The translations under genes were made by a program, and so were the position numbers. Below, piece by piece: positions 1 to 64,000 of a stretch of DNA of 64,000 nucleotides. The stretch is taken from positions 1,879 to 65,878 of the forward strand of contig CAJINV010000035.1 in assembly GCA_905178155.1 (NCBI GenBank). Direction: 5' to 3'. Source of the DNA: Amoebophrya sp. A120. Lineage: Eukaryota > Protista > Dinoflagellata. Numbering within the stretch: position 1 is the first letter of the stretch; the number at the start of each line of letters is the position of its first letter. The notes under the pieces were generated by a model. It searched no databases and was not told where the DNA came from. It saw only the letters and a program-made list of their open reading frames with translations.

Positions 1-86
1 TCTCCACAGACGTTTTCACGCCAAAAATTCAGCGGCTCAGCAACCTCTTGCTTCAAGCTGTGTCTGGCCTGGGACTGCATGATCTT

Positions 87-3000
87 CTACCGCATAGCTG
101 CATCTGGCTCTTCGGGTTTCCCACAGAAAAGTACGCCGCTACCAGAAAAGGATCAAATTTATGTTGCCCAGTTACCAGCACTGCATCAACAAAAGTCTGC
201 AAAAATGCGGAGACCGCAAGAGACACACTGCTTTGTCGTGGAGAAAATATATCCAGCTTTTTGCTGCACTACGGCAGGCGAGGGGTTAGAGATGTAAGCG
301 AAAAAGTTTGTCATGTCGAACAGCCCAGGCGACGCTCCTTTTTTACTCAAGTGCCAATAGCCTGATCTTTTTTTCTGGCATGGGTGTGCCTTTTGTGTAA
401 GATATGCGGGAGCAAAAACTCCTGCTGCTGCGGTCCTGCTTGGGCGGGTGGAGCGGGAGGTGCAGCGGGGTCGCGAAACGGCAGTCTCTGTTGCTTATTC
501 AAATTCGTCCTCTTCATCTATGAGGGTGCGCAACTACTCCGCCTTCCAGCAATGACATAAACAGCAGCAAAAGCCTAAGCCCCACCAAGAACAGTACAGG
601 CTTTGCATGACCATGAGTCAAATCGACACAAGGCTTTTTTTGCTAGTGGGGATTCCAAAGTAGCACCTCCGATTTGGTACTGATTTTGCATGACAAATAA
701 GTTGGTGCAGGAGGGGCGGTTACGCACTCTCATATCATTGTGCCGGGGAAGTAAAAATTCTGGTTCTCTTCGTCCTGGTCAGTATGGATTGCAAATATGT
801 CTGGGGTTCTTCGAATAGTGAAAGACCTGCCAAGCTGATCTGCCATGCTCCTGATCTACTCTGGTATGCACATTGCTGTGTAAAAATAGCTGGAGACAGG
901 TGGTCCTTTGTCATGCAAAAACGTGCCAGCTTTTGGTGCATCTACGCACTGGACACTGCGTTACCGCTCCAACAGCTACATAAAAAATAACTCTGGACTC
1001 AGTGATATTAGTCATTCACACGAACTGCACTCGTTGCACGACTACTTTTCCCGAGGACTCCGACATGTTTGCACTAGGTAGTCGGACTCCTGCCACCACC
1101 CCTCGTACACCGATTCGGCATCATCGTCGACCGCGCCTCCCTCCTCCTCGGGCACTGCCACCGCGTCGACCGGTGCTGGGGCGCCTGCTATGGAGTTCTC
1201 ACACGTGTTGACAGTGTCAGCCGTGACATCACGACGAGCAATTTGTGCTGTGAGAATGGCAAAAGTGTCGAAAAAGTCTGCTCGTCTTGAGCCTACAAAT
1301 TCAAATTTGACCAACGGATAATTATACTTGTCTCCACGCCGGGACTGAGCAGCGCTGCGAGAATTTGAATTTGTCATGCGAATAAATAGCTTGATGGTCG
1401 TGTTGTTGAGTGATGGCAATTTTGCATCAGTGCAAATCATGTACCGCGTGAGAACTCCATAGCTGCGACATCGCTGTTCTCATGGACGCTATCTTCGCGC
1501 TCACCGTCTTCTTGCTCCACACCATCCTGTATGCATTGCAAATATGTCTGGGCGGTCGGGAAAGTTCGAACTTGTCGTGCCCAGTTTCTATTCCTGTGAA
1601 CAATCTGTATTGCATGACCAACATAATAAACTCGTAGCCTCCTGTTTTATCGTACGAAGCCGCACCTTCATCTGCGGACTGCGTATGACAAAGGCAAACC
1701 GTTCTGCAAGCTCGTCATGCTCGACTTCTGCATGCGGGAAGGGGTGCTGTTTATCATCCGCAATTCAGCATCACATCTTTCCCGACGCAGACATATTTGC
1801 AGTCCTTATCCTGTTCCGCGCTCTGCTCGAACTCCGACATTTCGTAGAAGTATGAAAGTGCGCAACCCCACCTCTTCCCCGGCATCTGTAATGCAAAATA
1901 CAAACCCCACATGTTGACAACTTTAAGCATTGTCTGCATGAGAAATTTTGGAACCTAACACAGTACTAGAATCCGTTTGCAGATTTGTCATGCGGAACAA
2001 GTCCCTTTTTCACTCTTATTGTGTGTGCTGCTGTTGATACATGCTACACAAATGAGAAGAAGGAAGAGTTGTGCACTCTCATACGAAGTTGTCGTTCATT
2101 ACGAGTGGACCGTCCTCCAAGACTTGCTCCGTCTCTTCGTGTATCAACTGCAACTATGCCTGGATCTGAAAGATATAGTGAACGTCTGTAATGCACATTT
2201 TTCATGACCGATTATAATGCCTGTGATGATATACAACCTAGCACCACAGATTTTCGTCTTATTTTGAGGGCTTCTCACCAAATGCCTATTCCGCATGAGA
2301 ACAAATGCCCATAACTCCTCGCAGCTAGTATAAGCGACTGGACTCCTGTTTTCTTGCTGCTCATGCAATACAGATTCTGTTTAGCATCCGAAACGCGCAT
2401 CACAAGTTGCAGGCGTCCAGACCTAGACAAAATTGCGACGCATATCCTCGTCGTCCTCGTCTTCCTCGTCCAACACGTTCCGTTTTTTCATGGCTATGGC
2501 TTGATCAATTGCTACAGTCTCAAGCGCTACAATCGCAATTTCGATTTTGTGTTGCGTGAGCAGAGCATGACCAACGTAGTACACAATCTTGGCCGTTAAC
2601 GTTATTTCACCGGGGATTATGAATTCACAGGGGGGCGGCAGCTAGGGAGCTTGTCATGCGCAAATCCTCCGTCGAAGCACGCTAGATGATTATGCACTTT
2701 CTGCATGTTATACAGATTTCTGCTTGCAGCTTTCCGCTTCTGTTGTAACGCTTGAGACTGCAGAGTACACCTGAGCAGGTCATATTCTTCTTCTTCTTTT
2801 TCTTCTTAGTCCTCGGCCAGCCCGCCCACACTTTCTGGTTGCGCTCGTGGAGCAGCTGCCCGTATTTCGCAGCCTGCTTTTTCTCCTCTGTTATCATGAG
2901 CAAAAGTCCCCCCTCCCCATAGTGAAGCAATCTGCTTCATCCCCTGAAGATAGAAACGCGGCTCTGATTTGATGTGGCCACCACTCGCGACGGTCTTGCA

Positions 3001-6000
3001 ACAAGGCAAATGCGCGAGAGCCGAGTAAGGATCTGCCTGGTGATGTGTTGCTGTTGGTCGCAAGCTGCAATACCGACGCGACCTATGGGGCACGCACATC
3101 CCCCCGTGGCACAGATTTCTATCGGAGCAGAGGGAGGCAGAGGGGGGGAGATTTCTCCTGATATCCGTGTCGTTTTTCAGGTTTGCCGGAGCATCCCCCA
3201 GGTGCGGGCGGAGGTAGATCGTGTCCTCTTCCGCTGTTCCCCAGCAGAACTTGTCCCGCCATTGCTGTTTCGACAGCGCGGCCAGCTTGTCGCTGAAGAG
3301 CAACTTCTTCTCTGGGTCCAGATCATTGAGCATCTGTTTCGTGCAGTGCGGAACGAGGTGGCGGTCTGCTGCGGGAGCGGCCGGCCCAGCACCGTTACGA
3401 TCGCTGTCGGATGAGCCTATCCTGTGGAAAAACGTCCCAGCCCCAGAATCAAGATGGAGAATTTGCAAGACAAATCAGCAAGCTTTGGCTGTTGGGCATG
3501 ACAAGTTTGGCCTCGTAGAAGTGTAATCCTGTTATAGCTATTTCAGCAGCATCACAGATTTAGCACATGATGCTGATTGGAGCATGACAAATTCCGAGAC
3601 GCAACTAGAAAATGCTTCTCATGGGGCTCAGCACAAGAGACATTCTCACCCTGCGAATTCGCATGACAACTCTGGGCTGGGGACGTTTTTCCACGGGATA
3701 GCGTCGTCGCTTGGTTCATCTTGTCGCCCCAGTATACCGCGGAGAATTTCTTTCTTGTGCAGCGAAATGTTGACAGAGCCACTGCAGGTCGGCGCCGCAA
3801 AGACGGCAAAGGTGGACCTTCCTGTGCTCGCGAAAATCGCATGGTCCTTCCTGTTGGTGTCGTCGAATATGCATAGTGCAAATATGTCCTCTGGGTCTCC
3901 TGGAAAGATGTAGCTCGTCATGATGAGAAGTCTCGATGATCATAGAAAAAAAAATTGTGTTTCATCTCCAAGAGCTAATGTCCTGTTGCTGGTAAGGAGT
4001 AAGTGGGGTTCTCATGCGGAATAAGCATCAAGCAGGCCGCACAAAATGAATCTGTGGTGCTCCCTCTGTGAGCATCAGCATTCCAGATCACCTGCGTGGT
4101 CTGCGAGAAGATGCATGACAAATTTCATCCAGGCCGACCCGGACATTTTTGCATTTGATATGGAGAAATGGCTCTGCCTCCCAGTCAAATACACCGGCCG
4201 CTGCTTTTCGTGTCCCGTCGGGAAGTACGAGGACCACGACCAGGCTGGACGTCTTCAGGTACGCTGCTTTGGGGTGTTTGCGCACCGTTCCGGGAACCGT
4301 CGGAAAAGTGGACCAGTACTGCAGAATCGCGTCCGAGAGCATCCCGTCGAGGTTATGACCTGCTCAAACGTTACAATCTCAAACGTTACAATAGAATTTG
4401 GAAATCTGTGATGCAAGAAGTGCATGATCTAGCCAACTCTCATAGGATTGCGCATGACAAGTTCTGGAGTCCCAATCCGCACTACAATCTGGCGAAATTT
4501 GTATTGCAGAAAGTGGAATGCTGTCCGACTCTGTCATGTTCATCATGCAAGACGAAATCCAGATTCTATTGTAACGTTTGAGATTGTAACGTTTGAACAG
4601 GTCATAGAGGTTCGCGATACTTTCTCCGTTCACCAGCAGGGGGTTTGCGTCGTCAGCTATGCCCGCCGGAACCAGGGTTTCGATGGTTTTATCGCTCGCC
4701 GGGGACACCTTGAACACGCAGAGCTTCGCGGCCACCGAATCTTCCGGGCGTATATCAAAGGAAAATACGTGTCGGTCTGGAAGCTTGTGACGCTGGGTGG
4801 AGGCGATAATGATTGACCCTGCCAAGCAGAAGCATGACAAATTTTTACAACACTTCCCAATGCGTGATGCGCATTTGAGACAAGTAGAAATGCGTTTTTG
4901 CATCACAACGCCGTTCTTTGTTGGTCATGCAATATGAAAGATTTATTTACAACTCCAGATGGTGCAGCGGCATCACTTTTCAAGACCTAGACACATTTGC
5001 AGTCGATAGTCCAAAGCGTCGTACCACCGCAAAATTTATGCATTGCAAATATGTCTTCAAGATCTGGATTTGACATGCAAGATTTCGAGGCCAACAGCAT
5101 GATCTGAATCTGTGACGCATGATAAATACATCAAGTCATAGGCTTTTTCGTCGTGCTACAACCCAATTTGTCATGCGTTTCAGGAATGTCTTCGAGCACA
5201 GACATATGTGCACTTCGTAACACCTGCTCCCGCATCGCAGTAATCGGCATGATGTCGCTGATATGCACTGCAAACATATTTGGGTCCTCTGGAAATTTCT
5301 GATGCTCAAATGTGCATGATGACAACACTGCCTTGTTATGCAGGAAAACATGACAGAGACAAGTTTGCAGAACGCCCTCTCATACGGACTTCGCATGAGG
5401 GAGTGCGTTTTTGCATAAGAAAGGAAGCTGCTCGCTTGCAGCACATGCAAGACAGATTTTCCGGGAATGCAAGACAAGCATGACGAGCTCCACCTTTCCA
5501 GACCCGGACACCTCTGCATGTGATAGTTGACCACGTGGAAATCTTCATCCGCCATCACGTCGGTAACGTCGAGGTATCCTGAAGAAACACGTCCCGACCC
5601 CAAAATTGTCACGCAGACTCGCATCTGCTGTACTTGCACTTCCAAAGCGGCACTCGCATTTATGCACACTTCCAGGATGCAAGACATCATCTGTAGTCGT
5701 GGTCTGAGTAACTTGTCAAGATAAGGAAGCGGCTTTGCTGTGCTGCTCTCCTCGCAGGCCTGCACGACTGCACAAAATCCCGCCGAGCTACCTTCTGGAT
5801 TTGTGTTGGAGAGTGCAGCCCAGCCGGTTGGCTAGGAGGTGGGGATGTTTTTCCTCAGGGTAGCCGCCGCTCGTTCAATATGCGGGGGATGCTCTGGGCC
5901 ATGTCCGCGATTTCGATGCCGGTCGTGCCAAAGAGCGCGACGGCTGTGGCGAGCGTGAAGGAATCGCGCCCCGAGTGGTCTGTGCCGCCCGTACACGCGT

Positions 6001-9000
6001 CCCCCGCCGTCACGGGTACCGCGGCGATGTGCTCGCCTTCGTTACGTTGCAGCAGCGCAACGAGCGTCCCCGCCCTTCTGTTTGCCCGCGGAATCGAATG
6101 CTGTTGCAACCCCGGCTGGAGCCACGGCGGGAAGTTGGTCCATGGGTTCAGAAGATTGTTCTGGTCGTACTTCACTTCCAGGAAATGCAAGTTTTTGCGA
6201 TTGGTCAAAAAATTCATATCGATGCGCCGCCCGTCATATCGAATGCAAATGTGTCTGGGTAGCGGTCTGGGAAGCTGCAGGAGTCTGTCATGCAGCTTTT
6301 CCACTGTCAGTGAGCTCGGCAATGCGGAGCGTAGCATCACAAGATCTGAGACCTACCCCCTCCTGCATGTTGGGGACGCCCGCTCAACATAAAACGAAAG
6401 TGGGTAGCTTTTGGTAGAAATTCTTCATGCAATCGCAACTAGACATACACAAATTTGTGATAGATCTAAGGACAAGCCGCATCACAAGTTTGCACGTTCC
6501 CCGACCCAGATACATTTTTTGCAGCGAGTATCTTCACCACCTCCACTGTCGGAATCGACGGTCCTGGAAACTCGTGGTATCGACCAGAAAAGTACACCCA
6601 TATTTTCAGATGAAGAAACTCTTCCTCTGATCAAGAATCGATCTCCGACAGTGCATACATCCGCTTTATTGCTGCATGACAGGTCTCCGCCGCTCTGGCG
6701 GATCACCATCACAGAGGAAGGCTCCACGTTGCGCCAGCAGTGACAGCTGTGAAAGTTTCTTTCTCTTCTGGTAATATGGGCGTGCTTTGTTTTATCTCTC
6801 GGATACGTAACCGTCTTGGGGCGTTCGCAGGAGGTCGTGTGCAGCACCAGCGGGGTCCAAGTCCAGCACGGCGAGCCTGCCCTCCCCCATCTGTTGCAGC
6901 CAAGCCCAGACTATGCATCGCGAATATGTCTGGGGCTGGAAATTTCAATTTGTGATGCTAGTTTGCGGCGAACCATAAGCAGCCTACAATATAAGTAGAC
7001 ACGCGCATGACAAGCTTCTGAGCGACTTGGTCTTGCGTAGACTGCATGACAAACTGTTTTTTTTTTTATTTTGCATCACAAAAGCATAGCTTGCTGGTAG
7101 CGTAATACTATGCATGACAGATCTTTCTCTTTGTCTTTTGTCAGCAGAGCATATACAAATCTTGCGATCTTCCAGACCAGACATATTTGCACTTGATACA
7201 GATTTGCTGTTTCCAGGCGTTTATCGGAACCGGTGCAGTCGCGAAGGCCACTTTCCCCGCCTGGTTGACGGATTGCTGCGATTTCATTTGTTCCGTCAGG
7301 AGCTCCTGCCGTATCAGTTCCTTGTCCTCCTCGAGCTTCTCAGCCCTCTGCTCGAGCTGTGAGCGCTGCTCGTAGAGATTGTCATAAGCGTTACGCTTCG
7401 CTACCAGCTCGCCCTGCAGCCTTTCGTTCGCGGCGCTCATCGCGTCGTTCTCGGCTCTCCTCGCGAGCAACTGCGCTATTGTGAGAACAGTCTCTCTACC
7501 CCATACTCAAAAGCGAGTCTCGGAGTGCTGTTTTCGTGACGAACTAACTTTATTCTATTGCTTCTGGTAATGAATAGCGGGGTGAGGGTAGTCGACGTAT
7601 AATATTTACAAACAGAGGAAGGGGTGCAGCGGTCGTCAAGAATTACTTATGTTCCTCATGCTCGGAACCATAAAAACGTATACTCATATATACGAACAAC
7701 TTTGTCGACAGAAATAGAAATTCGAGGGCCCTGCTGTAGGTAACACCCGGGCACGACCATTATTTGCGTTTATACAAATCAACACCACAGCTTCTGGCCC
7801 TCGTTTTGAGTATGGGGCGGGGAGATCCTCATTGCCATACCGGCTTCCTGCTGTTCGTTGCGGGTTGTGAGCTGCGCCACCTGCTGTACTAAATCTGCAG
7901 CGGCCTCGTGGTCCGGTTCCGCGATGATGTTGTAGAGCTGCGCCGTTTATCAAATGCAGAAGTGTCTGAGTCTGGAAACTTGTGATGCTGGGTGGCGTAT
8001 CATGATGAGGCCGCAAGTGCTGGCCCAGCATGACAAGTTTGTGAGCTTCTAGGTGTTGCCTATTGTCCATGACGAACTGCGTTTCTGCATGCCAGAAAAA
8101 TAAAGCTCTTGGGCAACGTGCGTGACAGATTCAAGAGTCATGCCAGACAAGCATGACAAACATGCATTCTTCCAGACCCAGACACTTTTGCACTTGATAC
8201 CATTGTGCTCGCGAAGAACGTTATCTCGGGCACCGACGAGGACAGTGGGTACGTCTCCGACAACGCCGGGGATGATGCGCCCGAGTGCACAAAGGTAAAT
8301 GTTGCCGCTTCGCTTTCCGGGACCAGCAGTTTTGCCACGTGCTTCACGGAGCCGTGCCGGTGTCGGAGGACCGCGATAACGGTGGTCTGGCCGGCTAGTC
8401 GCAAGAAGTTCTTGCCGGCTCGTTCCAAGTAGTACGTGAGCTTCTGCTTTATCATTTCTTCCGGCGCCGCGTCCTTCACGAGGTCCGGGTTGTTCTGCAA
8501 TCGTCCGTATGCATTGCAAAAGTAAAAGCATCGTACTAGTTCTAGTATGAATTGCATTACAAATTACCTAAGCAAGACAAATGAAATTCGTCATGCTAAA
8601 TTACCTTGGGATGGAGATTTGTAATGCATAATTGCAATGACTACGAATGCGATACTTTTGCACAGGATAGTTCGAGACGCGGGCAGTCAGGATTTTCTGG
8701 GTGGAAGCGATAGTCTGACGCCAGGTCCTGAATCTTCTTCACGTCCAACAGCGGAACCTTCTTAGGCTCCGCCGGCGGGTCCCCGGGCATGGGGTTTTCT
8801 CCTTCTGGCCACGTGAGGAGGTCGCACACCTCTCCGCGGGAGTTGCTGACTTGCAGCATGACGAGCATGATGTCGAGGTTCCAGTCCCACTTTGCCTCCG
8901 CGTTTGCGGCCTTGATCGAATTCCACGAGCGCAGCGTCTCCACCCTCAACTCCTCTACCCAACTATGCTGTGCAAAAGCATCGCACTCGTAGTAATCGCA

Positions 9001-9287
9001 GTCATGCATTACAAATCTCCATCGCCATCCCAAGGTAAAAGAGCATGACAAATTCCATTTGTGACGCTGAGCTAATTTGTATTGCAAGTACTACTAGTAC
9101 GATACTTTTGCAGTTCGTACCAACGACGGAGCTGTAATTCAAAAGCGCGGGCAGCTGGCAGAGTAGACGACCCGAACTGGTCCACGGCCTCGGCCGGATG
9201 TAGGCGTAGCGCTGTTTTGCAGGTCGCGGAAGGAGCGGAAGCGGCGGGTCGCGGAACCGGCGCCACTTCTTCGTTTTCCTCTTCCAT
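87..9287 (-). CDS. Hypothetical protein (~1023 aa) split by 23 TIR introner introns
   Basis: Removing each element plus 5 nt (117-404, 519-734, 783-1080, 1189-1461, 1530-1808, 1851-2083, 2142-2444, 2495-2784, 2892-3163, 3418-3700, 3868-4160, 4354-4606, 4753-5008, 5037-5219, 5262-5525, 5575-5862, 6237-6530, 6578-6805, 6912-7198, 7477-7839, 7948-8199, 8508-8669, 8964-9119) gives one continuous 3072-nt ORF from ATG 9287 to TAG 87-89. It has a coiled-coil-like part (7200-7476) and an acidic C-terminal part. Start and last exon are less certain. Confidence 0.8.
1189..1461. mobile_element. Introner element, TATGGAGTTCTCA family
   Basis: Perfect 14-nt TIR tatggagttctcac; flanks cctgc/gctgc; frame restored by element+5. 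Confidence 0.85.
1530..1808. mobile_element. Introner element, family A (TGCAAATATGTCTGGG)
   Basis: TA termini, imperfect TIR, perfect 5-bp flanking repeat tcctg/tcctg. Confidence 0.85.
1851..2083. mobile_element. Introner element, TATGAGAGTGCACAAC family
   Basis: TIR tatgaaagtgcgcaac / tatgagagtgcacaac; flanks agaag/cgaag. Related copies at 519-734 and 41909-42117. Confidence 0.8.
3418..3700. mobile_element. Introner element, TATCC..GGAAAAACGTCCC family
   Basis: About 30-nt TIR; flanks gagcc/gcgtc. Related copies at 5575-5862 and 46601-46897. Confidence 0.8.
4354..4606. mobile_element. Introner element with 44-nt TIR
   Basis: TIR tatgacctg(c/t)tcaaacgttacaatctcaaacgttacaatagaat with 1 mismatch; perfect flanks gaggt/gaggt; removing 258 nt joins ESIANL to DGMLSDAIL. 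Confidence 0.92.
7948..8199. mobile_element. Introner element, family A
   Basis: TIR tatcaaatgcagaagtgtctgagtctggaa / ttccagacccagacacttttgcacttgata; flanks ccgtt/ccatt; closely similar to 28724-28975 and 34813-35064. Confidence 0.9.
8964..9119. mobile_element. Introner element, family B (TGCAAAAGTATCG, ~150-160 nt)
   Basis: TA termini, TIR, perfect flanks ccaac/ccaac. Same family at 8508-8669, 16229-16380, 21631-21783, 23505-23656, 27389-27538, 49188-49350, 51176-51324. Confidence 0.88.
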
Positions 9288-9308
9288 CGAAGACTTGCGA
9301 CGTTTTTG

Positions 9309-9600
9309 TATGCATTGCAAATATGTCCTCTGGGTCTAGAACAGATGCAACTTGTCATACAACTGCGGCTGCATCTTCCAAAAATCTGTGTTGCTGCCCG
9401 ATTGCCAAAAGTTGTCCACTTCTGACCAGGCACAGAGGCAGCCTCTCATGCAGGAGAGGCACAATAGAGATATCAGTCTCACACTCACAGAATCGGTCAT
9501 GCTGTTGGCCCGGCATGCGCATGCCAGACGCTCTGGGTCATGCAAGTTTTGCATGGCAAGTCGCCTCTTCCTCCAGACCCAAACGTATTTGCATTTGATA
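9309..9600. mobile_element. Introner-family A element upstream of (or in 5' UTR of) the first gene
   Basis: TA termini, family A TIR, flanks ttttg/ttctg. Confidence 0.8.
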
Positions 9601-9876
9601 TTCTGTACCGGGGAGCATCGAGGCCCCTCCCCCTCTGGATCTGTGTTGCGTTTTCGGTGAAGAATGAGGAATGAATGTCGAGACTAGTAGAAGTCCATGC
9701 GTTTTGCACAAAAGCTTCTCGCCATATTTCTGTGGCTAAGAAAAGGAAATCATGGCGCGCTTGCGTCTGGAACTGAAAGAAAGAACCCACATGCATGCGA
9801 GATGAGTAGAAGTAACTCGGAAGGCCAAAACTCACAAAACCATCTTGAGTACCTGCACCATCGACCGTGGGGCTAC

Positions 9877-10560
9877 TCATTGCTCTTGAGCCAAGGGGTT
9901 TTGTCGTGGTGAGGTAGAAGAGGTCCCTGACACTCCTGACGAGTAGTGGTCGCTTATTGTTGAGACAGGACGTTGCTCACCAGCCGCTGGTCCTCGCACA
10001 GCTGCTTTCGGGGGTCCTGTCGGAATTGCTGGCGTGGGAGCTGCAACAGCTGTTGCAGTGCTAGCAGAAATGAGAATGATACCCGAGGACGGTGAGGTAA
10101 CTGTTGATGTAGAAGTTACAGAAGCTGTATTCGTACTATACCTCGTCGACGCATGTATTTTCCACACCACTTCGACCAGTTCCACTCCCTTCTCTGCAGG
10201 AGCAGTTCCAGTCCAACCAGTTCGAGGAAAAAACAAGAAGAGGTTTTGACAAAAACACTACAAGACTCGTGCAATTTAATACTTCATCACATTTTGACTT
10301 GTTTGTCGACCACTACCGAATCTACGATATTATCGTCGAAGATCTCCTACTGCGATTTCAACTCCTACTCTCGAGATCGTCAAGCCGACTAGATAGAAGC
10401 AAACGAGGTGATGCTAGTACGAATAAGTAGGTCTTCTAAAGAGAGCTGCGGGGTCTGATTCTTCTGCATAGAGTTGCAAAATCTTTGGCGTCACAAACCT
10501 GCTGAGAAGAAGTATCTTTTTCGATCGGGAAATTTCATCCACCTTGTTTTGCGCGGTATT
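9877..10560 (-). pseudogene. Diverged partial duplicate of the 3' part and downstream region of the DIS3L2-like locus
   Basis: 10138-10195 encodes GVELVEVVWKIHASTRY, matching GVELVGVVWKIHASTRY at ~20931-20990. 10283-10560 aligns by eye with 19832-20170. Confidence 0.6.
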
Positions 10561-11207
10561 TTTAGTTTTGATCTTCTTTTTGACACTGAATAGAGTAGTC
10601 GCACAACTTACATACTATTTCGTCAGTAAAAAAAAACAAACGGACGCTCGTAGAAGATGAAGGTTTCATTCTAGTACAAAGAAGTCTGCGGTCGTAGGTA
10701 GGTGTTGTAAGAACTACTTCATTTCTACTCCTGGGGACGAAAAAAAAAACGCTCGAAGTGATACTCGGGCTCGGGGTAGTTTCGAGTCGAGAAAAAAAAA
10801 AAAACCGAAATTGGCCGTCGAATAACAATCTTAATCCTAAATGGAATGCGAGTGGTGCGGGCTTCTGACAACCACTGTTTTCATCTACGCCTGTCGGCGT
10901 GTCTATTCGAAGATTGGGCACTGAGCACTCGTTTTGGTGTTTCCTTTCTGCGTTTTTATTTTCAGATGGTTTCATGTTCACCTACCAGCCGGGAACGGCA
11001 TTGCGTACTTTGTTCACCTTTTCACCTTTTTGTAGCTCCTGTCGGGTCCTCGACCTCGTGTAGTGGGGACAACAAAACACTTTCCGATGAGTAAGTACAC
11101 TTCTTTCCTTTATCTACACTTCTCGCGACTTTCACCGGAGCAGTGTTGCTTTTTTGCGTCTACATCATGGTTGCGCGGGATGGCAGACAAGGACGCGAAG
11201 TGGTGGA

Positions 11208-14200
11208 CTACGCTCCCTTCTCCTCCTCCTCCTCCTTGCTAGCGCGGTAGAAGTTGTAAGCAAAGTTGTTGTTCTCCCGCAGGGTGTATGCATTGGAAAT
11301 TTGTTCTCGAAATCGGTAGAAATGAGATGAATGATCAGAACTTCCAGTGCTTGTTCTTTTGCATAGTGACGAAAGATTTACGCTTCGATTCTTTTTCTCT
11401 CCAGTTGAAGTTTGTCATGCGTCATTGCAGTATTAGGAAATCCTGATCAACCACGACATCAATGCAGCATCACAAATTCCCGTTTGTTCCCAACCAAGAC
11501 ATATTTGCGATTCATAGCACCTCTCTGCACTCCGCGAAGCGTCCGTGTGCCATCAATGTCGAAAACTCCGTCGCATCCTGTGAAAAAGTCAAAGTATCGC
11601 ACAACCTCTACTACTGGCATTAATCATGCATGACAAATCTTCCTCGTCTATCTGATCATTCTAGTTTCAATTTATTCGGACTTCATGTCTCATGCTGAAC
11701 AAACTTGCTCTTGCAATGCAGTTTATCGGTAGTAGTTTGGTTCTGGCACCCACTGTCGCACAGGATAGGAGTTTAGCAGAGACCAGTGGTCGGTGTTCAG
11801 GAGCTGCATGTGGTGTCTCCAGATGAAGAGCATCCGCCGCGCCTGGCTGGTCTTCGTCGGTTCATCCTCTCGCGCCTTCCCCGTCGAACTGCCTATCGCG
11901 GATTGGCTAGCAAAATCCGCTCCTTCCCGCACCGCAGCGGTACTGCTCTCGTCTTTCACGGCGGCCCAGAGCTGCGTGAACTCTTCGTACTTCGAATCGC
12001 GCACGTCGAACTGCGGGAGGAAAAACTCGCAGACGTCCTTCATCGCCCGTCTGTCGTCATCTTTGGCTACAGATTTCGCATCCGGTAGCTTCGTGTACTG
12101 TCTGAAGAGTTCCTCGAGCGCGATCTCCACTGGGTTGGGAGCAAAAAGTTTGTGGTAGTTGGAAACGCCGGACGGCTGCATTTGCTCGGAGTAAGAGCGC
12201 CCGGAGGTGGTCGGAAAGAAAACGAAATCGAAGTCAAGTATCTCCTCGAGGTCCAGGGTATGCAGCTCGTGCTTCTTGATCCACCCGGCAGCCCCTCCTG
12301 CGGTGGTTGGTTGCGCGGGGTTCAATCTTGCTTCCTGGTCGGACGAAGATGACTGCGTCTGCGGGGCGGGATTTGTATTGCTGCAGTACTCACCTTTCGT
12401 TTCCGCTGCGCCATCGCCGGAAAGAAGATCTACATTCATTCCGGTGCTATCTGCCGTAGCTGTAGCGGAAACTTCGTTGTTCTTGTTGACATCGTCCATC
12501 GTAATCAAATCCAAAAGAGCGACGAGCACTGGGCTCACACGCGCAACTCGTCGCTGCTGCAACAGTGGGCGGGGAATCTTCATTTTTGTTCTCCAGGATG
12601 CCATTTCCGAGTTTGCGCTTGTTGCCACTGCATCACTTCTTATGCCCTACAAAACCATGACGATGTCCCCGTCCCCCATGCCTTCGGGTTCGAATATAAT
12701 TTGTCTTGCATGAATACAAAGCATATGAGCACTGCCCATCTCTACCAAAAGTGTCGTGTTGGTAAGGGAGGAAGGAACAAAATTTTCAAAAGATTCGACG
12801 ATAATCTAGCACTCCACTTGGCGTCGACAGGCAGAGCTGCAGATGCAGCCTCATAATAATATTTTGCATTACAAAACGACTCTGCGTTTGCATCAAAAGT
12901 TTGAGAGGCGGTGGCGGGACCAGAACGAGCGTTCTTTTGTGATGGCATATCAACGTCGTCCGTGGTGCCTGTGAGTAGAGAAAGCTCCTTCAATTCCACA
13001 GGAGTGTAACAGACGTGTGCATCGCGAGGATCACGTGCAGCAGCGTTCGCCTTCGCACCGCCGGTCCTGTGCACAACCTTCTGGGGCAAGTCGCCAGCAC
13101 TCAGGAGAAACAGCTCCTTCTGGTAGCCGGGCAGTGGCAGGATGTTGGTGCTGTAATTCCAGCTGCTACAGGTCTTGTCGAAATGGCGCTTTCCCCACGA
13201 GAGTCGCCACGGGGCGTGGCCCAAAACGCGCGCAACGACGGCAAACGGTACTACTTTTGTTCGTATAAAAAACCACAGCTTGGCTCGAGATCGTCGCTTT
13301 TTAGCATCGGCGTCCAATCCTGGTGGATGATCATCTAATTGAGCAGGAAGCCAGGGAGTGACATACACCTCACGATCGCGATCTGGAGCTGGGTAGCCGC
13401 GGCCGCCGATGCGCACCAGGGTACGCGGGTCGAATGGAAGCAGAGACTTTCCTTGCAGCCGGTACTGCTGTGTATGCGTTATAAAAGCATCGTAAAAATT
13501 TTCGTACCACATTTTATCATGAAGAATTAGGTAAAATTGAATGTAATTCTCAAGCAGGTAAAAGCAAGCGAGCTATCTGTCATGCAAGACACTACAGTTA
13601 CGTACGAGTACGATACAACTTTTGCACAGCATATCTCGCGGCCTCGAACAAAGCCTCCCAGGGAAAGGCCGTCGCAGTTACATCCTCTTTTTCGAAAATA
13701 AACCAACGCTGGAGCAAATATTCCGCGCGTTCCGCATGGCCGAATCCGTAACCATTGCAGTAATGGGACCAGTTAAAGGCGTGGCAGTAGCTGTTCCACA
13801 TGAAGCGATCCTCGGGAACCCAAACTGGGTTTGGTGACGGAAGAAAGGCGCTGCTGTTTTTGGTACCTTTGGTCCAGACATCTGTCTCCACGATCGCGGA
13901 TGTGCGAAGACGCCATTTGCTCTCGCAGGTGAGACCAATCTCCTTGTTGTGCTTGGAATCGCCCGCTGCATTGTGGCAAGAGCCAGGTTCCTTTTTCGCG
14001 AATTCATTCTCCTCATCTGTGATGCTGCGCTGGGCTGCGGTCTCGCTGGTGTTGTTTTGCCGCTTGTTGCCATCTGACGGGTTCTTGTGACTACTTTTTC
14101 CGCTCGCTAGCTCCGCCACTAGGTTGACGATGCTCTCCGCTACTTTCTCCGAGTCGGCCAAACTCTGGCTCCACGGTAGTTGCTGCGTGCTGTCCCGGTT

Positions 14201-17200
14201 TACGAAGTCCACCCACGAGTTCAGCCGCTGATCCACATATGTGGCCGCGTCGTCGCAATCGTGCTGTTGATCTTGATTTCGTAACACTATATCAAGCGCG
14301 GTTCGGGAAATCTCGCGCTCCACCATACCAGTTTTATCCGCGGACCCCGGATTCCTATGATCTTCGGCGGGTGCGAAGGCGCGCCACTTGGCCGTGAACG
14401 GAGGCTCTAGGAGAAGCTGCATCATGAAGTGCCACTTTCCCGTCATTAGCATCAGCTGCTCTGGCGGGATGCTAGTGCTTCCGTCGGGACCTGTTCCTTC
14501 CATCTTGGTGCAGCGAAGGCTTGTAGTCGCGCGGCCTCCTCTTTCGTCGTAGGTATCTTCCAGGCGCGGGCGCGGACAGTGGCAGGTCATGCGCAGAAGA
14601 GTTTCCACTGCATGCACGATGTGCATCGGGCAATACCACAGCTCATTCCGATTTGCATCCAGCAAATCCGTGTCGCCGACGGCCGCGTAACACCGGCAGT
14701 CAAAGCATTCTACCAGTCGTACGGAAAGCGGAACGAGCAAGCGCGTGGCGAGCACTGCAGCGGTGTATGACACGAAATACTCCGGGTCGAAAGCCCCCGT
14801 GCGTCCGTCGACGCACAGGTAGCCAAAGCAGTTTTTCGGGGTCCGGGGGTCGGTGCGGTACAGGCGGTGGTGGCGATACTCCTCGTTGAAGAGCCACGCT
14901 GCAAATCGTGCGTTCACTTCTGCAGGGAGTCGTGCTTGCCATTGCTGCCACTCTGCCACATCCGCATCCGTAGGGTGGACGAAATCGGGCTCGTCGTCGT
15001 AGAAAAATAAGTCGTTGTCGTATGCATTGCAAATGTGTATCGGTGTGGAAAAGTGCGAACTTTGTCACGCTGTTTTTGTATGACCCAGCAGAGCTTCTGG
15101 CATGCAAGCTCTCGCCTCACTGATTGCGGAGCTTTCTCAATTATACTCATATCTCGAATATAAATATATAAACTCCAGGTCCAGACTTTGATGACAAGAA
15201 ACAAGCTACTTTTGCGGCCTTCTGTGCATGACAGATTTTTGTCTCGACTAGACCCATACGTATTCGCAATGCCTATGTCGGGGCGGAGTTGCAATTCACC
15301 ACAATCGATTGGAGGTCCGCTAGCTTGAAAGTTCGACCATCCATTGTAGGCGCCGGGCTTCAAGTATGCCAGTAGACAACTTCTACGCCCTTTCCTTTAC
15401 TTAGCAGAGCATGAACAGCAACAAGAACCAAGCCCTTGCTGTTCAGGTTGAAGTTTCCGCACGATGACATCAAATTTACACACATCAGATTGTAGTAATG
15501 TTTGTGAAGACGAAGAAGATCTCGAACTTTGTCACGCGGACCGTGGCAACAGATTGATATTCTGGTTAACCGAGCGGATATTAGTGGTGGTTTTCGCCCT
15601 GCAAATCTAGAAAGGGTGAGTTGTGGATTCTGATACCATGACGAACCACGACCCGGATTTGTCTGCCTCCGCCGTACCCGCCACAGCTCCCGGGAACTCC
15701 ACGGCCTTCGTTGTCACACGGATCGCGCAAATCTTTCTCCGTTGTCCCTGCTGCGCTGGTGCGGCGCAGGACGCTGCCGTATTTTGATTTTCAGTCTTCG
15801 CCACAGCCGGTTGGGACGCCGACGTTGCAGAAGCAGCACTAGACGTGGTTCCAGTAGCAGTTGGCACTAGCCGCAATGTCGAGCCAGACTCTGCGGCAGC
15901 GGAATAACCGACCGGCTCTGCGTGCTCCGTTTCGGTGGCGCTGTCCAACACGCCGGGGTGTGTTGGCGATGCGGAGTTGTTTTGTTCCGCACGGGCTCCG
16001 ACTGGAACACCAGCGGTTTCTCGGGTTGCTCCTGCAACTCCAGTCTGGAAAACAAGCGTACGACCCACCGACGACGCTGCGCCAGAGCTGCTGCTGTGGA
16101 AAGTAGACTTCGGCAGAAGAGATTCGTTTCCCGCTGGGACGGCGGCCTGCTTCCCGCGATTCTCTTCGCCAGAGCGAGATGGGGGTCCTCCAGCACAAAG
16201 TGCGTCAAGCCTGGTGCTCGGCACTGTCTATGAACTGCAAAAGTATCGCACTCGTATAAATGCATTACAAATTTCCTCAGCATGAGAAATAAAATTTGTA
16301 ATGCTGATTTACCTTAAGCAAAAGATTTGTAATGCAAGAATTGCACTTATACGAGTTGTACGATACTTTTGCACAGGATACTGTCGCGGTAGGGAAGAGA
16401 AGAAATTCCAGCATTTCCTTCTCGTCTATGGCGCTCTCAACTGTTGCATTCTCAACTGTATAATATGAATTTGTGATGCAAGAATGGCAACGGAGAAAAG
16501 GGTGACCTTGCACGTGTCGCATGACAGATTTGCGACAGATCCTCAGCCTCTTTGGCTCTTCTAGAATCTGTCATGCGAAGCAGCTTGATCACGTCGATTC
16601 TACTTCGTAAGTTTGCATGACAAATCATTGATAACAGTTGAAAATGTAACATTTGAGAACGCCATATCGTCTTCTACGAGTAATTCCACTGGTGCAAACG
16701 ACGGGGTCTTCGGGCTCCTCGATGGCCCGCTGCCGCTCTGCGCACTTTGCGGACTGCTCAACCGGGACATGCGCAGCGACAAATCGTCGATTGGGTGCTG
16801 GTCCTCCTGGAGACGCTGCAACTCCTCGCTGTTTTGCAGCTCCGGCTGCTCCACGACGCCCTCCATGGCTGTACTCGGTGACGCTTGTCAAAAAGAAAAA
16901 TTCCCCCTCCCCAAACTGAAAAGGTATATTTTTGGAAATTTGTGATGCTAATTTGTGGTCACAAATCGTGTCTGTCTTGCAAGAAGGCAACTCCGCAGGC
17001 TCCGCCGCTTTGTGCGGGCGGTTTCTCATGCTGTCGGGCCTACAGTGCGGACGTTTTTCATGCTAAGTGCCTAGGCCACAGCCTCTCCACTCACGCTTGG
17101 CATGGGCCTGCACTGCTCTCCAGCAAGACAGCTCCGATTTGTGTACACAATTCCAGCATCACAAATTTCGTTTTGATATGGGGAGGACGGATTTTTCCTT

Positions 17201-18059
17201 TCGATAACGCTTCCGGCGTGTTCTGTGCGCTCTCCGGCACACGCCAAATCTGCAGCATGGACGCCGGAATTGTCGGAAAAAACATGAAGTATCGCACTTC
17301 TAGTTCTAGTAGCCATCTAGTGATCATGCATGACACATCTCCTTTCTGTAGCTACATCAGCATTGCACAAAATTCATCTCGTTTTCTTCATTATGCCAAG
17401 AAACAAGTTTGTAGATGCATACTTAAAAAGTCCTCGTACTAGTCGCGCAACAATACTTATCACGAGAAAAAAGTGTTACAGTTACACATTTGTTGGAGTT
17501 TCTGCATCACAAATTTTCTCTGTGTACCAAAGAAAACTTCTAATGCGAAGAGCAGAAGGGAAAACAGGAAGGAAACGAGGCTCGCAAGCATTTCCTGCAT
17601 GAGAAACGTTGTCTGTGTTGCCGGTCTTGCAACACAATGTGTAACTGTAACACTTTTTTCTTGCGATAATACTTCTGCACAGATGAATAGCCGGCGCGAT
17701 CCGTTTGGCGAAGTGAATCATGAGGAGTCTTTATGCAATACAAATTTTCCGCACAGTGTGTACAAAACGCATCACAAATTTCGCAAAGAACTTAGAGGAA
17801 GCAACTCGTCATGCTGATGCTGAGCAAAAGGTTTGAAGGAAAAATCAAAATTTGTCATGCGGAAGGAACATTTGTACGTCGTGTACAGAAAATTTCCTGT
17901 GGATAGTCTTTCCTTGAAGTGCTTGGCGGTGACTTTCAGTACCAATTTCCCATCCTCATCACGGTACAGGCTGCCCGCCAGCGGTGGTTTTTGTAGTTCC
18001 GTAAAAGGCAGCTCGACGAAATCCTCGTCACCGCTGAGACCGTGGCGGAAACGAAGCAT
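11208..18059 (-). CDS. Hypothetical protein (~1369 aa) with 11 introner introns
   Basis: Element+5 removal at 11287-11516, 11574-11725, 12641-12949, 13473-13633, 15021-15275, 15365-15635, 16229-16380, 16427-16666, 16886-17206, 17268-17689 and 17732-17905 joins the track ORFs into one 4110-nt ORF (ATG 18059, TAG 11208-11210). No recognised domain. Confidence 0.78.
15021..15275. mobile_element. Introner element, family A-like
   Basis: TA termini, perfect flanks tgtcg/tgtcg. Confidence 0.85.
16427..16666. mobile_element. Introner element, TATGGCGTTCTCAACTGTT family
   Basis: Long TIR with internal tandem ttctcaactgt; perfect flanks tcgtc/tcgtc. Related copies at 28416-28662 (acccc/acccc) and 33003-33238 (gaggg/gaggg). 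Confidence 0.88.
16886..17206. mobile_element. Introner element, ~320-nt family with GAAAAA..CCCC ends
   Basis: Perfect flanks acgct/acgct; left end is a TG variant. Related copies at 27028-27348 (catat/catat), 40965-41287, 51360-51632 (cccga/cccga) and 2892-3163. Confidence 0.82.
17458..17668. mobile_element. Introner element nested inside another introner (17268-17689)
   Basis: TIR tatcacgagaaaaaagtgttacagttacacatt / aatgtgtaactgtaacacttttttcttgcgata; perfect flanks atact/atact inside the outer element's right TIR. Same family at 30164-30372 and 50595-50803. Confidence 0.88.
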
Positions 18060-18608
18060 GGCTGCGGCAGCGATCGGAGAACAAGCCGGAGGTGGCTACG
18101 AAGAAACACCGAAGGAAGTACTTAAAGTCGTTGTCGCAAGAATCTTCTACGTGCAGAAGCGCAGCCCCTCTGTGGCTCCTTTGCCTTGTACGTCAATAGG
18201 ATGCGTTGACTTGTTCTCTCCGCCCCGCTCTGAAAATTTCCGCCGCTTCTTCAAAGTAGAAGACGCTGTTCTCAGCCGTCGACGGCGGAGGGCGGCATAT
18301 TATTTCGGCACGCAGTACGAAAATGTCGTATTTCTTTCTGTAACCTCGCGTCCTCCAACAGGGAGACGAAGTCGATCAAAAAAAAAAACGCTCTGCTGGT
18401 CGAAGAACGAGTATCCAGCACAGTCATCTTCACGCCACCCTAAATCAATTTGTGAGTTGTACACCGGTGTTGTGAAAGTACAGTATTGTACACCTATTTA
18501 ATCCGTGGCACGAAGACTCCTCGCACAAACAAACTACTCGCGTTGAACGGGGGGAGGAAAGAAACAGGAGGCCGCGAATTTTTACAGATAGTAACACTAC
18601 TAGGTTGG

Positions 18609-19814
18609 TACTGGCGCAGTTTGTAATGCTGGCGAAGAGGGCGCGACCACCCTCGCACGACCGTGCACCCTGGTCCTTTGCTACTCGGGGCGGAGTATTC
18701 TAGCTACTTCGGGGCTTGTATTGCCAGCTGCGCGCGTCACCCGCTGAAGAGGCCTTCTTCTGGAAGGTCAACAAATGCGCCACTAACTAGAGAAGTAGTC
18801 CCATCGAAATGCGCAATCTGTCATGCTGACACGTAGCAAAAGGAAAGACGGCGGTGGCGTGTTTGTGCAAAAACAAAGCGAGCCCATTCGGATTCCTTGT
18901 GTCACACGCACTGCGCATTACAAACTGACTCCGACGCAGGCAGCTTGCAAGAACGAGTCCGCCTGGACTAGTTCTCTCATACGGAAATCGCATTACAAAC
19001 AGCAACCTACTGGCGCAGTTTGTAATGCTGGCGAGGATGGCTAGGGCACGACCACCCTCGCACGACCGCGCACCCTGGTCCTTTGCTACTCGGGGCGGAG
19101 TATTCTAGCTACGTCGGGGCTTGAATTGCCAGCTGCGCGCGTCACCCCCTGAAGAAGCCTCCTTCTGGAAGGTCAACAAATGCGCCAGCAACTAGAGAAG
19201 TAGTCCCATCGAAATGCGCAATCTGTCATGCTGACACGTAGCAAAAGGAAAGAAGGCGGTGGCCTGTTTGTGCAAAAACAAAGCGAGCCCATTCGGATTC
19301 CTTCTGTCACACGCACTTCGCATTACAAACTGACTCCGACGCAGGCAGCTTGCAAGAACGAGTCCGCCTGGACTCGTTCTCTCATACGGAATCCGCATTA
19401 CAAACAGCAACCTGCTGGCGCAGTTTGTAATGCTGGCGAAGATGGCGCGACCACCCTCGCACGACCGCGCACCCTGGTCCTTTGCTCCTCGTCGCGGAAT
19501 ATTCAGCTACTTCGGGGCTTGTATGCCCAGCTTCGCGCGTCACCCGCTGAAGAGGCCCCCTTCTGGAAGGTCAACAAATGCGCCAGCAACTAGAGAAGTA
19601 GTCCCATCGAAATGCGCAACCTGTCATGCTGACACGTAGCAAAAGGAAAGAAGGCGGTGGCCTCGCTTGTGCAAAAACAAAGCGAGCCCATTCGCATTCC
19701 TTCTGTCATACGCACTGCCAATTACAAACTGACTCTTACGTCGTAGGCAGCTTGCAAGAACGAGGCCGCCTGGATTCGTTCTCTCATACGGAATCCGCAT
19801 TACAAACAGCGACC
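18609..19814. repeat. Tandem repeat, 3 copies of a ~400-bp unit
   Basis: Units start at 18609, 19008 and 19413 (t(a/g)ctggcgcagtttgtaatgctggcg); units are highly similar by eye and give near-identical short ORFs in the track. Confidence 0.95.
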
Positions 19815-20357
19815 TAATGGGCAATTTGGAACTTCACACTTTGACTCGTTTGTCGACTACCTAATAAATTAGATCGATGTCGACGAACGGCAACGGCTGA
19901 CTTCATGATATCGTCGCGCATTTTTTACTGCGATTTCATCATCTACTCCTCCAGATGTTGCGTTGAAAATCTCGAGATCTTCAAGTCGACTGGAAACAAT
20001 AAACAAAGTGATGCTTCTAGTACGAGGAGTAGGTCTAAAGCTAAACAGAGCTTGCGGTACAGATTCCAGAGCTGCGCAGAGAGGCGTTAAAGTCTTGTTT
20101 GCCACAAGCCTGTTGTTAAAGAAGAAAGTCATTTTCAATCGGGAAATGTCCGCCTTTGATGCGGTGTTTTACTTTTGGTTATTATTCTCTCTGAATAGTC
20201 ATGTAGGCACTTATCGCCAGGAAAAAAAGAAGGATCAAACTCACTCTGCTCACAGGAACACAAACAGCCGCACAATTCGTTTCTGTTGAAGTCACTTGTT
20301 TGACCTTCGACTTCAATGTGACGAGCATAAACAGATTTTTATTTGATTATTTGCTCC

Positions 20358-23300
20358 TCACTCGACCAACTTCAACGACCACAGTGCTTTATTTTTGAAC
20401 TCGCCAGTACAATTCGATGCAGGAGACGTCGTCGCACCTCCCCCACCAACGACCTCAATCAACGAGTTTTTCGTCGGTTTTGCGACTAATCTCACTTGCT
20501 CGCCGATACTCAGTTTGGACAAAATTTCGCTTGTCGTTTCCAAACTCTCCACCGTCCCCGCTTTCGTGTGGCGGAGTTGGGGGAGGAAAAACTCCACTTT
20601 GCTCGTGGTGGTGGTCGGAACAGCAGGCGCCATAGTTTCGTCGACTTCAGACTCTGGACAAGAACCTTCGGCGAGTCGTGTTGAGATAGTCGTGGTGGAA
20701 CGACCTTGTCGGTCATCCCCGTCTTGAGACGAGCAGCTGCCACTGTCTTCAGTTCCATTACCATTTCCCAGCACCGCCGGATTGTTCATTGACGCCATGG
20801 CGGCTGGTGCGCCACCCATTTTTTGCCCGCCATCAGCTGTCGAAACTGACGGAACAGGCGTTGTAGGGGCAGTGCTACTACCAGAGCAGATCGCGGCGGG
20901 TGTAGAAGTCGTGGTAAGATCAGGACTCGCATACCTCGTCGACGCATGTATTTTCCACACCACTCCGACAAGCTCCACTCCTCTCTCGGGCAACGGTTGC
21001 CTTCGCAAGAATTCCGCGAAATACCACAATCGGCAGTCCGCCGCGGCGTCGTCCTGCCGGCGGCTGTAGTCGGTGCATCGGGCGGTGATCTGCTGCAGGT
21101 CCGACCACTCAGATTCGGAGATCGCTGGAGGTCGCGTCGACCTATTTTGTGCTGCGTTCACTTCTGTATCCTCCGCAGCTGCAGGTCGTGCGACTGCTTT
21201 CTCATACTCGTACTCATTTCCCACTGCTCTCGCCAGCATCCTATGTACGATGATATCTGCGTAGCGGCGGATTGGGGAGGTGAAATGTAAATACCCCTCA
21301 AGGTTCAGGCCCCAGTGGAAAGTAGTAGCAGTGGAAGACGTAGATGATGACGAACAAGACGCAGTGCTTGTGTTTTTGTCAGCCTGATGGTCTACAACTT
21401 CCGCTACGTGCTGATCCTGATCAGCATTCTGTATCGTGGTTTCCTCGTCGCCATCCACCATCTTATACTCCGCTTTTTCCAGTGCCTGCAACGCACTAAA
21501 AGTCACACTCTCGGCGAGGCTTGTGGGTAGGTGGGTTTGGGCAAATTGAAGAATTTCTTCCACCGTGGGCTGAGGATTGTTTGTGTCGGTGGCGTTTTGA
21601 CAACCATCATAGTTGGACCCACTGGTACTGTATGAAATGCAAAAGAATCGTAGTACTAGTATATATCGCATGACAAATTTCCCCAGCATGAGAAATAAAG
21701 TTTGTAGTGCGGATTTAACTTGAGAAAGAAATTTGTATTGCATGACTGCGATTACTACGAGTACGATACTTTTGCACGGAATATGCTACCACCTGTGTTC
21801 CCCCCGTCGATCGAAACGCCAGTGAGAAAATGCTGGATTTTCTGCTTCATCGTCATGGTTTCGGCCGTGCATTGAGGTGCATTTTTAGTACCCGCTTCTG
21901 ATGCAGCTTCCTCTCTGGTGCTGGTAGTGTTGGTTTCCGCAGCGCTTCTGCTGGCAACATGTCTACCATCTTTCCCCTTCGCTACCAAGTCGTGCAAAAA
22001 CAGCAACAGCTGCTTCCGAATCTGGTTACTGGTGTCCGGATGGATCCGCTGCATGGTTTTGTGCTGATAAGCTTGCAGCAATTTCTTCGCGACAACATGA
22101 TTCGCCAGCACCATCAGCTCCTCGATAATTCGGTGCGAGTCGAAGTAGAAGGGTCGTTTGTCATGCTGGTTTTCCACTGAATGCGCTGTCTTACCAGTAC
22201 TGTCCTTCGTGCCGTTACTCACAAATTCAAACCTCGTTGGCCAGCCCGTCTCCTGGTCAAATTCCATGACAACCTCGTCACTGGCGTTGCCAAAATTCAG
22301 GGTCAATCCGCCGGACTGCAATCTCTGCTCCCGACGTGATTTCGTCACGATTGCCAGGTGCTGCAGGATCTCCTTCGGAGTGGTTGGGAGGAGGCGCTTT
22401 TTGAAGGTAGATGTTGCGCTGGTTGTAGTGTTGCGCTTGTCCTTGTTCGCTGCGGTTTTCGCATGACAAATTTCTTCTGGCTCAGCTGTAGTGGCAGCAG
22501 CAATCTCCTTCTCCTTCACCAGCATGACAGATTCCCTCGGCACTGGAAAAACGCCGTCGTGCGAGTCGTTGAGCAAACACTCGTTGACACTGTCGTAGTC
22601 CATCCGGGCTGCCGGGCGGATCAGTGTGCGGTGGAACTTTGTCATGCTGGGAACGGTATTGCCGCTGGGTTTGTCATGCGTTGCTCCATCATGTTCATGG
22701 TCGTAAGCTCCTTCTTCTTGTTCTCCAATGATCTTCCCGGTCTCCGGATCCAGGGAGACGAAAACCGAAAAGCAGTTCTTCTCCCTAGGAACAGCAGGAT
22801 CGACAACGTCGCTGGTCGTGCGATTTCTCCCACTAGGCTCCACATCCGTCGCATCCAATGAGCAGCACCGCTCCGAAAGAGCTCGCGGCAGCATCGGGTA
22901 AACCCAATTTGGAAGATAAACCGTGGTCGTTCGGCTTTTCGCGACCTCGTCACACAGTGACCCGGGCCGGACGTAGTGCGCGACATCCGCAATGTGGATG
23001 CCAACTTGGAGGATTTTCTTCTTGATGCTTTCTGTAGAAGTAGTGGTTGGCGCAGCGCTTTTTATTGCCGATGAACTATCCGCCGTGCAGCTTCGTTCTC
23101 TAGCAGGGCCACTGCTACTCGAAGGAAATGCTGATGTCCCTTTTGTCGCCCGGATCCCCTCCCGCTTGTACACCTTCTCCCACCACTCCGCCTGGTCGTC
23201 CAGTGAATCGAAAATCTGCACGGAGATTGCGTCATCCAAATCTTTCGCGGTCGTTGGATCGATGGAGAAAACGTACAAATCGTTTGTCAAATCCACTCTG

Positions 23301-26298
23301 GGGATCACATCCGTCAACGGCTTATGATTTTTCGTATCATCCGTCAATTCCAAAGCCTCCTCCTCGCACTCCCTGCTGTGCGGCAACGGATCCATTTTGT
23401 ACCAAGCGAGAATCGCGTCCTGTTCCGCTTTGGGCGTGTTGGAGCGGCCTAAATCGTAGAGAAACTGCCCTCGGGGGAGAAATTCATCGTGCTTCCAGTT
23501 TTCGTATGAACTGCAAAAATATCGCGGTCGTATTGAAATGCATTACAAATTTTCTATGCATGAGAAGTAACATTTGTAATGCGGATTGACCTTAAGAAAA
23601 GGATTTGTAATGCATGATTGCAATACGAGTATCAGATACTACTTTTGCACAGGATACCTCGAAGCCGGCGACAACGACGTGACCGACCAGCGTCGACTCG
23701 ATGTCTGCGTCCTCGTAGCGATTTTTACTGGTCGTGTGGTTCTGTGCCCTTGCAGTCTTGGACGAGTTCTTGCCCGGGACGGCGGTCTTTTTGGTGCTGC
23801 TAGTACCTGTGGTTTTGCAAAACGGCACCACGTTCTTTGGGAGCGATAGTACACGAGAACTCGTAGCGTCGTGGGCATTTCGGGAGCCGGGGTCTTCCGG
23901 ATCTGTCTTCATCAGTTTCTCAAAGGATTCTGGCAGTCTTCTCGGGAGCGTCCACGCGGGGAGCCGCTGGTCCCGGGGCTGGAACTTCATCGTTTTGTCC
24001 GTTTCCGCGACGATTGTCCCGACTACTTTGCTATGCTGAGGAAAAATGGCCTTCGAGAGGACCTCAGTTTGTCATGCGCGACAGGCAGAAATACGTGTCT
24101 TGTGGTCGAAGTCGTAGCGCTTGCTACAGAAGAGAACCGTGCTGGTTGTAATTACACTAGATGAGGAACAGCCCTACGCATGGCTTGCCACTAGTGCCGG
24201 CAACCGCAGGGACCAGTTTAGCAAGAAGCCGCCTTTGCGACAGGTTGCGAACGCGACTGCGAGTCACGTATTCTTCTGGCATAATATGCATTACAAACTG
24301 TGTCCGAGAGGAGATTTTTCGCCAAGATATTTGTGCTTCTCGAATCGTTCCCTGATCGCGACGATGCGGGCAAATTTCGTTGTCGATGTACTTGCTTTTA
24401 TTCCGGGTTGTGAAGCTGCGCCATCGTCTGGCACAGTTGCGTTGGCGGACCCAGCTGCAAGATCATTCGCGGCTGAATCTTTTTCCGTCACTTCCGCCAC
24501 ACCATCCGTTGCGTCATCTCCTTTCATCGTCGCTTCTGCGGGGCCTTGCATCGGAGCCGGAGGGGTCGTCGATGATACAGTTCCTGGAGGTGTCGGTGGA
24601 AGCGCTGGTGGATCGGGGACGACAGATGCCTGCTTGCTTGGTGCTACCTGAAGACCTGCCGGATCGCAACTCGACGCAGTTTGTTCCACACGCACTGTCG
24701 AGCAGGTCGCTCCCTCGTCTTTCGACGATGTTGGAGCTGCTGTGGCACCCTGTGCAGGTCCTCGCCGCGTCGCAGGAGGCGACGCAGATGAAATAGGCGG
24801 GAGGGATGGATGCGAAGGTTTCGCTGGCTGCTCTACTGGATTTGCGTGTGCAGGAGCTGTTCCCTCCCCACCACTCCATTTCGGCACGCCGGGAAAAAGC
24901 AGTGTTGGATCCTCTTGCAAACCCGCAAGAACATTTTTCAGCTTCTTCCGGATCTCTAGCTCGACGTTGTTCCAGTCGAACTTACCAGAATACGGTAAAA
25001 TCAGCACTTTGTCGCTGCTATGCACGGCAAAAGCATAAGGATAAGCATCGCATCTTCCCACAAGTCGCAATCTTGCATGACAGATCCGCTTCTCCTTCTT
25101 CGTCATCGTCTCGCTTCTCTCCAATTCGCATGACAAATTCTATTTTCTTTGCTGAAACAACTTGTCATGCTGCAACGTATGCTGGTATCTATGATGCTTT
25201 TATGCACTTGTTTTGCAGAGCATAACTGCTCATCGCCCGGTTCCGGGCCATAAAGCCGGGGATGAGAAATCTCCCGTGCTGCTCCGTTTCCACATAGCAG
25301 GATTCGGTATGAAACGCAGGGATTTTCATGGTGCCGGACAGCAGTATTTCGTGCTTCTCGAGTAGAGCGAGGAGTTCGGGTGGTAAAGCGTTGTCGACCA
25401 AGGTCGTTCTTGTATGATCTGTGCCCGAGGTACTAGTGGTGACATTCTCGCAGCTTTTTGGTATGGCCATCGCTCCGTCGCCGGCCTTAGAGTTGGAAAC
25501 CGAACCTGTCGTGTCGGCAACTTCCGCGGTTTCCTTGCTGCATGCAGGGACTAAATTCCAGTGTGGATCAAAACAGGGACGAGCTGCTGATGCCGCACTT
25601 GCACTGGAGCTATCATCGCGAATCTTCCACTGTGAATTCGTTCCAGAGACCAGGCGCTTGTCTGAGGTATAACGTGGTGATGTTAAAGATGTAGATGAGG
25701 CGGAGCTGGTAGAGGTTTTCATCTTGACGTCATTGGTACCTCTGCCGAGTGGTGAACAACCGCCAGCGCTGTCTACTGCCGCAGTATCCTGCGGCGGTGC
25801 AGGAACTACGCTGTTTGTCGGCGGAGGCGGTGGTACGAACTTACACTTTCTCTTCGCAGCAGCTGGAGTAGCAGCAGCAGCGGCCGCTGTCGATTGCAAA
25901 AATCGAACGTCCATTGCTGTGGCAGCAGAGGCTGCAGTTGAGCCGCTCTTTTTCGTGGTGTTATCCGAAGGTGGTCGCGCCGCCCCCACACGAGGACCAG
26001 CACTGGGATGTTGAACATAATTCCGAGGGCGATTCAGAATCGCTGCGGTCTTCTGCGTCGGGTTCATCTGGGGAGTAGTAGTTGTTTTCCGCGTGACTGC
26101 CTTCGACTTCGGCATCGAAGGCGCAGAAGTTGTTCTTACCGGTGGAGCAGCTGCGCCAGCCGCTGTCTTGCTGGATGGCAGAGTTGTACATGTGGAAGTG
26201 ATCGTCGAGAATGAGCATGAGAACTTTGCCGGTGAACAAAGTGCCGGGCCAGGCCCACCCACAAGCGCGGTCTTTATCCGCTGCAGAAGGAGCCTCAT
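20358..26298 (-). CDS. DIS3L2: RNase II/RNB family 3'-5' exoribonuclease, DIS3L2-like (~1703 aa)
   Basis: Motifs NRAMSSDKV (CSD1), FQPRDQRLP, SIDPTTAKDLDDAIS (catalytic Asp), GIHIADVAHYV, SHRIIEELMVLAN and YLHFTSPIRRYADIIVHRML. No PIN domain seen. Four introners (21631-21783, 23505-23656, 24032-24329, 25019-25224), all in frame with element+5. Subfamily assignment is inference. Confidence 0.88.
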
Positions 26299-26980
26299 TC
26301 TGGTGAAGCAGGAGAGAATTGCGGGTGGTATAATCTACAGATGTCATCCACACATCCACACAACTTTCACTTTCTTCAGTGTTATACCCATTGAGGAGAG
26401 GGTGCAGGGCAAGATAAAATTGTTTTGTCGGCCCAGATTTATTCACGCAACCACGCTTAAAGCTATTTTGGATCTTGTATCAAATCGGATCGTCTCGTCA
26501 AGCGAAAAAACGCAAACGTTCAGATCGACTCTAAGATCGTTCTTCCGCCGGTCTCGTCGCATCTACTTCACAGGTTTCAAGAAACTCAAAAGTTTTATTG
26601 GATCATTGCATCTGGTTTTTTTCACTTCAAAAAAACATTGATCTTCACCGCTCAGCGTTGGGACAGAAAGGGAACCACACAGGAGGAGTTTGGGACAACA
26701 TCTCTAGGGTTACGTCTCCTCCTCACTGCTTCGGAAGTTGATACGACTGTGCTCTAGTACTCGTAGATGTAGAGTTTTCATTTGTCAAAAGGAAGAGCTA
26801 ATCATCTCGATCTACGTCCAGCAGAACCAATCTACAAAAAAGAGAAAGAAACCAAAATTTTGTGGGTACAACTCCTATATTCTCGTGTGAAATGAACGTG
26901 ATAAGTAGTGCAGATGAACAAGCTTTGATGGCACAGGCACTTGATCCTCGTGTACGGAAAACGAGCAAAGAGCCATACTT

Positions 26981-29900
26981 TCAGCAATCCACTAAGCGCA
27001 CATGCGGCCCTGGTTGCGTATCCATATTATCAAAGTGAAAAAAGCCCCCACCCCATATCGGAAACGGGAGACGCGCGAATTTGTGATGCTGTATTTGAGT
27101 ACACAAATCGACTTGTATTGCTAGGAGGCCAAGAGACGGAGCTGCGGCCTAAATTGCAGGTAATCTGTCATGCTGTTTCCCCCTTCCAGTTGCCTCTTGT
27201 CATCCTGGAGTTGCAAGGCTTTCCCACGCTAGACAGCACTACAGTCCGCATCTTTTGCCTTCTAGCATCACAAAGCTGATTTGTGACCCCAAATCTGCAT
27301 CACAGATTTCCGTTTTGATATGGGGAGGGGGCATTTTTCATTGTAATACATATCCTCTGGCATTTCAAACGGCGTTTCCAGCCCCAAGTATCCTGTGCAA
27401 AAGTATCGTGCTCGTATAAATGCATTACAAACTTCCTCAGCATGAGAAACAAAATTTGTATATGCAGATTTGCCTTGGAAACAAGATTTGTAATGCTAAA
27501 CTTGCATTGGTACGAGTGCGATACTTTTCCACAGCCTACCAATTGATACGCCCGGATCTCGCCGCTCGCAACACTAGTACTCAGCGCAAAAATGTCTGGG
27601 TCTGGAAAAATCGGAATCTGTAATGCGCGTTTTCCACTCCTGTAAAATCTGTATTGCGTGACCGACAAAAGCGCGAATTCTTTGTCATGCAAAAACGCAG
27701 TTTCTTATGCGGATTACACATGAGAAGGCGTCCGCAAAATTTGTCATGCTTGGCTGCACTCAGGAGTGTGCTCAGTCATCGCTACTGGGCATCATAGGTT
27801 TCCAGACCCAGACATATTTGCAATGCATAACTAGTCGCCGCCTGCAAAAACGCCTGCACGAAACAGTGCCACGCGAGTAGGTGGTACGAAGTTGCGAGGG
27901 TTGCCTGGGCTAAGTGGCTCGCGATGCAGGACTGCGAAGTTGTTGTCGCTGCTGCTCCTGCTGCTGCGTGGTGAGCAGCTGCTTGTCCGGCTGCGGACGC
28001 AGTCGACGCCGCGGAAGTACCACTATGCAGGACACCACCACCAGCACCAGAGCTGCAGTCAAGCCCGTGCGGAACGATGCTGCTGAGGAATCCGGCGATC
28101 CTTTGTCTTGCATGGTCGCCGCAGCAGGATGCACCGAACAGCCTGTCGCCGACGTGGAACGGTTCTAGCGTGGCGCCGGGATGTGCCCTCGTCGAGGCCA
28201 GAGGCGACTGGCCAAGAGTGAGTTTCCCGAGCGCGCCGCAAAAAAGTTCGGCTCCGATGTGAGCACAGAGCATCGCGAGATTCTCGATACCGCAGGTGCA
28301 CCAAAAACTTGTTTTCGCGGTCTCGTCCATCATCGCGTCTTGATTCTCCCGCGGTACGAGCTCGCAGGGACTGTCTTCCCCGTTGCAGCAGGTCGACGGA
28401 TCATCGGAACACCCCTATGGCGTTCTCAACTGTTACATTCTCAACTGTAATACATATATTTGTGATGCAAGACTGGCGAAAGTGAAAAGAGGAAGATTGC
28501 GCCTGTTGCATTACAAGGTTGGCGGAGATTGAGATGCTGTCTAGCCCTTCCGAAATTTGTCATGCGAAGCAGCTCGATCATCTGCCGGCTTAAGATGCTT
28601 TTGCATGACAAATACATGTAACAGATGTAACAGTTGAGAATGTAACGTTGGAGAACGCCATAACCCCTTCCGCACGTTCTTGCACGGACAGCAGAAAATT
28701 CGCAGGAACAGGCAGCCAATTGTTATCAAAAGTAAAAATGTCTGAGTCTGGAAACTTGTGATGCTGGGTGGCGTCTCATGATGAGGCTACAAATGCTGGC
28801 TCAGCATGACAAGTTTCTGAGCTCCTAGGTGTTGCCTATTCTGCATGACAAACTGCGCTTCTGCATCACAGAAAAACGGAGCTCTTGGGTAACGTGCATG
28901 ACAGATTTAAGAGTCATGCCAGACAAGCATGACAAACATGAATTCTTCCAGAGCCAGACATTTTTACAGTTGATAATTGTATCCTGACTGCAAACGCCCC
29001 CGCCACCGCATAGTCAATCTTGACTGGGATGAATTCTGCAACACAAATCCAGAAGTTTGTTTTAGATGCCACGAATGACAAGTTCGTCGCTGTAGTGTAG
29101 TAGAGCATAGCCATGTAGTTAGCAAGTGCAGCCGCATCTCAAAGCCATCAGCTTATCCTCTTTACAGGATCACAAATGCTGAAACACGACTATAGAATAT
29201 ATGCCCCTCATGAGATTGAGAATGCGCATTTTTACAAATCTTCCACCTGTAAGTTAGGTGCAAATACTTTCGAGTGGGAACATTTATATTGTTGAGGATA
29301 AATTGCTTTCACCGACACATTCCCCTTCACCGCCGCCGCCGGCACCGCCAGACACCGCAGGCACTGCGCGCTCTGTTTTGCGCAGCAATCCGACACTTTG
29401 CAGCAACAGCAGCAGCAGCAACAGAGGTTCGCAACCGTCAAGCCAACACTGGTGGTCGCCGGGTCCTTGCAACAGAACTCAGGCCAGGAACTGCCGCTGG
29501 CCCGGTCGCAGCAGGGGAATCGTTGGAGGTCCCTTTCTGTTAACGTGCCCAGCCGCTGGACGTAGCTCCGACAGGGGCGCTTCCTGTGGGTGACTTGAGC
29601 TGCTTCTCCCGCTGTGCAGCTGCAGCAGCTGTTCGTGCTGGTTGGGGACGACGGAATTCCATCAGCGGCGAGTGAAGTAGATCCTTCTGTACTACGGAGT
29701 GTCCGCATGTCGTAGCTGTCCTGCTGTTCTTGTGCCTCCACATCGCGGCCTTCCTGGTCTTCTCCGGGAAGCTGTGTTGCCAAATACATCTGCGACAGGA
29801 CGTCGCTGAGCGGGCTCCGCTGATTCGGCACGTCGAAGACGAGTACATACGCTATTTCGAGCAGCGTCGTGTCGTGCACGACAAATTCCGTGTGCAATTG

Positions 29901-32900
29901 CGTTCCCCGCGGATCGAGCTTTTTCCCGCCGACGTGGCGGATGCGAAACTGCTCCCCGGTGCCGTACATGTCCTCGGTGTCGTCGTGGTATGCAGTTTGG
30001 ATGAGACGTGTTGCGCAGCAGGAAAACGAATGAAACGCACCTTGTCATGCAAAGCACTTTGTCCTTGTTCCAGTAGACAATCAGAAAATGTTCAATTAAC
30101 AGAATCTACCATACCGCTGTTTGGCATGACAAGAACGTTCCACATTACATTTGGTTCGACAACTATCCCATGAAAAAACTGTTTCACTGTGATGACTTTG
30201 CAAAAACCGCATCATAAGTGTGTTGCACATGACACCGAAAATTTGGCATGCGTGTTTCCCAAGGGAAAACACGCTGGAAAATCCCATGTCTTGCAGGTGT
30301 GGCAAGACAAACAATGTGGCGCTTCGTTTTCTGCATCACAAGTTCACAGTGAAACTGTTTTTTCGTGCGATAACAACGTCCTCAACACTTCCCGGCAATA
30401 AAAGCTTCTTCTGCCCGTCTTGCGCCCACGAGAAGAGTCGGCCCGACCAGTCGGTACTGGCATTGCTAGGATGATGATCCTCTCCTGGCCCACTGCCGAT
30501 GCCATCTGGGTACGGCAGATCTACTATTTGCGTGTGGTAATCCGGTATCCACTGTGGGTTTTGCAAGAATATGCATTCCAAATATGTCTGGGTCTGGAAG
30601 GATGCAACTTGTGATGCTGCTACCTTTGGACTCCACGTAAAATCTGTATTGCATGAACAGCAAAAAGAGGTGCAATTTCTGCTACGCTGAGAGGGCATTT
30701 CTCATGCTATATGAGCATCAGAAAGGCCTGGCATAATCTCTGATGCTAGGGCATGCATCACAGACCTCATGGGTCATGCGAAATCTGCACGACAAACTCC
30801 TGCACTCTCCGAGACCCAGACATATTTGCATTTGATAAAGAAATTCCCTCTCGTATGGCGGGCCAGTGGCACCCCGTAAAGCACTTGATCGACGGATTTG
30901 CCCCATCGCCGTTTTACCGGTGGACGCTGGCGTTGCGGACTTCTAGCGCCCGCCTCCGGGATGATGTTACCAGGCGTCCGCAGACCTTTCCGGGCTCGTT
31001 CCAGCTCGAGATTCGCAATATCCTTCGGCGGCAAGGTTAGTTTGACGACGAAAATTACGTTCCACCGGCCTTTCACGATGTCGCTCCACTCCCCGGTGGG
31101 ACTCTGCTTCGCGGCGGGGACCTGAATGCTCATGTTCTCCGCGGCGCGAACCGGTAATTCCCACTTGCTGTACTGCGCGGCCTTGTGCAGTTGGTTTGCC
31201 AAATAGATCCCATCTCCGTACAGCTGCCCGCCGTTCTTGCCCTTTTTTCCGCGGCCGTTGCCGTCGTTTTTCCTGGTGCCCGGCCGCTGCAGTCCGTTTT
31301 TCAGGATGTTGCGCAATCTGCCGGTGGACCACTTGTTGAATTTGACGCCGCCTGATTTTTTCGAAGCAGCAGCAAAACCACTTTTAGAAGTAGTACTGGT
31401 ACTACTTCTCTCTTTCCCCCTTACTTGAAAGATCGGCGAACTCCGCCCTATGTAAGTGTAGTGTGGCGGCTGCGGGGGCAGCGGCTGCCGTTTCGCATCG
31501 TGATCGTATGTATCAAATGTAAAAATGTCTGGGTCTGGAAGAATACACGATCTGTCATGCAGCTTTTCCATGACCCATGAAGCCTGGAATGCAGGACCTA
31601 GCATGACAGATTCTGCGCGATGATCTCTCTCATGCCTATTCTGCATGAGAAACTCCCTCCCGAGTTGGTCAAGATTGGACGTTTTTGGTAATCATGCAAC
31701 ACAGATTTTTGCATGCTTCAGATTTAGCATGACAAGTCGCATTCTTCCAGACCCAGACATTTTTACATTTGATAGTATGGCGGAATGTGGCGTTCGTGGT
31801 AGTTATCTTCATCTTCGTCTTCCTCGTGGAAAGACAAGCCTGTTCCGTGGAAAAAATAAGCTTCGGATGCGGGGTCCAGTCCGTCGCAATCGATTGCGAG
31901 TTTCCGATATCAAATGCAAAAATGTCCGGGTCTGGAAGATTCTGACACCTGTCATGCACGTTTTGCATGAGCCATGATGTCTGTGATGCATCCCCTAGCA
32001 ATACAGATTTTCTGAGGGCTTTTTGATGCCTATTCTGCATGATAAATGCCTTCTCAGCGTAGCAAAAATTGTATTCCCTTTGGTACTCATGCAATACAGA
32101 TTTTTTTGGAATCCAAATGCAGCATCACAAGTTGCATTCTTCCAGACCCAGACATTTTTACATTTGATATCCGAAGGTAGGGGTTCTGCTGGGCTTTCTC
32201 GTTGTAAGAAAGATCTGCGAATGTGAAGCGCTGGATAGCAGGCGAATTTCTGTCTGCTTCGTCGATGAAATTCGGTCGCGGCGCATTACCAGGTCGGGCG
32301 ACGGTTCGGCCTTTTTGAAAGGGCGCAGCGAGTCTTCTCGTTTTGTCGTCCGAAAAGCCGAGGTGCTGGGTCAAGCTGGTGAAGAAGCTGTTGGGCAGTG
32401 TTCCATCTGCTGCCCTCCTGCTGGAAGAAGAGGATCGGCTGCTGCCCCACCAGCGCGCAGGGGGTGTGTCTTCTTCCTCTTCAGGAGGTACATTTTCTCT
32501 TGGACCAACCAAATCTTGCAACTCCGCGTTGATCTCTGCTGCTTTGGTGTTCACAGCGTGTTGCACAATGTTGTCAGGATCGAAGACATACGGATAATGG
32601 TTCTCATCACCCACCAGCCCCGCCAGCGCGTCCTCCTGATTCTGCGGTCGTCCGTAAATAACCTTCTGGACTTTCTCAATATGGTACTTCTGCAACTCCG
32701 GGCAGTGGGGACACCGGTTGGTCTCGTAGTTTGCAACGTTTTGAAACAGAATTTGAAGTGGGGTCGGACCAGCGGAGGGGATAATGGTGGTGCTCGTGCT
32801 TGCGGCGGTTCGGTTTTCGCGTGGCAGCAGGAGTTCCTGCTGCTCTTCAGCAAGTTGCTGCCTCTGGTTCTGTTGCAGCTGCTGTTGAGACAGCATGTGC

Positions 32901-33413
32901 TGTTGGTGGGGTGCAAGGACAGTCGGGGTTGGCGTCGGGTAGAAGGGGAGATACGCAGGGGGGTGCAAATTTGCACCGCTACCTGGCCCACCACCGGGAG
33001 GGTATGGAGTTCTCAAACGATACATTCTCAACTGTTAGATGAATTTGTCATGCAGAACTACCATCATCATTCACAAGATCAAGCTGCTGCGCATGACAAA
33101 TTTGCGAAGGGCTAAACAGCGCCTAAATCTGCGCGGGATTTGTAATGCATTTTTTGCAGTCTTCCCCCTTTTGCTTTTGCGATTCTTGCATTACAGATTC
33201 ATGTAACAGTTGAGAATGTAACTTTTGAGAACGCCATAGAGGGGGCAAAGTGCTTACATCATCCTCCTGCTGCGGTCCCAGAAAAAAACTCATCTTCGTT
33301 CCTGCCACGAGAAAATTTTCGGCTGGTGCGATTAGTTGTGCAAAAATAAGCACAACTGTTGCAGCAACAAGGAGACCATGAGCACGTGGCGGCGGTAGAA
33401 ACATCATTTTCAT
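26981..33413 (-). CDS. PARP/ADP-ribosyltransferase catalytic domain protein (~1140 aa) with signal-peptide-like N-terminus and Cys-rich C-terminus
   Basis: Spliced model gives EAYFFHGT (His 31847-31849), NILKNGL...YGDGIYLANQLHKAAQYS (~31165-31220) and LHTEFVVHDTTLLEIAYVLVF (Glu 29886-29888). Twelve elements: 33003-33238, 31908-32169, 31511-31774, 30570-30837, 30164-30372, 29989-~30147 (boundary uncertain), 28980-29300, 28724-28975, 28416-28662, 27578-27829, 27389-27538, 27028-27348. Confidence 0.8.
28723..29300. mobile_element. Compound introner: element 28724-28975 inserted one base inside the end of element 28980-29300
   Basis: Inner flanks attgt/attgt, outer flanks aattg/aattg; joint removal of 583 nt restores VKAI-GCLFLR. 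Confidence 0.8.
31511..31774. mobile_element. Introner element, family A
   Basis: About 33-nt TIR tatcaaatgtaaaaatgtctgggtctggaagaat; perfect flanks gtatg/gtatg; close copy at 48803-49079. Confidence 0.92.
31908..32169. mobile_element. Introner element, family A
   Basis: TIR and perfect flanks tccga/tccga; close copy at 52952-53216 (cagcc/cagcc). Confidence 0.9.
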
Positions 33414-34068
33414 TCTTTCAGCAGATTTTCAGTTGTAATACTAGAAACAAAGAGGTAAATAAAAAGGTAGTATTCCACGCCCCACTTCCGCTATGTCGTG
33501 TCCTGTGCGGCGGCGGAAGGAGTGGAGATGCAAAAAGTCAAAAGAATAAAGTTGCAATCGTGATCATGAATCATCGCTCTCTCGTGAAACACAAAGAAAT
33601 GACAAAGCACTCGTTGCTAGAGTTTTGCTGGGTGCAGCCGGAAGTGGTCAAAATAATGGGTCTGCAAGCAGTACTAGTTCTCGCAAGTCCAAGTCAATTC
33701 ATCTGTACGACTTCTTGATCTGGTACTCTTTCAACAAGAGAGAAGAGTGCTGGAGTGTGTCGTCAATGGCAAAAAACCGCCCTCGCAAAAATCACGACGA
33801 AAAAATGGATCGAAAAAGGTCGTCTCTTGCCAGTCGCATTGTACAGGGATGCTCCTCGGAAAAAGGTGGCCAGCACGGAGGTGGCGGTGTACGAGCAACC
33901 CAACGCAAGAGAAAAAGATAGATTTGATGAACTGAGAAAAAAAAATAATTGGATCATCCACAGGCCGGTCGTGTTGAAAAATAAACAGTGATCCGCAAAG
34001 CACGACGGGCGCGTTGGTACAACGAAAGATTTCATTTTCGCAAGCCACTCTGGGATAACTTGCAGATT

Positions 34069-35931
34069 TCAATTTTCCTGTAGGGATAGCCTGATCATAT
34101 GATCCACAATGTCGCCTAGACTGCAGTACTCATCAGTCGCCGGCGGGGGATCATTTGTCATGCTATTTTTATTTTCCCTGAGATCTACTGCCCTGTCGCA
34201 GTCCCGTATTCGCAGGGGTATTGTAATCCTCTCCCCGCCGCGGACTTCCCCCTCTGAAGCGGACGGGCGAGTTGATGGCGACAGTGAGGTCGGGCTGATT
34301 CCACCTTCCGTTTTGTAGTTCCGCGAATGTCCCACCACTCCTCGTGAAGAGACACGCTCACTTTCTGGTGAATCAGCCCTCGCCTCAGTGCTAGTACTTC
34401 TTCGTCCCCAATGTGCTGCAAAAGTCGTCGGCACGAAAGACCAAAGAAACGCGGACGTGGAGGTCGGCACACTGGCTTGCACCTCTTGATATGGTATGGA
34501 AAATCAGAATCGCTGTCAATTTGTCATGCTATACAGAACTCGTAGCTTAAAGCGATTTTGCACACTATGCATGACAAACTGACACCAAAAATCTTGATTT
34601 CATCCACCATACCCGATCGGTGTCGGCGAAAATGAGTTGGTCATTCATCCGATGGTCCCCGCCGAGAACTTCCAGGAAGCGAAACTGTAATGCGGAGTGA
34701 ATATTGGTATCGGCGTTTGTCATGCTGGACTTCGAAGCACCAGTACTAGTTGCTGTGCACAATAGATTCGCGAACAGCTGCCGACTTCCCTCAATGTCGA
34801 TCACCGTGTCTTTATCCATTGCAAATCTGTCTGGGTCTGGAAACTTGTGCTGCTGGGTGGCGTATTATGAGGAGGCCAAAAGTGCTGGCTCAGCATGACA
34901 AGTTACTGAGCTTTTAGGTGCTGCATATTCTACATGGCAGACGGCGTTTCTGCATGACAGAAAAGTGGGGCTCTTCGGTAACATGCATGACAGATTTCAG
35001 AGTCATGCCAGACGAGCATGACAAGCATGAACTCTTCCAGACCCAGACATTCTTGCAGTTGATAGTCTTGATCCCCGTGCAACAACCAGATCCGAGTTTG
35101 TGATGCGGAAAGGCGATGACAAATGTTTTCTGCCGAAATGTTCATAGAGAGGTATCGTTTTTCCACCGTATCCGCGAAGTAATTTTCGAAGTCACCAGGC
35201 AGGAAGGTGTGTAGTAGGCTCGTCATCACCGGGTACGCGTGCTGTAGAGGCTTTAACGCCGGAGCGATTAGGAGAAGCGACTCTGGGGTCGCTTTCGCTA
35301 ATGCGTCGATCTGGTACGGAGAGAATAACTCCGTCCACTGGCGCAGCAGCTCCAACGCAATCAAACCGCCCCAGGAAGAGCCGATGAGGAGGATTTTCAA
35401 GGGTTTTGTGGTAGAAGATGTCCTCCGTGAGGTGGAGATTGTTGCGTTGTTTGCTGTTTCCGGAACGTCATAGCTACTTTCTGCTCTATCCACATAGTAT
35501 CCCACTCTCCCGCCAAGCACTCTGGACCGGGTTTGGTACTCTTTCAGAATCTCCTGCTTCGCCGTTTCCACGCATTTTTCCACCGAAGTTTCGAAGGAAA
35601 AGGAGTTCTGGGACAGCGAGTTGCGCTTCTGGAAAATACCCATCTGCATGTTGATTGGAGTCACGAGGACTTCGGGTGAGGGACGACGTGTTGAGGAGGA
35701 GCTCGTCCTGTGCGACGTCGTTCCACCTCCAGGGCGGGTGTCCTCAGCAGCATCATGCTCGTCTCGAGCTGGATTGGAATCGTTGTTCCATGATGTCGAC
35801 GACGTTTTGTTGTACCTTGCCTGCAGGTACTTGCTCTTGCGCCCGTTGACGCCACCCTCGAGTCCGGGAAGGAAGATGATCCAGGTAAGGGTGGAGCAAG
35901 GTAGTGCGGACGGTGAAGTAGTGGTGGCCAT
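34069..35931 (-). CDS. Alpha/beta-fold hydrolase (esterase/lipase-like)
   Basis: IFLPGL oxyanion region, IGSSWGG nucleophile elbow, LLHGDQD|TVIDIEGSRQL formed across introner 34813-35064 (gtctt/gtctt), GGDHRM His. Second introner at 34490-34611. 3' end uncertain. Confidence 0.82.
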
Positions 35932-36164
35932 GTATACTTCGTGTGTAATTATTTTTTGGCGCTTATAATTGTTATTCTCGTGCGTGTTTTGGAATCCAAC
36001 AGAAACCTAGGTAAAAGGTACTGGAGCAGTCTTCGTCCTGCACATGGATGCGCCCTAGAATGCAGAGGCGAGTAGAGCGCACTACCTCCGTGCCTGGGGT
36101 TTATCTTTTGTGCGGAAACAAAACCGAGAGTCGCGAGCTCGGCAGCAGTACCATGAAAACGATA

Positions 36165-37190
36165 GCCACTGGCTCTGCGGGAACCACCGGCCTGGCGATC
36201 ACCACTGCTCTTGCGGGAACCACTGCCCTGGCGGTAGGCGCTGCCCTTGCGGGGGCCGCTGCCTCTGCGGCAGCCCGTGCTTCTGCGGTGACCACCGCTC
36301 CGGCGGCAACCACTGCCCTTGCGACTACCGCTGCTCCCGCGCGAACCAATGGCCCTGTGGGAACCGCCGCTCCTGCGGCAGCCACTGGCCCCGCGGTAAC
36401 CACTGCCCCGACGGTAGCCACTGCCTCGGCGATGGCCACTGCCCCTGCGGTAGCCACTGCCTCGGCGGTAACCACTGCTCTGGCGGGAACCGGTGCCGTT
36501 GCGAGTACCACTGCTCCGGCGGTAGCCACTGCCTCGGCGGTAGCCACTGCCCCTGCGGTAGGCACTGCTCTGGCGGGGACCACTGCCCTTGCGACTACCA
36601 CTGCTCCGGCGGTAGCCACTGCCTCGGCGGTAGCGACTACTCTGGCGGGAACCACTGCTCTGGCGGGAACCACTGCCCTTGCGAGTGCCACTGCTCCGGC
36701 TGTAGCCACTGCCTCGGCGGTATCCACTGCCCCTACGGTAGCCACTGCCTCGGCGGTAACCACTGCTCTGGCGGAAACCACTGCCCTTGCGACTACCACT
36801 GCTCCGGCGGTAGCCACTGCCCCTGCGGTAGCCACTGCCTCGGCGATAACCACTGCTCTGGCGGGAACCACTGCCCTTGCGACTACCACTGCTCCGGCGG
36901 TAGCCACTGCCCCTGCGGTAGCCGCTGCCTCGGCGGTAACCACTGCCCTGGCGGGAACCACTGCCCTGGCGGGAACCACTGCTTTTGCGACTGCCACTGC
37001 TCCGGCGGTAGCCACTGCTCCTGCGGTAGCCACTGCCTCGGCGGTAACCACTGCCCTGGCGGGAGCCACTGCCCTTGCGACTACCACTGCTCCTGCGGTA
37101 GCCACTGCCTTGGCGCCTACCACTGCTCCGGCGGTAGCCACTGCCTCGGCGGTAACCACTGCTCCCGCACGAACCAGTGCCCTTGCGAGA
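36165..37190. repeat. 18-nt-unit minisatellite (RCCACTGCY..GCG..), open in four frames; probable low-complexity Ala/Thr/Val-rich protein
   Basis: About 55 units such as accactgctccggcggta / gccactgcctcggcggta. Track ORFs 36048-37202(+), 36110-37264(+), 36101-37279(-) and 35949-37328(-). Confidence 0.85.
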
Positions 37191-39026
37191 CCCACTTCTT
37201 GAATGTTCGCGCGCTGCGCAAGACTTGCCGTTGCGATAACCACTGCGCCAACGAAAACTACTGATCCTGCGCGAACCACTGCCGCTGCAGGGAGGCCGTG
37301 TGTCCCTGTCCACGACTAAACGCGACACATGAAGCGATCTTATTCACGTCGCAGTTAAAGAAGTTGCGTGAACAAGATCCGGAACTTCGAATTTCCAAGC
37401 ATTCTGGTCTCCTACGAGCGGCCAGCGATAGGCATGCGTCTCTGATTTGAGGTTTTGTGAATGTCGTGAAACCATTGCGTTTTGTCAGACAAAAAAGTGT
37501 ATCCGAAATGCTCATGAATGTTGTCAATGCGACCTCCGCAGTTGGTATTTTCGTTGTGGTCGTGTCCAGGCCAACGTTTTGACCTCTGCACAATAAATAG
37601 CGCTGCAACCCCTGCGTGTGGCTCGACCACAGCAGAGACAAATTGAAATCTAGAGTGTGGACCATGCTTTTCAGTGTTATGCTTTCCATCCTACACGAAA
37701 GCAAAAGCTGCTGAATCAGACAAGAATGAAGTAGGCACTGAAGAAGTACTACCAGTCGTGACGAAATACCGAGAGTGAGCACTGCAGCTCGCTCGCTATC
37801 TTGAAGAATGTCTTGAGCAAAAAATCTGTTTCAAAAAACGACGGTTGCGTTTAGGCGGACAATTACAAAAATAATGCGACATGAACTTTTTCTGCAACAC
37901 TTTTTCTTTCTATGTGTCACACCAGTATAGAGATGCTTGATGCGTGAAGTTGGGAACGCGTTTTCTTTACGTTCCTCCAGCGCTACTTCAAGAAAATCTC
38001 CTTGTTCGAGAGCCACTCAAAAAAGACAAATAAAGACGCCTCTAACTACCTCTGCTGAAAAAATAGATTTGCGGTGAACTTGCAGAAAGAAGGGAGAAAT
38101 ATTTTTAGGTAAGGCCGGAGTCTTCTACGATGCTTTGCACGTTCTATTTCATTCTGCTGTATTTCTGAGGCTTTTGTTTTTGTCTGCTTCAACGTTTTAA
38201 GTCTCAAAGCCTCTAGATGAAGTTCGAATAAATAAAAAATGTTTTCGCTGTGAAGAAAATTCGAATAAATAAAAGTGTTGTCGTGCTGCTGAATAAAAGT
38301 GGTTTTTTTGAACGTTACGTAGTATTTACACAGAGCAAAATGATGCACCGCATTCATCATTGAAGCGGAATTCATATTCAGATTGGTTTGCTATCGTCAA
38401 ATATCTCGTGATTGTATTCTGCCACTGCCTTGACCTTAGGGTGCATTAGCAAAAAGTAACTTAAAAAGTCGCGCGTTGATAAATGACCTTCGGACCGCGG
38501 GGGCGGCCGACCGAAGGATCCACACCACGGCTGGGGTATGTATTACAGCATCTTTTGGATCGTAATCAACAAAACATAAGTAGTCTTACATCTCAACACT
38601 ACGCACAGACTGAAGATATCGTGTAAAGCGCACAAAGACGACTTTGGCAGCACTTTGGCTGCGATCTTTGCATTTGCGAAAATCTAAATTCATTGCGCGC
38701 GATTTCGTTTTCCAAATACAAAACAACTTTCACAAAAAGCACATTATCGGAGAAAAAAAAACGCAGAAGTGCATCAAAATCAACCCCCGAGGCCGAACTA
38801 TGGAAGCGCCAAGCCCGAAATCGAAAAAGCTAAAAAAATTTTTAATGCACAGAAGCGACTCTCTGGGAGTGATGGCAGCAGAAGAAAGCTGCGTAGCTGT
38901 TTGGGGTTTGAGATAAAGCTTGTAAAGCAGCATGACAAAACCAGTTTTCTGTGCAAAAGCAGCAGGGTGCAAAATTGGAACTCGATGCTGCCAAAGGATG
39001 CAGCACTCTTCTGATCTGGTTCCGGC

Positions 39027-42000
39027 TTGTGGCCATTTCATGGATGGCAAATTCTCTCAAACAGCTTTTTCAATTTCAGCCCTGGCACTTTCATACAAAG
39101 ACACCGAGAAAGTAGGCCCGAGTGGTTTGGTCCGGTATGGTGTTGGCGCTCCTTGGTCCTTGCATTTTGGCATGCACGCGCTTCCATTCCGTTTGCCAGG
39201 GTTTGGGGATGCTCGTGCACTTGGGATCGTCTTGTTCGATTTCGTCCTTCGTTTTATTCAGTCGTTTGAACTCCTCGCGTACCAAATGCAAATATGTCTG
39301 GGTCTGGAAAGTTGTGATGCTAAAGTTTGGATAAGACTGGCGCTCTCAAGTGCAACCACGCATGACAAATATACTTGACGCCGTGTCAAGCGTCGCACGC
39401 ATGACAAACTGCGTTTTCGCAGGACTAAAAAGTAGTGCCTTTCTTCTTCTAGCTGGCTGTGCAATACAGACTTCTCAGAGATGCAACACATGCAGCACAA
39501 GTTCCACTTTTCCAGACCCAGACATTTTTGCAATGCATATCGTGATATACACCGACGATCAGGCCGACCTTGCTAGTACTGTTGTATGAATAGAAAAAGT
39601 AGCGCATGGAGTGCAAATTGCAATATAGGTAGTTACTTTCTCAGAAGAACAAGAGGGGCCTGTAAACCTGATATACATCTACCTGACTAGCGAGATTGAT
39701 AATGCGTCAGCACAATATTGCAATTACTGTGAGCGCAGTTTTCGGTTGTGGTGGATATCTTGTATGCAGGGCAAATATGTCTGGGTCTGGAGAGAATGAT
39801 TCGTGATGCTAACTCTTTAATCATGCAGCGTCCCGTTTTGCATGAGCAGCAAGAGGCGCTTAGCTTTTTGCCACCCTGAGAAGGCATTTCTCATGCAGGA
39901 TTCGCATGAGTAAGCATCACAGACATGTCGAGTCGTGTCCAGTTTGCATGACAAGCTTTCGTCAACCATCCAGACGCAAACGTATTTGCAATGCATATTT
40001 TCTGCTGGCGCAAAATTCCGGGTTGGATTCTTCGGTTGAGCAGGTGTTTCAAAATATTTATGACCCCTTCAGCTACTGCATGCCATACTGCTACCGATCA
40101 TAAAACGCTTGTCATGACAAACCAGCAAGAGCAAAATTATGCGCGCTTCGTCGGTCGCATGACAAAATTTGCCATGCGACCGACGAAGCGCACATACGAC
40201 CCTATTGGAAGTTTCCCTTAATATGTCGCAGATTGTAGTATATGTATCCGAATCCGTGAGCACGCCACAGCTTTTGCATGACAACCGCGCTAAAGTTGTA
40301 TGTAGCAAGCGAGAATGCAACATGTGAAGAGGCCATACGGTTGGAGGTTTTCTTCAAAGCCAGATCGCGTAGGCGAAGAGACTTATTCCCCGCACTGTCC
40401 TTCCCCTGTTCGGACTTTACTCGGCTTCGCTATCCCCTGTTCAGGTGTTGCAGTAGCAGGTTTGACAAATGGAGGCGCATTTCAGTATCTGCCGCATGAT
40501 AAGGCGTTGCTCCATTTGTAACAAATCAGACTGCGACACCTGAGCACGCCATAAAACCACTCTATTCCCGACTTCGATTAGGTCTTGTGAGGTTAGTCCT
40601 TTTTTCTTTCCCCACCCTCGGGTGCTCGCTATTTTTCCTTCCAGCACTTGCCGCCTCCGTTCCTGCCCGGTGATGCGCGGCACGTCGTCGTCACTCCAAT
40701 TGCTGTCTTCATACTCGTCGGAGTGTTCTTCCTGGTCAGCGGGATTCTGCCCTATGCTGCGCTTGTTGAATAGCCCTGTGCTTTTCGACGACGAAGCGGC
40801 CGCGCTTTTCGACGCGTCAAGTAGCGTCGTGCTTTTCGACGACGAAGTGGCTGATCTTTCGTTCGAGGATGAAGTGGTAGTCGGGAAAGAAGAAGTGGTT
40901 GATCTTTGGTTTGAAGATTTGCCCAGCCTGGTCAGCGCGTTGCTATTTGGTAGAGCTGCGTACTTATCAAAAGGAAAAGCCCCCCCTTCCCACATCAAAA
41001 TGAAGTTTCTGATGCTGGATCTGCGTACTACACAAATCAGATCTGTCTTGCTGGAGAGGACTGCAGGCCCATACTAAGAGCGAGTAGAAATATTTTGGCT
41101 TGGGCGCGTAGCAGCAAAAACGTCGGCGCTGTAGGCCCAACAGCATGACAAACCGTCTGCACAATGCGACGGAGCATGCGAAGTCGCCTTTTTGCAAGAC
41201 AGACACGATTTGTGGCCACAAATCAGCATCACAAATCTCCAAAACATAGCTTTTCAGTAAGGGGATGGGGAATTTTTCCTTTCAATACAGTTCCAAGTCG
41301 AGCAGATCATCGTCGAGAAAATCCTCGTCAAAGATGTCGTTGTCCTTGTTGTCCTTGTCGCTGTCTTATGAAGTGCAAATACTCCTGGATCTGGATTTTT
41401 GTCATGCAGACGTGTGGATGCTGGTCAACAACCTCCAGTATGTTGACGTTGACCAGCCAACGCATAACAACTTTTTGAGGGAGTACTTATTTTTGTCTTA
41501 CGGGAACCGCATCACAAGTTGCGATTTTGCATGACAATCAAGTGCCGCTGTGTCACTGTCGGCATGTTGAGGAATGTCTTCTCATCCTCGTCAGTCAAAC
41601 ATGACAAGCACTGCATCTCTCCAGACCAAGGCATCTTTGCAATTCATATGAAGCCGTCGTCGGAATAATTCCCAGCACTAATGCCCTGGTCGCCCATCCA
41701 GCTCGATTCTTCGTGAGCCTGTTTGTTGTTTTTTTTCGCCGTTGACGCGGTGGTGCCCGCGATTAGTGAAGACGATGAGGAGCTGCTAAGTTTTTGCTGG
41801 AAGAGGAGTTTTTTCGGTTGCTGGAAGAGGAGTTTTTGCTGGAAGAGGGTCTCGTCCTGATTTCGAGATGAACCATCTTCGTAGCTCGTGTCATGGAGGT
41901 TGTCGTGCTATGGGAGTGCACAACTCCACCTCTTTCTCATTTGGAGTTGATTTCTAGCAACAGAAATCACCGCAAAAACGTATCTTCTGCATGAGAAATG

Positions 42001-43700
42001 ATCCACACCCGGAGTGTAGTGTAAAAGTAAAACGCACGCTCTGCATGACAAAACCACAGATAGGATTTCGCGTTTTTGCATGACCGAGGAGGGGAGGCAG
42101 GGTTGTGCACTCTCATAGGAGTGGGCTAGTGCGCTTCTTGTTTTCGTTTTTGTGTTTGCTGCTGCCCTGCTTCTTCCTACTGTCCTTGCTGCCGCCCTGC
42201 TTTTCCGTGTTCTTTTTTACACAATTTTTTTTGCTCGACGACGACGACCCCTGTGATGCCAGGCCATCGTACGGAAGGCTCTTCTATGCATTACAAATAC
42301 GTCTGGGTCTGGAAGGATACAAACCTGTAATGCGGGTTCTCGAAGAGACAAAAATCAAAAGACTTTATTGATTTTTGTCTCCTTTTTGTTTTTCCAGATG
42401 CACAACCAGCATGAGATGTTTCTGCCTCCTTGTGGATCCAGACCTATTTGCACTTGGTACGTTTTGGGCGCCAAGCTTTGCTGCGTTGCTATCCAGCGTG
42501 GCGCTTGCGGCAAATGGCGATGATGAAGAGGAGGGGGCAACACCACCTACGGTGCCGGAGGGAGTCGACGACGCCGGGACGTCCTTGTCACTGTTTTCCA
42601 TCGTCGGAGCCGCGCTGGTGCCAGGCTGTCCCAGGCCCAGGAACGCTTCCATGATCGGCGTGTCGACGCCCGGCTTCCACTCGACATCGGGCTCTGCACC
42701 GATCTCCAACGCATACCGGCGGTACTTCAGGGGGGAGATGCACTTCCCGAGGACAGCCGGCGGCGGCGGGATGTGGAATACGTCTCCCGCTGCAGGCGGC
42801 GGCTCGCCGCCATGGTTCTTTCCGCGCTCCAGCTTCATACCGGCCGTCTTAATCCACTTCTTGTACAGCTCGACAGGTTGTCCATTGCAAAGATCGATCT
42901 GGGTCTGGAAGGCTGCAGAAGTTTTCTATCATGCGTCTTTTCTTGCATCTCCTGTGAGAACAAGATCTGTTTATAATGCACGCGGCGCATGACAAAGTCT
43001 GCGAAATAGATCTCTCCATGCCCAGCCTGTGAATGAAATGTTGCCCTGTCTTGTAGACAAACATCTTCACAGGGCGTTTTTATTTGCTGACTACGCAACA
43101 CAGATTTTTTTCTGTTCCAAAATCAGCATCACAAGAGGTTTCTTTGCATCTTTTCAGACCCAGACTACATCTTTGAATTTCATACCGTCAGCGCTTGACG
43201 AGTGTCGTCTGTCCCGTACAGCCCGTTCTTGTCGATGATTTCTCTGACGTACATTCTTTATGAACTGCAAACAGTAGTCTGCGTCGTCATCTCTGACGTA
43301 CATTCTTCATGCTGTTAATGGCCACGCATTCTGCTAAGCCAGATGATAGATAAGCCGCAAGCCTGTGCGCCAAACATGTGGCGCTGGATCTATCACGCAA
43401 AGCAGACGCGTTTACTCTACTTTTGCGCAGCAAGCATGTTAAATCTTGCACCTTCCAGACCCAGACTACGCATTTGCACTCGGTAAGAATTCGCCGCCCT
43501 TCTTCTGCGTATAGCAGCCGTCATTGCTTGCGTCTTTGAAGAGACTACCTGCCGTAGGCAGGTAGTTACTTCCAAGGCAAAACGTCTCACCATTCCAGAC
43601 CGGCTCGATTTCCGGTCGATTCTCTTTGTTTTTGCGACGTGGCGGCATTCTGCGCGCTCCACGTCGTGTCGACACCAATGTGATGCTGAAGATGATGTTG
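39027..43700 (-). CDS. Hypothetical protein with about 10 introner introns (ends approximate)
   Basis: In-frame joins verified at 39280-39539, 39585-39757 plus 39763-39997, and 40059-40220. Further TIR elements at 40965-41287, 41367-41648, 41909-42117, 42285-42459 and ~42880-43184 separate open exons (40441-40964, 42460-42879). Confidence 0.5.
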
Positions 43701-45020
43701 CCGCCCGTTGTTATGTTGGAAAGAATGTAGAGTGAGTTGTCGCTGTTATGTTGAAAAAATAACCACAGTGTTCTTTCCTGCCACGTAGTACGACGTAGTT
43801 TTTGGTTCTATTGGGCGGGTAAATCTGCCTGTGTTCCCGGCTCGTCTCCGGTTGGCTGCGTGGAATGCTGTTCTTGTTCCCGGAGTGCTTGGTAGTAATT
43901 TCAAAACTTAGTTTCGTGTTTCAAATACAATTATGATGTCGCCGTAACCGTTATTTCTTTGAGATAGGAATTCAAGTAATAATTAAGTATCAGTATGTCG
44001 CCGCTTTTCCACTATTTTCCTTCTGAGTAGTGCCTACTAGTCACAGTTTCCGCATTCATCGTGGTGAAAAATGATGCTCCTTTCTGAGCAAGTGAGAAAG
44101 CCACTGTGCTGAACAGAAGAAAAAGCAGCTAGTAGATCCTGAAGCATGTGAAGCCCGGCAACAGTTTGCAGGTGAAACACGACGACGGTTTCCACTGCTG
44201 TCAGCGAAAAGCAACCATGAACACGAGGTTTATCTGAAAAACTACTCCGCTGGTACTGATTCGCAAGCGGTGCGCTCTGAAACACGAATCCGTTCGCCTT
44301 CCGCCGCGCTTCCTTCCATTCATTCTTCAGTGACTTTTCTTGTGTGAAAACGTTGTAGCTCTTGTCACTCAAAAAACCTGAATGTTCTTGTTCGTTGTCC
44401 GAAACAACATATTATCGACGATGATTTTAATAAAGTCAAATCGAAATTTCTTCTTCCATTACAAATCTCACACACAGCACACGAAAATTTTGAAAATTTT
44501 CTTCACTAATATTCATCATACAGCGTTGATTCTAAGTAGGATCTTAATCTTATACTGGCTTTTAAAAGTAATAAATGGAAACAAAAAAAAGTTCACAAAA
44601 ACGAAAAGCCAGGATTTCGTCATGCATCCTAGATCGAAATTGTACTACATCAAAACTTTCGGTTGCAACACCATTCTTAACCTGGGGCGCACTTATTGTG
44701 CAGGTTCCAATAAACAAGGTACACGTGCTGATTTACATAAGAAACAATTCATTTCCGGTCGGCACGGTTGTAGCACGTTGCTGAATCACAAATTTCATGG
44801 AAACAAAAAAAGTTCGCAAAAACTCATACCATACTGAAATCACGGACTCACTCCAACTGGGAAAATTTACGCTGCTTTTCTGTAATCGGAAAACCACACT
44901 GAAGAGTCGATAATTTTCATCCATAAAAGAGTTGTGAATCTACCGTCCGAAAGCTTCGCTATGAAGGACTAGCTCGTATTTACAACTGCCACAGCTGTTC
45001 AAGCACGAAAGTAAAATTGC

Positions 45021-47410
45021 CTACTTTCTGATGCCCGTTTTCGGTCGAGAACTTCGACGCGATGATAAACCCTCTTCCTCGCGGTCCCCCTCGCTGGAAC
45101 TCAAATCCTCGCTAGAAAAATCCTCGTCTGAGGACGCACCGCTGGAAAAATCTTCGTCGTCGACTGATGCTTCCTCGCCAGATGAAGAATCCTCGTTTAA
45201 TATTTGCTTGCTGCTAGCAACGTGAGCTCTATTTGTTCTCTCGCCGGTCACGGAAGTTGTTACTGGTACCTGGATGTCGACTGCGTCGTCGTCTTCGCCC
45301 GGCTGCACGGAGTTTTGCTGCGTGCTAACGATTATGCATTGCAAATAAGTATGTCGGGGTCCTTTTGTGGAAAATGCAAAATCATGCAAAAACGCAGTTT
45401 GTCATGCTGAACACACAACACCCAGCAACTGCAACTCCGAAACTTGTCATGCTGAGCCGTGACTTGCTGCGTTCTTTAGATTCGCCGCTCAGCATCACAA
45501 GGTTCCACACGACCCAGACATATTTTCATTTGATAACGACGTGATCTACCTCCACCTCCGAATCATCCTCCTCTTTGCTGGTGCTGTTCTCGTCCACCGT
45601 GGGCTTGTGCTTGTAGTTTATTTGGGAAGAATCATTTTTACCCGACATCATCAAAACGTTTCTTGTAAAGCCCTTACCGCCCGTCACCGTGTGGTGGTTG
45701 AAAGTTCCTCGCTCTGCCCCCGCAACGCCCAGCTGCTCCGCGTCGTCCACCTTCTCGTCGTCAGAAGAGGCCCCGCTAGAACTGGAAGCCTCGTCTTCTC
45801 CGCTAGAAGAAATCAGCGACGAGGCAGCTCTTTTTCTTTCGCCTGCTTCTACGGAAAGTACCCGGGATGGGGATGCGCCACTGTCGCGCCAGTTCATCTC
45901 CAGGTCCTGCTCCTGGGACTCGTTGTGTTCGGTAATGGTGTCCACCGCCCGCTGGAGCTCCCAGCGGTGTTCCTCGAGGGCCTGTTCTGCATCTTCGGCT
46001 GAAATGTCCTGCTCTTGAAAAATCTCCACCAGCATTCCGATTTTTTCTTGCTTTTCTTGCTCCCATACCGCGTGGAATCGGTTCATATTTGCATCCTTTT
46101 CGCGACCCTCAGTACCTGTCAAAGCCGGGTAGTTGCTATTCGTGCTACTGCTGGATGAAGACGATGACGAAGAGCTGGACGCGCCAGCCAGGCCTGCGAG
46201 AACTCCGCCATGGGAACTTGAAAGCTGCGTGTTCGCAGAACCTTGCACAGAATTTCGCTCCCTGTTGTCGACGTCTACTCCCACCGGCGCACTCTCCTCG
46301 CTACTGCTCTTTTCGTCTTCGAAGAAGATTGCGTAGTTGCCTGTGAGTGATTTTTTGTCGTCCACCAGCTACAGTTCCCGTTGTATAAAATTCCCGAAGT
46401 ACTAGCTAGAAACAAATATCTGAGGTCTCCGCTTCTCTTATTTGTTCTACAAAAAAAATCAATCGTGCCGTGTGTACGAATACGTTTTTGATCTCCATAC
46501 GTGAAAAAATCAGAAGAATGTGAATACCGACGACCACAACCTTTCGCTCCCTCGTCCACCCTCCGGTCTCCTCCACGGCCGGAGCGGAAGATTCAACACT
46601 TATCCTGAGCAAAAACGTCCCCAACCCAGCGTAGTCAAGTTGGTATTAAATCTGCAGCAACACAAATCTCTAAACCTTAGGAGTTGTGCATAACAACTTC
46701 CCATCTGCAGTATTGTGCTGCTTAGCAAGGGAAGCCGCATGAGAAAGCAATTTACTTCACATGCTGTTTACAAACAGGATTACAAATGCCAAAGCACGAT
46801 TGCAAATGCCTGTCGTGGGGAGATTCGCATCACAAAAGCTTCTGTCATTGCACATTTGCATGACAACTCGGTGGTGGGAACGTTTTTACACAGGATACCC
46901 CTGTCATCATCGTTTTGTCCAGGACCACTCTCTTCACTTCCATCCTCCCTGTCGTCCTCCGCAGCTGACTCGGAGCAGAGATCGATAACCTCCGACTTGT
47001 TTTCCTGAAACACTGGAAGTAGTAGCTCGGTGCCTGGAACTTGTTGTTGTTCGTCCTGCACCGCAATTCGACTCTTGGCGCTGTAGTTTCTCACGTTGGT
47101 AGAAGTTGTACCTGTCATGTCGTGTCTTTTTACTTCTTTTTTCTGCTAGTGCAATTTTTATCATACTTTTGCATTCCATATCAATCTCGTCGTCCCGCAC
47201 GAGGACCGGTTGCTGTACTAATAAAGACGTACCATTCATCATCTCGCCGTGTTCGTTATTTGTCGAATCATTTTCTGGTTGTCGTTGTTCTCGCTGTCGC
47301 GGCCCCTGGGCCTTGCACTCTCCCTCCCCCTCCCCGTCACGACCACACTCGGGGAGCCGTTCCTGCTCTACCCGCGAACTGGTCCTGTCCTCGTCTTGGT
47401 CGGAATCCAC
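45021..47410 (-). CDS. Acidic low-complexity protein with UBA/CUE-like helical domain
   Basis: EKIGMLVEIFQEQDISAEDAEQALEEHRWELQRAVDTI at ~45935-46050. In-frame joins across introners 45333-45535, 46384-46526, 46601-46897 and ~46987-47180. Start uncertain. Confidence 0.6.
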
Positions 47411-47863
47411 TCTACTTGCGGGTTCGCCTGGGGTGGGATTTTGGTTGGAGGGCCATGGATAGTCGACAACAGTGAATTGTCTAGACTCGATCGAAGCTGG
47501 ACATGAGAGTCGTGTAGAAATATTATTTTTTCCGCATGAATAAAAAAATCATGTACCTGAAGATCCTTCTCCCCCGCCTTGATCCGAATCATCCGAGAGA
47601 ACGAGGGGCTCCATACAGGAAAAATGCGGGTGCTGGCGTTCCTGTGACGTTTATGCAATGCAAATTTTAATTTTCCGGCGGGATGGGGAAATTTGTTATG
47701 CTAAGTTGTGAAGAGGGATTGTCAACAAGCACTTCGTAATAAGCATGAAAAAATGTGATGTCGCATGACGAAAAGAGTCTCTGTCAGAGACGGACCTGCT
47801 CTTGAGTATGGTCTAGTTGAGTACGCCAGGAATGCGAGACCACACCAGCACGCCCACGCTGCA

Positions 47864-50800
47864 TTACAAGTTGCACATCACTTCATCTTTTCTCTGCCCG
47901 AAAGATGTTGAACTACACATTTGTATTATCCATACCTGTTGGCTGGTCGCTCCAGCTCTCGGCCCGAAACTTGGATTGCCACTTGCCAATGCCCCTTTGA
48001 AAAATGGGTTGCTCGAATCATCATCATCGTCGTCGTCGTCATCGGAGCAGCTTTTCGGACTACTGCATTGCCTTCTGCTGCACGAGGACAATTTGTCATC
48101 ACAGTCGGAGTATCCACTGCAAGTACGTCTGGGTCTGGAAGATTCCCCGGTTTGTCATGCATATTTTGCATGGTCCATGATGCCTGTAATGCGTGGCCTT
48201 GAATCACAGATCGTTCGAGGGCTTTCTGATACCTATTCCGCATGAGAAATGCCCTCTCCGCATAGCGCAAACTGGACTTCTCTTTCTGTTCATGCAATAG
48301 AGATTTTTTTGAATCCAAACACAGCATGACAAGTTTTCATCCTTCCAGACCCAGACATATTTGCAATGCATACGGACGAGGCGATACTCTTGTGACTCCG
48401 GTAGGAGTATTCCTCGTCGTGACTGTAGCTGTCTTCGTCGTCGTGCAGCGAGCTGCTGGAACGACCACCGCCTTCTCCACCCAGTCCGCTTGCTAGTTCG
48501 CTACCTTGTTGCGACGATGGTGCAGCTGATAAGCTTGTTTCTTGCGGAGCAGCACTTCCAAGTAAACGACGATCTTCGCTATTACGTCGACCGGTGGTGC
48601 AAACATCGTGGGGCCCGTGCTGTAGCTGTGGCGCCGCCACGGCAGGAGCTCTGTCGCCGCCGTCGCCTCGCATTCTCTCAGACAGGTGGTCCGCTACAGC
48701 TCTTGGCCGCGCCACGGAGATGGACGACGTAGAATTATCAGAAGGCTGGACAGGTGCAAAGATCTCTTCGACGGACCTCCGCTCTGGTACACCAAGCAAA
48801 GATATCAAATGCAAAAATGTCTGGGTCTGGAAGAATGCGCGATCTGTCATGCAGCTTCTCCATGACCCTGACCCATGAGGTCTGGAATGCAGGACCTAGC
48901 ATGACAGATTCTGCGTGATCTCTCTCATGCCTATCCTGCATGAGAAACTCCCTCCCGACGTGGTCAAAACTGAACGACTTCTGGTAATCTTCATGCAACA
49001 CAGATTTCTGCATGCTTCAGATTTAGCATGACAAGTTGCATTCTTCCAGACCCAGAGCCAGACATTTTTACATTTGATAAAAGACAAAGCCGCCTTAATG
49101 TTGTCTGCCTCCCGCCAGCCGGAGTTGCCGCCGCAGGAGACGACACATGTCTGGATCGTGCAGCGGCTGCGGCGGCCATCCAAGTACTATGAATTGCAAA
49201 AGCTAAAGCATCGTACTCGTATAAATGCATATACAAATTTCCTCAGCATGAAAACTGGAATTTGTCATGCTGTTTTACCTTGAGGACAAGATTTGTAAAT
49301 GCATAAAAGCGATTACGATTAGTACGAGTGCGATACTTTTGCACAGGATACTTTCAGGCGCATCTTGATGTGGATGTTGTCCGGGGCGAGAAGATTTTCA
49401 TCGTCGTCGCCCTCGTCTCATCAAATGCAAAAATGTCTGGGTCTGGATGGGTGCAACTTGTGATGCTGCATTTGGATACCACAAAAACCTGCGTTGCATG
49501 AACAGCAAAAGAGGTCCAGTTTTTGCCTCGGCGAGAGGGCATTTCTCATGCGGTACTATAGGCATCAGGAAGCCCTCACAAAATCTGTGATGCTACGGCA
49601 TGCATCACAGACGTCAGGAGCCATGCAAACTGTGCATGACAAACCTTGGATCCGTCCAGACCTCCCAGACATTTTTGCATTTGATACCTCGTCTGCGGCG
49701 CGTCTGAAATGGAGCATCACGGTGTCCCCGCCAATAACTTCACGCCGGGCCCCTCGCAAGAAGACCGTCCGGTTTCCGACGTCGCATTTGATGTCCTGAA
49801 TGGATGGCGGGTAATGGATGGTGGGCATGGCGCTGCCAAGGAAGCCAATGCTCAAGTCCGAAGTAGGCTCGCCATCCGCGCTTTTGCAATACCCCATCGG
49901 GGCTGCACACAAGCGCACCCAGTTTAGTTTCGTCTCATCGTCCGCGCCTGCGCCGGGCGGGAAGCAGTCCGATACGCTGATGCGGAGGCCCGCCGCCAGA
50001 CTCGGCTGCGTCTGGAGCAACAAGGTGATCAGCTCGACGGGTCGGTGTGTGTTGTTATTGTTCCCGCAGAACCTCATCTCGGGTCGCAAAACGGCATTCA
50101 CATCTCCTGTCTGGAAAAGCCGCAAAAGTGCGTCGCGAGGGATTAACGGAAAGAAAACCGCGGCGGTGTCCAACACGAGGTCCTCGTCGTCACCTTCGTC
50201 CACCGAAAGCCGGAAGTCACGGTCCTCTGGGAAAAGGTCAACCTATGCAGCATTGCAAACACAGAAGACATAAAAATTTAGGCCTGAAATAATTTGTGAT
50301 GGCGAACAGCTACCTTGTGTGCATCACAAGGTAGCTGCTCGTACGGCATGGAATCATCAGACGTTGTTGTTTGCGTCGAGACTTTTAAGTTATGTATGCA
50401 GATTTATCGTCATGACGAGTCATACCTGATAAAACGCATGACAAGAAATAACTGGCTTGTTCAACGAGCACCAGTGAGCCAAAAAAAGTGGCGACTCGTA
50501 TTCATGCATGCCAGCATCACAGATCTACTTAATGTCCTGCTCCCGATCTTGCAGTAGAAATCCAGAAAGAGACGACCACACAGCACGTCATCGATATCGT
50601 ACGAAAAAAGTGTTTCTCTGCAAGGATTTTGTAAGTTTTGCATCACAAGTTTGTTCTACATCACAGAGAAAATTTGCCATGCGAGATTCCCAAGGGAAAA
50701 CACAGCTAAAAATCAAGTGTCTTGCATGTGTAGCAAGGCAAACACTTCTCAGATACAGTTTCTGCATTACAAGTTTACAGTGAAACAGTTTTTTCTTGCG

Positions 50801-53800
50801 ATAGACGATGTTTACAATGCGTAGAAGCAGTTGCTTGACAGCCTTGTCCAGTTCCGGCGAAATTGGCCAGCTCGTTTCCGCATGCATCGCAAACGTGCCT
50901 GGGTCTGGAAACTGGAAACTTGTAATGCTGAGTGGCATGGTACTAGCACGAAGAGTCCACAAGTAATTATGGCCCAGCATAGCAAGTTTCTGAGCTACTT
51001 CTAAGTGTTGCCTATTCTCCTGCATGACAAGCAGCGTTTCTCCTTCTGCATCATAGAAAAATGGGGCTTGCGTGTATACGTGCATGACAGACTTGAGAGT
51101 CTTACTGGCCCCAGCATGACAAACCTCGCACTTTTCATTTTCCAAACCCAAACATATTTGCATTTGGTATATCTCTATGAACTGCAAAAGTATCGTACTA
51201 GTATAATTTGCAATACAAATTTCCTCAGCATGAGAAAAAAAATTGTCATGCGGATCTACCTTAACAATAGAATTTGTAATGCATAAATGCGATTAGTACT
51301 AGTACGATACTTTTGCACAGGATAATCTCGCCCAGCGCCAGTACCGGCCGCAGTCCCGATATTACAGTGAAAAGTGCCCCCCACCCCAAAAGTTGCAAAA
51401 GTTTGTGATGCGAGGTTTCCAAATGAAAACTTTTTGTCATGCATGAAAGGAATATGAATCTTTCTGATGCAGATTCTAGTGGTGTTTCGCATCGCTTGCA
51501 CGACAAGCATCGCTCTTGCTGGGATCTTTTGCAATACAGATTTTTGCTATTAACGATCGGAAATCTGTGATGCTGATACATGCAAGAGGGCGAATGTTTC
51601 ATTTCTTGGAAAGGGCATTTTTCATTGCAATACCCGAGGGGATCGGTTCGATAGCCGCGACGGCAGCAGCGAGTGTGGCTTCCAATCGGAAAAAAACGTT
51701 GAGGGTTTCTTGAAAACCGTCGATGTGAATAACGATCCCAGTTACTGTGGCAGCCGGGTTTGTGGTCAGTCTCTGGTCGAAGAAGTCGGTGTAGTGTTTT
51801 AAGTTGCCGCTATGAAAATGCACGACTTGATGTTCCCCCCGCCCGCATTCGCACTGGGATGAAAAGCAAATAGAATATCGTCGATAGCAGGTCAGTTCGC
51901 ATGCAGCTTTTGCATGACATCAAAAAAACGCGACCACGGAGCGGGGATCATATCATAAGGCCATACAAACAGTTACACCAGTTCCAACGTGCAAAGAGTT
52001 TGAATCAATCTGGTGCTCTTTCGCATGACAAGTGAAGGGGAAGACGCGACGTTGTGCATTGAGATACTCGGGGCAGTGCAGACACTGTGTGTCCAATTCC
52101 CAATCATGCGTCTTTACTTCGACCGGGCCCGTGGTTAAATCGCGGGAGCTGTAAAAGAACTGCCGTGCCAGCCAGGCGCGCACGGAATCAGGGACGTCCT
52201 TCTCGTGGGCCCTGACGCTGATGTGCACCTGTACAGTGCACAGTGTTTTGTCGCCTATCGTCGACTATCAAATGTAAAAATGTCTGGGTCTGGAATGTTA
52301 CCGGGTTTGTCATGCATATTTTGCACGACCCAGGATGTCTGTAATGCACAACCTAGCATGACAGATTTTCAAAGGGCTTCCTGATGCCTACTCCGCATGA
52401 CAAACGCCCTCCCCGCGCAGCACAAACTAGACTCCTCTTGCTGGTCACGCGATACAGATTTTTTTACTTTTAGAGTCCAAAGTTAGCATGACAAGTTCCA
52501 ACCTTCCAGACCCAGACATTTTTGCATTTGATATCACCTGGCTTTCGTAGCACAGCTGAAGCCCCAACTGCAAGTCGAGCACCTTCAGTGTCAACTAGGA
52601 AAGTATGTCGGGTGTTCCGGAAGAACGCATAGATTCGTCATGCTCATGCTTGGGTGACATGAGAAGAACAAGGTCTGTCATGCCTATGGCGGAGGTACAG
52701 CCACTTATGTTTGTCAATGCAAAAAAGCAATTTTCCGTCCGGTTTGCGAAATAATATGGCACGTAAGAAAAAAAAAATTAATCTTGTCACGTACTATGTG
52801 GGATAGTAGAGGTGGCTGCCTACTATACAACTCTTCATGCGCAGTCTCTGGTACAGCAATCTTTCCAGACCCAGACATCTCATACAAATGATATTCAGGC
52901 CCGTGTATCGAAAGGGGTTCAAAAAACCAGGCTTGGTGAAGACGAACAGCCTATCAACTGTAAAAGTGTCCGGGTCTGGAAGATTCTGAGACTTGTCATG
53001 CACGTGTTGCATGAGCCATGATGTCTGTGATGCATGCCCTGGCATCAAGGGCTTTCTGACGGATTCTTGATGCCTATTCCGCATGACAAATGCCCTCCCC
53101 GCGTAGCAAGAACAACTAGAATCCTTTTGCTGCTCATGCAACACAAATTTTTTAGGCATCCAAATGCAGCATAACAAGTTGCATTCTTCCAGACCCAGAC
53201 ATTTTTGCATTCGATACAGCCGTTGGCCGAAGACGTGGGAGGAAAAGTCCACCGGGACAGCGCAACGAACCTGGATGCACTCAGTGTTATCCCCAATCTC
53301 GTAAGACAGCACCTGCGGTCGCCACTCCGCTTTCGTCTCCGTGTCGAAGATGTGCAATCCCAAAACCGGGTCCGTGTGCAGCAGCAGTTCCTTCTGTGTG
53401 TAGACCCGTGGTTCCGGCAAAAACTCGTAATATCAAGTGCAAAAGTGTCTGGGTCTGGAAAAGTGGAACTTGTCATGCTAAATCTGAATCATGTAAGAAT
53501 CTGTGGTGCATGATTACCAAAAGCTATCCACAGGCATGATAGAACTCTCAGAGAACAATCTGTCATCATGCTATGTCCTACATACCAGACCTCTTGGGTC
53601 ATGGAAAACCTGTATGACAAGGCTGGCAATCTTCCAGACCCAGACATTTTTCCAGTCGATACGTAAATCTGCCGCTCGATTTCCTCCGGCACCGCGAGTA
53701 CGACGGGGTAGTAAGCCGCCCCGAACTGCCTGCGCATCTGGTTCTATGCATCGCAAATATGTAATCTGGGTCTGGAAACCTGTGATGCTGAGTTGCGGAA

Positions 53801-54064
53801 AACTTGCATTTGTAGTTACGCATGACAAGTGTTCACAGCTGCGCTCTCTGAAGCGGAGTACGCATGACAAATCGCCTTTTTGGATGACAAATGAGGCTGC
53901 CCTTTTGCTCGTCATGCAATACAGATTCTACAGCCTCATGCAAGACACGCAATACAAGTTGGACTCTTCCGGATCCACACATATTTGCATTTGATAGTTT
54001 CTGCCTTTTCTCGAAACACGCCGCCGCGGTTTTTACCAATAAGGTGTTCAACTTCTTCTTCGCG
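47864..54064 (-). CDS. One or more hypothetical genes with many introners; the most upstream exon is cut off by the large insertion at 54191
   Basis: TIR elements at 48111-48372, 48803-49079, 49188-49350, 49419-49686, 50595-50803, 50881-51169, 51176-51324, 51360-51632, 52266-52533, 52952-53216, 53431-53661 and 53745-53996. Joins in 52900-54064 verified in frame (VPEEIERQIY|EFLPEP, F-box-like pattern). Gene number not resolved. Confidence 0.5.
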
Positions 54065-54190
54065 TATGCATTGCAAAAGTTAAAGTATCGCACTCGTATA
54101 AAAAATGCATTACAAATTTTGTCAGGATGAGAAATAAAATTTGTGATGCGGATTTGCCTTAACAAAAAGATTTGTAATGCATGATTGCAA
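54065..54190. mobile_element. Left part of a family B introner, interrupted at 54191
   Basis: Matches family B (cf. 16229-16380) up to gcatgattgcaa, then the expected tacgag...gatacttttgcacaggata right end is missing. Confidence 0.8.
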
Positions 54191-55121
54191 TATCGAAGAA
54201 AAAAACACCATCACAATCACAAAACTCAAATTTTCAAAATTTTTGACCATCAAAATTAAAACTTCGCTGGACTTTCGCGGCACTCCCGAACCTGTTGTAT
54301 CTGGTTTTGAATGTTGAGTTTTGCAGCAGATGATTTATGATATTGGCTATTGGCGGTAAGCTAGCTAGTTAAGAAGAGAGATTTCTGAAGACAATCGCTC
54401 AGCTTCCAGCAGACGAACAGTGGTAGATGGGGTTGTCGCCCTCTGGCCCCACCTCGTAAGTCAAAACGTCGATTTCGGACATCCACAGCTCGAGCTCGCA
54501 AAACGTCTAAGTAGGGTATCCACTGCTCCGGCTCCGGCCCATAGATCTAGACTCTAAATCCCAAGGCCCGAGCAGCCAGATCGACAAACGATGCATGCGT
54601 TCCGGGCTCTAGGCCCCAGCGATCAGAACCAAGCTCTCACAGCCAAGCCAGCAGATGGCTTGGAGATCTAGAATATTCGCGGTCACCAAATTTGTCATGC
54701 AGATCTCAAATGCGTTCCACTTCTACCGCGTTCCACGGTTCCTCATATTTGTCATGCGCCGATTGCGTTGCGACCCAAACCAAAATGCTTCATTTCCAAA
54801 CCACCTCCAGGGCTTATCTAATTTCAGCGTTGTCGCAGACATCAGCTTTCCACTTTCGTACTTTTGCTCGGTCGTAGCATCAGTCTTCTCGATTCACCGT
54901 AATCGCTTTGAACTTCCACCTTTATCATCTCCACCGCAACGGTAACTTCGTCGGATTCCTCGACATATGCATTTGAAAATTCCAGTTTTCCCAAGTTTGT
55001 CATGCATTTTTAGCATGACAGATATTTTGCAGACGTAGATTTATGCATGACAAACTGGTTGGGAATGACTGGAGTTTTCATCTTCATAGGGCTCGACTTT
55101 CCGCTCTCGAAGACAAGCAAG

Positions 55122-57605
55122 ATGTCTGGACGCCAGGAGATCACTCTCAACGCCAAAACCACGGGGAACTACGGCCCTTTGACCGCCCCCGAGAAGAAAA
55201 AAGAGGCGGCCCGCCTGGCTGTGTGCTTGAAGATCATCTTGTCGCACTTGAAACCGGCCGACATGCTGGACTTGATCAAGCACTTGCAGGATGCCTATGA
55301 CGAGTCCCAGAAGAAGCCCGAAGAAAAGTTGGGCGGCCAGGTGTTCAGTGGAACCAATTTCAAAGGTACTACTTTGCTGTTGTATGATGCGCTTGTGCTG
55401 TTTTTGTAGGGTCGGTTTATAATTTTCTTCATTTTTTCCCGTCCGACATGAACTCATATCTTGATAAGAGACTGTCATGCGAAAATGAAACCAAAAATAT
55501 ATCTTCACAGAGGGGTGGAAGTCGATACCCATCAAATTCCTGCAAAAATGGACGGCGCTGGTTTTTGAGTGCGAGGTCCAGGACGTGCAACGCGTCCTGA
55601 AAGAGGCCGAGCAGGCGTGGGCCCTCTTTCAGACCATGGGAATTACCGACATTCACGTACTTTATCTTGTTTTTTTCAAATCTGTCATGCATATGTGTAG
55701 TTTTTTGCATCACAAATTCATCACTTGTGTTGTGCTCCAGAACTTCAGCTTTGGTGCTGATCCCGAGCCACCTCCTCATAACAAAAAACAGCCGCCGACC
55801 GGAGGCGAATCGGCCGCTACGGAGAAGTCCTGCGTGGGTGAACTGCGCTGGTGGAAGCAGAACCGCCCGAAAAAGTTCCGCAAAGCGGCCAAAGAGTTGC
55901 GCCGCTTGATGCGCGGCGACCACGAACCGTCGGAATCCGGTAGCAGCGACAGTGACCACGATTCGGCTTTCGGAGGCGAAAAAAACCGCGATGCCAGCAC
56001 CGATACCTCTGGTTCCAGTTCTTGCGGAAAAGGTCGCCGCGGTGGGAAGAAAAATGCCAAGAACAAGAAGATGAAAAAGGAGAAAGCTAAGCCGAAGGTA
56101 CTTTTGTTTGTCAGATAAGTCGGTGCAAATTTACACACAACACAAAGCTTCGCCAGCCTATTCATTCATGCGCAATACAGACATCTGAAAAGTTATATCA
56201 TGACTGACCAATCCAAAAACTAAAACAGGGCTCGATTTTGGCGCTGGCCAACAAGCCGAAGTCCATGTTGTTGAACTTCCGCGACAGCTCCAGTGCGGAT
56301 CGCAAGCGTGGCCGCTCCAAGAATGTGACCATCAAGCGCCGCCGCAAGCAGTCCTCTTCTTCCGCGCCATCCACCCCGCCCAAGCGGAAAAAGAACAAGC
56401 CCGTCCGCCAATTGACCCCGCACCCCCGTTACATCGAGCAGCGTGCGGGTCTCCCCGGGTCTTCGAAAGACATCTTCGCCCCGAACCACAACTACTCGCT
56501 GCGCGACTACCGCAAGATGCGCTCGTCGGGGAAACCGAAGTCTGGGAAACCGAGTATGCTGCTCGCGGGGAAGGAGACTTCGAAGAACAAGCGGAACGTG
56601 TTGGAAAGCGTGGACGAGGAAGAGGAAGATGCCGACTCTATCGGCGACTCTGATTCCCACGCCGAAGATTCCATGGACAACTACTTCCGCCACAACCCCA
56701 ACCTCGACAGTATGATCGATGATGGGGAACTGGATGATCAGGAGTCGAAGTCGGGACTGCCTGCTACCCCGTTGTCGCCGGATTCTTCTCATGGTGCTTC
56801 GAAAAAGCGCGGCCGTGGCAAGGGGAAGGATGATAAGAAGCCGGCTGGGAAAGGTGCTGCTACCCGCACCAAGAAAAAATCGGCCGACAAGAAGGACGAT
56901 AAGAAGGAGGCTCCGAAGCCGACGGTGAAGGTCCCGGGTACCGATGGGCGCCCGTCGCGTGGTAGCGCTTTGTCGGACAAAGCCAAATCCCTGCGTGCGA
57001 AGCGTGAAAAAGCGACGAAGAAGGCGACTGCCTCGCAGGCTTCCGGCCGTGGTACCCAGTCCTCCCAGAAGTGTATCTACTTGAAAACGGCCTCGCTGCA
57101 GCATTTGTTTCCAGGTTTCTGAACGACAAGGTTGTTCATTTTATGGAGAAGTTGATTTCTCTAAAACGAAAAACGCATGACAGGTTCAGCCTCCTGGAAA
57201 TTTCTGCAGCGGAGGCTCGTTTTCAATTGCATAAACGCCGCTCCGAAAACCCCGGAGTCGAAGGCGCGCACTCCGCGCGGCAAGACTCCTGTCGCGACTC
57301 CGGGATCCGAAAAGAAGACGAAGATGTTGCCGCCGAAGCTGCCCTCGCCGAAACAGGATAAGTCCACCCCCATGAAGACGAAGTTGGCCAGCACTCCGGG
57401 CAGCTCGGGGAAGAAAAAGAACGACGACAAGACTGCTGCGTCGCAGAAGGACCCGCCCCCGTCGGAGAAGAAAAACGACAAGCACTATTCGCCGAAGCCC
57501 AAGACGGGGCCTCCGGCTAGCAGCAGCAAATCCACGAAGGGTGAGGTCAAGGAGGAACAGAATACCTCGAAAAAGGACGAGGTGAAGAAGGACAAAACGC
57601 AGTAG
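55122..57605 (+). CDS. Lys-rich basic hypothetical protein carried by the large element
   Basis: GT-AG introns 55366-55510, 55657-55740, 56098-56228 and ~57071-57214 join track ORFs 55047-55409, 55585-56118, 56238-57122 and 57177-57605 in frame (the last junction is less certain). Confidence 0.72.
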
Positions 57606-59219
57606 GTGCTGCTGGTGCAGGCCGAATCAACATCGTCAAAACTGCGGCGTTGCAGTTTTTCACAGTTCTATTTCGTCGCGGGCCGACAAGAGCAAACCGA
57701 TTTTTCGTAGAAATAAAAGCTCATCGGAGGTGCCTACATCCTCCCATCAGCAACTACACTCGAAACCGGTGCCGATATCCGGACCAGTGCAGCGGGACAC
57801 TGATATCAAAACCTGTCTTCATACGTCACGCGGTCCTGCATGACAAACTTCAAACAACAAATGATAGAAAGGAATAAAAACAACGTCCGATTTAGCAGCA
57901 CCATCACCAGCAATAATTTCGAATATCCGGCTAAAACAACTTCGGCTGCGGCAGTAGTAGTTCCCGCATATTCATCAACTGATATCTTCACCTCCACCGC
58001 GTTCGGTCTCGGCGACACTGATCTCCCAGTCCTTATGGATTTGAAAAATTCTACCCCACTTTAGTGAAAGGCTAAAGCGCAAGATCGGAATCTGTCACGC
58101 GTGACAAGATGATATCTCGTTACGATTTCACAGCGACAGGAATTCGTCATGCATTTTGTAAAGTGTCACGCGTGTGAGGATGAGGCATCTTGCAATTGTG
58201 CCTTTCGCTAAGGTGGGGGCATCGTTTTCATTTCCATCTGCGGCCCACGGTGTCGAATCAAACGTACTTTCAGGGAAAGAACTACATTTATTTGAGTCGA
58301 TGTCATCGACGATTTCTACTCCTCGACTGAGGAGAAAGTGAACACTTTCACCGCGTATGGAGCTTGCTCCTTTTGAATACATTGCTGAGATAAAATGCGA
58401 AGCTTTTCGAGCTTCACAAAAAACTTTATTTTTTAACTGTTAAACGGACGGATGGAACCCAATAAAGCTGTGCCCTTCTCATGTTTGCCGACAGGCTACG
58501 TGCCCGCTACCGCTTCTTCTTCTTTCGTGTTCCTCAACCTCCTCCTTCCGAAATGAAAAGCTCCTTCCACCGAAGCTCTATGGTTCCGCGAAATCAAAGT
58601 AACGCGATCACCGCCCGGATCACCAATGGCTTTGCCGTCGATCAACGTTCTCGTCGCCTACAGCCACGACCGCAGCAGATCCCAAATTTCTGCTCATCGC
58701 TCGGCCCTGCGGTGCCTCGTTCTTCCACCAATGCGCTCCATCCAACAACAATTCTTTTTTCAATTTTCTCCCCGGTTCTGCTGCTTCTCAGCGAGTTCGG
58801 ACGACAAGGCTCCACGGAAATTAAAACGCAGGTCTTTCGTTCTCCACCCGATCTTGATTGCGACTGCGAAAAGTTCTTTCCGATGCATGCACTTTGAGCC
58901 ATCTTCTAACAGGGCCTTCGTTTTTGCACTTCGTGTGAAAACAGGATTGGAATTCCACTTGATTGCAAACTAGAACTTCTAGGTTTTGTAGCTTCTAAAT
59001 CTACGTAGCGACTCAGATTCAAATATAGTTTTTGTGCGGGTTTGCGCTCCGCGCTTTCTCGATAGCGACATAATTTGAAGATGGTGCAGGTGTATCCGAT
59101 GTCAAACGCCCCTCGAAAGTTGTTTGCTGTGCCATGCACAGCCTTCATTTGTCATGCACGGAGTGCATGACTGCATATCAAACGACTCTCGTGGGGCCAG
59201 TTTGCCATAGGATATACAG

Positions 59220-62200
59220 AGCAAGAAACTGTACGAGAGCGGCACGCTGATGCTGTGCCGCATGCTCAGCGACACGTGCGTTGGCAACTGGAAGCGCCAG
59301 CGTGGAGCCTTGGCTCCGAAGTGGTCCCAGTGGCGCCTGGAGCTCGAGCAGTCCGAGATGTACGGCACGGCGGAGGACCTGGACATGGAGAACGGCACCT
59401 GCAAGACCAATATGGGACTGGAGATGGTGCTTGTTTTTCTTTTCAACCTTTTCCTCTACTTTTTCGTGGGGCAAGCTGCAAGAGCTGCATCTTCAACATG
59501 GCGAAGTGCTTTCGAGGCATTTGCCCGAGGGCATTTTCGCATGACAAATTTAGAGCACGCTGCAAGACGGCGCCCCTACATGCATGACAAATTGGGTAGT
59601 TGCGGTCGAACATCATTTGCGCATCACAAACTCGAAACTGATGAGAAGAAAAACGTATTTTCGCAATACAAATTTAAATTCTTTCAGGCCTTGTTCCTGT
59701 TGTGGATGAAGGGGCGCGGGTACAGCGACCAGGTGAAGGCGTGGCTGGCCACTGTCCGCTATAAGCCGCAGGACCTCAACGACTCCGACAGGCTGCAGCT
59801 GATCGCCACAGCTTTGGAGAAGGCGCACTGCGAGTCCGAGGTGTCCGCACGCCTGCAGCTGGTAAATCGTATCCACCTTCTTTTGTCGCATTAGGTCGCG
59901 CTACTTCCGCTTTTCCAAAATAGATATGATAGCCACGCCTCGAGCTGCATGATTTCCACTTCTTTCCCGCAATACAGATTCTCCTCAAGACCCAAAAAAA
60001 TCAACACAGACCAATCTGCTGCGGGGGACGCTCGACTTGATCATCTTCATGTACAACCTGCTTGGCGTTGTCCACTTCGAGTACCCCGGCGAGTCCACCC
60101 AACTGAGTGACCAAGTGTGGCAGAAAACGATCAACATTCAGACCGATGAGAGTACAAAAGGGCAGGAGAAAAAAGCCTCCTTTGCGGTATAGAGTTTAGA
60201 TTTCTTTTGGTTGATTCTCGCATGACAAATTGCATCAGTCGTTGTTTCCTTGGATCTGTGCATTACAGAGCTTCGCCTTGTACGATTTACGCATTACAAA
60301 CTCAGGCTTACTTGAGCTTCATGATCAACCCCGTCCGGAAGTTTGTCACCTACTTCTTCCCGCTGATCTTGCAGCGCCCGAGCCAACGGCTTCCGGGAGG
60401 GAAAAACCCCGTGCACTCCGCCGCGCAGGGCAAGGCCGTCGACTTGTTCCGGCTTGTCCACTGGCTCGGGGGGCCGGCCTTGGTGCGAAAACTGGTCGGA
60501 CCGTTTTACAGTGGCTGGCGCCACTGTTTGATCATAGATAGCGATCAAGAAGAATCACAAGTACGCTCTGGACAAGGACTCGGCTACGTGATCAACTGTG
60601 TCACGCGCCTCGGCATCCATCATCGACTTTCAAATATATGCAACCGCGTGTGCCTTGCCATCGCGCGGGTCCGATTCTGTTTACGAGATTTCCTCCGCGG
60701 CCAATACGCACGCAACAGCCTCCGCGGCGCCTACGAGGCTGCGAGGCAGCGCCTGCTGCAGAAGTGCGACGAGGAGAACTTGTGCATCGTGAAGGTCGAG
60801 CGGCAGACCGGGAAGACGACGAAAAAGGCGCTACAAGAAAGTACTTCGATTTTGTTTCTCTTAACGTTCGGTAGTGCATGCAAGTGGTTTATGTTGATTT
60901 CAGGTTTTGGGCTCAATACAAGTCGGCTTTTTATTTTGAAATGGCCATCACAGCGCCCTGAAACAAGATGGCGGAAGCTCGTGGCCAGCGGCCCGGTAGC
61001 CAAACTTGCCCCAAGTCGAAAGCCGGAACCTTCGGCTTTCGATTTTTTCAAAAGTGAGCGCTTTGATTCTTGGTCGCACAGATCACAAAGAGAAAAAGTG
61101 CTCAAAAAGTGAGTTCGAAAAGGGACAAAAAGTGCAAAAAAAGCCATGGCTTTTTTTCATTTTTTTGTGGAAAATCAAATGTGATGGCGTTTTTTATCCC
61201 CACCTGTATACAAAAAAGCGAGTTGTGATGGTGTTTTTTATCCCCAGCTAAAATGGCACTTTTTGCGCTTTTTGTAAACGTGATATTTTTTGAATCCCCA
61301 CCTAAGTGCAAACGAAAGAAGCAAAAACAAAAACACCATCACAACCGGAAAAGTTCAGTTTTAGGCGCGGCCTCCGAAGTCGCTTTTTTTTCAAGTTTTT
61401 CAAAAGTGGTTACTTTGTGAAATGTGATGCTCGCCTATAGGTGGGGACTCACTCTTTTTTTGGTGCAACATCACACCAAAAATGAAAACGTTTTTTGTTT
61501 TCGGGGGGGGTCCAAAAAATATTAGAGTTAGCGAAAAAAAATGTCTATTGTGATTGACAAAACAAATAATGAAAAGACTGTTTTTCAAAATCGAAAGCTC
61601 TTGATCGTCGTCTTCAAATCCGCCCAAATCTCGCAATACAGATGCGTCGCTGACCAGTATGGTGGAAACCCGCTGGCTTGCGGAATGGGCGGTGGCACAG
61701 TGGCTGCTCAGAAACAGCGAAGTGGTGATTGCGATCTTGCGCGAGATGTTGGACTTCGAGAACGGGTTTCGGGCCAGAGTCGACGGCTCGGAGCGTGGCC
61801 AGCCCTCGGCTTTTGAGGATGGCACCGCGCTGGATTATCTCGACCTGTTTCCTGCGCCACTGGTTTTGACCGAGGAGGGCAGTGTCATGGGCCTCAGCAG
61901 TGATGTGTTCGGTGGAAGATATGCATGGCAAACAGCTAGCAATCTGACCACGTGGAAATGTGAAGAATAAAGATGTCATGCGGAAATGAACTCACAGCTG
62001 CGTTTCCTATATGCGCAGGCTGCAGCTGTTTGTCCCTTGCATAAGAATGGAGAGGATCTCGTGGCGGCTGAAGTCGATCGCAGTGACACGCTGCTGGACT
62101 ACGAAGGTAATCTTGTTGATAATCCGGATGGAGTGCAGCAGCAGCCGGTCGGCAACTTGTTGGCCCCCATGGACGTCGAGATGGAGGACGTGCAGGATGA

Positions 62201-64000
62201 TCCAGATGTTGCTCCGATTGTTCCTCCGGCCGCCAATCCGCCCGCGCAGCAGCAAAACGCTCCCGCTGGGAATTTAGGTGATCCGGATGACGACGCAGAT
62301 GATGAAGTACGAAAGTGAAAAACTCTTTGTAGAACGGGTTTGGTAGTTTGAAGCTTCTAGCTGTAGAATTTCGAACTTGTCATGCAAAATTTCCAAATTT
62401 CGTATCTACAAAGAGGCTTTCACTTTCATACACTGCTCCCGAAGGAGCTGCCGGTCGCGGAAACAACAATCGTCGCACGGACAAGCAGCGGACGCTGGAC
62501 CTTTTGAACTCCATCGAGAATTGCGACGAAGACCGAACCCGGCACTACGTCGACTCCATCAAAGTGCGCCACTCGTTTCACTCCATGCACCTTTCCGTCA
62601 CCGCCGGTGCTTTGTCGACAGATCGGGGACGAGCGGAAATCAAGGCGAAGTACACGCCGCTGTTTCCCTGGGCCAACTTCGACGGTCAATACCACGACTT
62701 TCTGATCAGCGTGGAGGAGAACATGCCGGGGTTCTTGCTTGCTGCCATGCGGCAGGCTTGCAAGAACATCCACAACCTGCAGGAAATGCACTCCGCCATG
62801 TGCATCATGATCTTCACCATGCGATTTTACTTGTGCACGTGCTTCGACCCCAATTTCGGGCTGTGGTTTTCGGTTGTGTTCCGTCCCCGCATCTCTGACG
62901 CCCACATCATGGCCAACGATATTAAGCACGACGTCCTGGACACGACGGCCGGAAATGGCGTGTTTTGCCGGAAGCTGAATGTCTTCGCCACCTACATTCA
63001 GAACCTCCTGAACACCGATGCGGAGCTTGGGGAGGAGGTTTTGAAATTGATTGTGATCAGCGGTGCAGCGGGGGACTTTGAAGGCGAGCGGCACTGGCGT
63101 TATGCCAGTGTCGCACAGAAGATTTTCCGCGCCCTCCAAGGCCGGTTCAAGTTGTCTTTCGGCCGCTTGCGCTGGGCCGAAAAGTGCACGCAACTGTACC
63201 GGAAGACTCCGTCCCTGTGGGGCTCGAGTTCCCGCCACGCCCCTGCCCCGGTTTCCCAGATCCGCCCGATTTTGGCAAACGCCGCTGATCCGCCGACCGC
63301 TGCGTCTTTCCGTGAAGAAGTTTTGCAGGAGTCTAAGGACGCTCCGACCCTGCAGCAGCAGTTCAAAGTCCTGGAGGACCTGCGGATGTCCCATCCGCTT
63401 CCGGAGCCGATGGCGGAGATCGCGAATCGAATCAAGCTGGAGACTATCCTCTGAAAAAAACTAAAATGAATGCTGCTCTCATGCATGACAAACACATAAT
63501 GTGGCACTGGAAAAGAACTCGCATCATGGAAAGCATTCACTTTAGACATTTCTCTTTGGGATAAATTCTCTGAGTGACGACATCGCCGCCAGCGCCATCA
63601 ACTACGTGAAGCCGGGTTTGGAGACCGCGGTGCGCCTCCAGGCCAGTCGCGTCGAACAGACGGCCGACATCCCGATCTTGGAAGAGGTGGGCAAGCGTTT
63701 ATCCAGATGAGCCTCCTGCTCGCCATCACAGATTTTGTAATGCGCGAGGAGCAGACGCGGCATCTTGCATCACATTTTGCGCATGACAGATGGTAGTGAT
63801 TTCAGGGAGCAGGAGGCTCATCTGCATAATCTGTTGACAATGCTCTGCGCTTGCGGCACCGCGCTGCCGACCACCGCCCGGTCTGTGCTATCGACGAGGA
63901 GGGCGGGACTTTGGGAATGATCATGTGGTTGGTCTTGCAGATTATCGACGGGAAGTGGTTCGGAGTGTCGATGACCAGAGTTCCGGGAGACGTGCTGATG
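59220..64000 (+). CDS. hAT-like DDE transposase (5' start unresolved, 3' end beyond window)
   Basis: Exons joined by GT-AG introns 59427-59687, 59862-60009, 60187-60305 and probably 60841-61641. Motifs TINIQTDEST (60136-60156), LIIDSD (~60528-60545), GIHHRLSNIC (~60612-60641) and SMVETRWLAEWAVAQWLL (61656-61709) occur in hAT order. Three introners (62308-62430, 63445-63563, 63700-63828), in frame with element+5. Confidence 0.65.
63700..63828. mobile_element. Introner element inside the transposase gene
   Basis: TIR tatccagatgagcctcctgctc / gagcaggaggctcatctgcata; element+5 removal keeps the frame open to the window end. Confidence 0.8.

Follow-up and report, generated by a model that had tools for sequence, protein, structure and literature searches.

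Elements of the window

The window, a stretch of 64,000 nucleotides from Amoebophrya sp. A120, contained 88 elements of 119-422 bp that span positions 117-63828; they begin and end with TA, carry terminal inverted repeats and are flanked by a repeat of 5 bp. About 80 MITEs had been predicted between positions 87 and 54064; the first element starts at 117 instead of 87, and beyond 54064 elements also occur in plus-strand genes, the last ending at 63828. In a transcript-like contig positions 1-111 remain as exon. A start of the element at 87 would leave the frame unchanged, which means that borders cannot be drawn from frame alone.

Automated calling found 76 high-score elements, compared with 1-5 in each of five shuffles. 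Most counts below use a hand-curated set of 81, made from 85 automated calls by dropping twelve, splitting one in two, re-bounding one and adding seven; another seven elements found later complete the 88. In the following list a joint gives the bases on its two sides, and +5 means that the element plus five bases is skipped.

117-404, minus strand, element; joint 111>405, removed as 112-404 (+5); repeat 3/5; 3' end TTT-type, not TAT
519-734, minus strand, element; joint 513>735, +5; repeat 4/5
783-1080, minus strand, element; joint 777>1081, +5; repeat 4/5
1189-1461, minus strand, element; joint 1184>1463, +5; repeat 4/5
1530-1808, minus strand, element; joint 1523>1808, +5; repeat perfect
1851-2083, minus strand, element; joint 1846>2085, +5; repeat 4/5
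2142-2444, minus strand, element; joint 2136>2445, +5; repeat 3/5
2495-9600, minus strand, first gene region with 17 further elements, placed from sequence and frame: 2495-2784, 2892-3163, 3418-3700, 3868-4160, 4354-4606, 4753-5008, 5037-5219, 5262-5525, 5575-5862, 6237-6530, 6578-6805, 6912-7198, 7477-7839, 7948-8199, 8508-8669, 8964-9119, 9309-9600
11211-18059, minus strand, gene of 1355 aa with 11 element introns and no Pfam family
11287-11516, minus strand, element; joint 11280>11516, +5 despite repeat 1/5
11574-11767, minus strand, element; joint 11569>11769, +5; repeat 1/5; reads GT..AG on the plus strand and CT..AC in transcript direction
12641-12949, minus strand, element; joint 12636>12951, +5; repeat 0/5; unique cut, 1 nt on the 5' side and 4 nt on the 3' side
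13473-13633, minus strand, element; joint 13468>13635, +5; repeat 1/5; unique cut 1+4
15021-15275, 15365-15635, 16229-16380, 16427-16666, minus strand, elements; each +5 by match to protein P0020
16886-17206, 17268-17689, 17732-17905, minus strand, elements; each +5 by match to protein P0020
17458-17668, minus strand, element nested inside 17268-17689
21631-25224, minus strand, Dis3-like RNB-domain gene with elements 21631-21783, 23505-23656, 24032-24329, 25019-25224
27028-35064, minus strand, region of elements with mostly perfect repeats: 27028-27348, 27389-27538, 27578-27829, 28416-28662, 28724-28975, 30164-30372, 30570-30837, 31511-31774, 31908-32169, 33003-33238, 34490-34611, 34813-35064
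38799-43485, minus strand, region of elements: 38799-39095, 39280-39539, 39585-39757, 39763-39997, 40059-40337, 40431-40553, 40965-41287, 41367-41648, 41909-42117, 42285-42459, 42879-43184, 43259-43485
45333-53996, minus strand, region of elements: 45333-45535, 46601-46897, 47652-47934, 48111-48372, 48803-49079, 49188-49350, 49419-49686, 50595-50803, 50881-51169, 51176-51324, 51360-51632, 51811-52066, 52266-52533, 52952-53216, 53431-53661, 53745-53996
54966-63828, plus strand, genes with old, short elements and decayed repeats: 54966-55088, 57074-57233, 58034-58238 (doubtful), 59093-59214, 61920-62043, 62308-62430, 63445-63563, 63700-63828

TA..TA termini were found in 74 of the 81 elements, as had been predicted, and in 253 of 266 from other contigs; rare TG and CA ends were seen in both. 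The terminal inverted repeat carries T-A-T at positions 1-3 and A in 65-75 of 81 elements at positions 11-13, and in-register pairing into a terminal hairpin was predicted for 75 of 81. Families of 21, 8, 3, 2 and 2 members were revealed among the 81, and copies up to 96% identical exist in other contigs. The elements are MITE-like, being short and non-coding with terminal inverted repeats and a locus-specific target site duplication (TSD).

Flank identity was 0.64 at a duplication of 5 bp, against 0.23-0.31 at the other lengths from 1 to 10 (76 automated elements). All twelve 5-bp repeats quoted in the original prediction were present, and the repeat was perfect in 23 of the 76 automated and 24 of the 81 curated elements; however, it has decayed in 40 of 81 (at most three of five positions matching), so the full 5-bp flanking that was predicted for each element holds only for young copies. 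In other contigs a perfect 5-bp repeat was found in 216 of 334 elements and a perfect 6-bp repeat in none; these 216 duplications comprise 169 distinct sequences, 16 of them with TA inside.

Of 129 loci searched for an empty site, none showed exon homology to the window. Protein searches for the plus-strand genes gave no match and a metagenome scan gave no relative for a plus-strand exon, which is not evidence either way, and the element end had no match in a viral collection. We found no transposase, and no element copy above 700 bp among the loci checked.

Removal of the elements

Exactly the element plus five bases was skipped at all eleven element joints among those listed, as had been predicted; these come from one transcript-like run (X2), whose RNA nature is assumed, and lie in two minus-strand genes, seven of them in one contig. 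None of the runs listed as containing the sequence is registered as RNA. Runs X1-X3 gave no cover on 54500-64000, and raw-read runs (X7-X9) gave 2-32 reads on 1-20000, all partial and free of junctions. No joint showed GT-AG in transcript direction, and a GT-AG cut with the same product was available for one of 81 elements (42285-42459), in line with the prediction that most lack such borders; U2-type GT-AG borders were therefore rejected. The TA was absent from the junction products and had the 5-bp repeat on its outer side, by which a Tc1/mariner-type MITE, with TA as the duplicated target, was also rejected.

Removal of the element plus five bases from gene 11211-18059 rebuilt a published protein exactly: the product is identical at 1355 of 1355 residues to CAD7974831.1, A120 model GSA120T00025627001. 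The reading frame was best restored by +5 for 62 of 81 elements, and for 53 of 61 at a margin of at least 3. The exceptions at this margin were 27028, 28416, 38799, 47652 and 54966, and further 6237, 6912 and 15021, which adjoin elements uncatalogued at the time of the test; 15021 is +5 by protein. On the plus strand the frame test alone favoured +5 in six of eight elements, and in other contigs +5 was best in 116 of 131 orientable ones. Across six regions the longest reading frames reached 455-1702 aa with +5, compared with 181-662 aa with +3, +4, +6 or +7.

In the Dis3-like gene, removal of four elements opens 1699 codons. Homologues of Dis3 carry its motifs gap-free across the junctions, an agreement that does not separate the registers. 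The motifs NRAMSSDKV, HGDQDTVI and FHGT named in the original prediction all appear after removal. Of the labels attached to them, "PARP" corresponds to a weak match (E 0.006, below the Pfam cut-off) and "hydrolase" found no confirmation. These results support scar-free removal, with the TA as part of the element and a duplication of 5 bp, as predicted.

The 1+4 register

At every junction listed the cut fits an intron that reaches 1 nt upstream of the 5' TA and 4 nt downstream of the 3' TA, also for copies with a decayed direct repeat. This fixed split of the five extra bases, which does not depend on survival of the repeat, was missed by the original prediction. Register 1 was the sole register common to all eleven listed joints, for which the chance is 0.0003 if registers were random. 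Two joints with repeats of 0/5 (12641-12949) and 1/5 (13473-13633) fix it uniquely, and seven exclude the mirror register 4, with the same cut polarity at those seven. Against the 1355-aa A120 protein, register 1 gave no mismatch, and registers 0, 2, 3, 4 and 5 gave 2, 2, 4, 7 and 8, respectively; the register evidence covers two minus-strand genes, and the same transcripts may underlie the published protein.

Position +2 of the 5' site was T in each of the 81 window elements and in 114 of the 116 from other contigs. T at +2 is the base required by the spliceosome. The 3' site had no consensus dinucleotide (16 types among 81 elements). Neither GT nor AG was enriched at the predicted sites in the window or other contigs, and old flanks showed no drift toward either. 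A probable splicing code is exon / N-TA[hairpin]TA-NNNN / exon, in which the cuts would be measured from the terminal stem with no need of a donor G, an acceptor AG or the direct repeat.

Deviations from TA at the 5' versus 3' end numbered 0 versus 7 in the window (p 0.016) and 5 versus 4 in other contigs, a window-only asymmetry that did not replicate; that at position 3 was 12 versus 2 (p 0.009) in the window and 3 versus 0 elsewhere, in the same direction and not significant. An internal branch-point-like repeat was less frequent in sense than in antisense within the elements (74 vs 101; 142 vs 210), which gives no support to a role as branch point.

Proposed mechanism and alternatives

We propose that the elements are introners, non-autonomous TA..TA DNA transposons with a 5-bp TSD, which are removed as element plus five bases in the 1+4 register, likely by a modified spliceosome; we give this reading a probability of about 0.6. 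A transposase of the integrase class (Ginger/IS3EU-like), supplied in trans, would insert them. In the pre-mRNA the terminal repeats would pair and bring both ends together. The 5' site would be N-U-A, to which the TA of the element gives the +2U and +3A of the normal GUA donor. Distance, instead of an AG, would fix the 3' site, and the modified spliceosome would use the base of the terminal hairpin as its reference point. As the duplication is just as long as 1+4, nearly every insertion, whatever its orientation, would be removed scar-free from the outset, and this would explain how exons came to be invaded. The published motif counts fit the proposed 5' site: in Table S4 of Farhat 2021 (PMC7789003) nine of nine main non-canonical motifs of A120 start with N-T, and nine of nine main motifs of A25, whose repeat begins TTA, start with TT. 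The same paper reports most spliceosomal proteins as present and U1 snRNA as not found; the legend of its Fig. 3 describes splice sites as variable relative to the hairpin, which counts against a fixed register.

The same elements and register might instead be served by a non-spliceosomal endonuclease and ligase that recognise the base of the hairpin, much as is suspected for the nonconventional introns of euglenids; we regard this as unlikely but a serious contender. The 3' site lacking a consensus, the branch-point search giving no support and the U1 snRNA not found all agree with it, as do the similar code of Euglena, in which a paired motif is bordered by spacers of fixed length (PMC12501133), and, according to a review, the release of its introns as circles. 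Against it stands the T kept at +2 in the window, in the other contigs and in the published motifs of both strains; the argument is weak, since this T also belongs to the terminus of the transposon itself.

It is more doubtful that the element plus five bases is removed with a split that differs by locus, 1+4 being merely the commonest. In Farhat (PMC7789003) the distance between splice sites and inverted repeats is 1-5 nt, and among our joints the mirror register is excluded by only seven and the register unique at only two; however, a single register is shared by all eleven and rebuilds the protein exactly, and where repeats are perfect a border can be mapped in more than one way, an ambiguity that could alone yield the published spread.

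Excision at the DNA level in some cells, like that of TA-bounded ciliate IESs, or an X2 made of DNA from a strain with empty sites, would suit the guessed RNA nature of X2 and the listed joints including no canonical intron, but we hold it very improbable: the DNA-like run X5 reads across the elements on the plus strand and shows no joint there, X5/X6 contain 93-94% of the words found in 1-10000, junction products carry no TA, and cut polarity is constant where the mirror register is excluded. Reverse-transcriptase template switching is the least credible. Hairpins with direct repeats are the known setting of this artefact according to a published passage, but four joints with repeats of 0-1/5 still skip +5 in one register, seven joints share a contig and the long reading frames require removal.

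The question since 2021 has been how tens of thousands of introns lacking consensus borders are removed in a eukaryote in which U1 snRNA has not been detected. The fixed cut rule likely shows how these introns are recognised. It makes testable predictions, among them the exact 5' and 3' intron ends to look for in lariats or circles, the effect of spacer mutants of the kind made in Euglena, and corrected borders of gene models. If true, the code accounts for the seemingly chaotic splice dinucleotides of the A120 genome, renders every insertion that duplicates 5 bp immediately silent and predicts very short exons between neighbouring elements, of 0 nt for the pair 39585/39763 and 1 nt for the pair 50881/51176; transposase cut geometry could then match host splicing geometry, so that insertions cost nothing.

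Comparison with known systems

Earlier work had already described the elements, the 5-bp duplication and the removal, and the original prediction's suggestion that its reading was possibly new was not borne out. The A120 introners of Farhat 2021 (PMC7789003) are of about 240 nt, with repeats of TAT, 7 nt and AAA, direct repeats of 3-5 nt including a 5-bp example, and RNA-supported non-canonical borders. The window elements share the TAT-7 nt-AAA repeat, the direct repeat (of 5 bp only, in the window and other contigs), absence from transcripts, the non-canonical borders and the families, and protein identity to an A120 gene model identifies them as these introners. They differ in having a border fixed at 1+4 independently of the direct repeat, which the passages of Farhat on borders give as variable or unknown. 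We found no description of this fixed register, observed at two genes, in the literature.

In Gozashti 2025 (PMC12130899) introner families are TIR DNA elements, as in the window; A120 family 38 is given as "Ginger; 5-bp TSD, TA/TA Termini" (supplementary file 8), and families 19, 160, 183, 36 and 56 also have a TSD of 5. Among 40 of the 58 A120 rows, however, families are mostly "Unknown", with TSD calls of 2-6, mixed "carry/co-opt" labels and no common register. IS3EU/GingerRoot elements have similar termini, TA..TA and occasionally TG..CA, but their TSD is usually 6 bp (PMC10045372), a length at which 0 of 334 elements here had a perfect repeat, and membership was rejected on this point. 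No transposase was seen here.

Introners of Micromonas and Aureococcus and non-canonical introns of Fritillaria (PMC11282704; PMC9860276) are likewise MITE-derived and removed with one TSD copy, but their borders are GT/GC-AG or AG-AC/AT, element-carried or target-co-opted, whereas neither terminal dinucleotide is fixed here. The nonconventional introns of Euglena (PMC12501133) belong to another lineage, with other spacers and the motif CDG/CHG instead of TAT/ATA, and were tested genetically, compared with the sequence-based case here; their ends pair and, as in the 1+4 register, lie at fixed, unequal distances from the cut sites, N3 at the 5' cut and N5-6 at the 3' cut.

Catalogue and ends of the elements

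Through a search for inverted ends and a 5-bp flanking repeat without any preset end motif, TA was found as the first dinucleotide in 19 of the 25 window matches with 12 or more of 16 bases paired. A profile built from the inverted-end matches revealed 76 high-score elements in the window, against 1-5 per shuffle, and in these calls flank identity was maximal at 5 bp alone (0.64 vs 0.23-0.31 at other lengths). The curated set was composed of 81 elements from 85 calls (12 discarded, being mis-paired, coding or intergenic noise, one split, one re-bounded and seven added), and seven further elements were detected after curation. TA..TA ends were present in 74/81, the 5-bp repeat was perfect in 24/81 and had three or fewer matches in 40/81. 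Five families had 21, 8, 3, 2 and 2 members, with another 45 singletons; sibling pairs occurred in both orientations (51 vs 39).

The genes lie on the minus strand at 1-54000 and on the plus strand at 54500-64000. Elements were concentrated in genes, and no catalogued element was found at 9601-11286, 17906-21630, 33239-34489, 35065-38798 or 43486-45332, which include apparent intergenic DNA. A one-ended copy of a 150-bp family is located at 54065-54190; a second matching end was looked for there and not found. The TATGCA-type end was commoner on the 3' side in transcript direction (window: 20 vs 6, p 0.009; other loci described below: 17 vs 8), which suggests an orientation preference.

These are 129 loci of another public assembly (L001-L129), chosen by possession of the same element end; none showed exon homology to the window. 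They contained 334 elements (6 in shuffles), with a perfect 5-bp repeat in 216/334, in a sample biased to young copies and whose loci may overlap one another. The peak of flank identity at 5 bp and these perfect repeats support the original prediction that TA is part of the element and that the duplication is 5 bp. Reads and contigs of other copies lose their match at element ends 8199, 16229 and 16666, as expected if TA travels with the element.

Removal as element plus 5 bp

Contigs came from run X2, which the tool guessed to be RNA; X2 gave no cover at 18010-20000 or 54500-64000. Among the 15 X2 joints listed, where a contig jumps from one window position to another (21 more joints exist in X2), 11 were short skips over elements and four linked distant repeat copies. 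All 11 element joints skipped the element plus 5 bp, including four whose flanks match at only 0-1 of 5 positions, and none was readable as GT-AG in the transcript direction.

An exon search returned a 1355-aa protein of source name Amoebophrya sp. A120, 100% identical over the query, which was rebuilt by removing 11 elements, each with 5 bp. In a codon model, +5 scored better than +4 and +6 for 62/81 elements, +5 was best in 116/131 orientable elements of the 129 loci, and long reading frames were obtained only with +5 removal. The Dis3-like RNB-domain gene was open for 1699 codons after removal, and its alignment to relatives was gap-free at the junction motif, which had been proposed to be rebuilt there. 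Element+5 removal, as predicted, is borne out by the listed joints, the exact protein and the codon model.

Cut register

The cut position is readable where the two 5-bp flanks mismatch. The sole split allowed by all 11 listed element joints, in the transcript direction, places the cuts 1 nt upstream of the 5' TA and 4 nt downstream of the 3' TA (register 1+4); joints 12636>12951 and 13468>13635 each fix it uniquely, and random registers would agree on one shared split with probability 0.0003. Only this register gave zero mismatches to the published 1355-aa protein, whose sequence may itself go back to these transcripts. The 1+4 register is well supported at two minus-strand genes. Under the rule, 5' sites should be GT, AT, CT or TT, and the 3' sites should be arbitrary; 9/9 main A120 motifs in Table S4 of Farhat 2021 (PMC7789003) begin N-T, which fits these 5' sites.

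Adjacent and nested elements, and other features

50881-51324, minus strand: two elements, spacing 6 nt
39585-39997, minus strand: two elements, spacing 5 nt, with three 5-mers related to one another
17268-17689, minus strand: older element with perfect repeat, containing element 17458-17668, likewise with perfect repeat
18609-19828: 405-bp unit repeated in tandem, three copies that are 92% alike, no RNA cover
36163-37167: GC-rich tandem array with periods of 36/90/108 bp, which probably encodes a repetitive protein

In the first pair, the frame is open only with separate +5 removals, and outer-end removal of both shifts it; judged from frame, a 1-nt exon would remain between them. The second pair would have a 0-nt exon under the 1+4 rule, and the frame remains open. 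The protein shows that the outer element 17268-17689 was removed with 5 bp.

In the plus-strand genes at 55366-60305, old short elements are accompanied by six or more apparent GT-AG introns; at element 59093-59214, GT-AG borders at element+8 would keep the frame as well.

Mechanism

In-register pairing of the ends was predicted in 75/81 elements. We favour removal by the spliceosome, which would take the element's TA as +2U/+3A, with a 3' site that may be set by distance from the stem. Removal by an endonuclease and a ligase is a serious rival. Three results count against the favoured reading. No drift toward GT or AG was found at the flanks of window elements or of the 129 loci, the 5' vs 3' TA asymmetry of the window was not replicated in the other loci, and a branch-point role of the internal motif found no support in elements. 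The 8-9 base GCATGACA-type motif occurred 168 times in the window (shuffle mean 4.7). Of these copies, 131 lay within elements and the other 37 elsewhere, among other places in intergenic DNA, exons and apparent GT-AG introns. In six plus-strand GT-AG introns the sense orientation of the motif prevailed (11 vs 2), whereas in elements it was biased to antisense.

Excision of the elements from DNA is unlikely; the DNA-like run X5 spans 54500-64000 without joints. About 50 differences from the window in these 9.5 kb mark X5 as a haplotype or strain close to it; empty sites could be present in runs of this kind. That the joints arose by template switching is also unlikely: the four joints with flanks matching at 0-1 of 5 positions skip +5 in one register too, seven joints are found in a single contig, and the long reading frames depend on removal.

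Comparison with the known introner system

The window elements are the published A120 introner system. Farhat 2021 describes them with a TAT start and an example 5-bp repeat, the border position being unknown, and "5-bp TSD, TA/TA Termini" is listed for A120 family 38 in file 8 of Gozashti 2025 (PMC12130899), so the supposed novelty of TA within the inverted repeat and of a 5-bp duplication did not survive. No statement of a fixed register was found in the literature searched, which also included PMC9860276, PMC10045372, PMC12005148, PMC13326754, PMC12787238, PMC13149111, PMC11282704 and PMC12501133; one could stand in Farhat Figs 3, 4 and S19-S25, in closed bioRxiv supplements or in subscription journals. 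The addition to the known system is the 1+4 register, for which a genome-wide test is cheap.

Follow-up and report, generated by a model that had tools for sequence, protein, structure and literature searches.

The DNA analysed here (the window) is a 64-kb stretch from the parasitic marine protist Amoebophrya sp. A120. It contains introner elements with terminal inverted repeats (TIRs), introns joined in probable RNA contigs, a tandem repeat, a DIS3L2-like RNB gene and, towards its right end, predicted GT-AG introns, a lysine-rich gene and a multi-intron gene, and the short motif GCATBACAR recurs throughout (Table 1). Wider counts combined the window with 209 kb from JACKZZ01 contigs that carry the same element families. 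At stake is how the tens of thousands of non-canonical introns of Amoebophrya move and get spliced.

Table 1 Features of the window and of related contigs (window positions unless a contig is named)
Feature	Position	Strand	Remark
GCATBACAR copies	688..63789	both	n = 210
TIR introner elements, hand-curated, 84	519..63828	.	TAY..RTA ends, 5-bp target duplication, mostly 118-330 nt
RNA-joined introns 1-5	21626-21783, 23501-23657, 24027-24329, 27023-27348, 27384-27538	-	probable RNA contigs
RNA-joined introns 6-10	27573-27829, 28411-28662, 28718-29300, 29985-30401, 30565-30837	-	probable RNA contigs
RNA-joined introns 11-15	31506-31774, 31903-32169, 32998-33238, 34485-34611, 34808-35064	-	probable RNA contigs
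Predicted GT-AG introns 1-4	55366-55510, 55657-55740, 56098-56228, 59427-59687	+	frame restoration and homology
Predicted GT-AG introns 5-7	59862-60009, 60187-60305, 60841-61641	+	frame restoration and homology
Pfam-anchored canonical introns without motif	UBA1-like L023:4350-4502; FtsH-like L027:509-697		related contigs
Tandem repeat, 405-bp unit, three units	18609..19828	.	11 motif copies
Exonic motif copies, n = 5	22158..22679	.	DIS3L2-like RNB gene
Exonic 32-bp same-strand motif pair	34685..34725	-	flanked by two RNA-joined introns
TAT-type end with CCATCACAA	54191..54240	+	interrupts introner of the ~150-nt family (54065-54190)
Lysine-rich gene, ~650 aa	55125..57605	+	upstream of transposase-like gene; no Pfam match
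Multi-intron gene, candidate hAT-like transposase	59081..64000	+	D..D..GxHH..TRW..E pattern; runs past window end

The terminal repeats of the elements begin with TAT followed by an A-tract. An exact 5-bp duplication was found in 161 of the 254 automatically called elements and an exact 4-, 6- or 7-bp duplication in none, with element detection favouring 5-bp matches when duplications were scored. The same TAT-starting inverted repeats with an A-tract, flanking direct repeats of 3-5 nt, non-canonical splice sites and many families were described for the introners of A120 (Farhat et al. 2021, PMC7789003), and the family lengths here resemble those of "TIR DNA, Unknown" among 22 of the 58 A120 rows in the supplement of PMC12130899. 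The text and supplementary text of PMC7789003, Figures S14-S25 aside, describe no shared internal motif, spacing rule or fixed splice register. In probable RNA contigs from four runs of one sample, introners were spliced out at non-canonical sites, with 15 joints listed and at least that many present; the RNA nature of these contigs is presumed, and two of the four runs did not cover most of the unique DNA at 54.9-64 kb. The cuts appear to fall 1 nt 5' of the first TAT and 4 nt 3' of the last ATA, a register which would mean that the spliceosome cuts at a fixed distance from the terminal repeats and not at particular dinucleotides. The preliminary description had also proposed that the motif makes elements spliceable in either orientation; this found no support, and the symmetric TAT..ATA ends, from which splicing in both orientations would follow, explain it more simply.

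GCATBACAR matched 120 times on the + strand and 90 times on the - strand, whereas 100 dinucleotide shuffles of the window averaged 4.34 matches and never had more than 9, so the motif is real. Markov simulations of order 1-4 gave 5-21 matches, and an order-5 model, which was trained on the same window and is hence circular, gave 104. The extended consensus was H-GCA(T>A)(G>C>T)A(C>G)A-R-R-T. The motif presumably resembles paired-domain, SKN-1, Oct-Sox, RBFOX and 6mA VATB motifs; the paired-domain link was dropped, because no paper supporting it was found and the CATB core is missing from the enriched GCAA variants.

The curated elements held 175 copies (8.5/kb), the seven predicted GT-AG introns 9 copies (5.3/kb) and the remaining 40,557 bp, with the tandem repeat set apart, 15 copies (0.37/kb). 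The motif was thus about 23-fold enriched in curated elements over this remaining DNA, contrary to the refuting outcome named in the preliminary description, no enrichment over exon or intergenic DNA. The automatically called elements had 9.8/kb against 0.43/kb in unique DNA, and density was 10.8/kb in elements with perfect duplications, about 8/kb in those with mismatched ones and 5.3/kb in singletons. All eight large families carry the motif despite their differing TIRs, as had been claimed. The statement that almost every element has several copies held for at least one strict copy (75 of 84 curated elements), but two or more were present in only 52.

Canonical introns gave a mixed result. 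The copies noted earlier at ~55475, ~55685, ~59540 and ~60220 are present in predicted GT-AG introns; the strict motif occurs in four of these seven introns and a relaxed pattern in all seven. For the unique DNA at 54.9-64 kb, these seven introns included, no read cover was found, and nothing beyond partial matches to repeats came from raw-read runs X9 and X10, both results being silent on expression. In related contigs, the motif was in neither of the two canonical introns that a continuous Pfam domain anchors. A GT-AG heuristic, noisy and good as a rough guide, found it in only 12 of 124 candidates, and of 13 hand-picked strong canonical candidates, two were selected for holding the motif and the other 11 lacked it. 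The claim that all kinds of introns carry the motif was thus too broad, since 9 of the 84 curated elements and both Pfam-anchored introns lack it.

To analyse the spacing of copies, each of 1000 draws took one element copy from every family (59 units). Pairs on the same strand at 31-33 bp occurred in 7.8 units against 1.1 under the null; the related contigs had been recruited by a 31/32-bp pair pattern, which inflates this class in them. The window by itself contained 23 such pairs, and its 100 shuffles contained none. Divergent pairs at 46-49 bp reached 5.9 units (0.46 under the null), and same-strand pairs at 21-30 bp were avoided (0.02 vs 3.6). Unrelated families thus follow one spacing rule, same strand at 31-33 bp and divergent at 46-49 bp, which is a new observation. 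A strict 16-bp lattice fits the consensus slots of families (R about 0.62) but is weak in singletons and unique DNA (R 0.25, p 0.075); our claim is hence limited to the two classes. The orientation of the motif relative to the element ends is family-specific, either divergent, convergent or all on one strand.

Motif columns were more conserved than other internal columns in all eight families (0.80-0.96 vs 0.66-0.81). A tree test, which takes columns as independent and in which parsimony saturates, showed stronger constraint on internal than on terminal branches in all eight (Fisher p = 2e-6), so the motif seems to lose constraint there in the way the terminal repeats do, which is also new. 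On terminal branches the motif was still more constrained than the terminal repeats in seven of the eight families, and the motif of 18 elements whose duplications had decayed was not more diverged (0.108 vs 0.128). Across families, the sequence between motif copies showed no qualifying similarity, yet the spacing was kept.

Among the roles offered in the preliminary description, a transposase-binding site fits best, and by analogy we give about an even chance to the motif being an array of such sites like the subterminal repeats of hAT elements. A transposase that mobilises miniature elements would bind the repeated motif in introner DNA, and spacings of about 32 and 48 bp would let a multimeric enzyme engage several copies together. 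The 31-33 bp class corresponds to three turns of B-DNA, which would suit a protein reading double-stranded DNA, and this protein may be the mobilising transposase itself. Use of a single transposase, or of related ones, could explain why many TIR families have one site in common, and most copies in canonical introns and exon loops would then be leftovers of old elements.

hAT transposases bind short subterminal repeats in both orientations (PMC10368747; PMC3143072). Those of Hermes, AAG(T/C) (PMC10368747), and Herves, CG/AATTCAT (PMC3143072), are likewise short motifs that recur in both orientations inside the terminal repeats in an asymmetric arrangement, and a multimeric transposase reads them, as is proposed here. 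In hAT elements the BED domain of the transposase binds the subterminal repeats. Unlike hAT subterminal repeats, the motif here is 9-11 bp long, is common to families with different terminal repeats, obeys a 32/48-bp spacing rule and is found in exons and canonical introns as well. The hAT superfamily makes 8-bp duplications where the elements here have 5 bp, although hAT families with 5-bp duplications exist, hAT5 being the precedent (PMC12730594). IS3EU/GingerRoot elements share the TA..TA termini (TAYGG..CCRTA in IS3EU; some families here start with TATGG) but usually make 6-bp duplications (PMC10045372, PMC12730594), and a scan of 22 window ORFs and 87 ORFs from related contigs found neither an IS3EU-like nor any Pfam transposase.

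A general mobilisation by transposase had been judged ruled out in PMC7789003 because no transposase was found in A120. Although none is reported from A120 in that paper, the window supplies a candidate mobiliser, the multi-intron gene at its right end, which by its residues would be a protein overlooked by Pfam with hAT-like catalytic positions. Its reading frame was set only up to the intron at 63444. The gene shows D, D, GxHH in place of C/DxxH, TRW and E in this order. RW and a late E are part of the hAT transposase signature. In an atlas its closest named clusters are hAT-derived (0.82-0.84), which is a lead only. The gene is homologous to a protein of Amoebophrya A25 and has homologs in strain AT5; a search for further homologs by length class and among viral contigs found none. 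It had no sequence match in Pfam or PDB, and structure models reached pLDDT 41 and 52, with a fold search giving no result. The AT5 homologs speak against a transposase that reads the motif, since AT5 is reported to have canonical introns (PMC12005148).

The main rival is that a DNA-binding protein of the host, which might be a domesticated transposase, reads the motif, because optimal copies spaced at 32 bp also lie in exons and canonical introns. Elements would spread by carrying arrays of its sites, and the host would retain sites in a part of the canonical introns and exon loops to organise chromatin or to mark introns during transcription; we regard this whole reading as possible but doubtful. 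It would account for the 16 copies found outside elements in the window under an earlier mask against 1.7-1.9 expected (about 8-fold excess), for the optimal flanks under the same mask at 9 of 11 exonic copies (p = 0.004) and at all five other non-element copies, for the motif-rich 405-bp tandem repeat, in which no TIR was recognised, and for the constraint that persists on terminal branches. It also agrees with the 31-33 bp spacing of 8 out of 26 neighbouring pairs in unique DNA (two of these in RNA-covered exon sequence) and with such pairs in predicted canonical introns without a terminal repeat. Mobility alone should not preserve such optimally flanked and spaced copies outside elements. 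However, long ORFs of related contigs (58,647 bp) had six matches, near chance, copy-free gaps of 2-4 kb occur in the window (e.g. 35106-38930), both Pfam-anchored introns lack the motif, and constraint seems to relax after insertion. The five copies in the RNB gene, including a 32-bp same-strand pair at 22639/22671, sit in loops beyond the stretches alignable to solved structures and could be exonised relics.

The preliminary description had further suggested a branch-like or intron-definition signal. Acting in RNA as a branch point or enhancer, the motif would lie near both ends so that one sense copy is by the 3' site in either orientation. U2-type branch points have a UNAC core, which the motif shares, and the variable position of the motif coincides, as we take it, with the n of the branch-point consensus yUnAy. 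The 15 listed RNA-joined introns hold 46 copies, at least one each on some strand, and in 11 of them the distance of a sense copy to the 3' splice site is 40-62 nt; in 59 of 186 oriented elements a sense copy lies at 40-49 nt. Unlike a U2 branch point, the motif showed no sense bias (211 sense vs 225 antisense in these 186 elements; 71 vs 104 in the curated window elements). A strict sense copy was absent from 59 of the 186 elements and from 2 of the 15 joined introns, and none of 20 copies of the ~150-nt family, three of them RNA-joined, had one in the last 60 nt before the 3' splice site. Moreover, strong canonical introns lack the motif, exonic copies in sense orientation stay in RNA contigs, and the spacing rule is left unexplained, so we consider a splicing signal improbable. 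No snRNA was found in the window.

A bolder combination, quite improbable in our judgement, would have a host-encoded and possibly domesticated transposase on phased GCATBACAR arrays mark stretches for removal by a U1-less spliceosome; intron identity would then be encoded in the DNA by spacing, and the cuts would lie 1 and 4 nt beyond the terminal repeats. It is very unlikely that the motif is a functionless relic of one ancestral element with internal repeats; shared ancestry is plausible from the TAT ends and A-tract common to all families, but the motif columns are islands of conservation constrained on internal branches, and spacing outlasted similarity between the copies. Pairing of inverted copies in RNA or single-stranded DNA to join the ends, also suggested earlier, is largely refuted and hardly credible: 154 of 452 copies paired with another copy in minimum-energy folds and outermost copies are symmetric in several families, but the variable base did not covary in any class (identical in 15 of 45 symmetric inverted pairs vs 20.4 expected from within-family shuffling; 27 of 55 vs 29.4 and 14 of 28 vs 14.3 in other classes), one family has all five slots on a single strand, and the commonest pair class is same-strand at 31-33 bp. 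Without sense bias, covariation or a 3'-end sense copy in one spliced family, a branch-point or pairing role is unlikely.

A transposase or a host factor, the two candidates for reading the motif as DNA, could be sought with the site itself, as one site and one spacing rule across unrelated TIR families make a concrete DNA probe. The TAT-type end upstream of the lysine-rich gene is possibly the left end of an element of >9.8 kb. A matching right end was not found inside the window. This putative left end bears CCATCACAA and not GCAT, and a 17-nt inverted copy lies at 61223-61239.

The motif GCATBACAR, counted on both strands, occurred 210 times in the window against 4.3 expected, so the recurrence reported in the preliminary description was real. 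The window is eukaryotic and gene-dense, and is dotted with many elements of 118-330 nt whose ends start with TAT (TAC or TAA in some cases) and continue into an A-tract, in agreement with the A120 introners in the available text of the genome paper (PMC7789003). We used 209 kb of JACKZZ01 contigs alongside the window, which carry the same families (their longest matches being roughly 65-80% identical) but were chosen by the presence of a 31/32-bp motif pair, a selection bias; one contig of another source was probably caught only through the search pattern. Taking the window and the related contigs together, 224 of the 254 elements called automatically had at least one copy (the caller gave 1 false element from the shuffled window), and the wider consensus was H-GCA(T>A)(G>C>T)A(C>G)A-R-R-T. 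The earlier observation is partly confirmed: several copies had been seen in almost every element, and at least one was present in 75 of the 84 hand-annotated elements but at least two in only 52. The motif does not mark introns of every kind, since it was absent from both canonical introns anchored by Pfam continuity (UBA1-like and FtsH-like genes) and present in only 12 of 124 GT-AG candidates from a noisy heuristic.

Positions of features in the window and in contigs brought in by pattern scan (L)
Feature	Position	Strand	Remarks
TIR elements (84, hand-annotated)	window		175 motif copies
Predicted GT-AG introns (7)	window		9 motif copies
405-bp tandem repeat, three copies	18609-19828		11 motif copies, density like introners; no match in related contigs
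Remaining 40.6 kb	window		15 motif copies
RNA-covered exonic 31-33 bp pair	22639/22671		loop of DIS3L2-like RNB gene
RNA-covered exonic 31-33 bp pair	34685/34717
Joints noted for 1+4 register	23501-23657, 29985-30401; also 21626-21783, 34485-34611
Adjacent or nested introners excised as single intron	28718-29300, 29985-30401
Nearby inverted copies of one family, or adjacent/nested introners	8508-8669 with 8964-9119; 28724-29300; 29989-30400; 50244-50803
Singleton TIR introns of near-equal length (118-129 nt)	54966-55088, 59093-59214, 61920-62043, 62308-62430, 63445-63562, 63700-63828, 34490-34611		decayed duplications; divergent motif pair, 46-48 bp apart, kept in two
Low-complexity 36-nt repeat region	36104-37315		two open minus-strand frames; no motif
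Lysine-rich gene	within region from 54191	+
Transposase-like gene, Pfam-invisible	59081-64000	+
GT-AG intron, 801 nt	60841-61641		A/T-tract repeats and CCATCACA copies matching end 54191-54216
Short families in longer form	L077:505-1608, L045:2131-2940		GC-rich internal insertions without motif
15-16 nt minisatellite with TGTCATG	L057:1-2362		contig of another source

The elements are introns: contigs from four runs of one sample, probably RNA, join across fifteen of them at 20-36 kb, and one further joint was counted besides these. Two of these runs had zero cover over most unique DNA at 54.9-64 kb, so a genomic origin is unlikely for them. Every joint took out the element and 5 further nt, which equals the size of the target duplication (exact 5 bp in 161 of 254 elements). 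A register of 1 nt ahead of the first TAT and 4 nt past the last ATA was forced by two joints and compatible with 14 of 15, the exception being a composite of two elements, and the splice register appears to be set by distance from the terminal repeats. In the available rows of the PMC12130899 supplement, gt and at donor dinucleotides are frequent in A120 families, which fits an N-T intron start.

Among the options raised earlier we favour, with about even confidence, a transposase binding site: judged from sequence patterns, the best explanation is that the copies would form an array of sites for the mobilising transposase. Counting the window only, a spacing of 31-33 bp was seen in 23 same-strand pairs, against none in 100 shuffles, and one of 46-49 bp in 18 divergent pairs. 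When one copy was drawn per family (59 units), the same-strand pairs were found in 7.8 units versus 1.1 under random placement and the divergent pairs in 5.9 versus 0.46, and same-strand pairs 21-30 bp apart were almost missing (0.02 versus 3.6). Slots in family consensuses are often separated by 15-18, 31-34 or 45-50 bp; a strict 16-bp lattice outside the large families is only suggestive (p 0.075). Three turns of B-DNA measure 31.5 bp, and from the spacing of about 32 bp we therefore infer a protein reading double-stranded DNA. In 8 of 8 families conservation was higher at the motif columns than elsewhere in the element interior, and the change rate of motif columns relative to other columns on family trees was 0-0.49 on internal and 0.36-0.78 on terminal branches, a trend shared by the terminal repeats; this looser constraint on terminal branches is what a cis-element needed in transposition predicts. 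Motif density also dropped as the target duplication decayed.

A host DNA-binding site is possible but clearly less probable; it would account for the roughly eightfold excess over chance in non-element DNA of the window, the optimal flanks of 9 of 11 exonic copies and the 31-33 bp spacing of 8 of 26 adjacent motif pairs in unique DNA. Long ORFs of the related contigs had 6 copies in 58.6 kb, near chance, and the RNA-covered exonic copies may be exonised-element relics or binding sites that the host retains for one of its proteins. An RNA splicing signal, the intron-definition or branch-like role proposed before, is unlikely. A sense copy did lie 40-62 nt from the 3' end in 11 of 15 RNA-joined introns, and the variable base coincides with the variable n of the branch consensus yUnAy, but sense and antisense copies were nearly even (211 versus 225 in 186 oriented elements), with antisense in excess in the curated window (104 versus 71); for 31 of the 36 window elements compared, the strand called from ORFs was that of the block. 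Families are inserted in both orientations, none of 20 cases in a family of about 150 nt, three members of which are RNA-joined, had a sense copy 60 nt or less from the 3' splice site, and 2 of the 15 RNA-joined introns had no strict sense copy at all. The motif is probably not a strand-specific RNA signal. That it is a neutral relic we consider very improbable. Least credible is the suggested pairing element. The variable base did not covary (equal in 15 of the 45 inverted pairs placed symmetrically versus 20.4 expected, 27 of 55 divergent versus 29.4, and 14 of 28 convergent versus 14.3), and one family has all five slots on one strand; even so, 154 of 452 copies found a partner copy in minimum-energy folds. 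Unlike the variable base, terminal-repeat positions 4-9 covary between left and right within families 2 and 5 (104 versus 80.6; 64 versus 60.1), a hint that the ends pair or are templated.

The motif arrangement behind the favoured transposase-binding array works like the hAT subterminal repeats in the available text of PMC10368747 and PMC3143072, and 5-bp duplications are on record for some hAT families (PMC12730594, partial text); hAT membership of the elements is not established. An IS3EU identity failed on target duplication length. Neither motif nor spacing was described in the Amoebophrya intron literature searched, mostly outside subscription papers; 'GCATGACA' with 'intron' gave no Amoebophrya title among the matches listed, 'GCATG' had 0 matches in the Farhat supplement text, and 'GCATGACA' had 0 in the available PMC12130899 supplement files, files 13-14 excepted.

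A TAT-type end at 54191 splits an introner whose other half is absent from the window, so the large element, with end repeat CCATCACAA, may exceed 9.8 kb. Once 7 predicted introns (short TIR introns in three cases) were removed, its transposase-like gene was open for 886 residues and matched an A25 protein at 31% over 888 columns (E 6e-95); its homologs carry the labels Amoebophrya A25 and AT5.2 or stand in ENA and Logan records. The encoded protein has D, D, GxHH, TRW and then a late E, a hAT-like order of residues that the homologs conserve. The nearest named Atlas clusters are hAT-derived (lead-level scores 0.82-0.84); Pfam, PDB sequence and fold tests (low-confidence models) gave nothing. 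A transposase was not found in A120 according to the available text of PMC7789003, and AT5 is reported, in the accessible part of PMC12005148, to use canonical introns; since homologs occur in AT5, the gene is a candidate and not a proven mobiliser. Its 801-nt intron is possibly a nested non-autonomous element, and the longer versions of short families in L077 and L045 may represent a stage between the autonomous and the miniature form.

Follow-up and report, generated by a model that had tools for sequence, protein, structure and literature searches.

The question raised by this locus is which enzyme spreads introners, the intron-forming elements of the Amoebophrya sp. A120 genome. In A120, some 29,850 introners were reported; they fall into 1,954 families, make up 17% of the assembly and have an end consensus of TAT, seven nucleotides and at least three A (in A25 it is TTA followed by two purines), as well as short direct repeats, which are named as 5-bp direct repeats in the legend of Fig. 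S19 (PMC7789003). Two putative transposases were found in A25 and none in A120; because no transposase was found in A120, transposase-driven spread was argued against and general transposase-mediated mobilisation was held to be ruled out (PMC7789003). The stretch of 64,000 nucleotides analysed here (the window) has ends of the TAT-7 nt-AAA kind as well as short direct repeats in common with those introners, and differs from the published picture in containing a coding element whose left end is of that kind. We propose that an element with two genes and a length above 9.8 kb splits an introner, and that its second gene, ORF2, likely encodes a DDE transposase of the cut-and-paste type, hAT-like in layout, which would move the element and, likely, short TA-ended introners; the probability of this reading is put at about 0.55.

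Among the 48 inverted-repeat candidates in the window, a perfect 5-bp duplication was found in 17, one of 4 bp in a single candidate, and those of 3 or 6-9 bp in none. The mean flank identity was 0.65 at 5 bp vs 0.20-0.30 at other lengths, and the introners thus have the TA ends and 5-bp flanks claimed for them by the sequence-only reading. The host gene lies on the minus strand (segments within 52805-54064, codon score 0.20-0.34), and removal of its three introners with 5 nt each leaves a single open frame, 167 codons long; a host frame stays open at other offsets as well, so this frame alone is weak evidence. No Pfam match was obtained for any of the three host gene segments. The gene is predicted from its open frame to run up to a family-B introner, with its 5' part beyond the large element. 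From the RNA runs X5 and X6 came 7 and 4 reads, each matching only in part, with none on the element and none on the neighbouring exons either.

The family-B introner begins at 54065, directly after TCGCG (54060-54064), taken as its own duplication, and matches all eight other B copies of the window up to about 54190-54192, beyond which the alignment diverges. Its left part thus occupies 54065-54190 (plus strand), and within the window, to 64000, neither the B right arm nor an inverted copy of the new end was found downstream. The TA at 54191-54192 fits both the B introner and the large element, but the foreign flanks remain different as far as 54190, which sets the start at 54191; the B-copy alignment and these flanks together confirm the earlier claim that the introner is broken where a large element starts. 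The 5-bp target site TGCAA (54186-54190, plus strand), inferred from this boundary and from the 5-bp duplications of the introners, is kept as a prediction, its second copy not being in the window. In contigs of the public DNA runs X1 and X2, summed depth at 54199 was 2873 (X1) and 4947 (X2), and that of the body was 25-33 (X1) and 69-76 (X2). Foreign flanks stop before 54187-54191, and loose ends lie behind 54221 and 54242-54243. Flanks of 153 to 255 or more letters ending at 54187-54191 were present in at least five X1 and at least six X2 contigs; the runs overlap, and at least seven distinct foreign flanks are joined to the left end. Exactly at 54191 lies a mobile-element boundary that is repeated and joined to many different flanks. 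The first 31-53 bp of the element's left end (54191-54243, plus strand) recur in numerous short elements at other places in the genome. The subterminal region that follows (54244-54450, plus strand) has about twice the body depth (67 and 172), and is common to a diverged relative; a joint links 54243 to 54374.

The element would extend from 54191 past the window edge and carries two genes. The first, ORF1 (55122-57605, plus strand), encodes a basic protein of about 660 aa in five predicted exons with no internal stop; it is of low complexity after the first ~130 residues, and its GC3 is 0.64-0.80. ORF1 had no Pfam match below E 0.1, and its exon 1 had no homolog among 84 candidates in a word-based protein search; the product is a candidate accessory DNA-binding protein. 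An introner-type element with inverted ends (18/24) lies upstream of ORF1 at 54966-55088, and intron 4 is formed by an introner at 57074-57233 (inverted repeat I23), the removal of which with 5 extra nt, counted from 57073, keeps the frame. Another introner-type element (58034-58238, inverted repeat I1) lies in the spacer between the genes. A further gene at 57606-59080 was considered and discarded, as the codon score of the spacer is at most 0.08, vs 0.20-0.41 in control exons.

The second gene, the candidate transposase ORF2 (59081-64000, plus strand), has 995 codons without a stop and runs off the window, with about 260 aa missing. Ten exons were predicted on the plus strand: 59081-59089, 59220-59426, 59688-59868, 59978-60186, 60306-60840, 61642-61919, 62049-62307, 62436-63444, 63569-63699 and 63834-64000. 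Five of the introns are of the introner type with inverted ends (59093-59214, 61920-62043, 62308-62430, 63445-63563 and 63700-63828). Removing the introners with 5 (or 8) extra nt leaves no stops, and removing them with 3, 4, 6 or 7 leaves 10-19. In the GT-AG intron of 801 bp at 60841-61641 (plus strand, in-frame splice), positions 10-26 of the left end recur twice as perfect copies of 16-17 bp, once inverted (61223-61239) and once direct (61329-61344; pairwise BLASTN E 2e-5 and 6e-5). Of ten matches found in homology searches with ORF2, nine are true homologs, and those with a named source come from Amoebophrya A25 (GSA25T00013175001) and AT5.2 (g6126 and g5367); the tenth, P0010, is an ankyrin chance match and was set aside. 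ORF2 is collinear with P0001 over residues 18-895 of 1154 (BLASTP E 4e-98, 29.7% identity) and also matches P0005 (BLASTP E 1e-36). An alignment-scored search of 7993 proteins found only P0001 and P0004, and a word-based protein search with the D2 exon found no relative among 2629 candidates. The plasmid search gave no match, and the locus scans gave 0 of 40 for metagenomes, 0 of 21 and 0 of 46 for viruses, and 0 of 49 for prokaryote genomes.

The link between this element and the introners rests first on its end. Positions 54191-54205 read TAT, seven variable nt and at least three A, as in A120-type introner ends, and their score is 11.2 bits against a matrix derived from 24 introners (48 ends), so that an introner-type end at the element start was borne out. 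This score or a higher one was reached at 117 of 127,968 positions, of which 58 are catalogued ends and most others lie at repeat ends; in base-shuffled DNA about two positions per 64 kb strand are expected, and all other positions in 54180-54199 score below -8. A shared GCAT(G/C/T)ACA motif was dropped as a link, since it is found throughout non-coding DNA, GT-AG introns included. A left-end pattern scan gave four loci; in each of them the sequence diverges just past the pattern, and all four are chance matches.

Another explanation, which we consider unlikely, is that the element is an autonomous transposon moving only the short relatives that have its first 31-53 bp, while the abundant introners use other enzymes, for example of the integrase type, which also make 4-6 bp duplications. 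The likeness of the left end to the abundant families is indeed a loose consensus only, at best 15 of 20 letters, and the subterminal layout differs: a TGT(C/G/A)ATGC-type motif lies 30-59 nt inside 31 of the 48 introner ends and is missing from the left end, where a related motif stands at +18 in the opposite orientation. AT5 points the same way, with two ORF2 homologs although its introns are predicted to be 99.98% canonical and non-canonical ones are not reported; this figure is a prediction and may miss non-canonical introns. In addition, A120 introner family 38 combines inverted ends with open frames that have homology to Copia/Gypsy, and several other families look similar (PMC12130899). 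Against this explanation, the end agrees with the published consensus of most A120 introners (PMC7789003), and one end type with one duplication length recurs across unrelated families, which points to one enzyme family. That the enzyme of the large element is the driver of the introners is held with slight preference: the fit of the end to both the window matrix and the published A120 consensus and the 5-bp duplications of the introners count for it, and the loose end likeness, the missing subterminal motif, the AT5 homologs and a CxxH motif without Cys count against it. Of the long introner-related elements with inverted ends described before, family 38 differs from the large element by its Copia/Gypsy homology. 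Family fam135, with four members and a model of ~18.8 kb, was automatically flagged for hAT5/hAT6-like termini and finally classed as non-LTR/Unknown, and 'hAT' occurs in no other Amoebophrya row of that source (PMC12130899). Compared by description only, as no sequences are given there, fam135 may or may not be identical with the large element.

The extent of the element was deduced from a second variant of its body, about 0.5% different. Over 54831-64000, X1 contigs and the window disagree at 47 of 8912 letters (among the matches listed), and the upstream flanks are invariant, with 0 of 1845 differences in three upstream pieces (X1, among the matches listed). X1 and X2 come from one sample, yet show opposite alleles at seven sites. 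One X1 contig extends 4220 letters beyond 64000. Between the two variants, seven synonymous and eight replacement differences were found in the best 40 of 149 rows (neutral synonymous share 0.22-0.34); these are too few, and selection is thus not demonstrated. The whole stretch from 54191 to beyond 64000 would, very probably, be one element with a second near-identical copy. ORF2 could instead be a domesticated, host-fixed gene of transposase origin, with a short non-autonomous element starting at 54191 by chance and the variant due to a segmental duplication or a mixed sample. Intact homologs in A25 (CAD7952400.1) and AT5.2, the single cluster member of P0001, old introners with decayed duplications inside ORF2 and a body depth near single-copy are consistent with such a gene. 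It is nevertheless improbable, as 9.8 kb of downstream sequence contains neither a matching right end for a short element nor the continuation of the family-B arm, the variant alleles begin just inside the boundary and cease outside, and a diverged relative in X1 joins the subterminal region to ORF1 exon 1. This DNA is probably a genuine element of low copy number, with a transposase that is likely hAT-like and of an unnamed lineage.

The proposed assignment of ORF2 to the DDE enzymes was based on residues that are conserved in order among its homologs. The candidate first catalytic Asp, D189 (60145-60147), lies in a QxDxSxKG block and is invariant in the three long sequences; the candidate second, D280 or D282, lies in a DxD (60537-60545) in which both Asp are invariant in all ten sequences. 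At the position of CxxH a GxHHR motif was found (60612-60635, HH at 60618-60623), with G, the second H, R and N invariant in 10/10 sequences and the first H in 9/10. The RW motif follows at 61671-61676 (W392, invariant in 3/3 long sequences); a second ETRW at ~60958 falls within an intron and is not the counterpart of this motif. The four motifs named in the sequence-only reading (D, second D, HH and RW) were all recovered in the expected order in one spliced frame, but the element comprises two genes and not one ORF. The canonical Cys of CxxH is absent as claimed, Gly standing at its position in 10/10 aligned sequences. The catalytic Glu was said not to be seen in the window, and this was incorrect: a conserved candidate, E777 (63086-63088), is invariant in the three long sequences within an SGxxxDxxGExxW block. 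All these motifs are on the plus strand. D189 and E777 rest on three sequences, which have 21 invariant acidic residues in common. ORF2 would then probably be an RNase H-type transposase with the triad D189, D280 or D282, and E777, with HH and RW serving as the CxxH and Trp of hAT and a long insertion before the Glu, in a spacing like that of Kat1.

Compared with known superfamilies, ORF2 is closest in layout to the hAT transposases (Hermes, Kat1), which have the order D, D, H, W, then ~300 residues to E, and a TA start. The D-D-H-W-E spacing is 100/26/83/307 in P0001 and 94/26/86/315 in P0005, and 67/28/171/319 in Kat1 (PMC4763223). The conserved Trp after the His in hAT (Hermes W319) corresponds to an RW in all three long sequences here, 83-86 residues past the His and 307-385 residues before the E in ORF2 and its homologs. 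The hAT-like order and spacing proposed at the outset thus stood, while membership of hAT or hAT5 is not supported by the sequence. The CxxH motif of hAT lies after the second Asp and is required in Kat1 for hairpin formation (PMC4763223), whereas GxHH is present here. PF05699, the C-terminal dimerisation domain of hAT (PMC4316626), had no match in P0001 and P0005 (E 1) or in the long exon (E 5), in searches whose HMMER filters drop weak matches. No match to the BED finger PF02892 was found in the long exon, P0001 or P0005, and the only CxxC of the homologs lies near the C-terminus, in both full-length ones. The BED finger is common in hAT but not universal, and hAT elements have a single transposase gene and short terminal inverted repeats of 5-27 bp. 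The large element differs in its second gene, its length of more than 9.8 kb and the ~460-560 residues after the Glu in P0001 and P0005. Its end reads TATCG and fits four of the five positions of the hAT terminus consensus (T/C)A(A/G)NG, the third differing.

The D, D, H and W motifs also resemble those of MULE/Mutator elements, some of which carry a second gene, but in Muta1 (spacing 69/24/94/18) the Trp is 18 residues before the Glu, and MULE duplications are 8-9 bp, vs 5 bp in the introners here. The enzyme of IS3EU is of the integrase type and, unlike ORF2, has its D and E only a short distance apart. A passage on IS3EU gives TAY...RTA ends, to which the window introner family beginning TATGG is similar, and 6-bp duplications, which differ (PMC12730594). 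According to a passage in the same source, hAT5 makes 5-bp target site duplications, as the sequence-only reading had stated, and is placed with Blackjack-type hAT in the tree (PMC12730594); here the 5-bp duplication is seen in introners only.

The element might also be mobile but non-autonomous, with ORF2 as cargo that is not a DDE enzyme and a coincidental motif order. ORF2 and its homologs had no match to any transposase in Pfam, NCBIfam or PDB sequences, and CxxH lacks its Cys. DDE_5 clusters appeared at ranks 2, 3 and 24 of the ESM Atlas features with scores of 0.83-0.84, below 0.9 and of low recognition, which makes them a lead only; the long exon gave no usable match there, and single-sequence AlphaFold models (pLDDT 36 and 35) were too low for fold searches to inform. 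Coincidence nevertheless has a low probability, since the five candidate residues sit, in the right order and with hAT-like spacing, in the best conserved blocks of proteins only 25-30% identical. A misjoin of the window through the repeated end, with a short element in the introner and a long body from elsewhere, is very improbable: no contig among those listed for X1 and X2 bridges the 54190/54191 junction or joins 54190 to the unique body, but the repeated part is only ~50-260 bp and could be spanned by paired or long reads.

For the proposed transposase, the mechanism would run as follows. The enzyme or its close paralogs would, somewhat more probably than otherwise, recognise the loose TAT-7 nt-AAA end of most introner families, excise the elements and insert them with a 5-bp staggered cut. 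Removal of an element with one 5-bp copy restores the frame, as observed, by a splicing that is predicted; insertions would thereby survive as introns, those in the transposase gene itself included.

The large element would be the first concrete candidate for the missing introner-spreading enzyme. Being cut by non-canonical introns, the transposase gene would have been easily missed before. A coding element with the introner end type, together with the A25 homolog CAD7952400.1, turns the spread of introners into a question that can be tested at the bench on a named protein and named residues, and it would bring in a further transposase lineage, one that is missed by Pfam. Tentatively, this may be an undescribed two-gene DDE lineage, so far confined to Amoebophrya-type parasites, that via a loose TA-type end powers hundreds of mutually unrelated introner families and, with them, non-canonical introns in the tens of thousands, whose own gene depends on the splicing of introners that it made, and which as a whole is maybe removed within a giant intron.

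The large element, a candidate transposon that probably extends from 54191 to beyond 64000 inside a family-B introner, is a real, low-copy element with two genes. The host introner, starting at 54065, matches 8/8 other family-B copies up to ~54190-54192 and then breaks off. An end matrix based on 48 introner ends scored 11.2 bits at 54191 and below -8 at 19/19 neighbouring positions; 11.2 bits or more was reached at 117 of 127,968 positions, and shuffled DNA would be expected to give ~2 such positions on each strand. The public DNA runs X1, X2, X3 and X4 were compared with 54171-55370. Long foreign flanks stopping at 54187-54191 occurred in at least five contigs of X1 and at least six of X2, representing at least seven distinct flanks when X1/X2 overlap is allowed for. 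Alignment, matrix and foreign flanks thus agree with the sequence-only reading, which had placed the break of the family-B introner and the start of an introner-type end at this point. No contig among the matches listed bridged 54190/54191, and neither the family-B right arm nor an inverted copy of the new end was found downstream within the window. At a loose end before 54201, one error-prone X4 contig appears to place a further copy of the left end within another family-B introner, in its arm, which may suggest that certain targets are preferred.

Summed depth, which does not equal copy number, fell from 2873 (X1) and 4947 (X2) at 54199 to 1481 and 2886 at 54221 and to 67 and 172 across 54251-54330; the body of the large element stood at 25-33 in X1 and 69-76 in X2. 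This gradient, together with loose contig ends behind 54221 and 54242-54243, indicates that many short elements have only the first 31-53 bp of the left end in common with the large element. Among the matches listed, X1 contigs showed 47 differences from the window over 8912 letters within 54831-64000 and 0 over 1845 letters in three upstream pieces, and X1 and X2, which are one sample, showed opposite alleles at 7 sites. The simplest reading of these variant alleles is a second, almost identical copy, the alternative being a mixed sample. A 2111-letter X1 contig, with ~75-80% match to 54357-54470 and continuing into ORF1 exon 1, points to a putative diverged member of the large-element family.

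ORF1 (55122-57605, plus strand) reads through ~660 aa with no stop, and neither Pfam profiles nor 84 protein candidates for exon 1 supplied a relative; the spacer from ORF1 to 59080 was non-coding by codon score. ORF2, the candidate transposase gene, starts at 59081 on the plus strand and, with introner-type introns spliced out, has an uninterrupted frame of 995 codons that runs up to the window edge. It was stop-free once four such introns were removed with 5 (or 8) additional bases each, and 10-19 stops appeared with 3, 4, 6 or 7. A single ORF2 exon retrieved 10 matches from 1.84 billion representative proteins; one was discarded as an ankyrin artefact, and the nine genuine ones were CAD7952400.1 of strain A25 (1154 aa, hereafter P0001), AT5.2 g6126, AT5.2 g5367 and six unnamed fragments, all named homologs being from Amoebophrya. 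The ORF2 model aligned with P0001 over residues 18-895 (29.7% identity, E 4e-98), so ~260 ORF2 residues would lie past the window. In the long ORF2 intron at 60841-61641, left-end positions 10-26 recur as two perfect copies and a third, near-perfect one, with both orientations represented; these may mark either a relative nested in the intron or binding sites internal to the element.

All 10 sequences retain both Asp of DxD, together with four residues of the GxHHR block: G, the second H, R and N. The three long sequences, which have 129 invariant positions in common, 21 of them acidic, all keep the first Asp, RW and a Glu at 63086. The D-D-H-W-E spacing is 100/26/83/307 in P0001 and 94/26/86/315 in P0005, a second long homolog. 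According to the accessible parts of the respective papers, it is 67/28/171/319 in the hAT transposase Kat1, whose second Asp is given as both D377 and D328 (PMC4763223), and 69/24/94/18 in the MULE transposase Muta1 (PMC5225508). The layout of the ORF2 family is therefore hAT-like, not MULE-like. The D, second D, HH and RW motifs proposed earlier are thus conserved among homologs at hAT-like spacing, and the catalytic Glu, which that reading had not seen in the window, has a conserved candidate at 63086. The Cys of CxxH is indeed missing, and ORF2 and its homologs have no CxxH motif. Pfam searches gave neither PF05699 nor a BED finger, Pfam, NCBIfam and PDB sequence searches with ORF2 and its homologs gave no transposase match, and the ESM Atlas feature search gave a lead to DDE_5 under the Atlas 0.9 mark. 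One gene is expected of a hAT element, whereas the large element has two. Because of the CxxH, PF05699, BED finger and gene number results, ORF2 is not to be classed as hAT or hAT5; the proposed hAT-like transposon stands in its motif layout and fails in its membership. Judged from these motifs, the candidate enzyme would work like a hAT enzyme (probability about 0.8), and the ORF2 product is likely a hAT-like transposase of an unnamed lineage. Two putative transposases were reported in A25 (PMC7789003, accessible text), and P0001 may be one of them; the supplement text contained neither "transposase" nor the A25 locus tag. No such element is named in the literature searched on Amoebophrya introners and transposases and on introners with autonomous transposases in dinoflagellates; Roy et al. 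2023 (Curr Biol) and Repbase may be relevant to how new the element is.

Small repeated elements are abundant all over the window. A scan for TA-ended inverted repeats yielded 48 candidates, in 17 of which the 5-bp duplication is perfect; the flanks had a mean identity of 0.65 at 5 bp vs 0.20-0.30 at the remaining lengths of 2-9 bp, which upholds the TA ends and 5-bp flanks attributed to introners. For 24 elements with at least 4/5 duplication matches, removal left a coding-like open frame in 13 with 5 additional bases, in 14 with 8, and in 6 with 3, 4, 6 or 7. Introner families reached summed depths of 16,000-160,000 in X1, vs ~30 for unique DNA, and the window's introner ends fit the A120 consensus in the accessible text of PMC7789003. 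This fit and the Amoebophrya origin of the named ORF2 homologs point to a parasite of the Amoebophrya type. Of the 48 ends, from unrelated families, 31 carry a TGT(C/G/A)ATGC-type motif at 30-59 nt from the terminus (e.g., 31511, 48803, 52952); it is often repeated ~31 nt deeper and is present in GT-AG introns too. Whichever its orientation, on the transcript it stands 30-59 nt upstream of the 3' end, so a branch-point-like signal is conceivable; the motif could be such a splice signal or a transposase site. One introner family (16427-16666, 28416-28662, ~33003-33238) has TATGG ends resembling those of IS3EU (PMC12730594, accessible part), with 5-bp duplications in 2/2 copies scored. Other repeats were a ~400-bp unit in three tandem copies at 18609-19831, with the same GCATTACAA and TGTCATGC motifs; a GC-rich short-unit tandem repeat at 36160-37296, which probably encodes a repeat protein of low complexity; and a pair at 10369-10536 and 19970-20150, starting with TCTCGAGATC and differing at its ends from TA-ended introners, possibly another element class.

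Whether this enzyme moves the introners is a closer question, with the balance tilting slightly in favour. Against the link, the end similarity to abundant families is loose (best 15/20 letters), and the left end has no TGT(C/G/A)ATGC-type motif at 30-59 nt inside. Moreover, in the accessible parts of the sources, AT5 introns are predicted to be 99.98% canonical (PMC7789003), yet AT5 has ORF2 homologs, and an integrase-like candidate has already been reported in A120 (PMC12130899). For the link, the large-element end follows the end consensus of most families, a single duplication length prevails throughout unrelated families, numerous short partners carry the large-element end, and old introners lie within the element's own genes. 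Within 54966-63828, 0/8 introner-type elements have perfect duplications, vs 17/43 candidates before 54000, so those inside are likely older. Old introners in the element's genes show long coexistence. For the enzyme that moves TA-ended introners with 5-bp duplications, the predicted ORF2 product is the strongest candidate so far.
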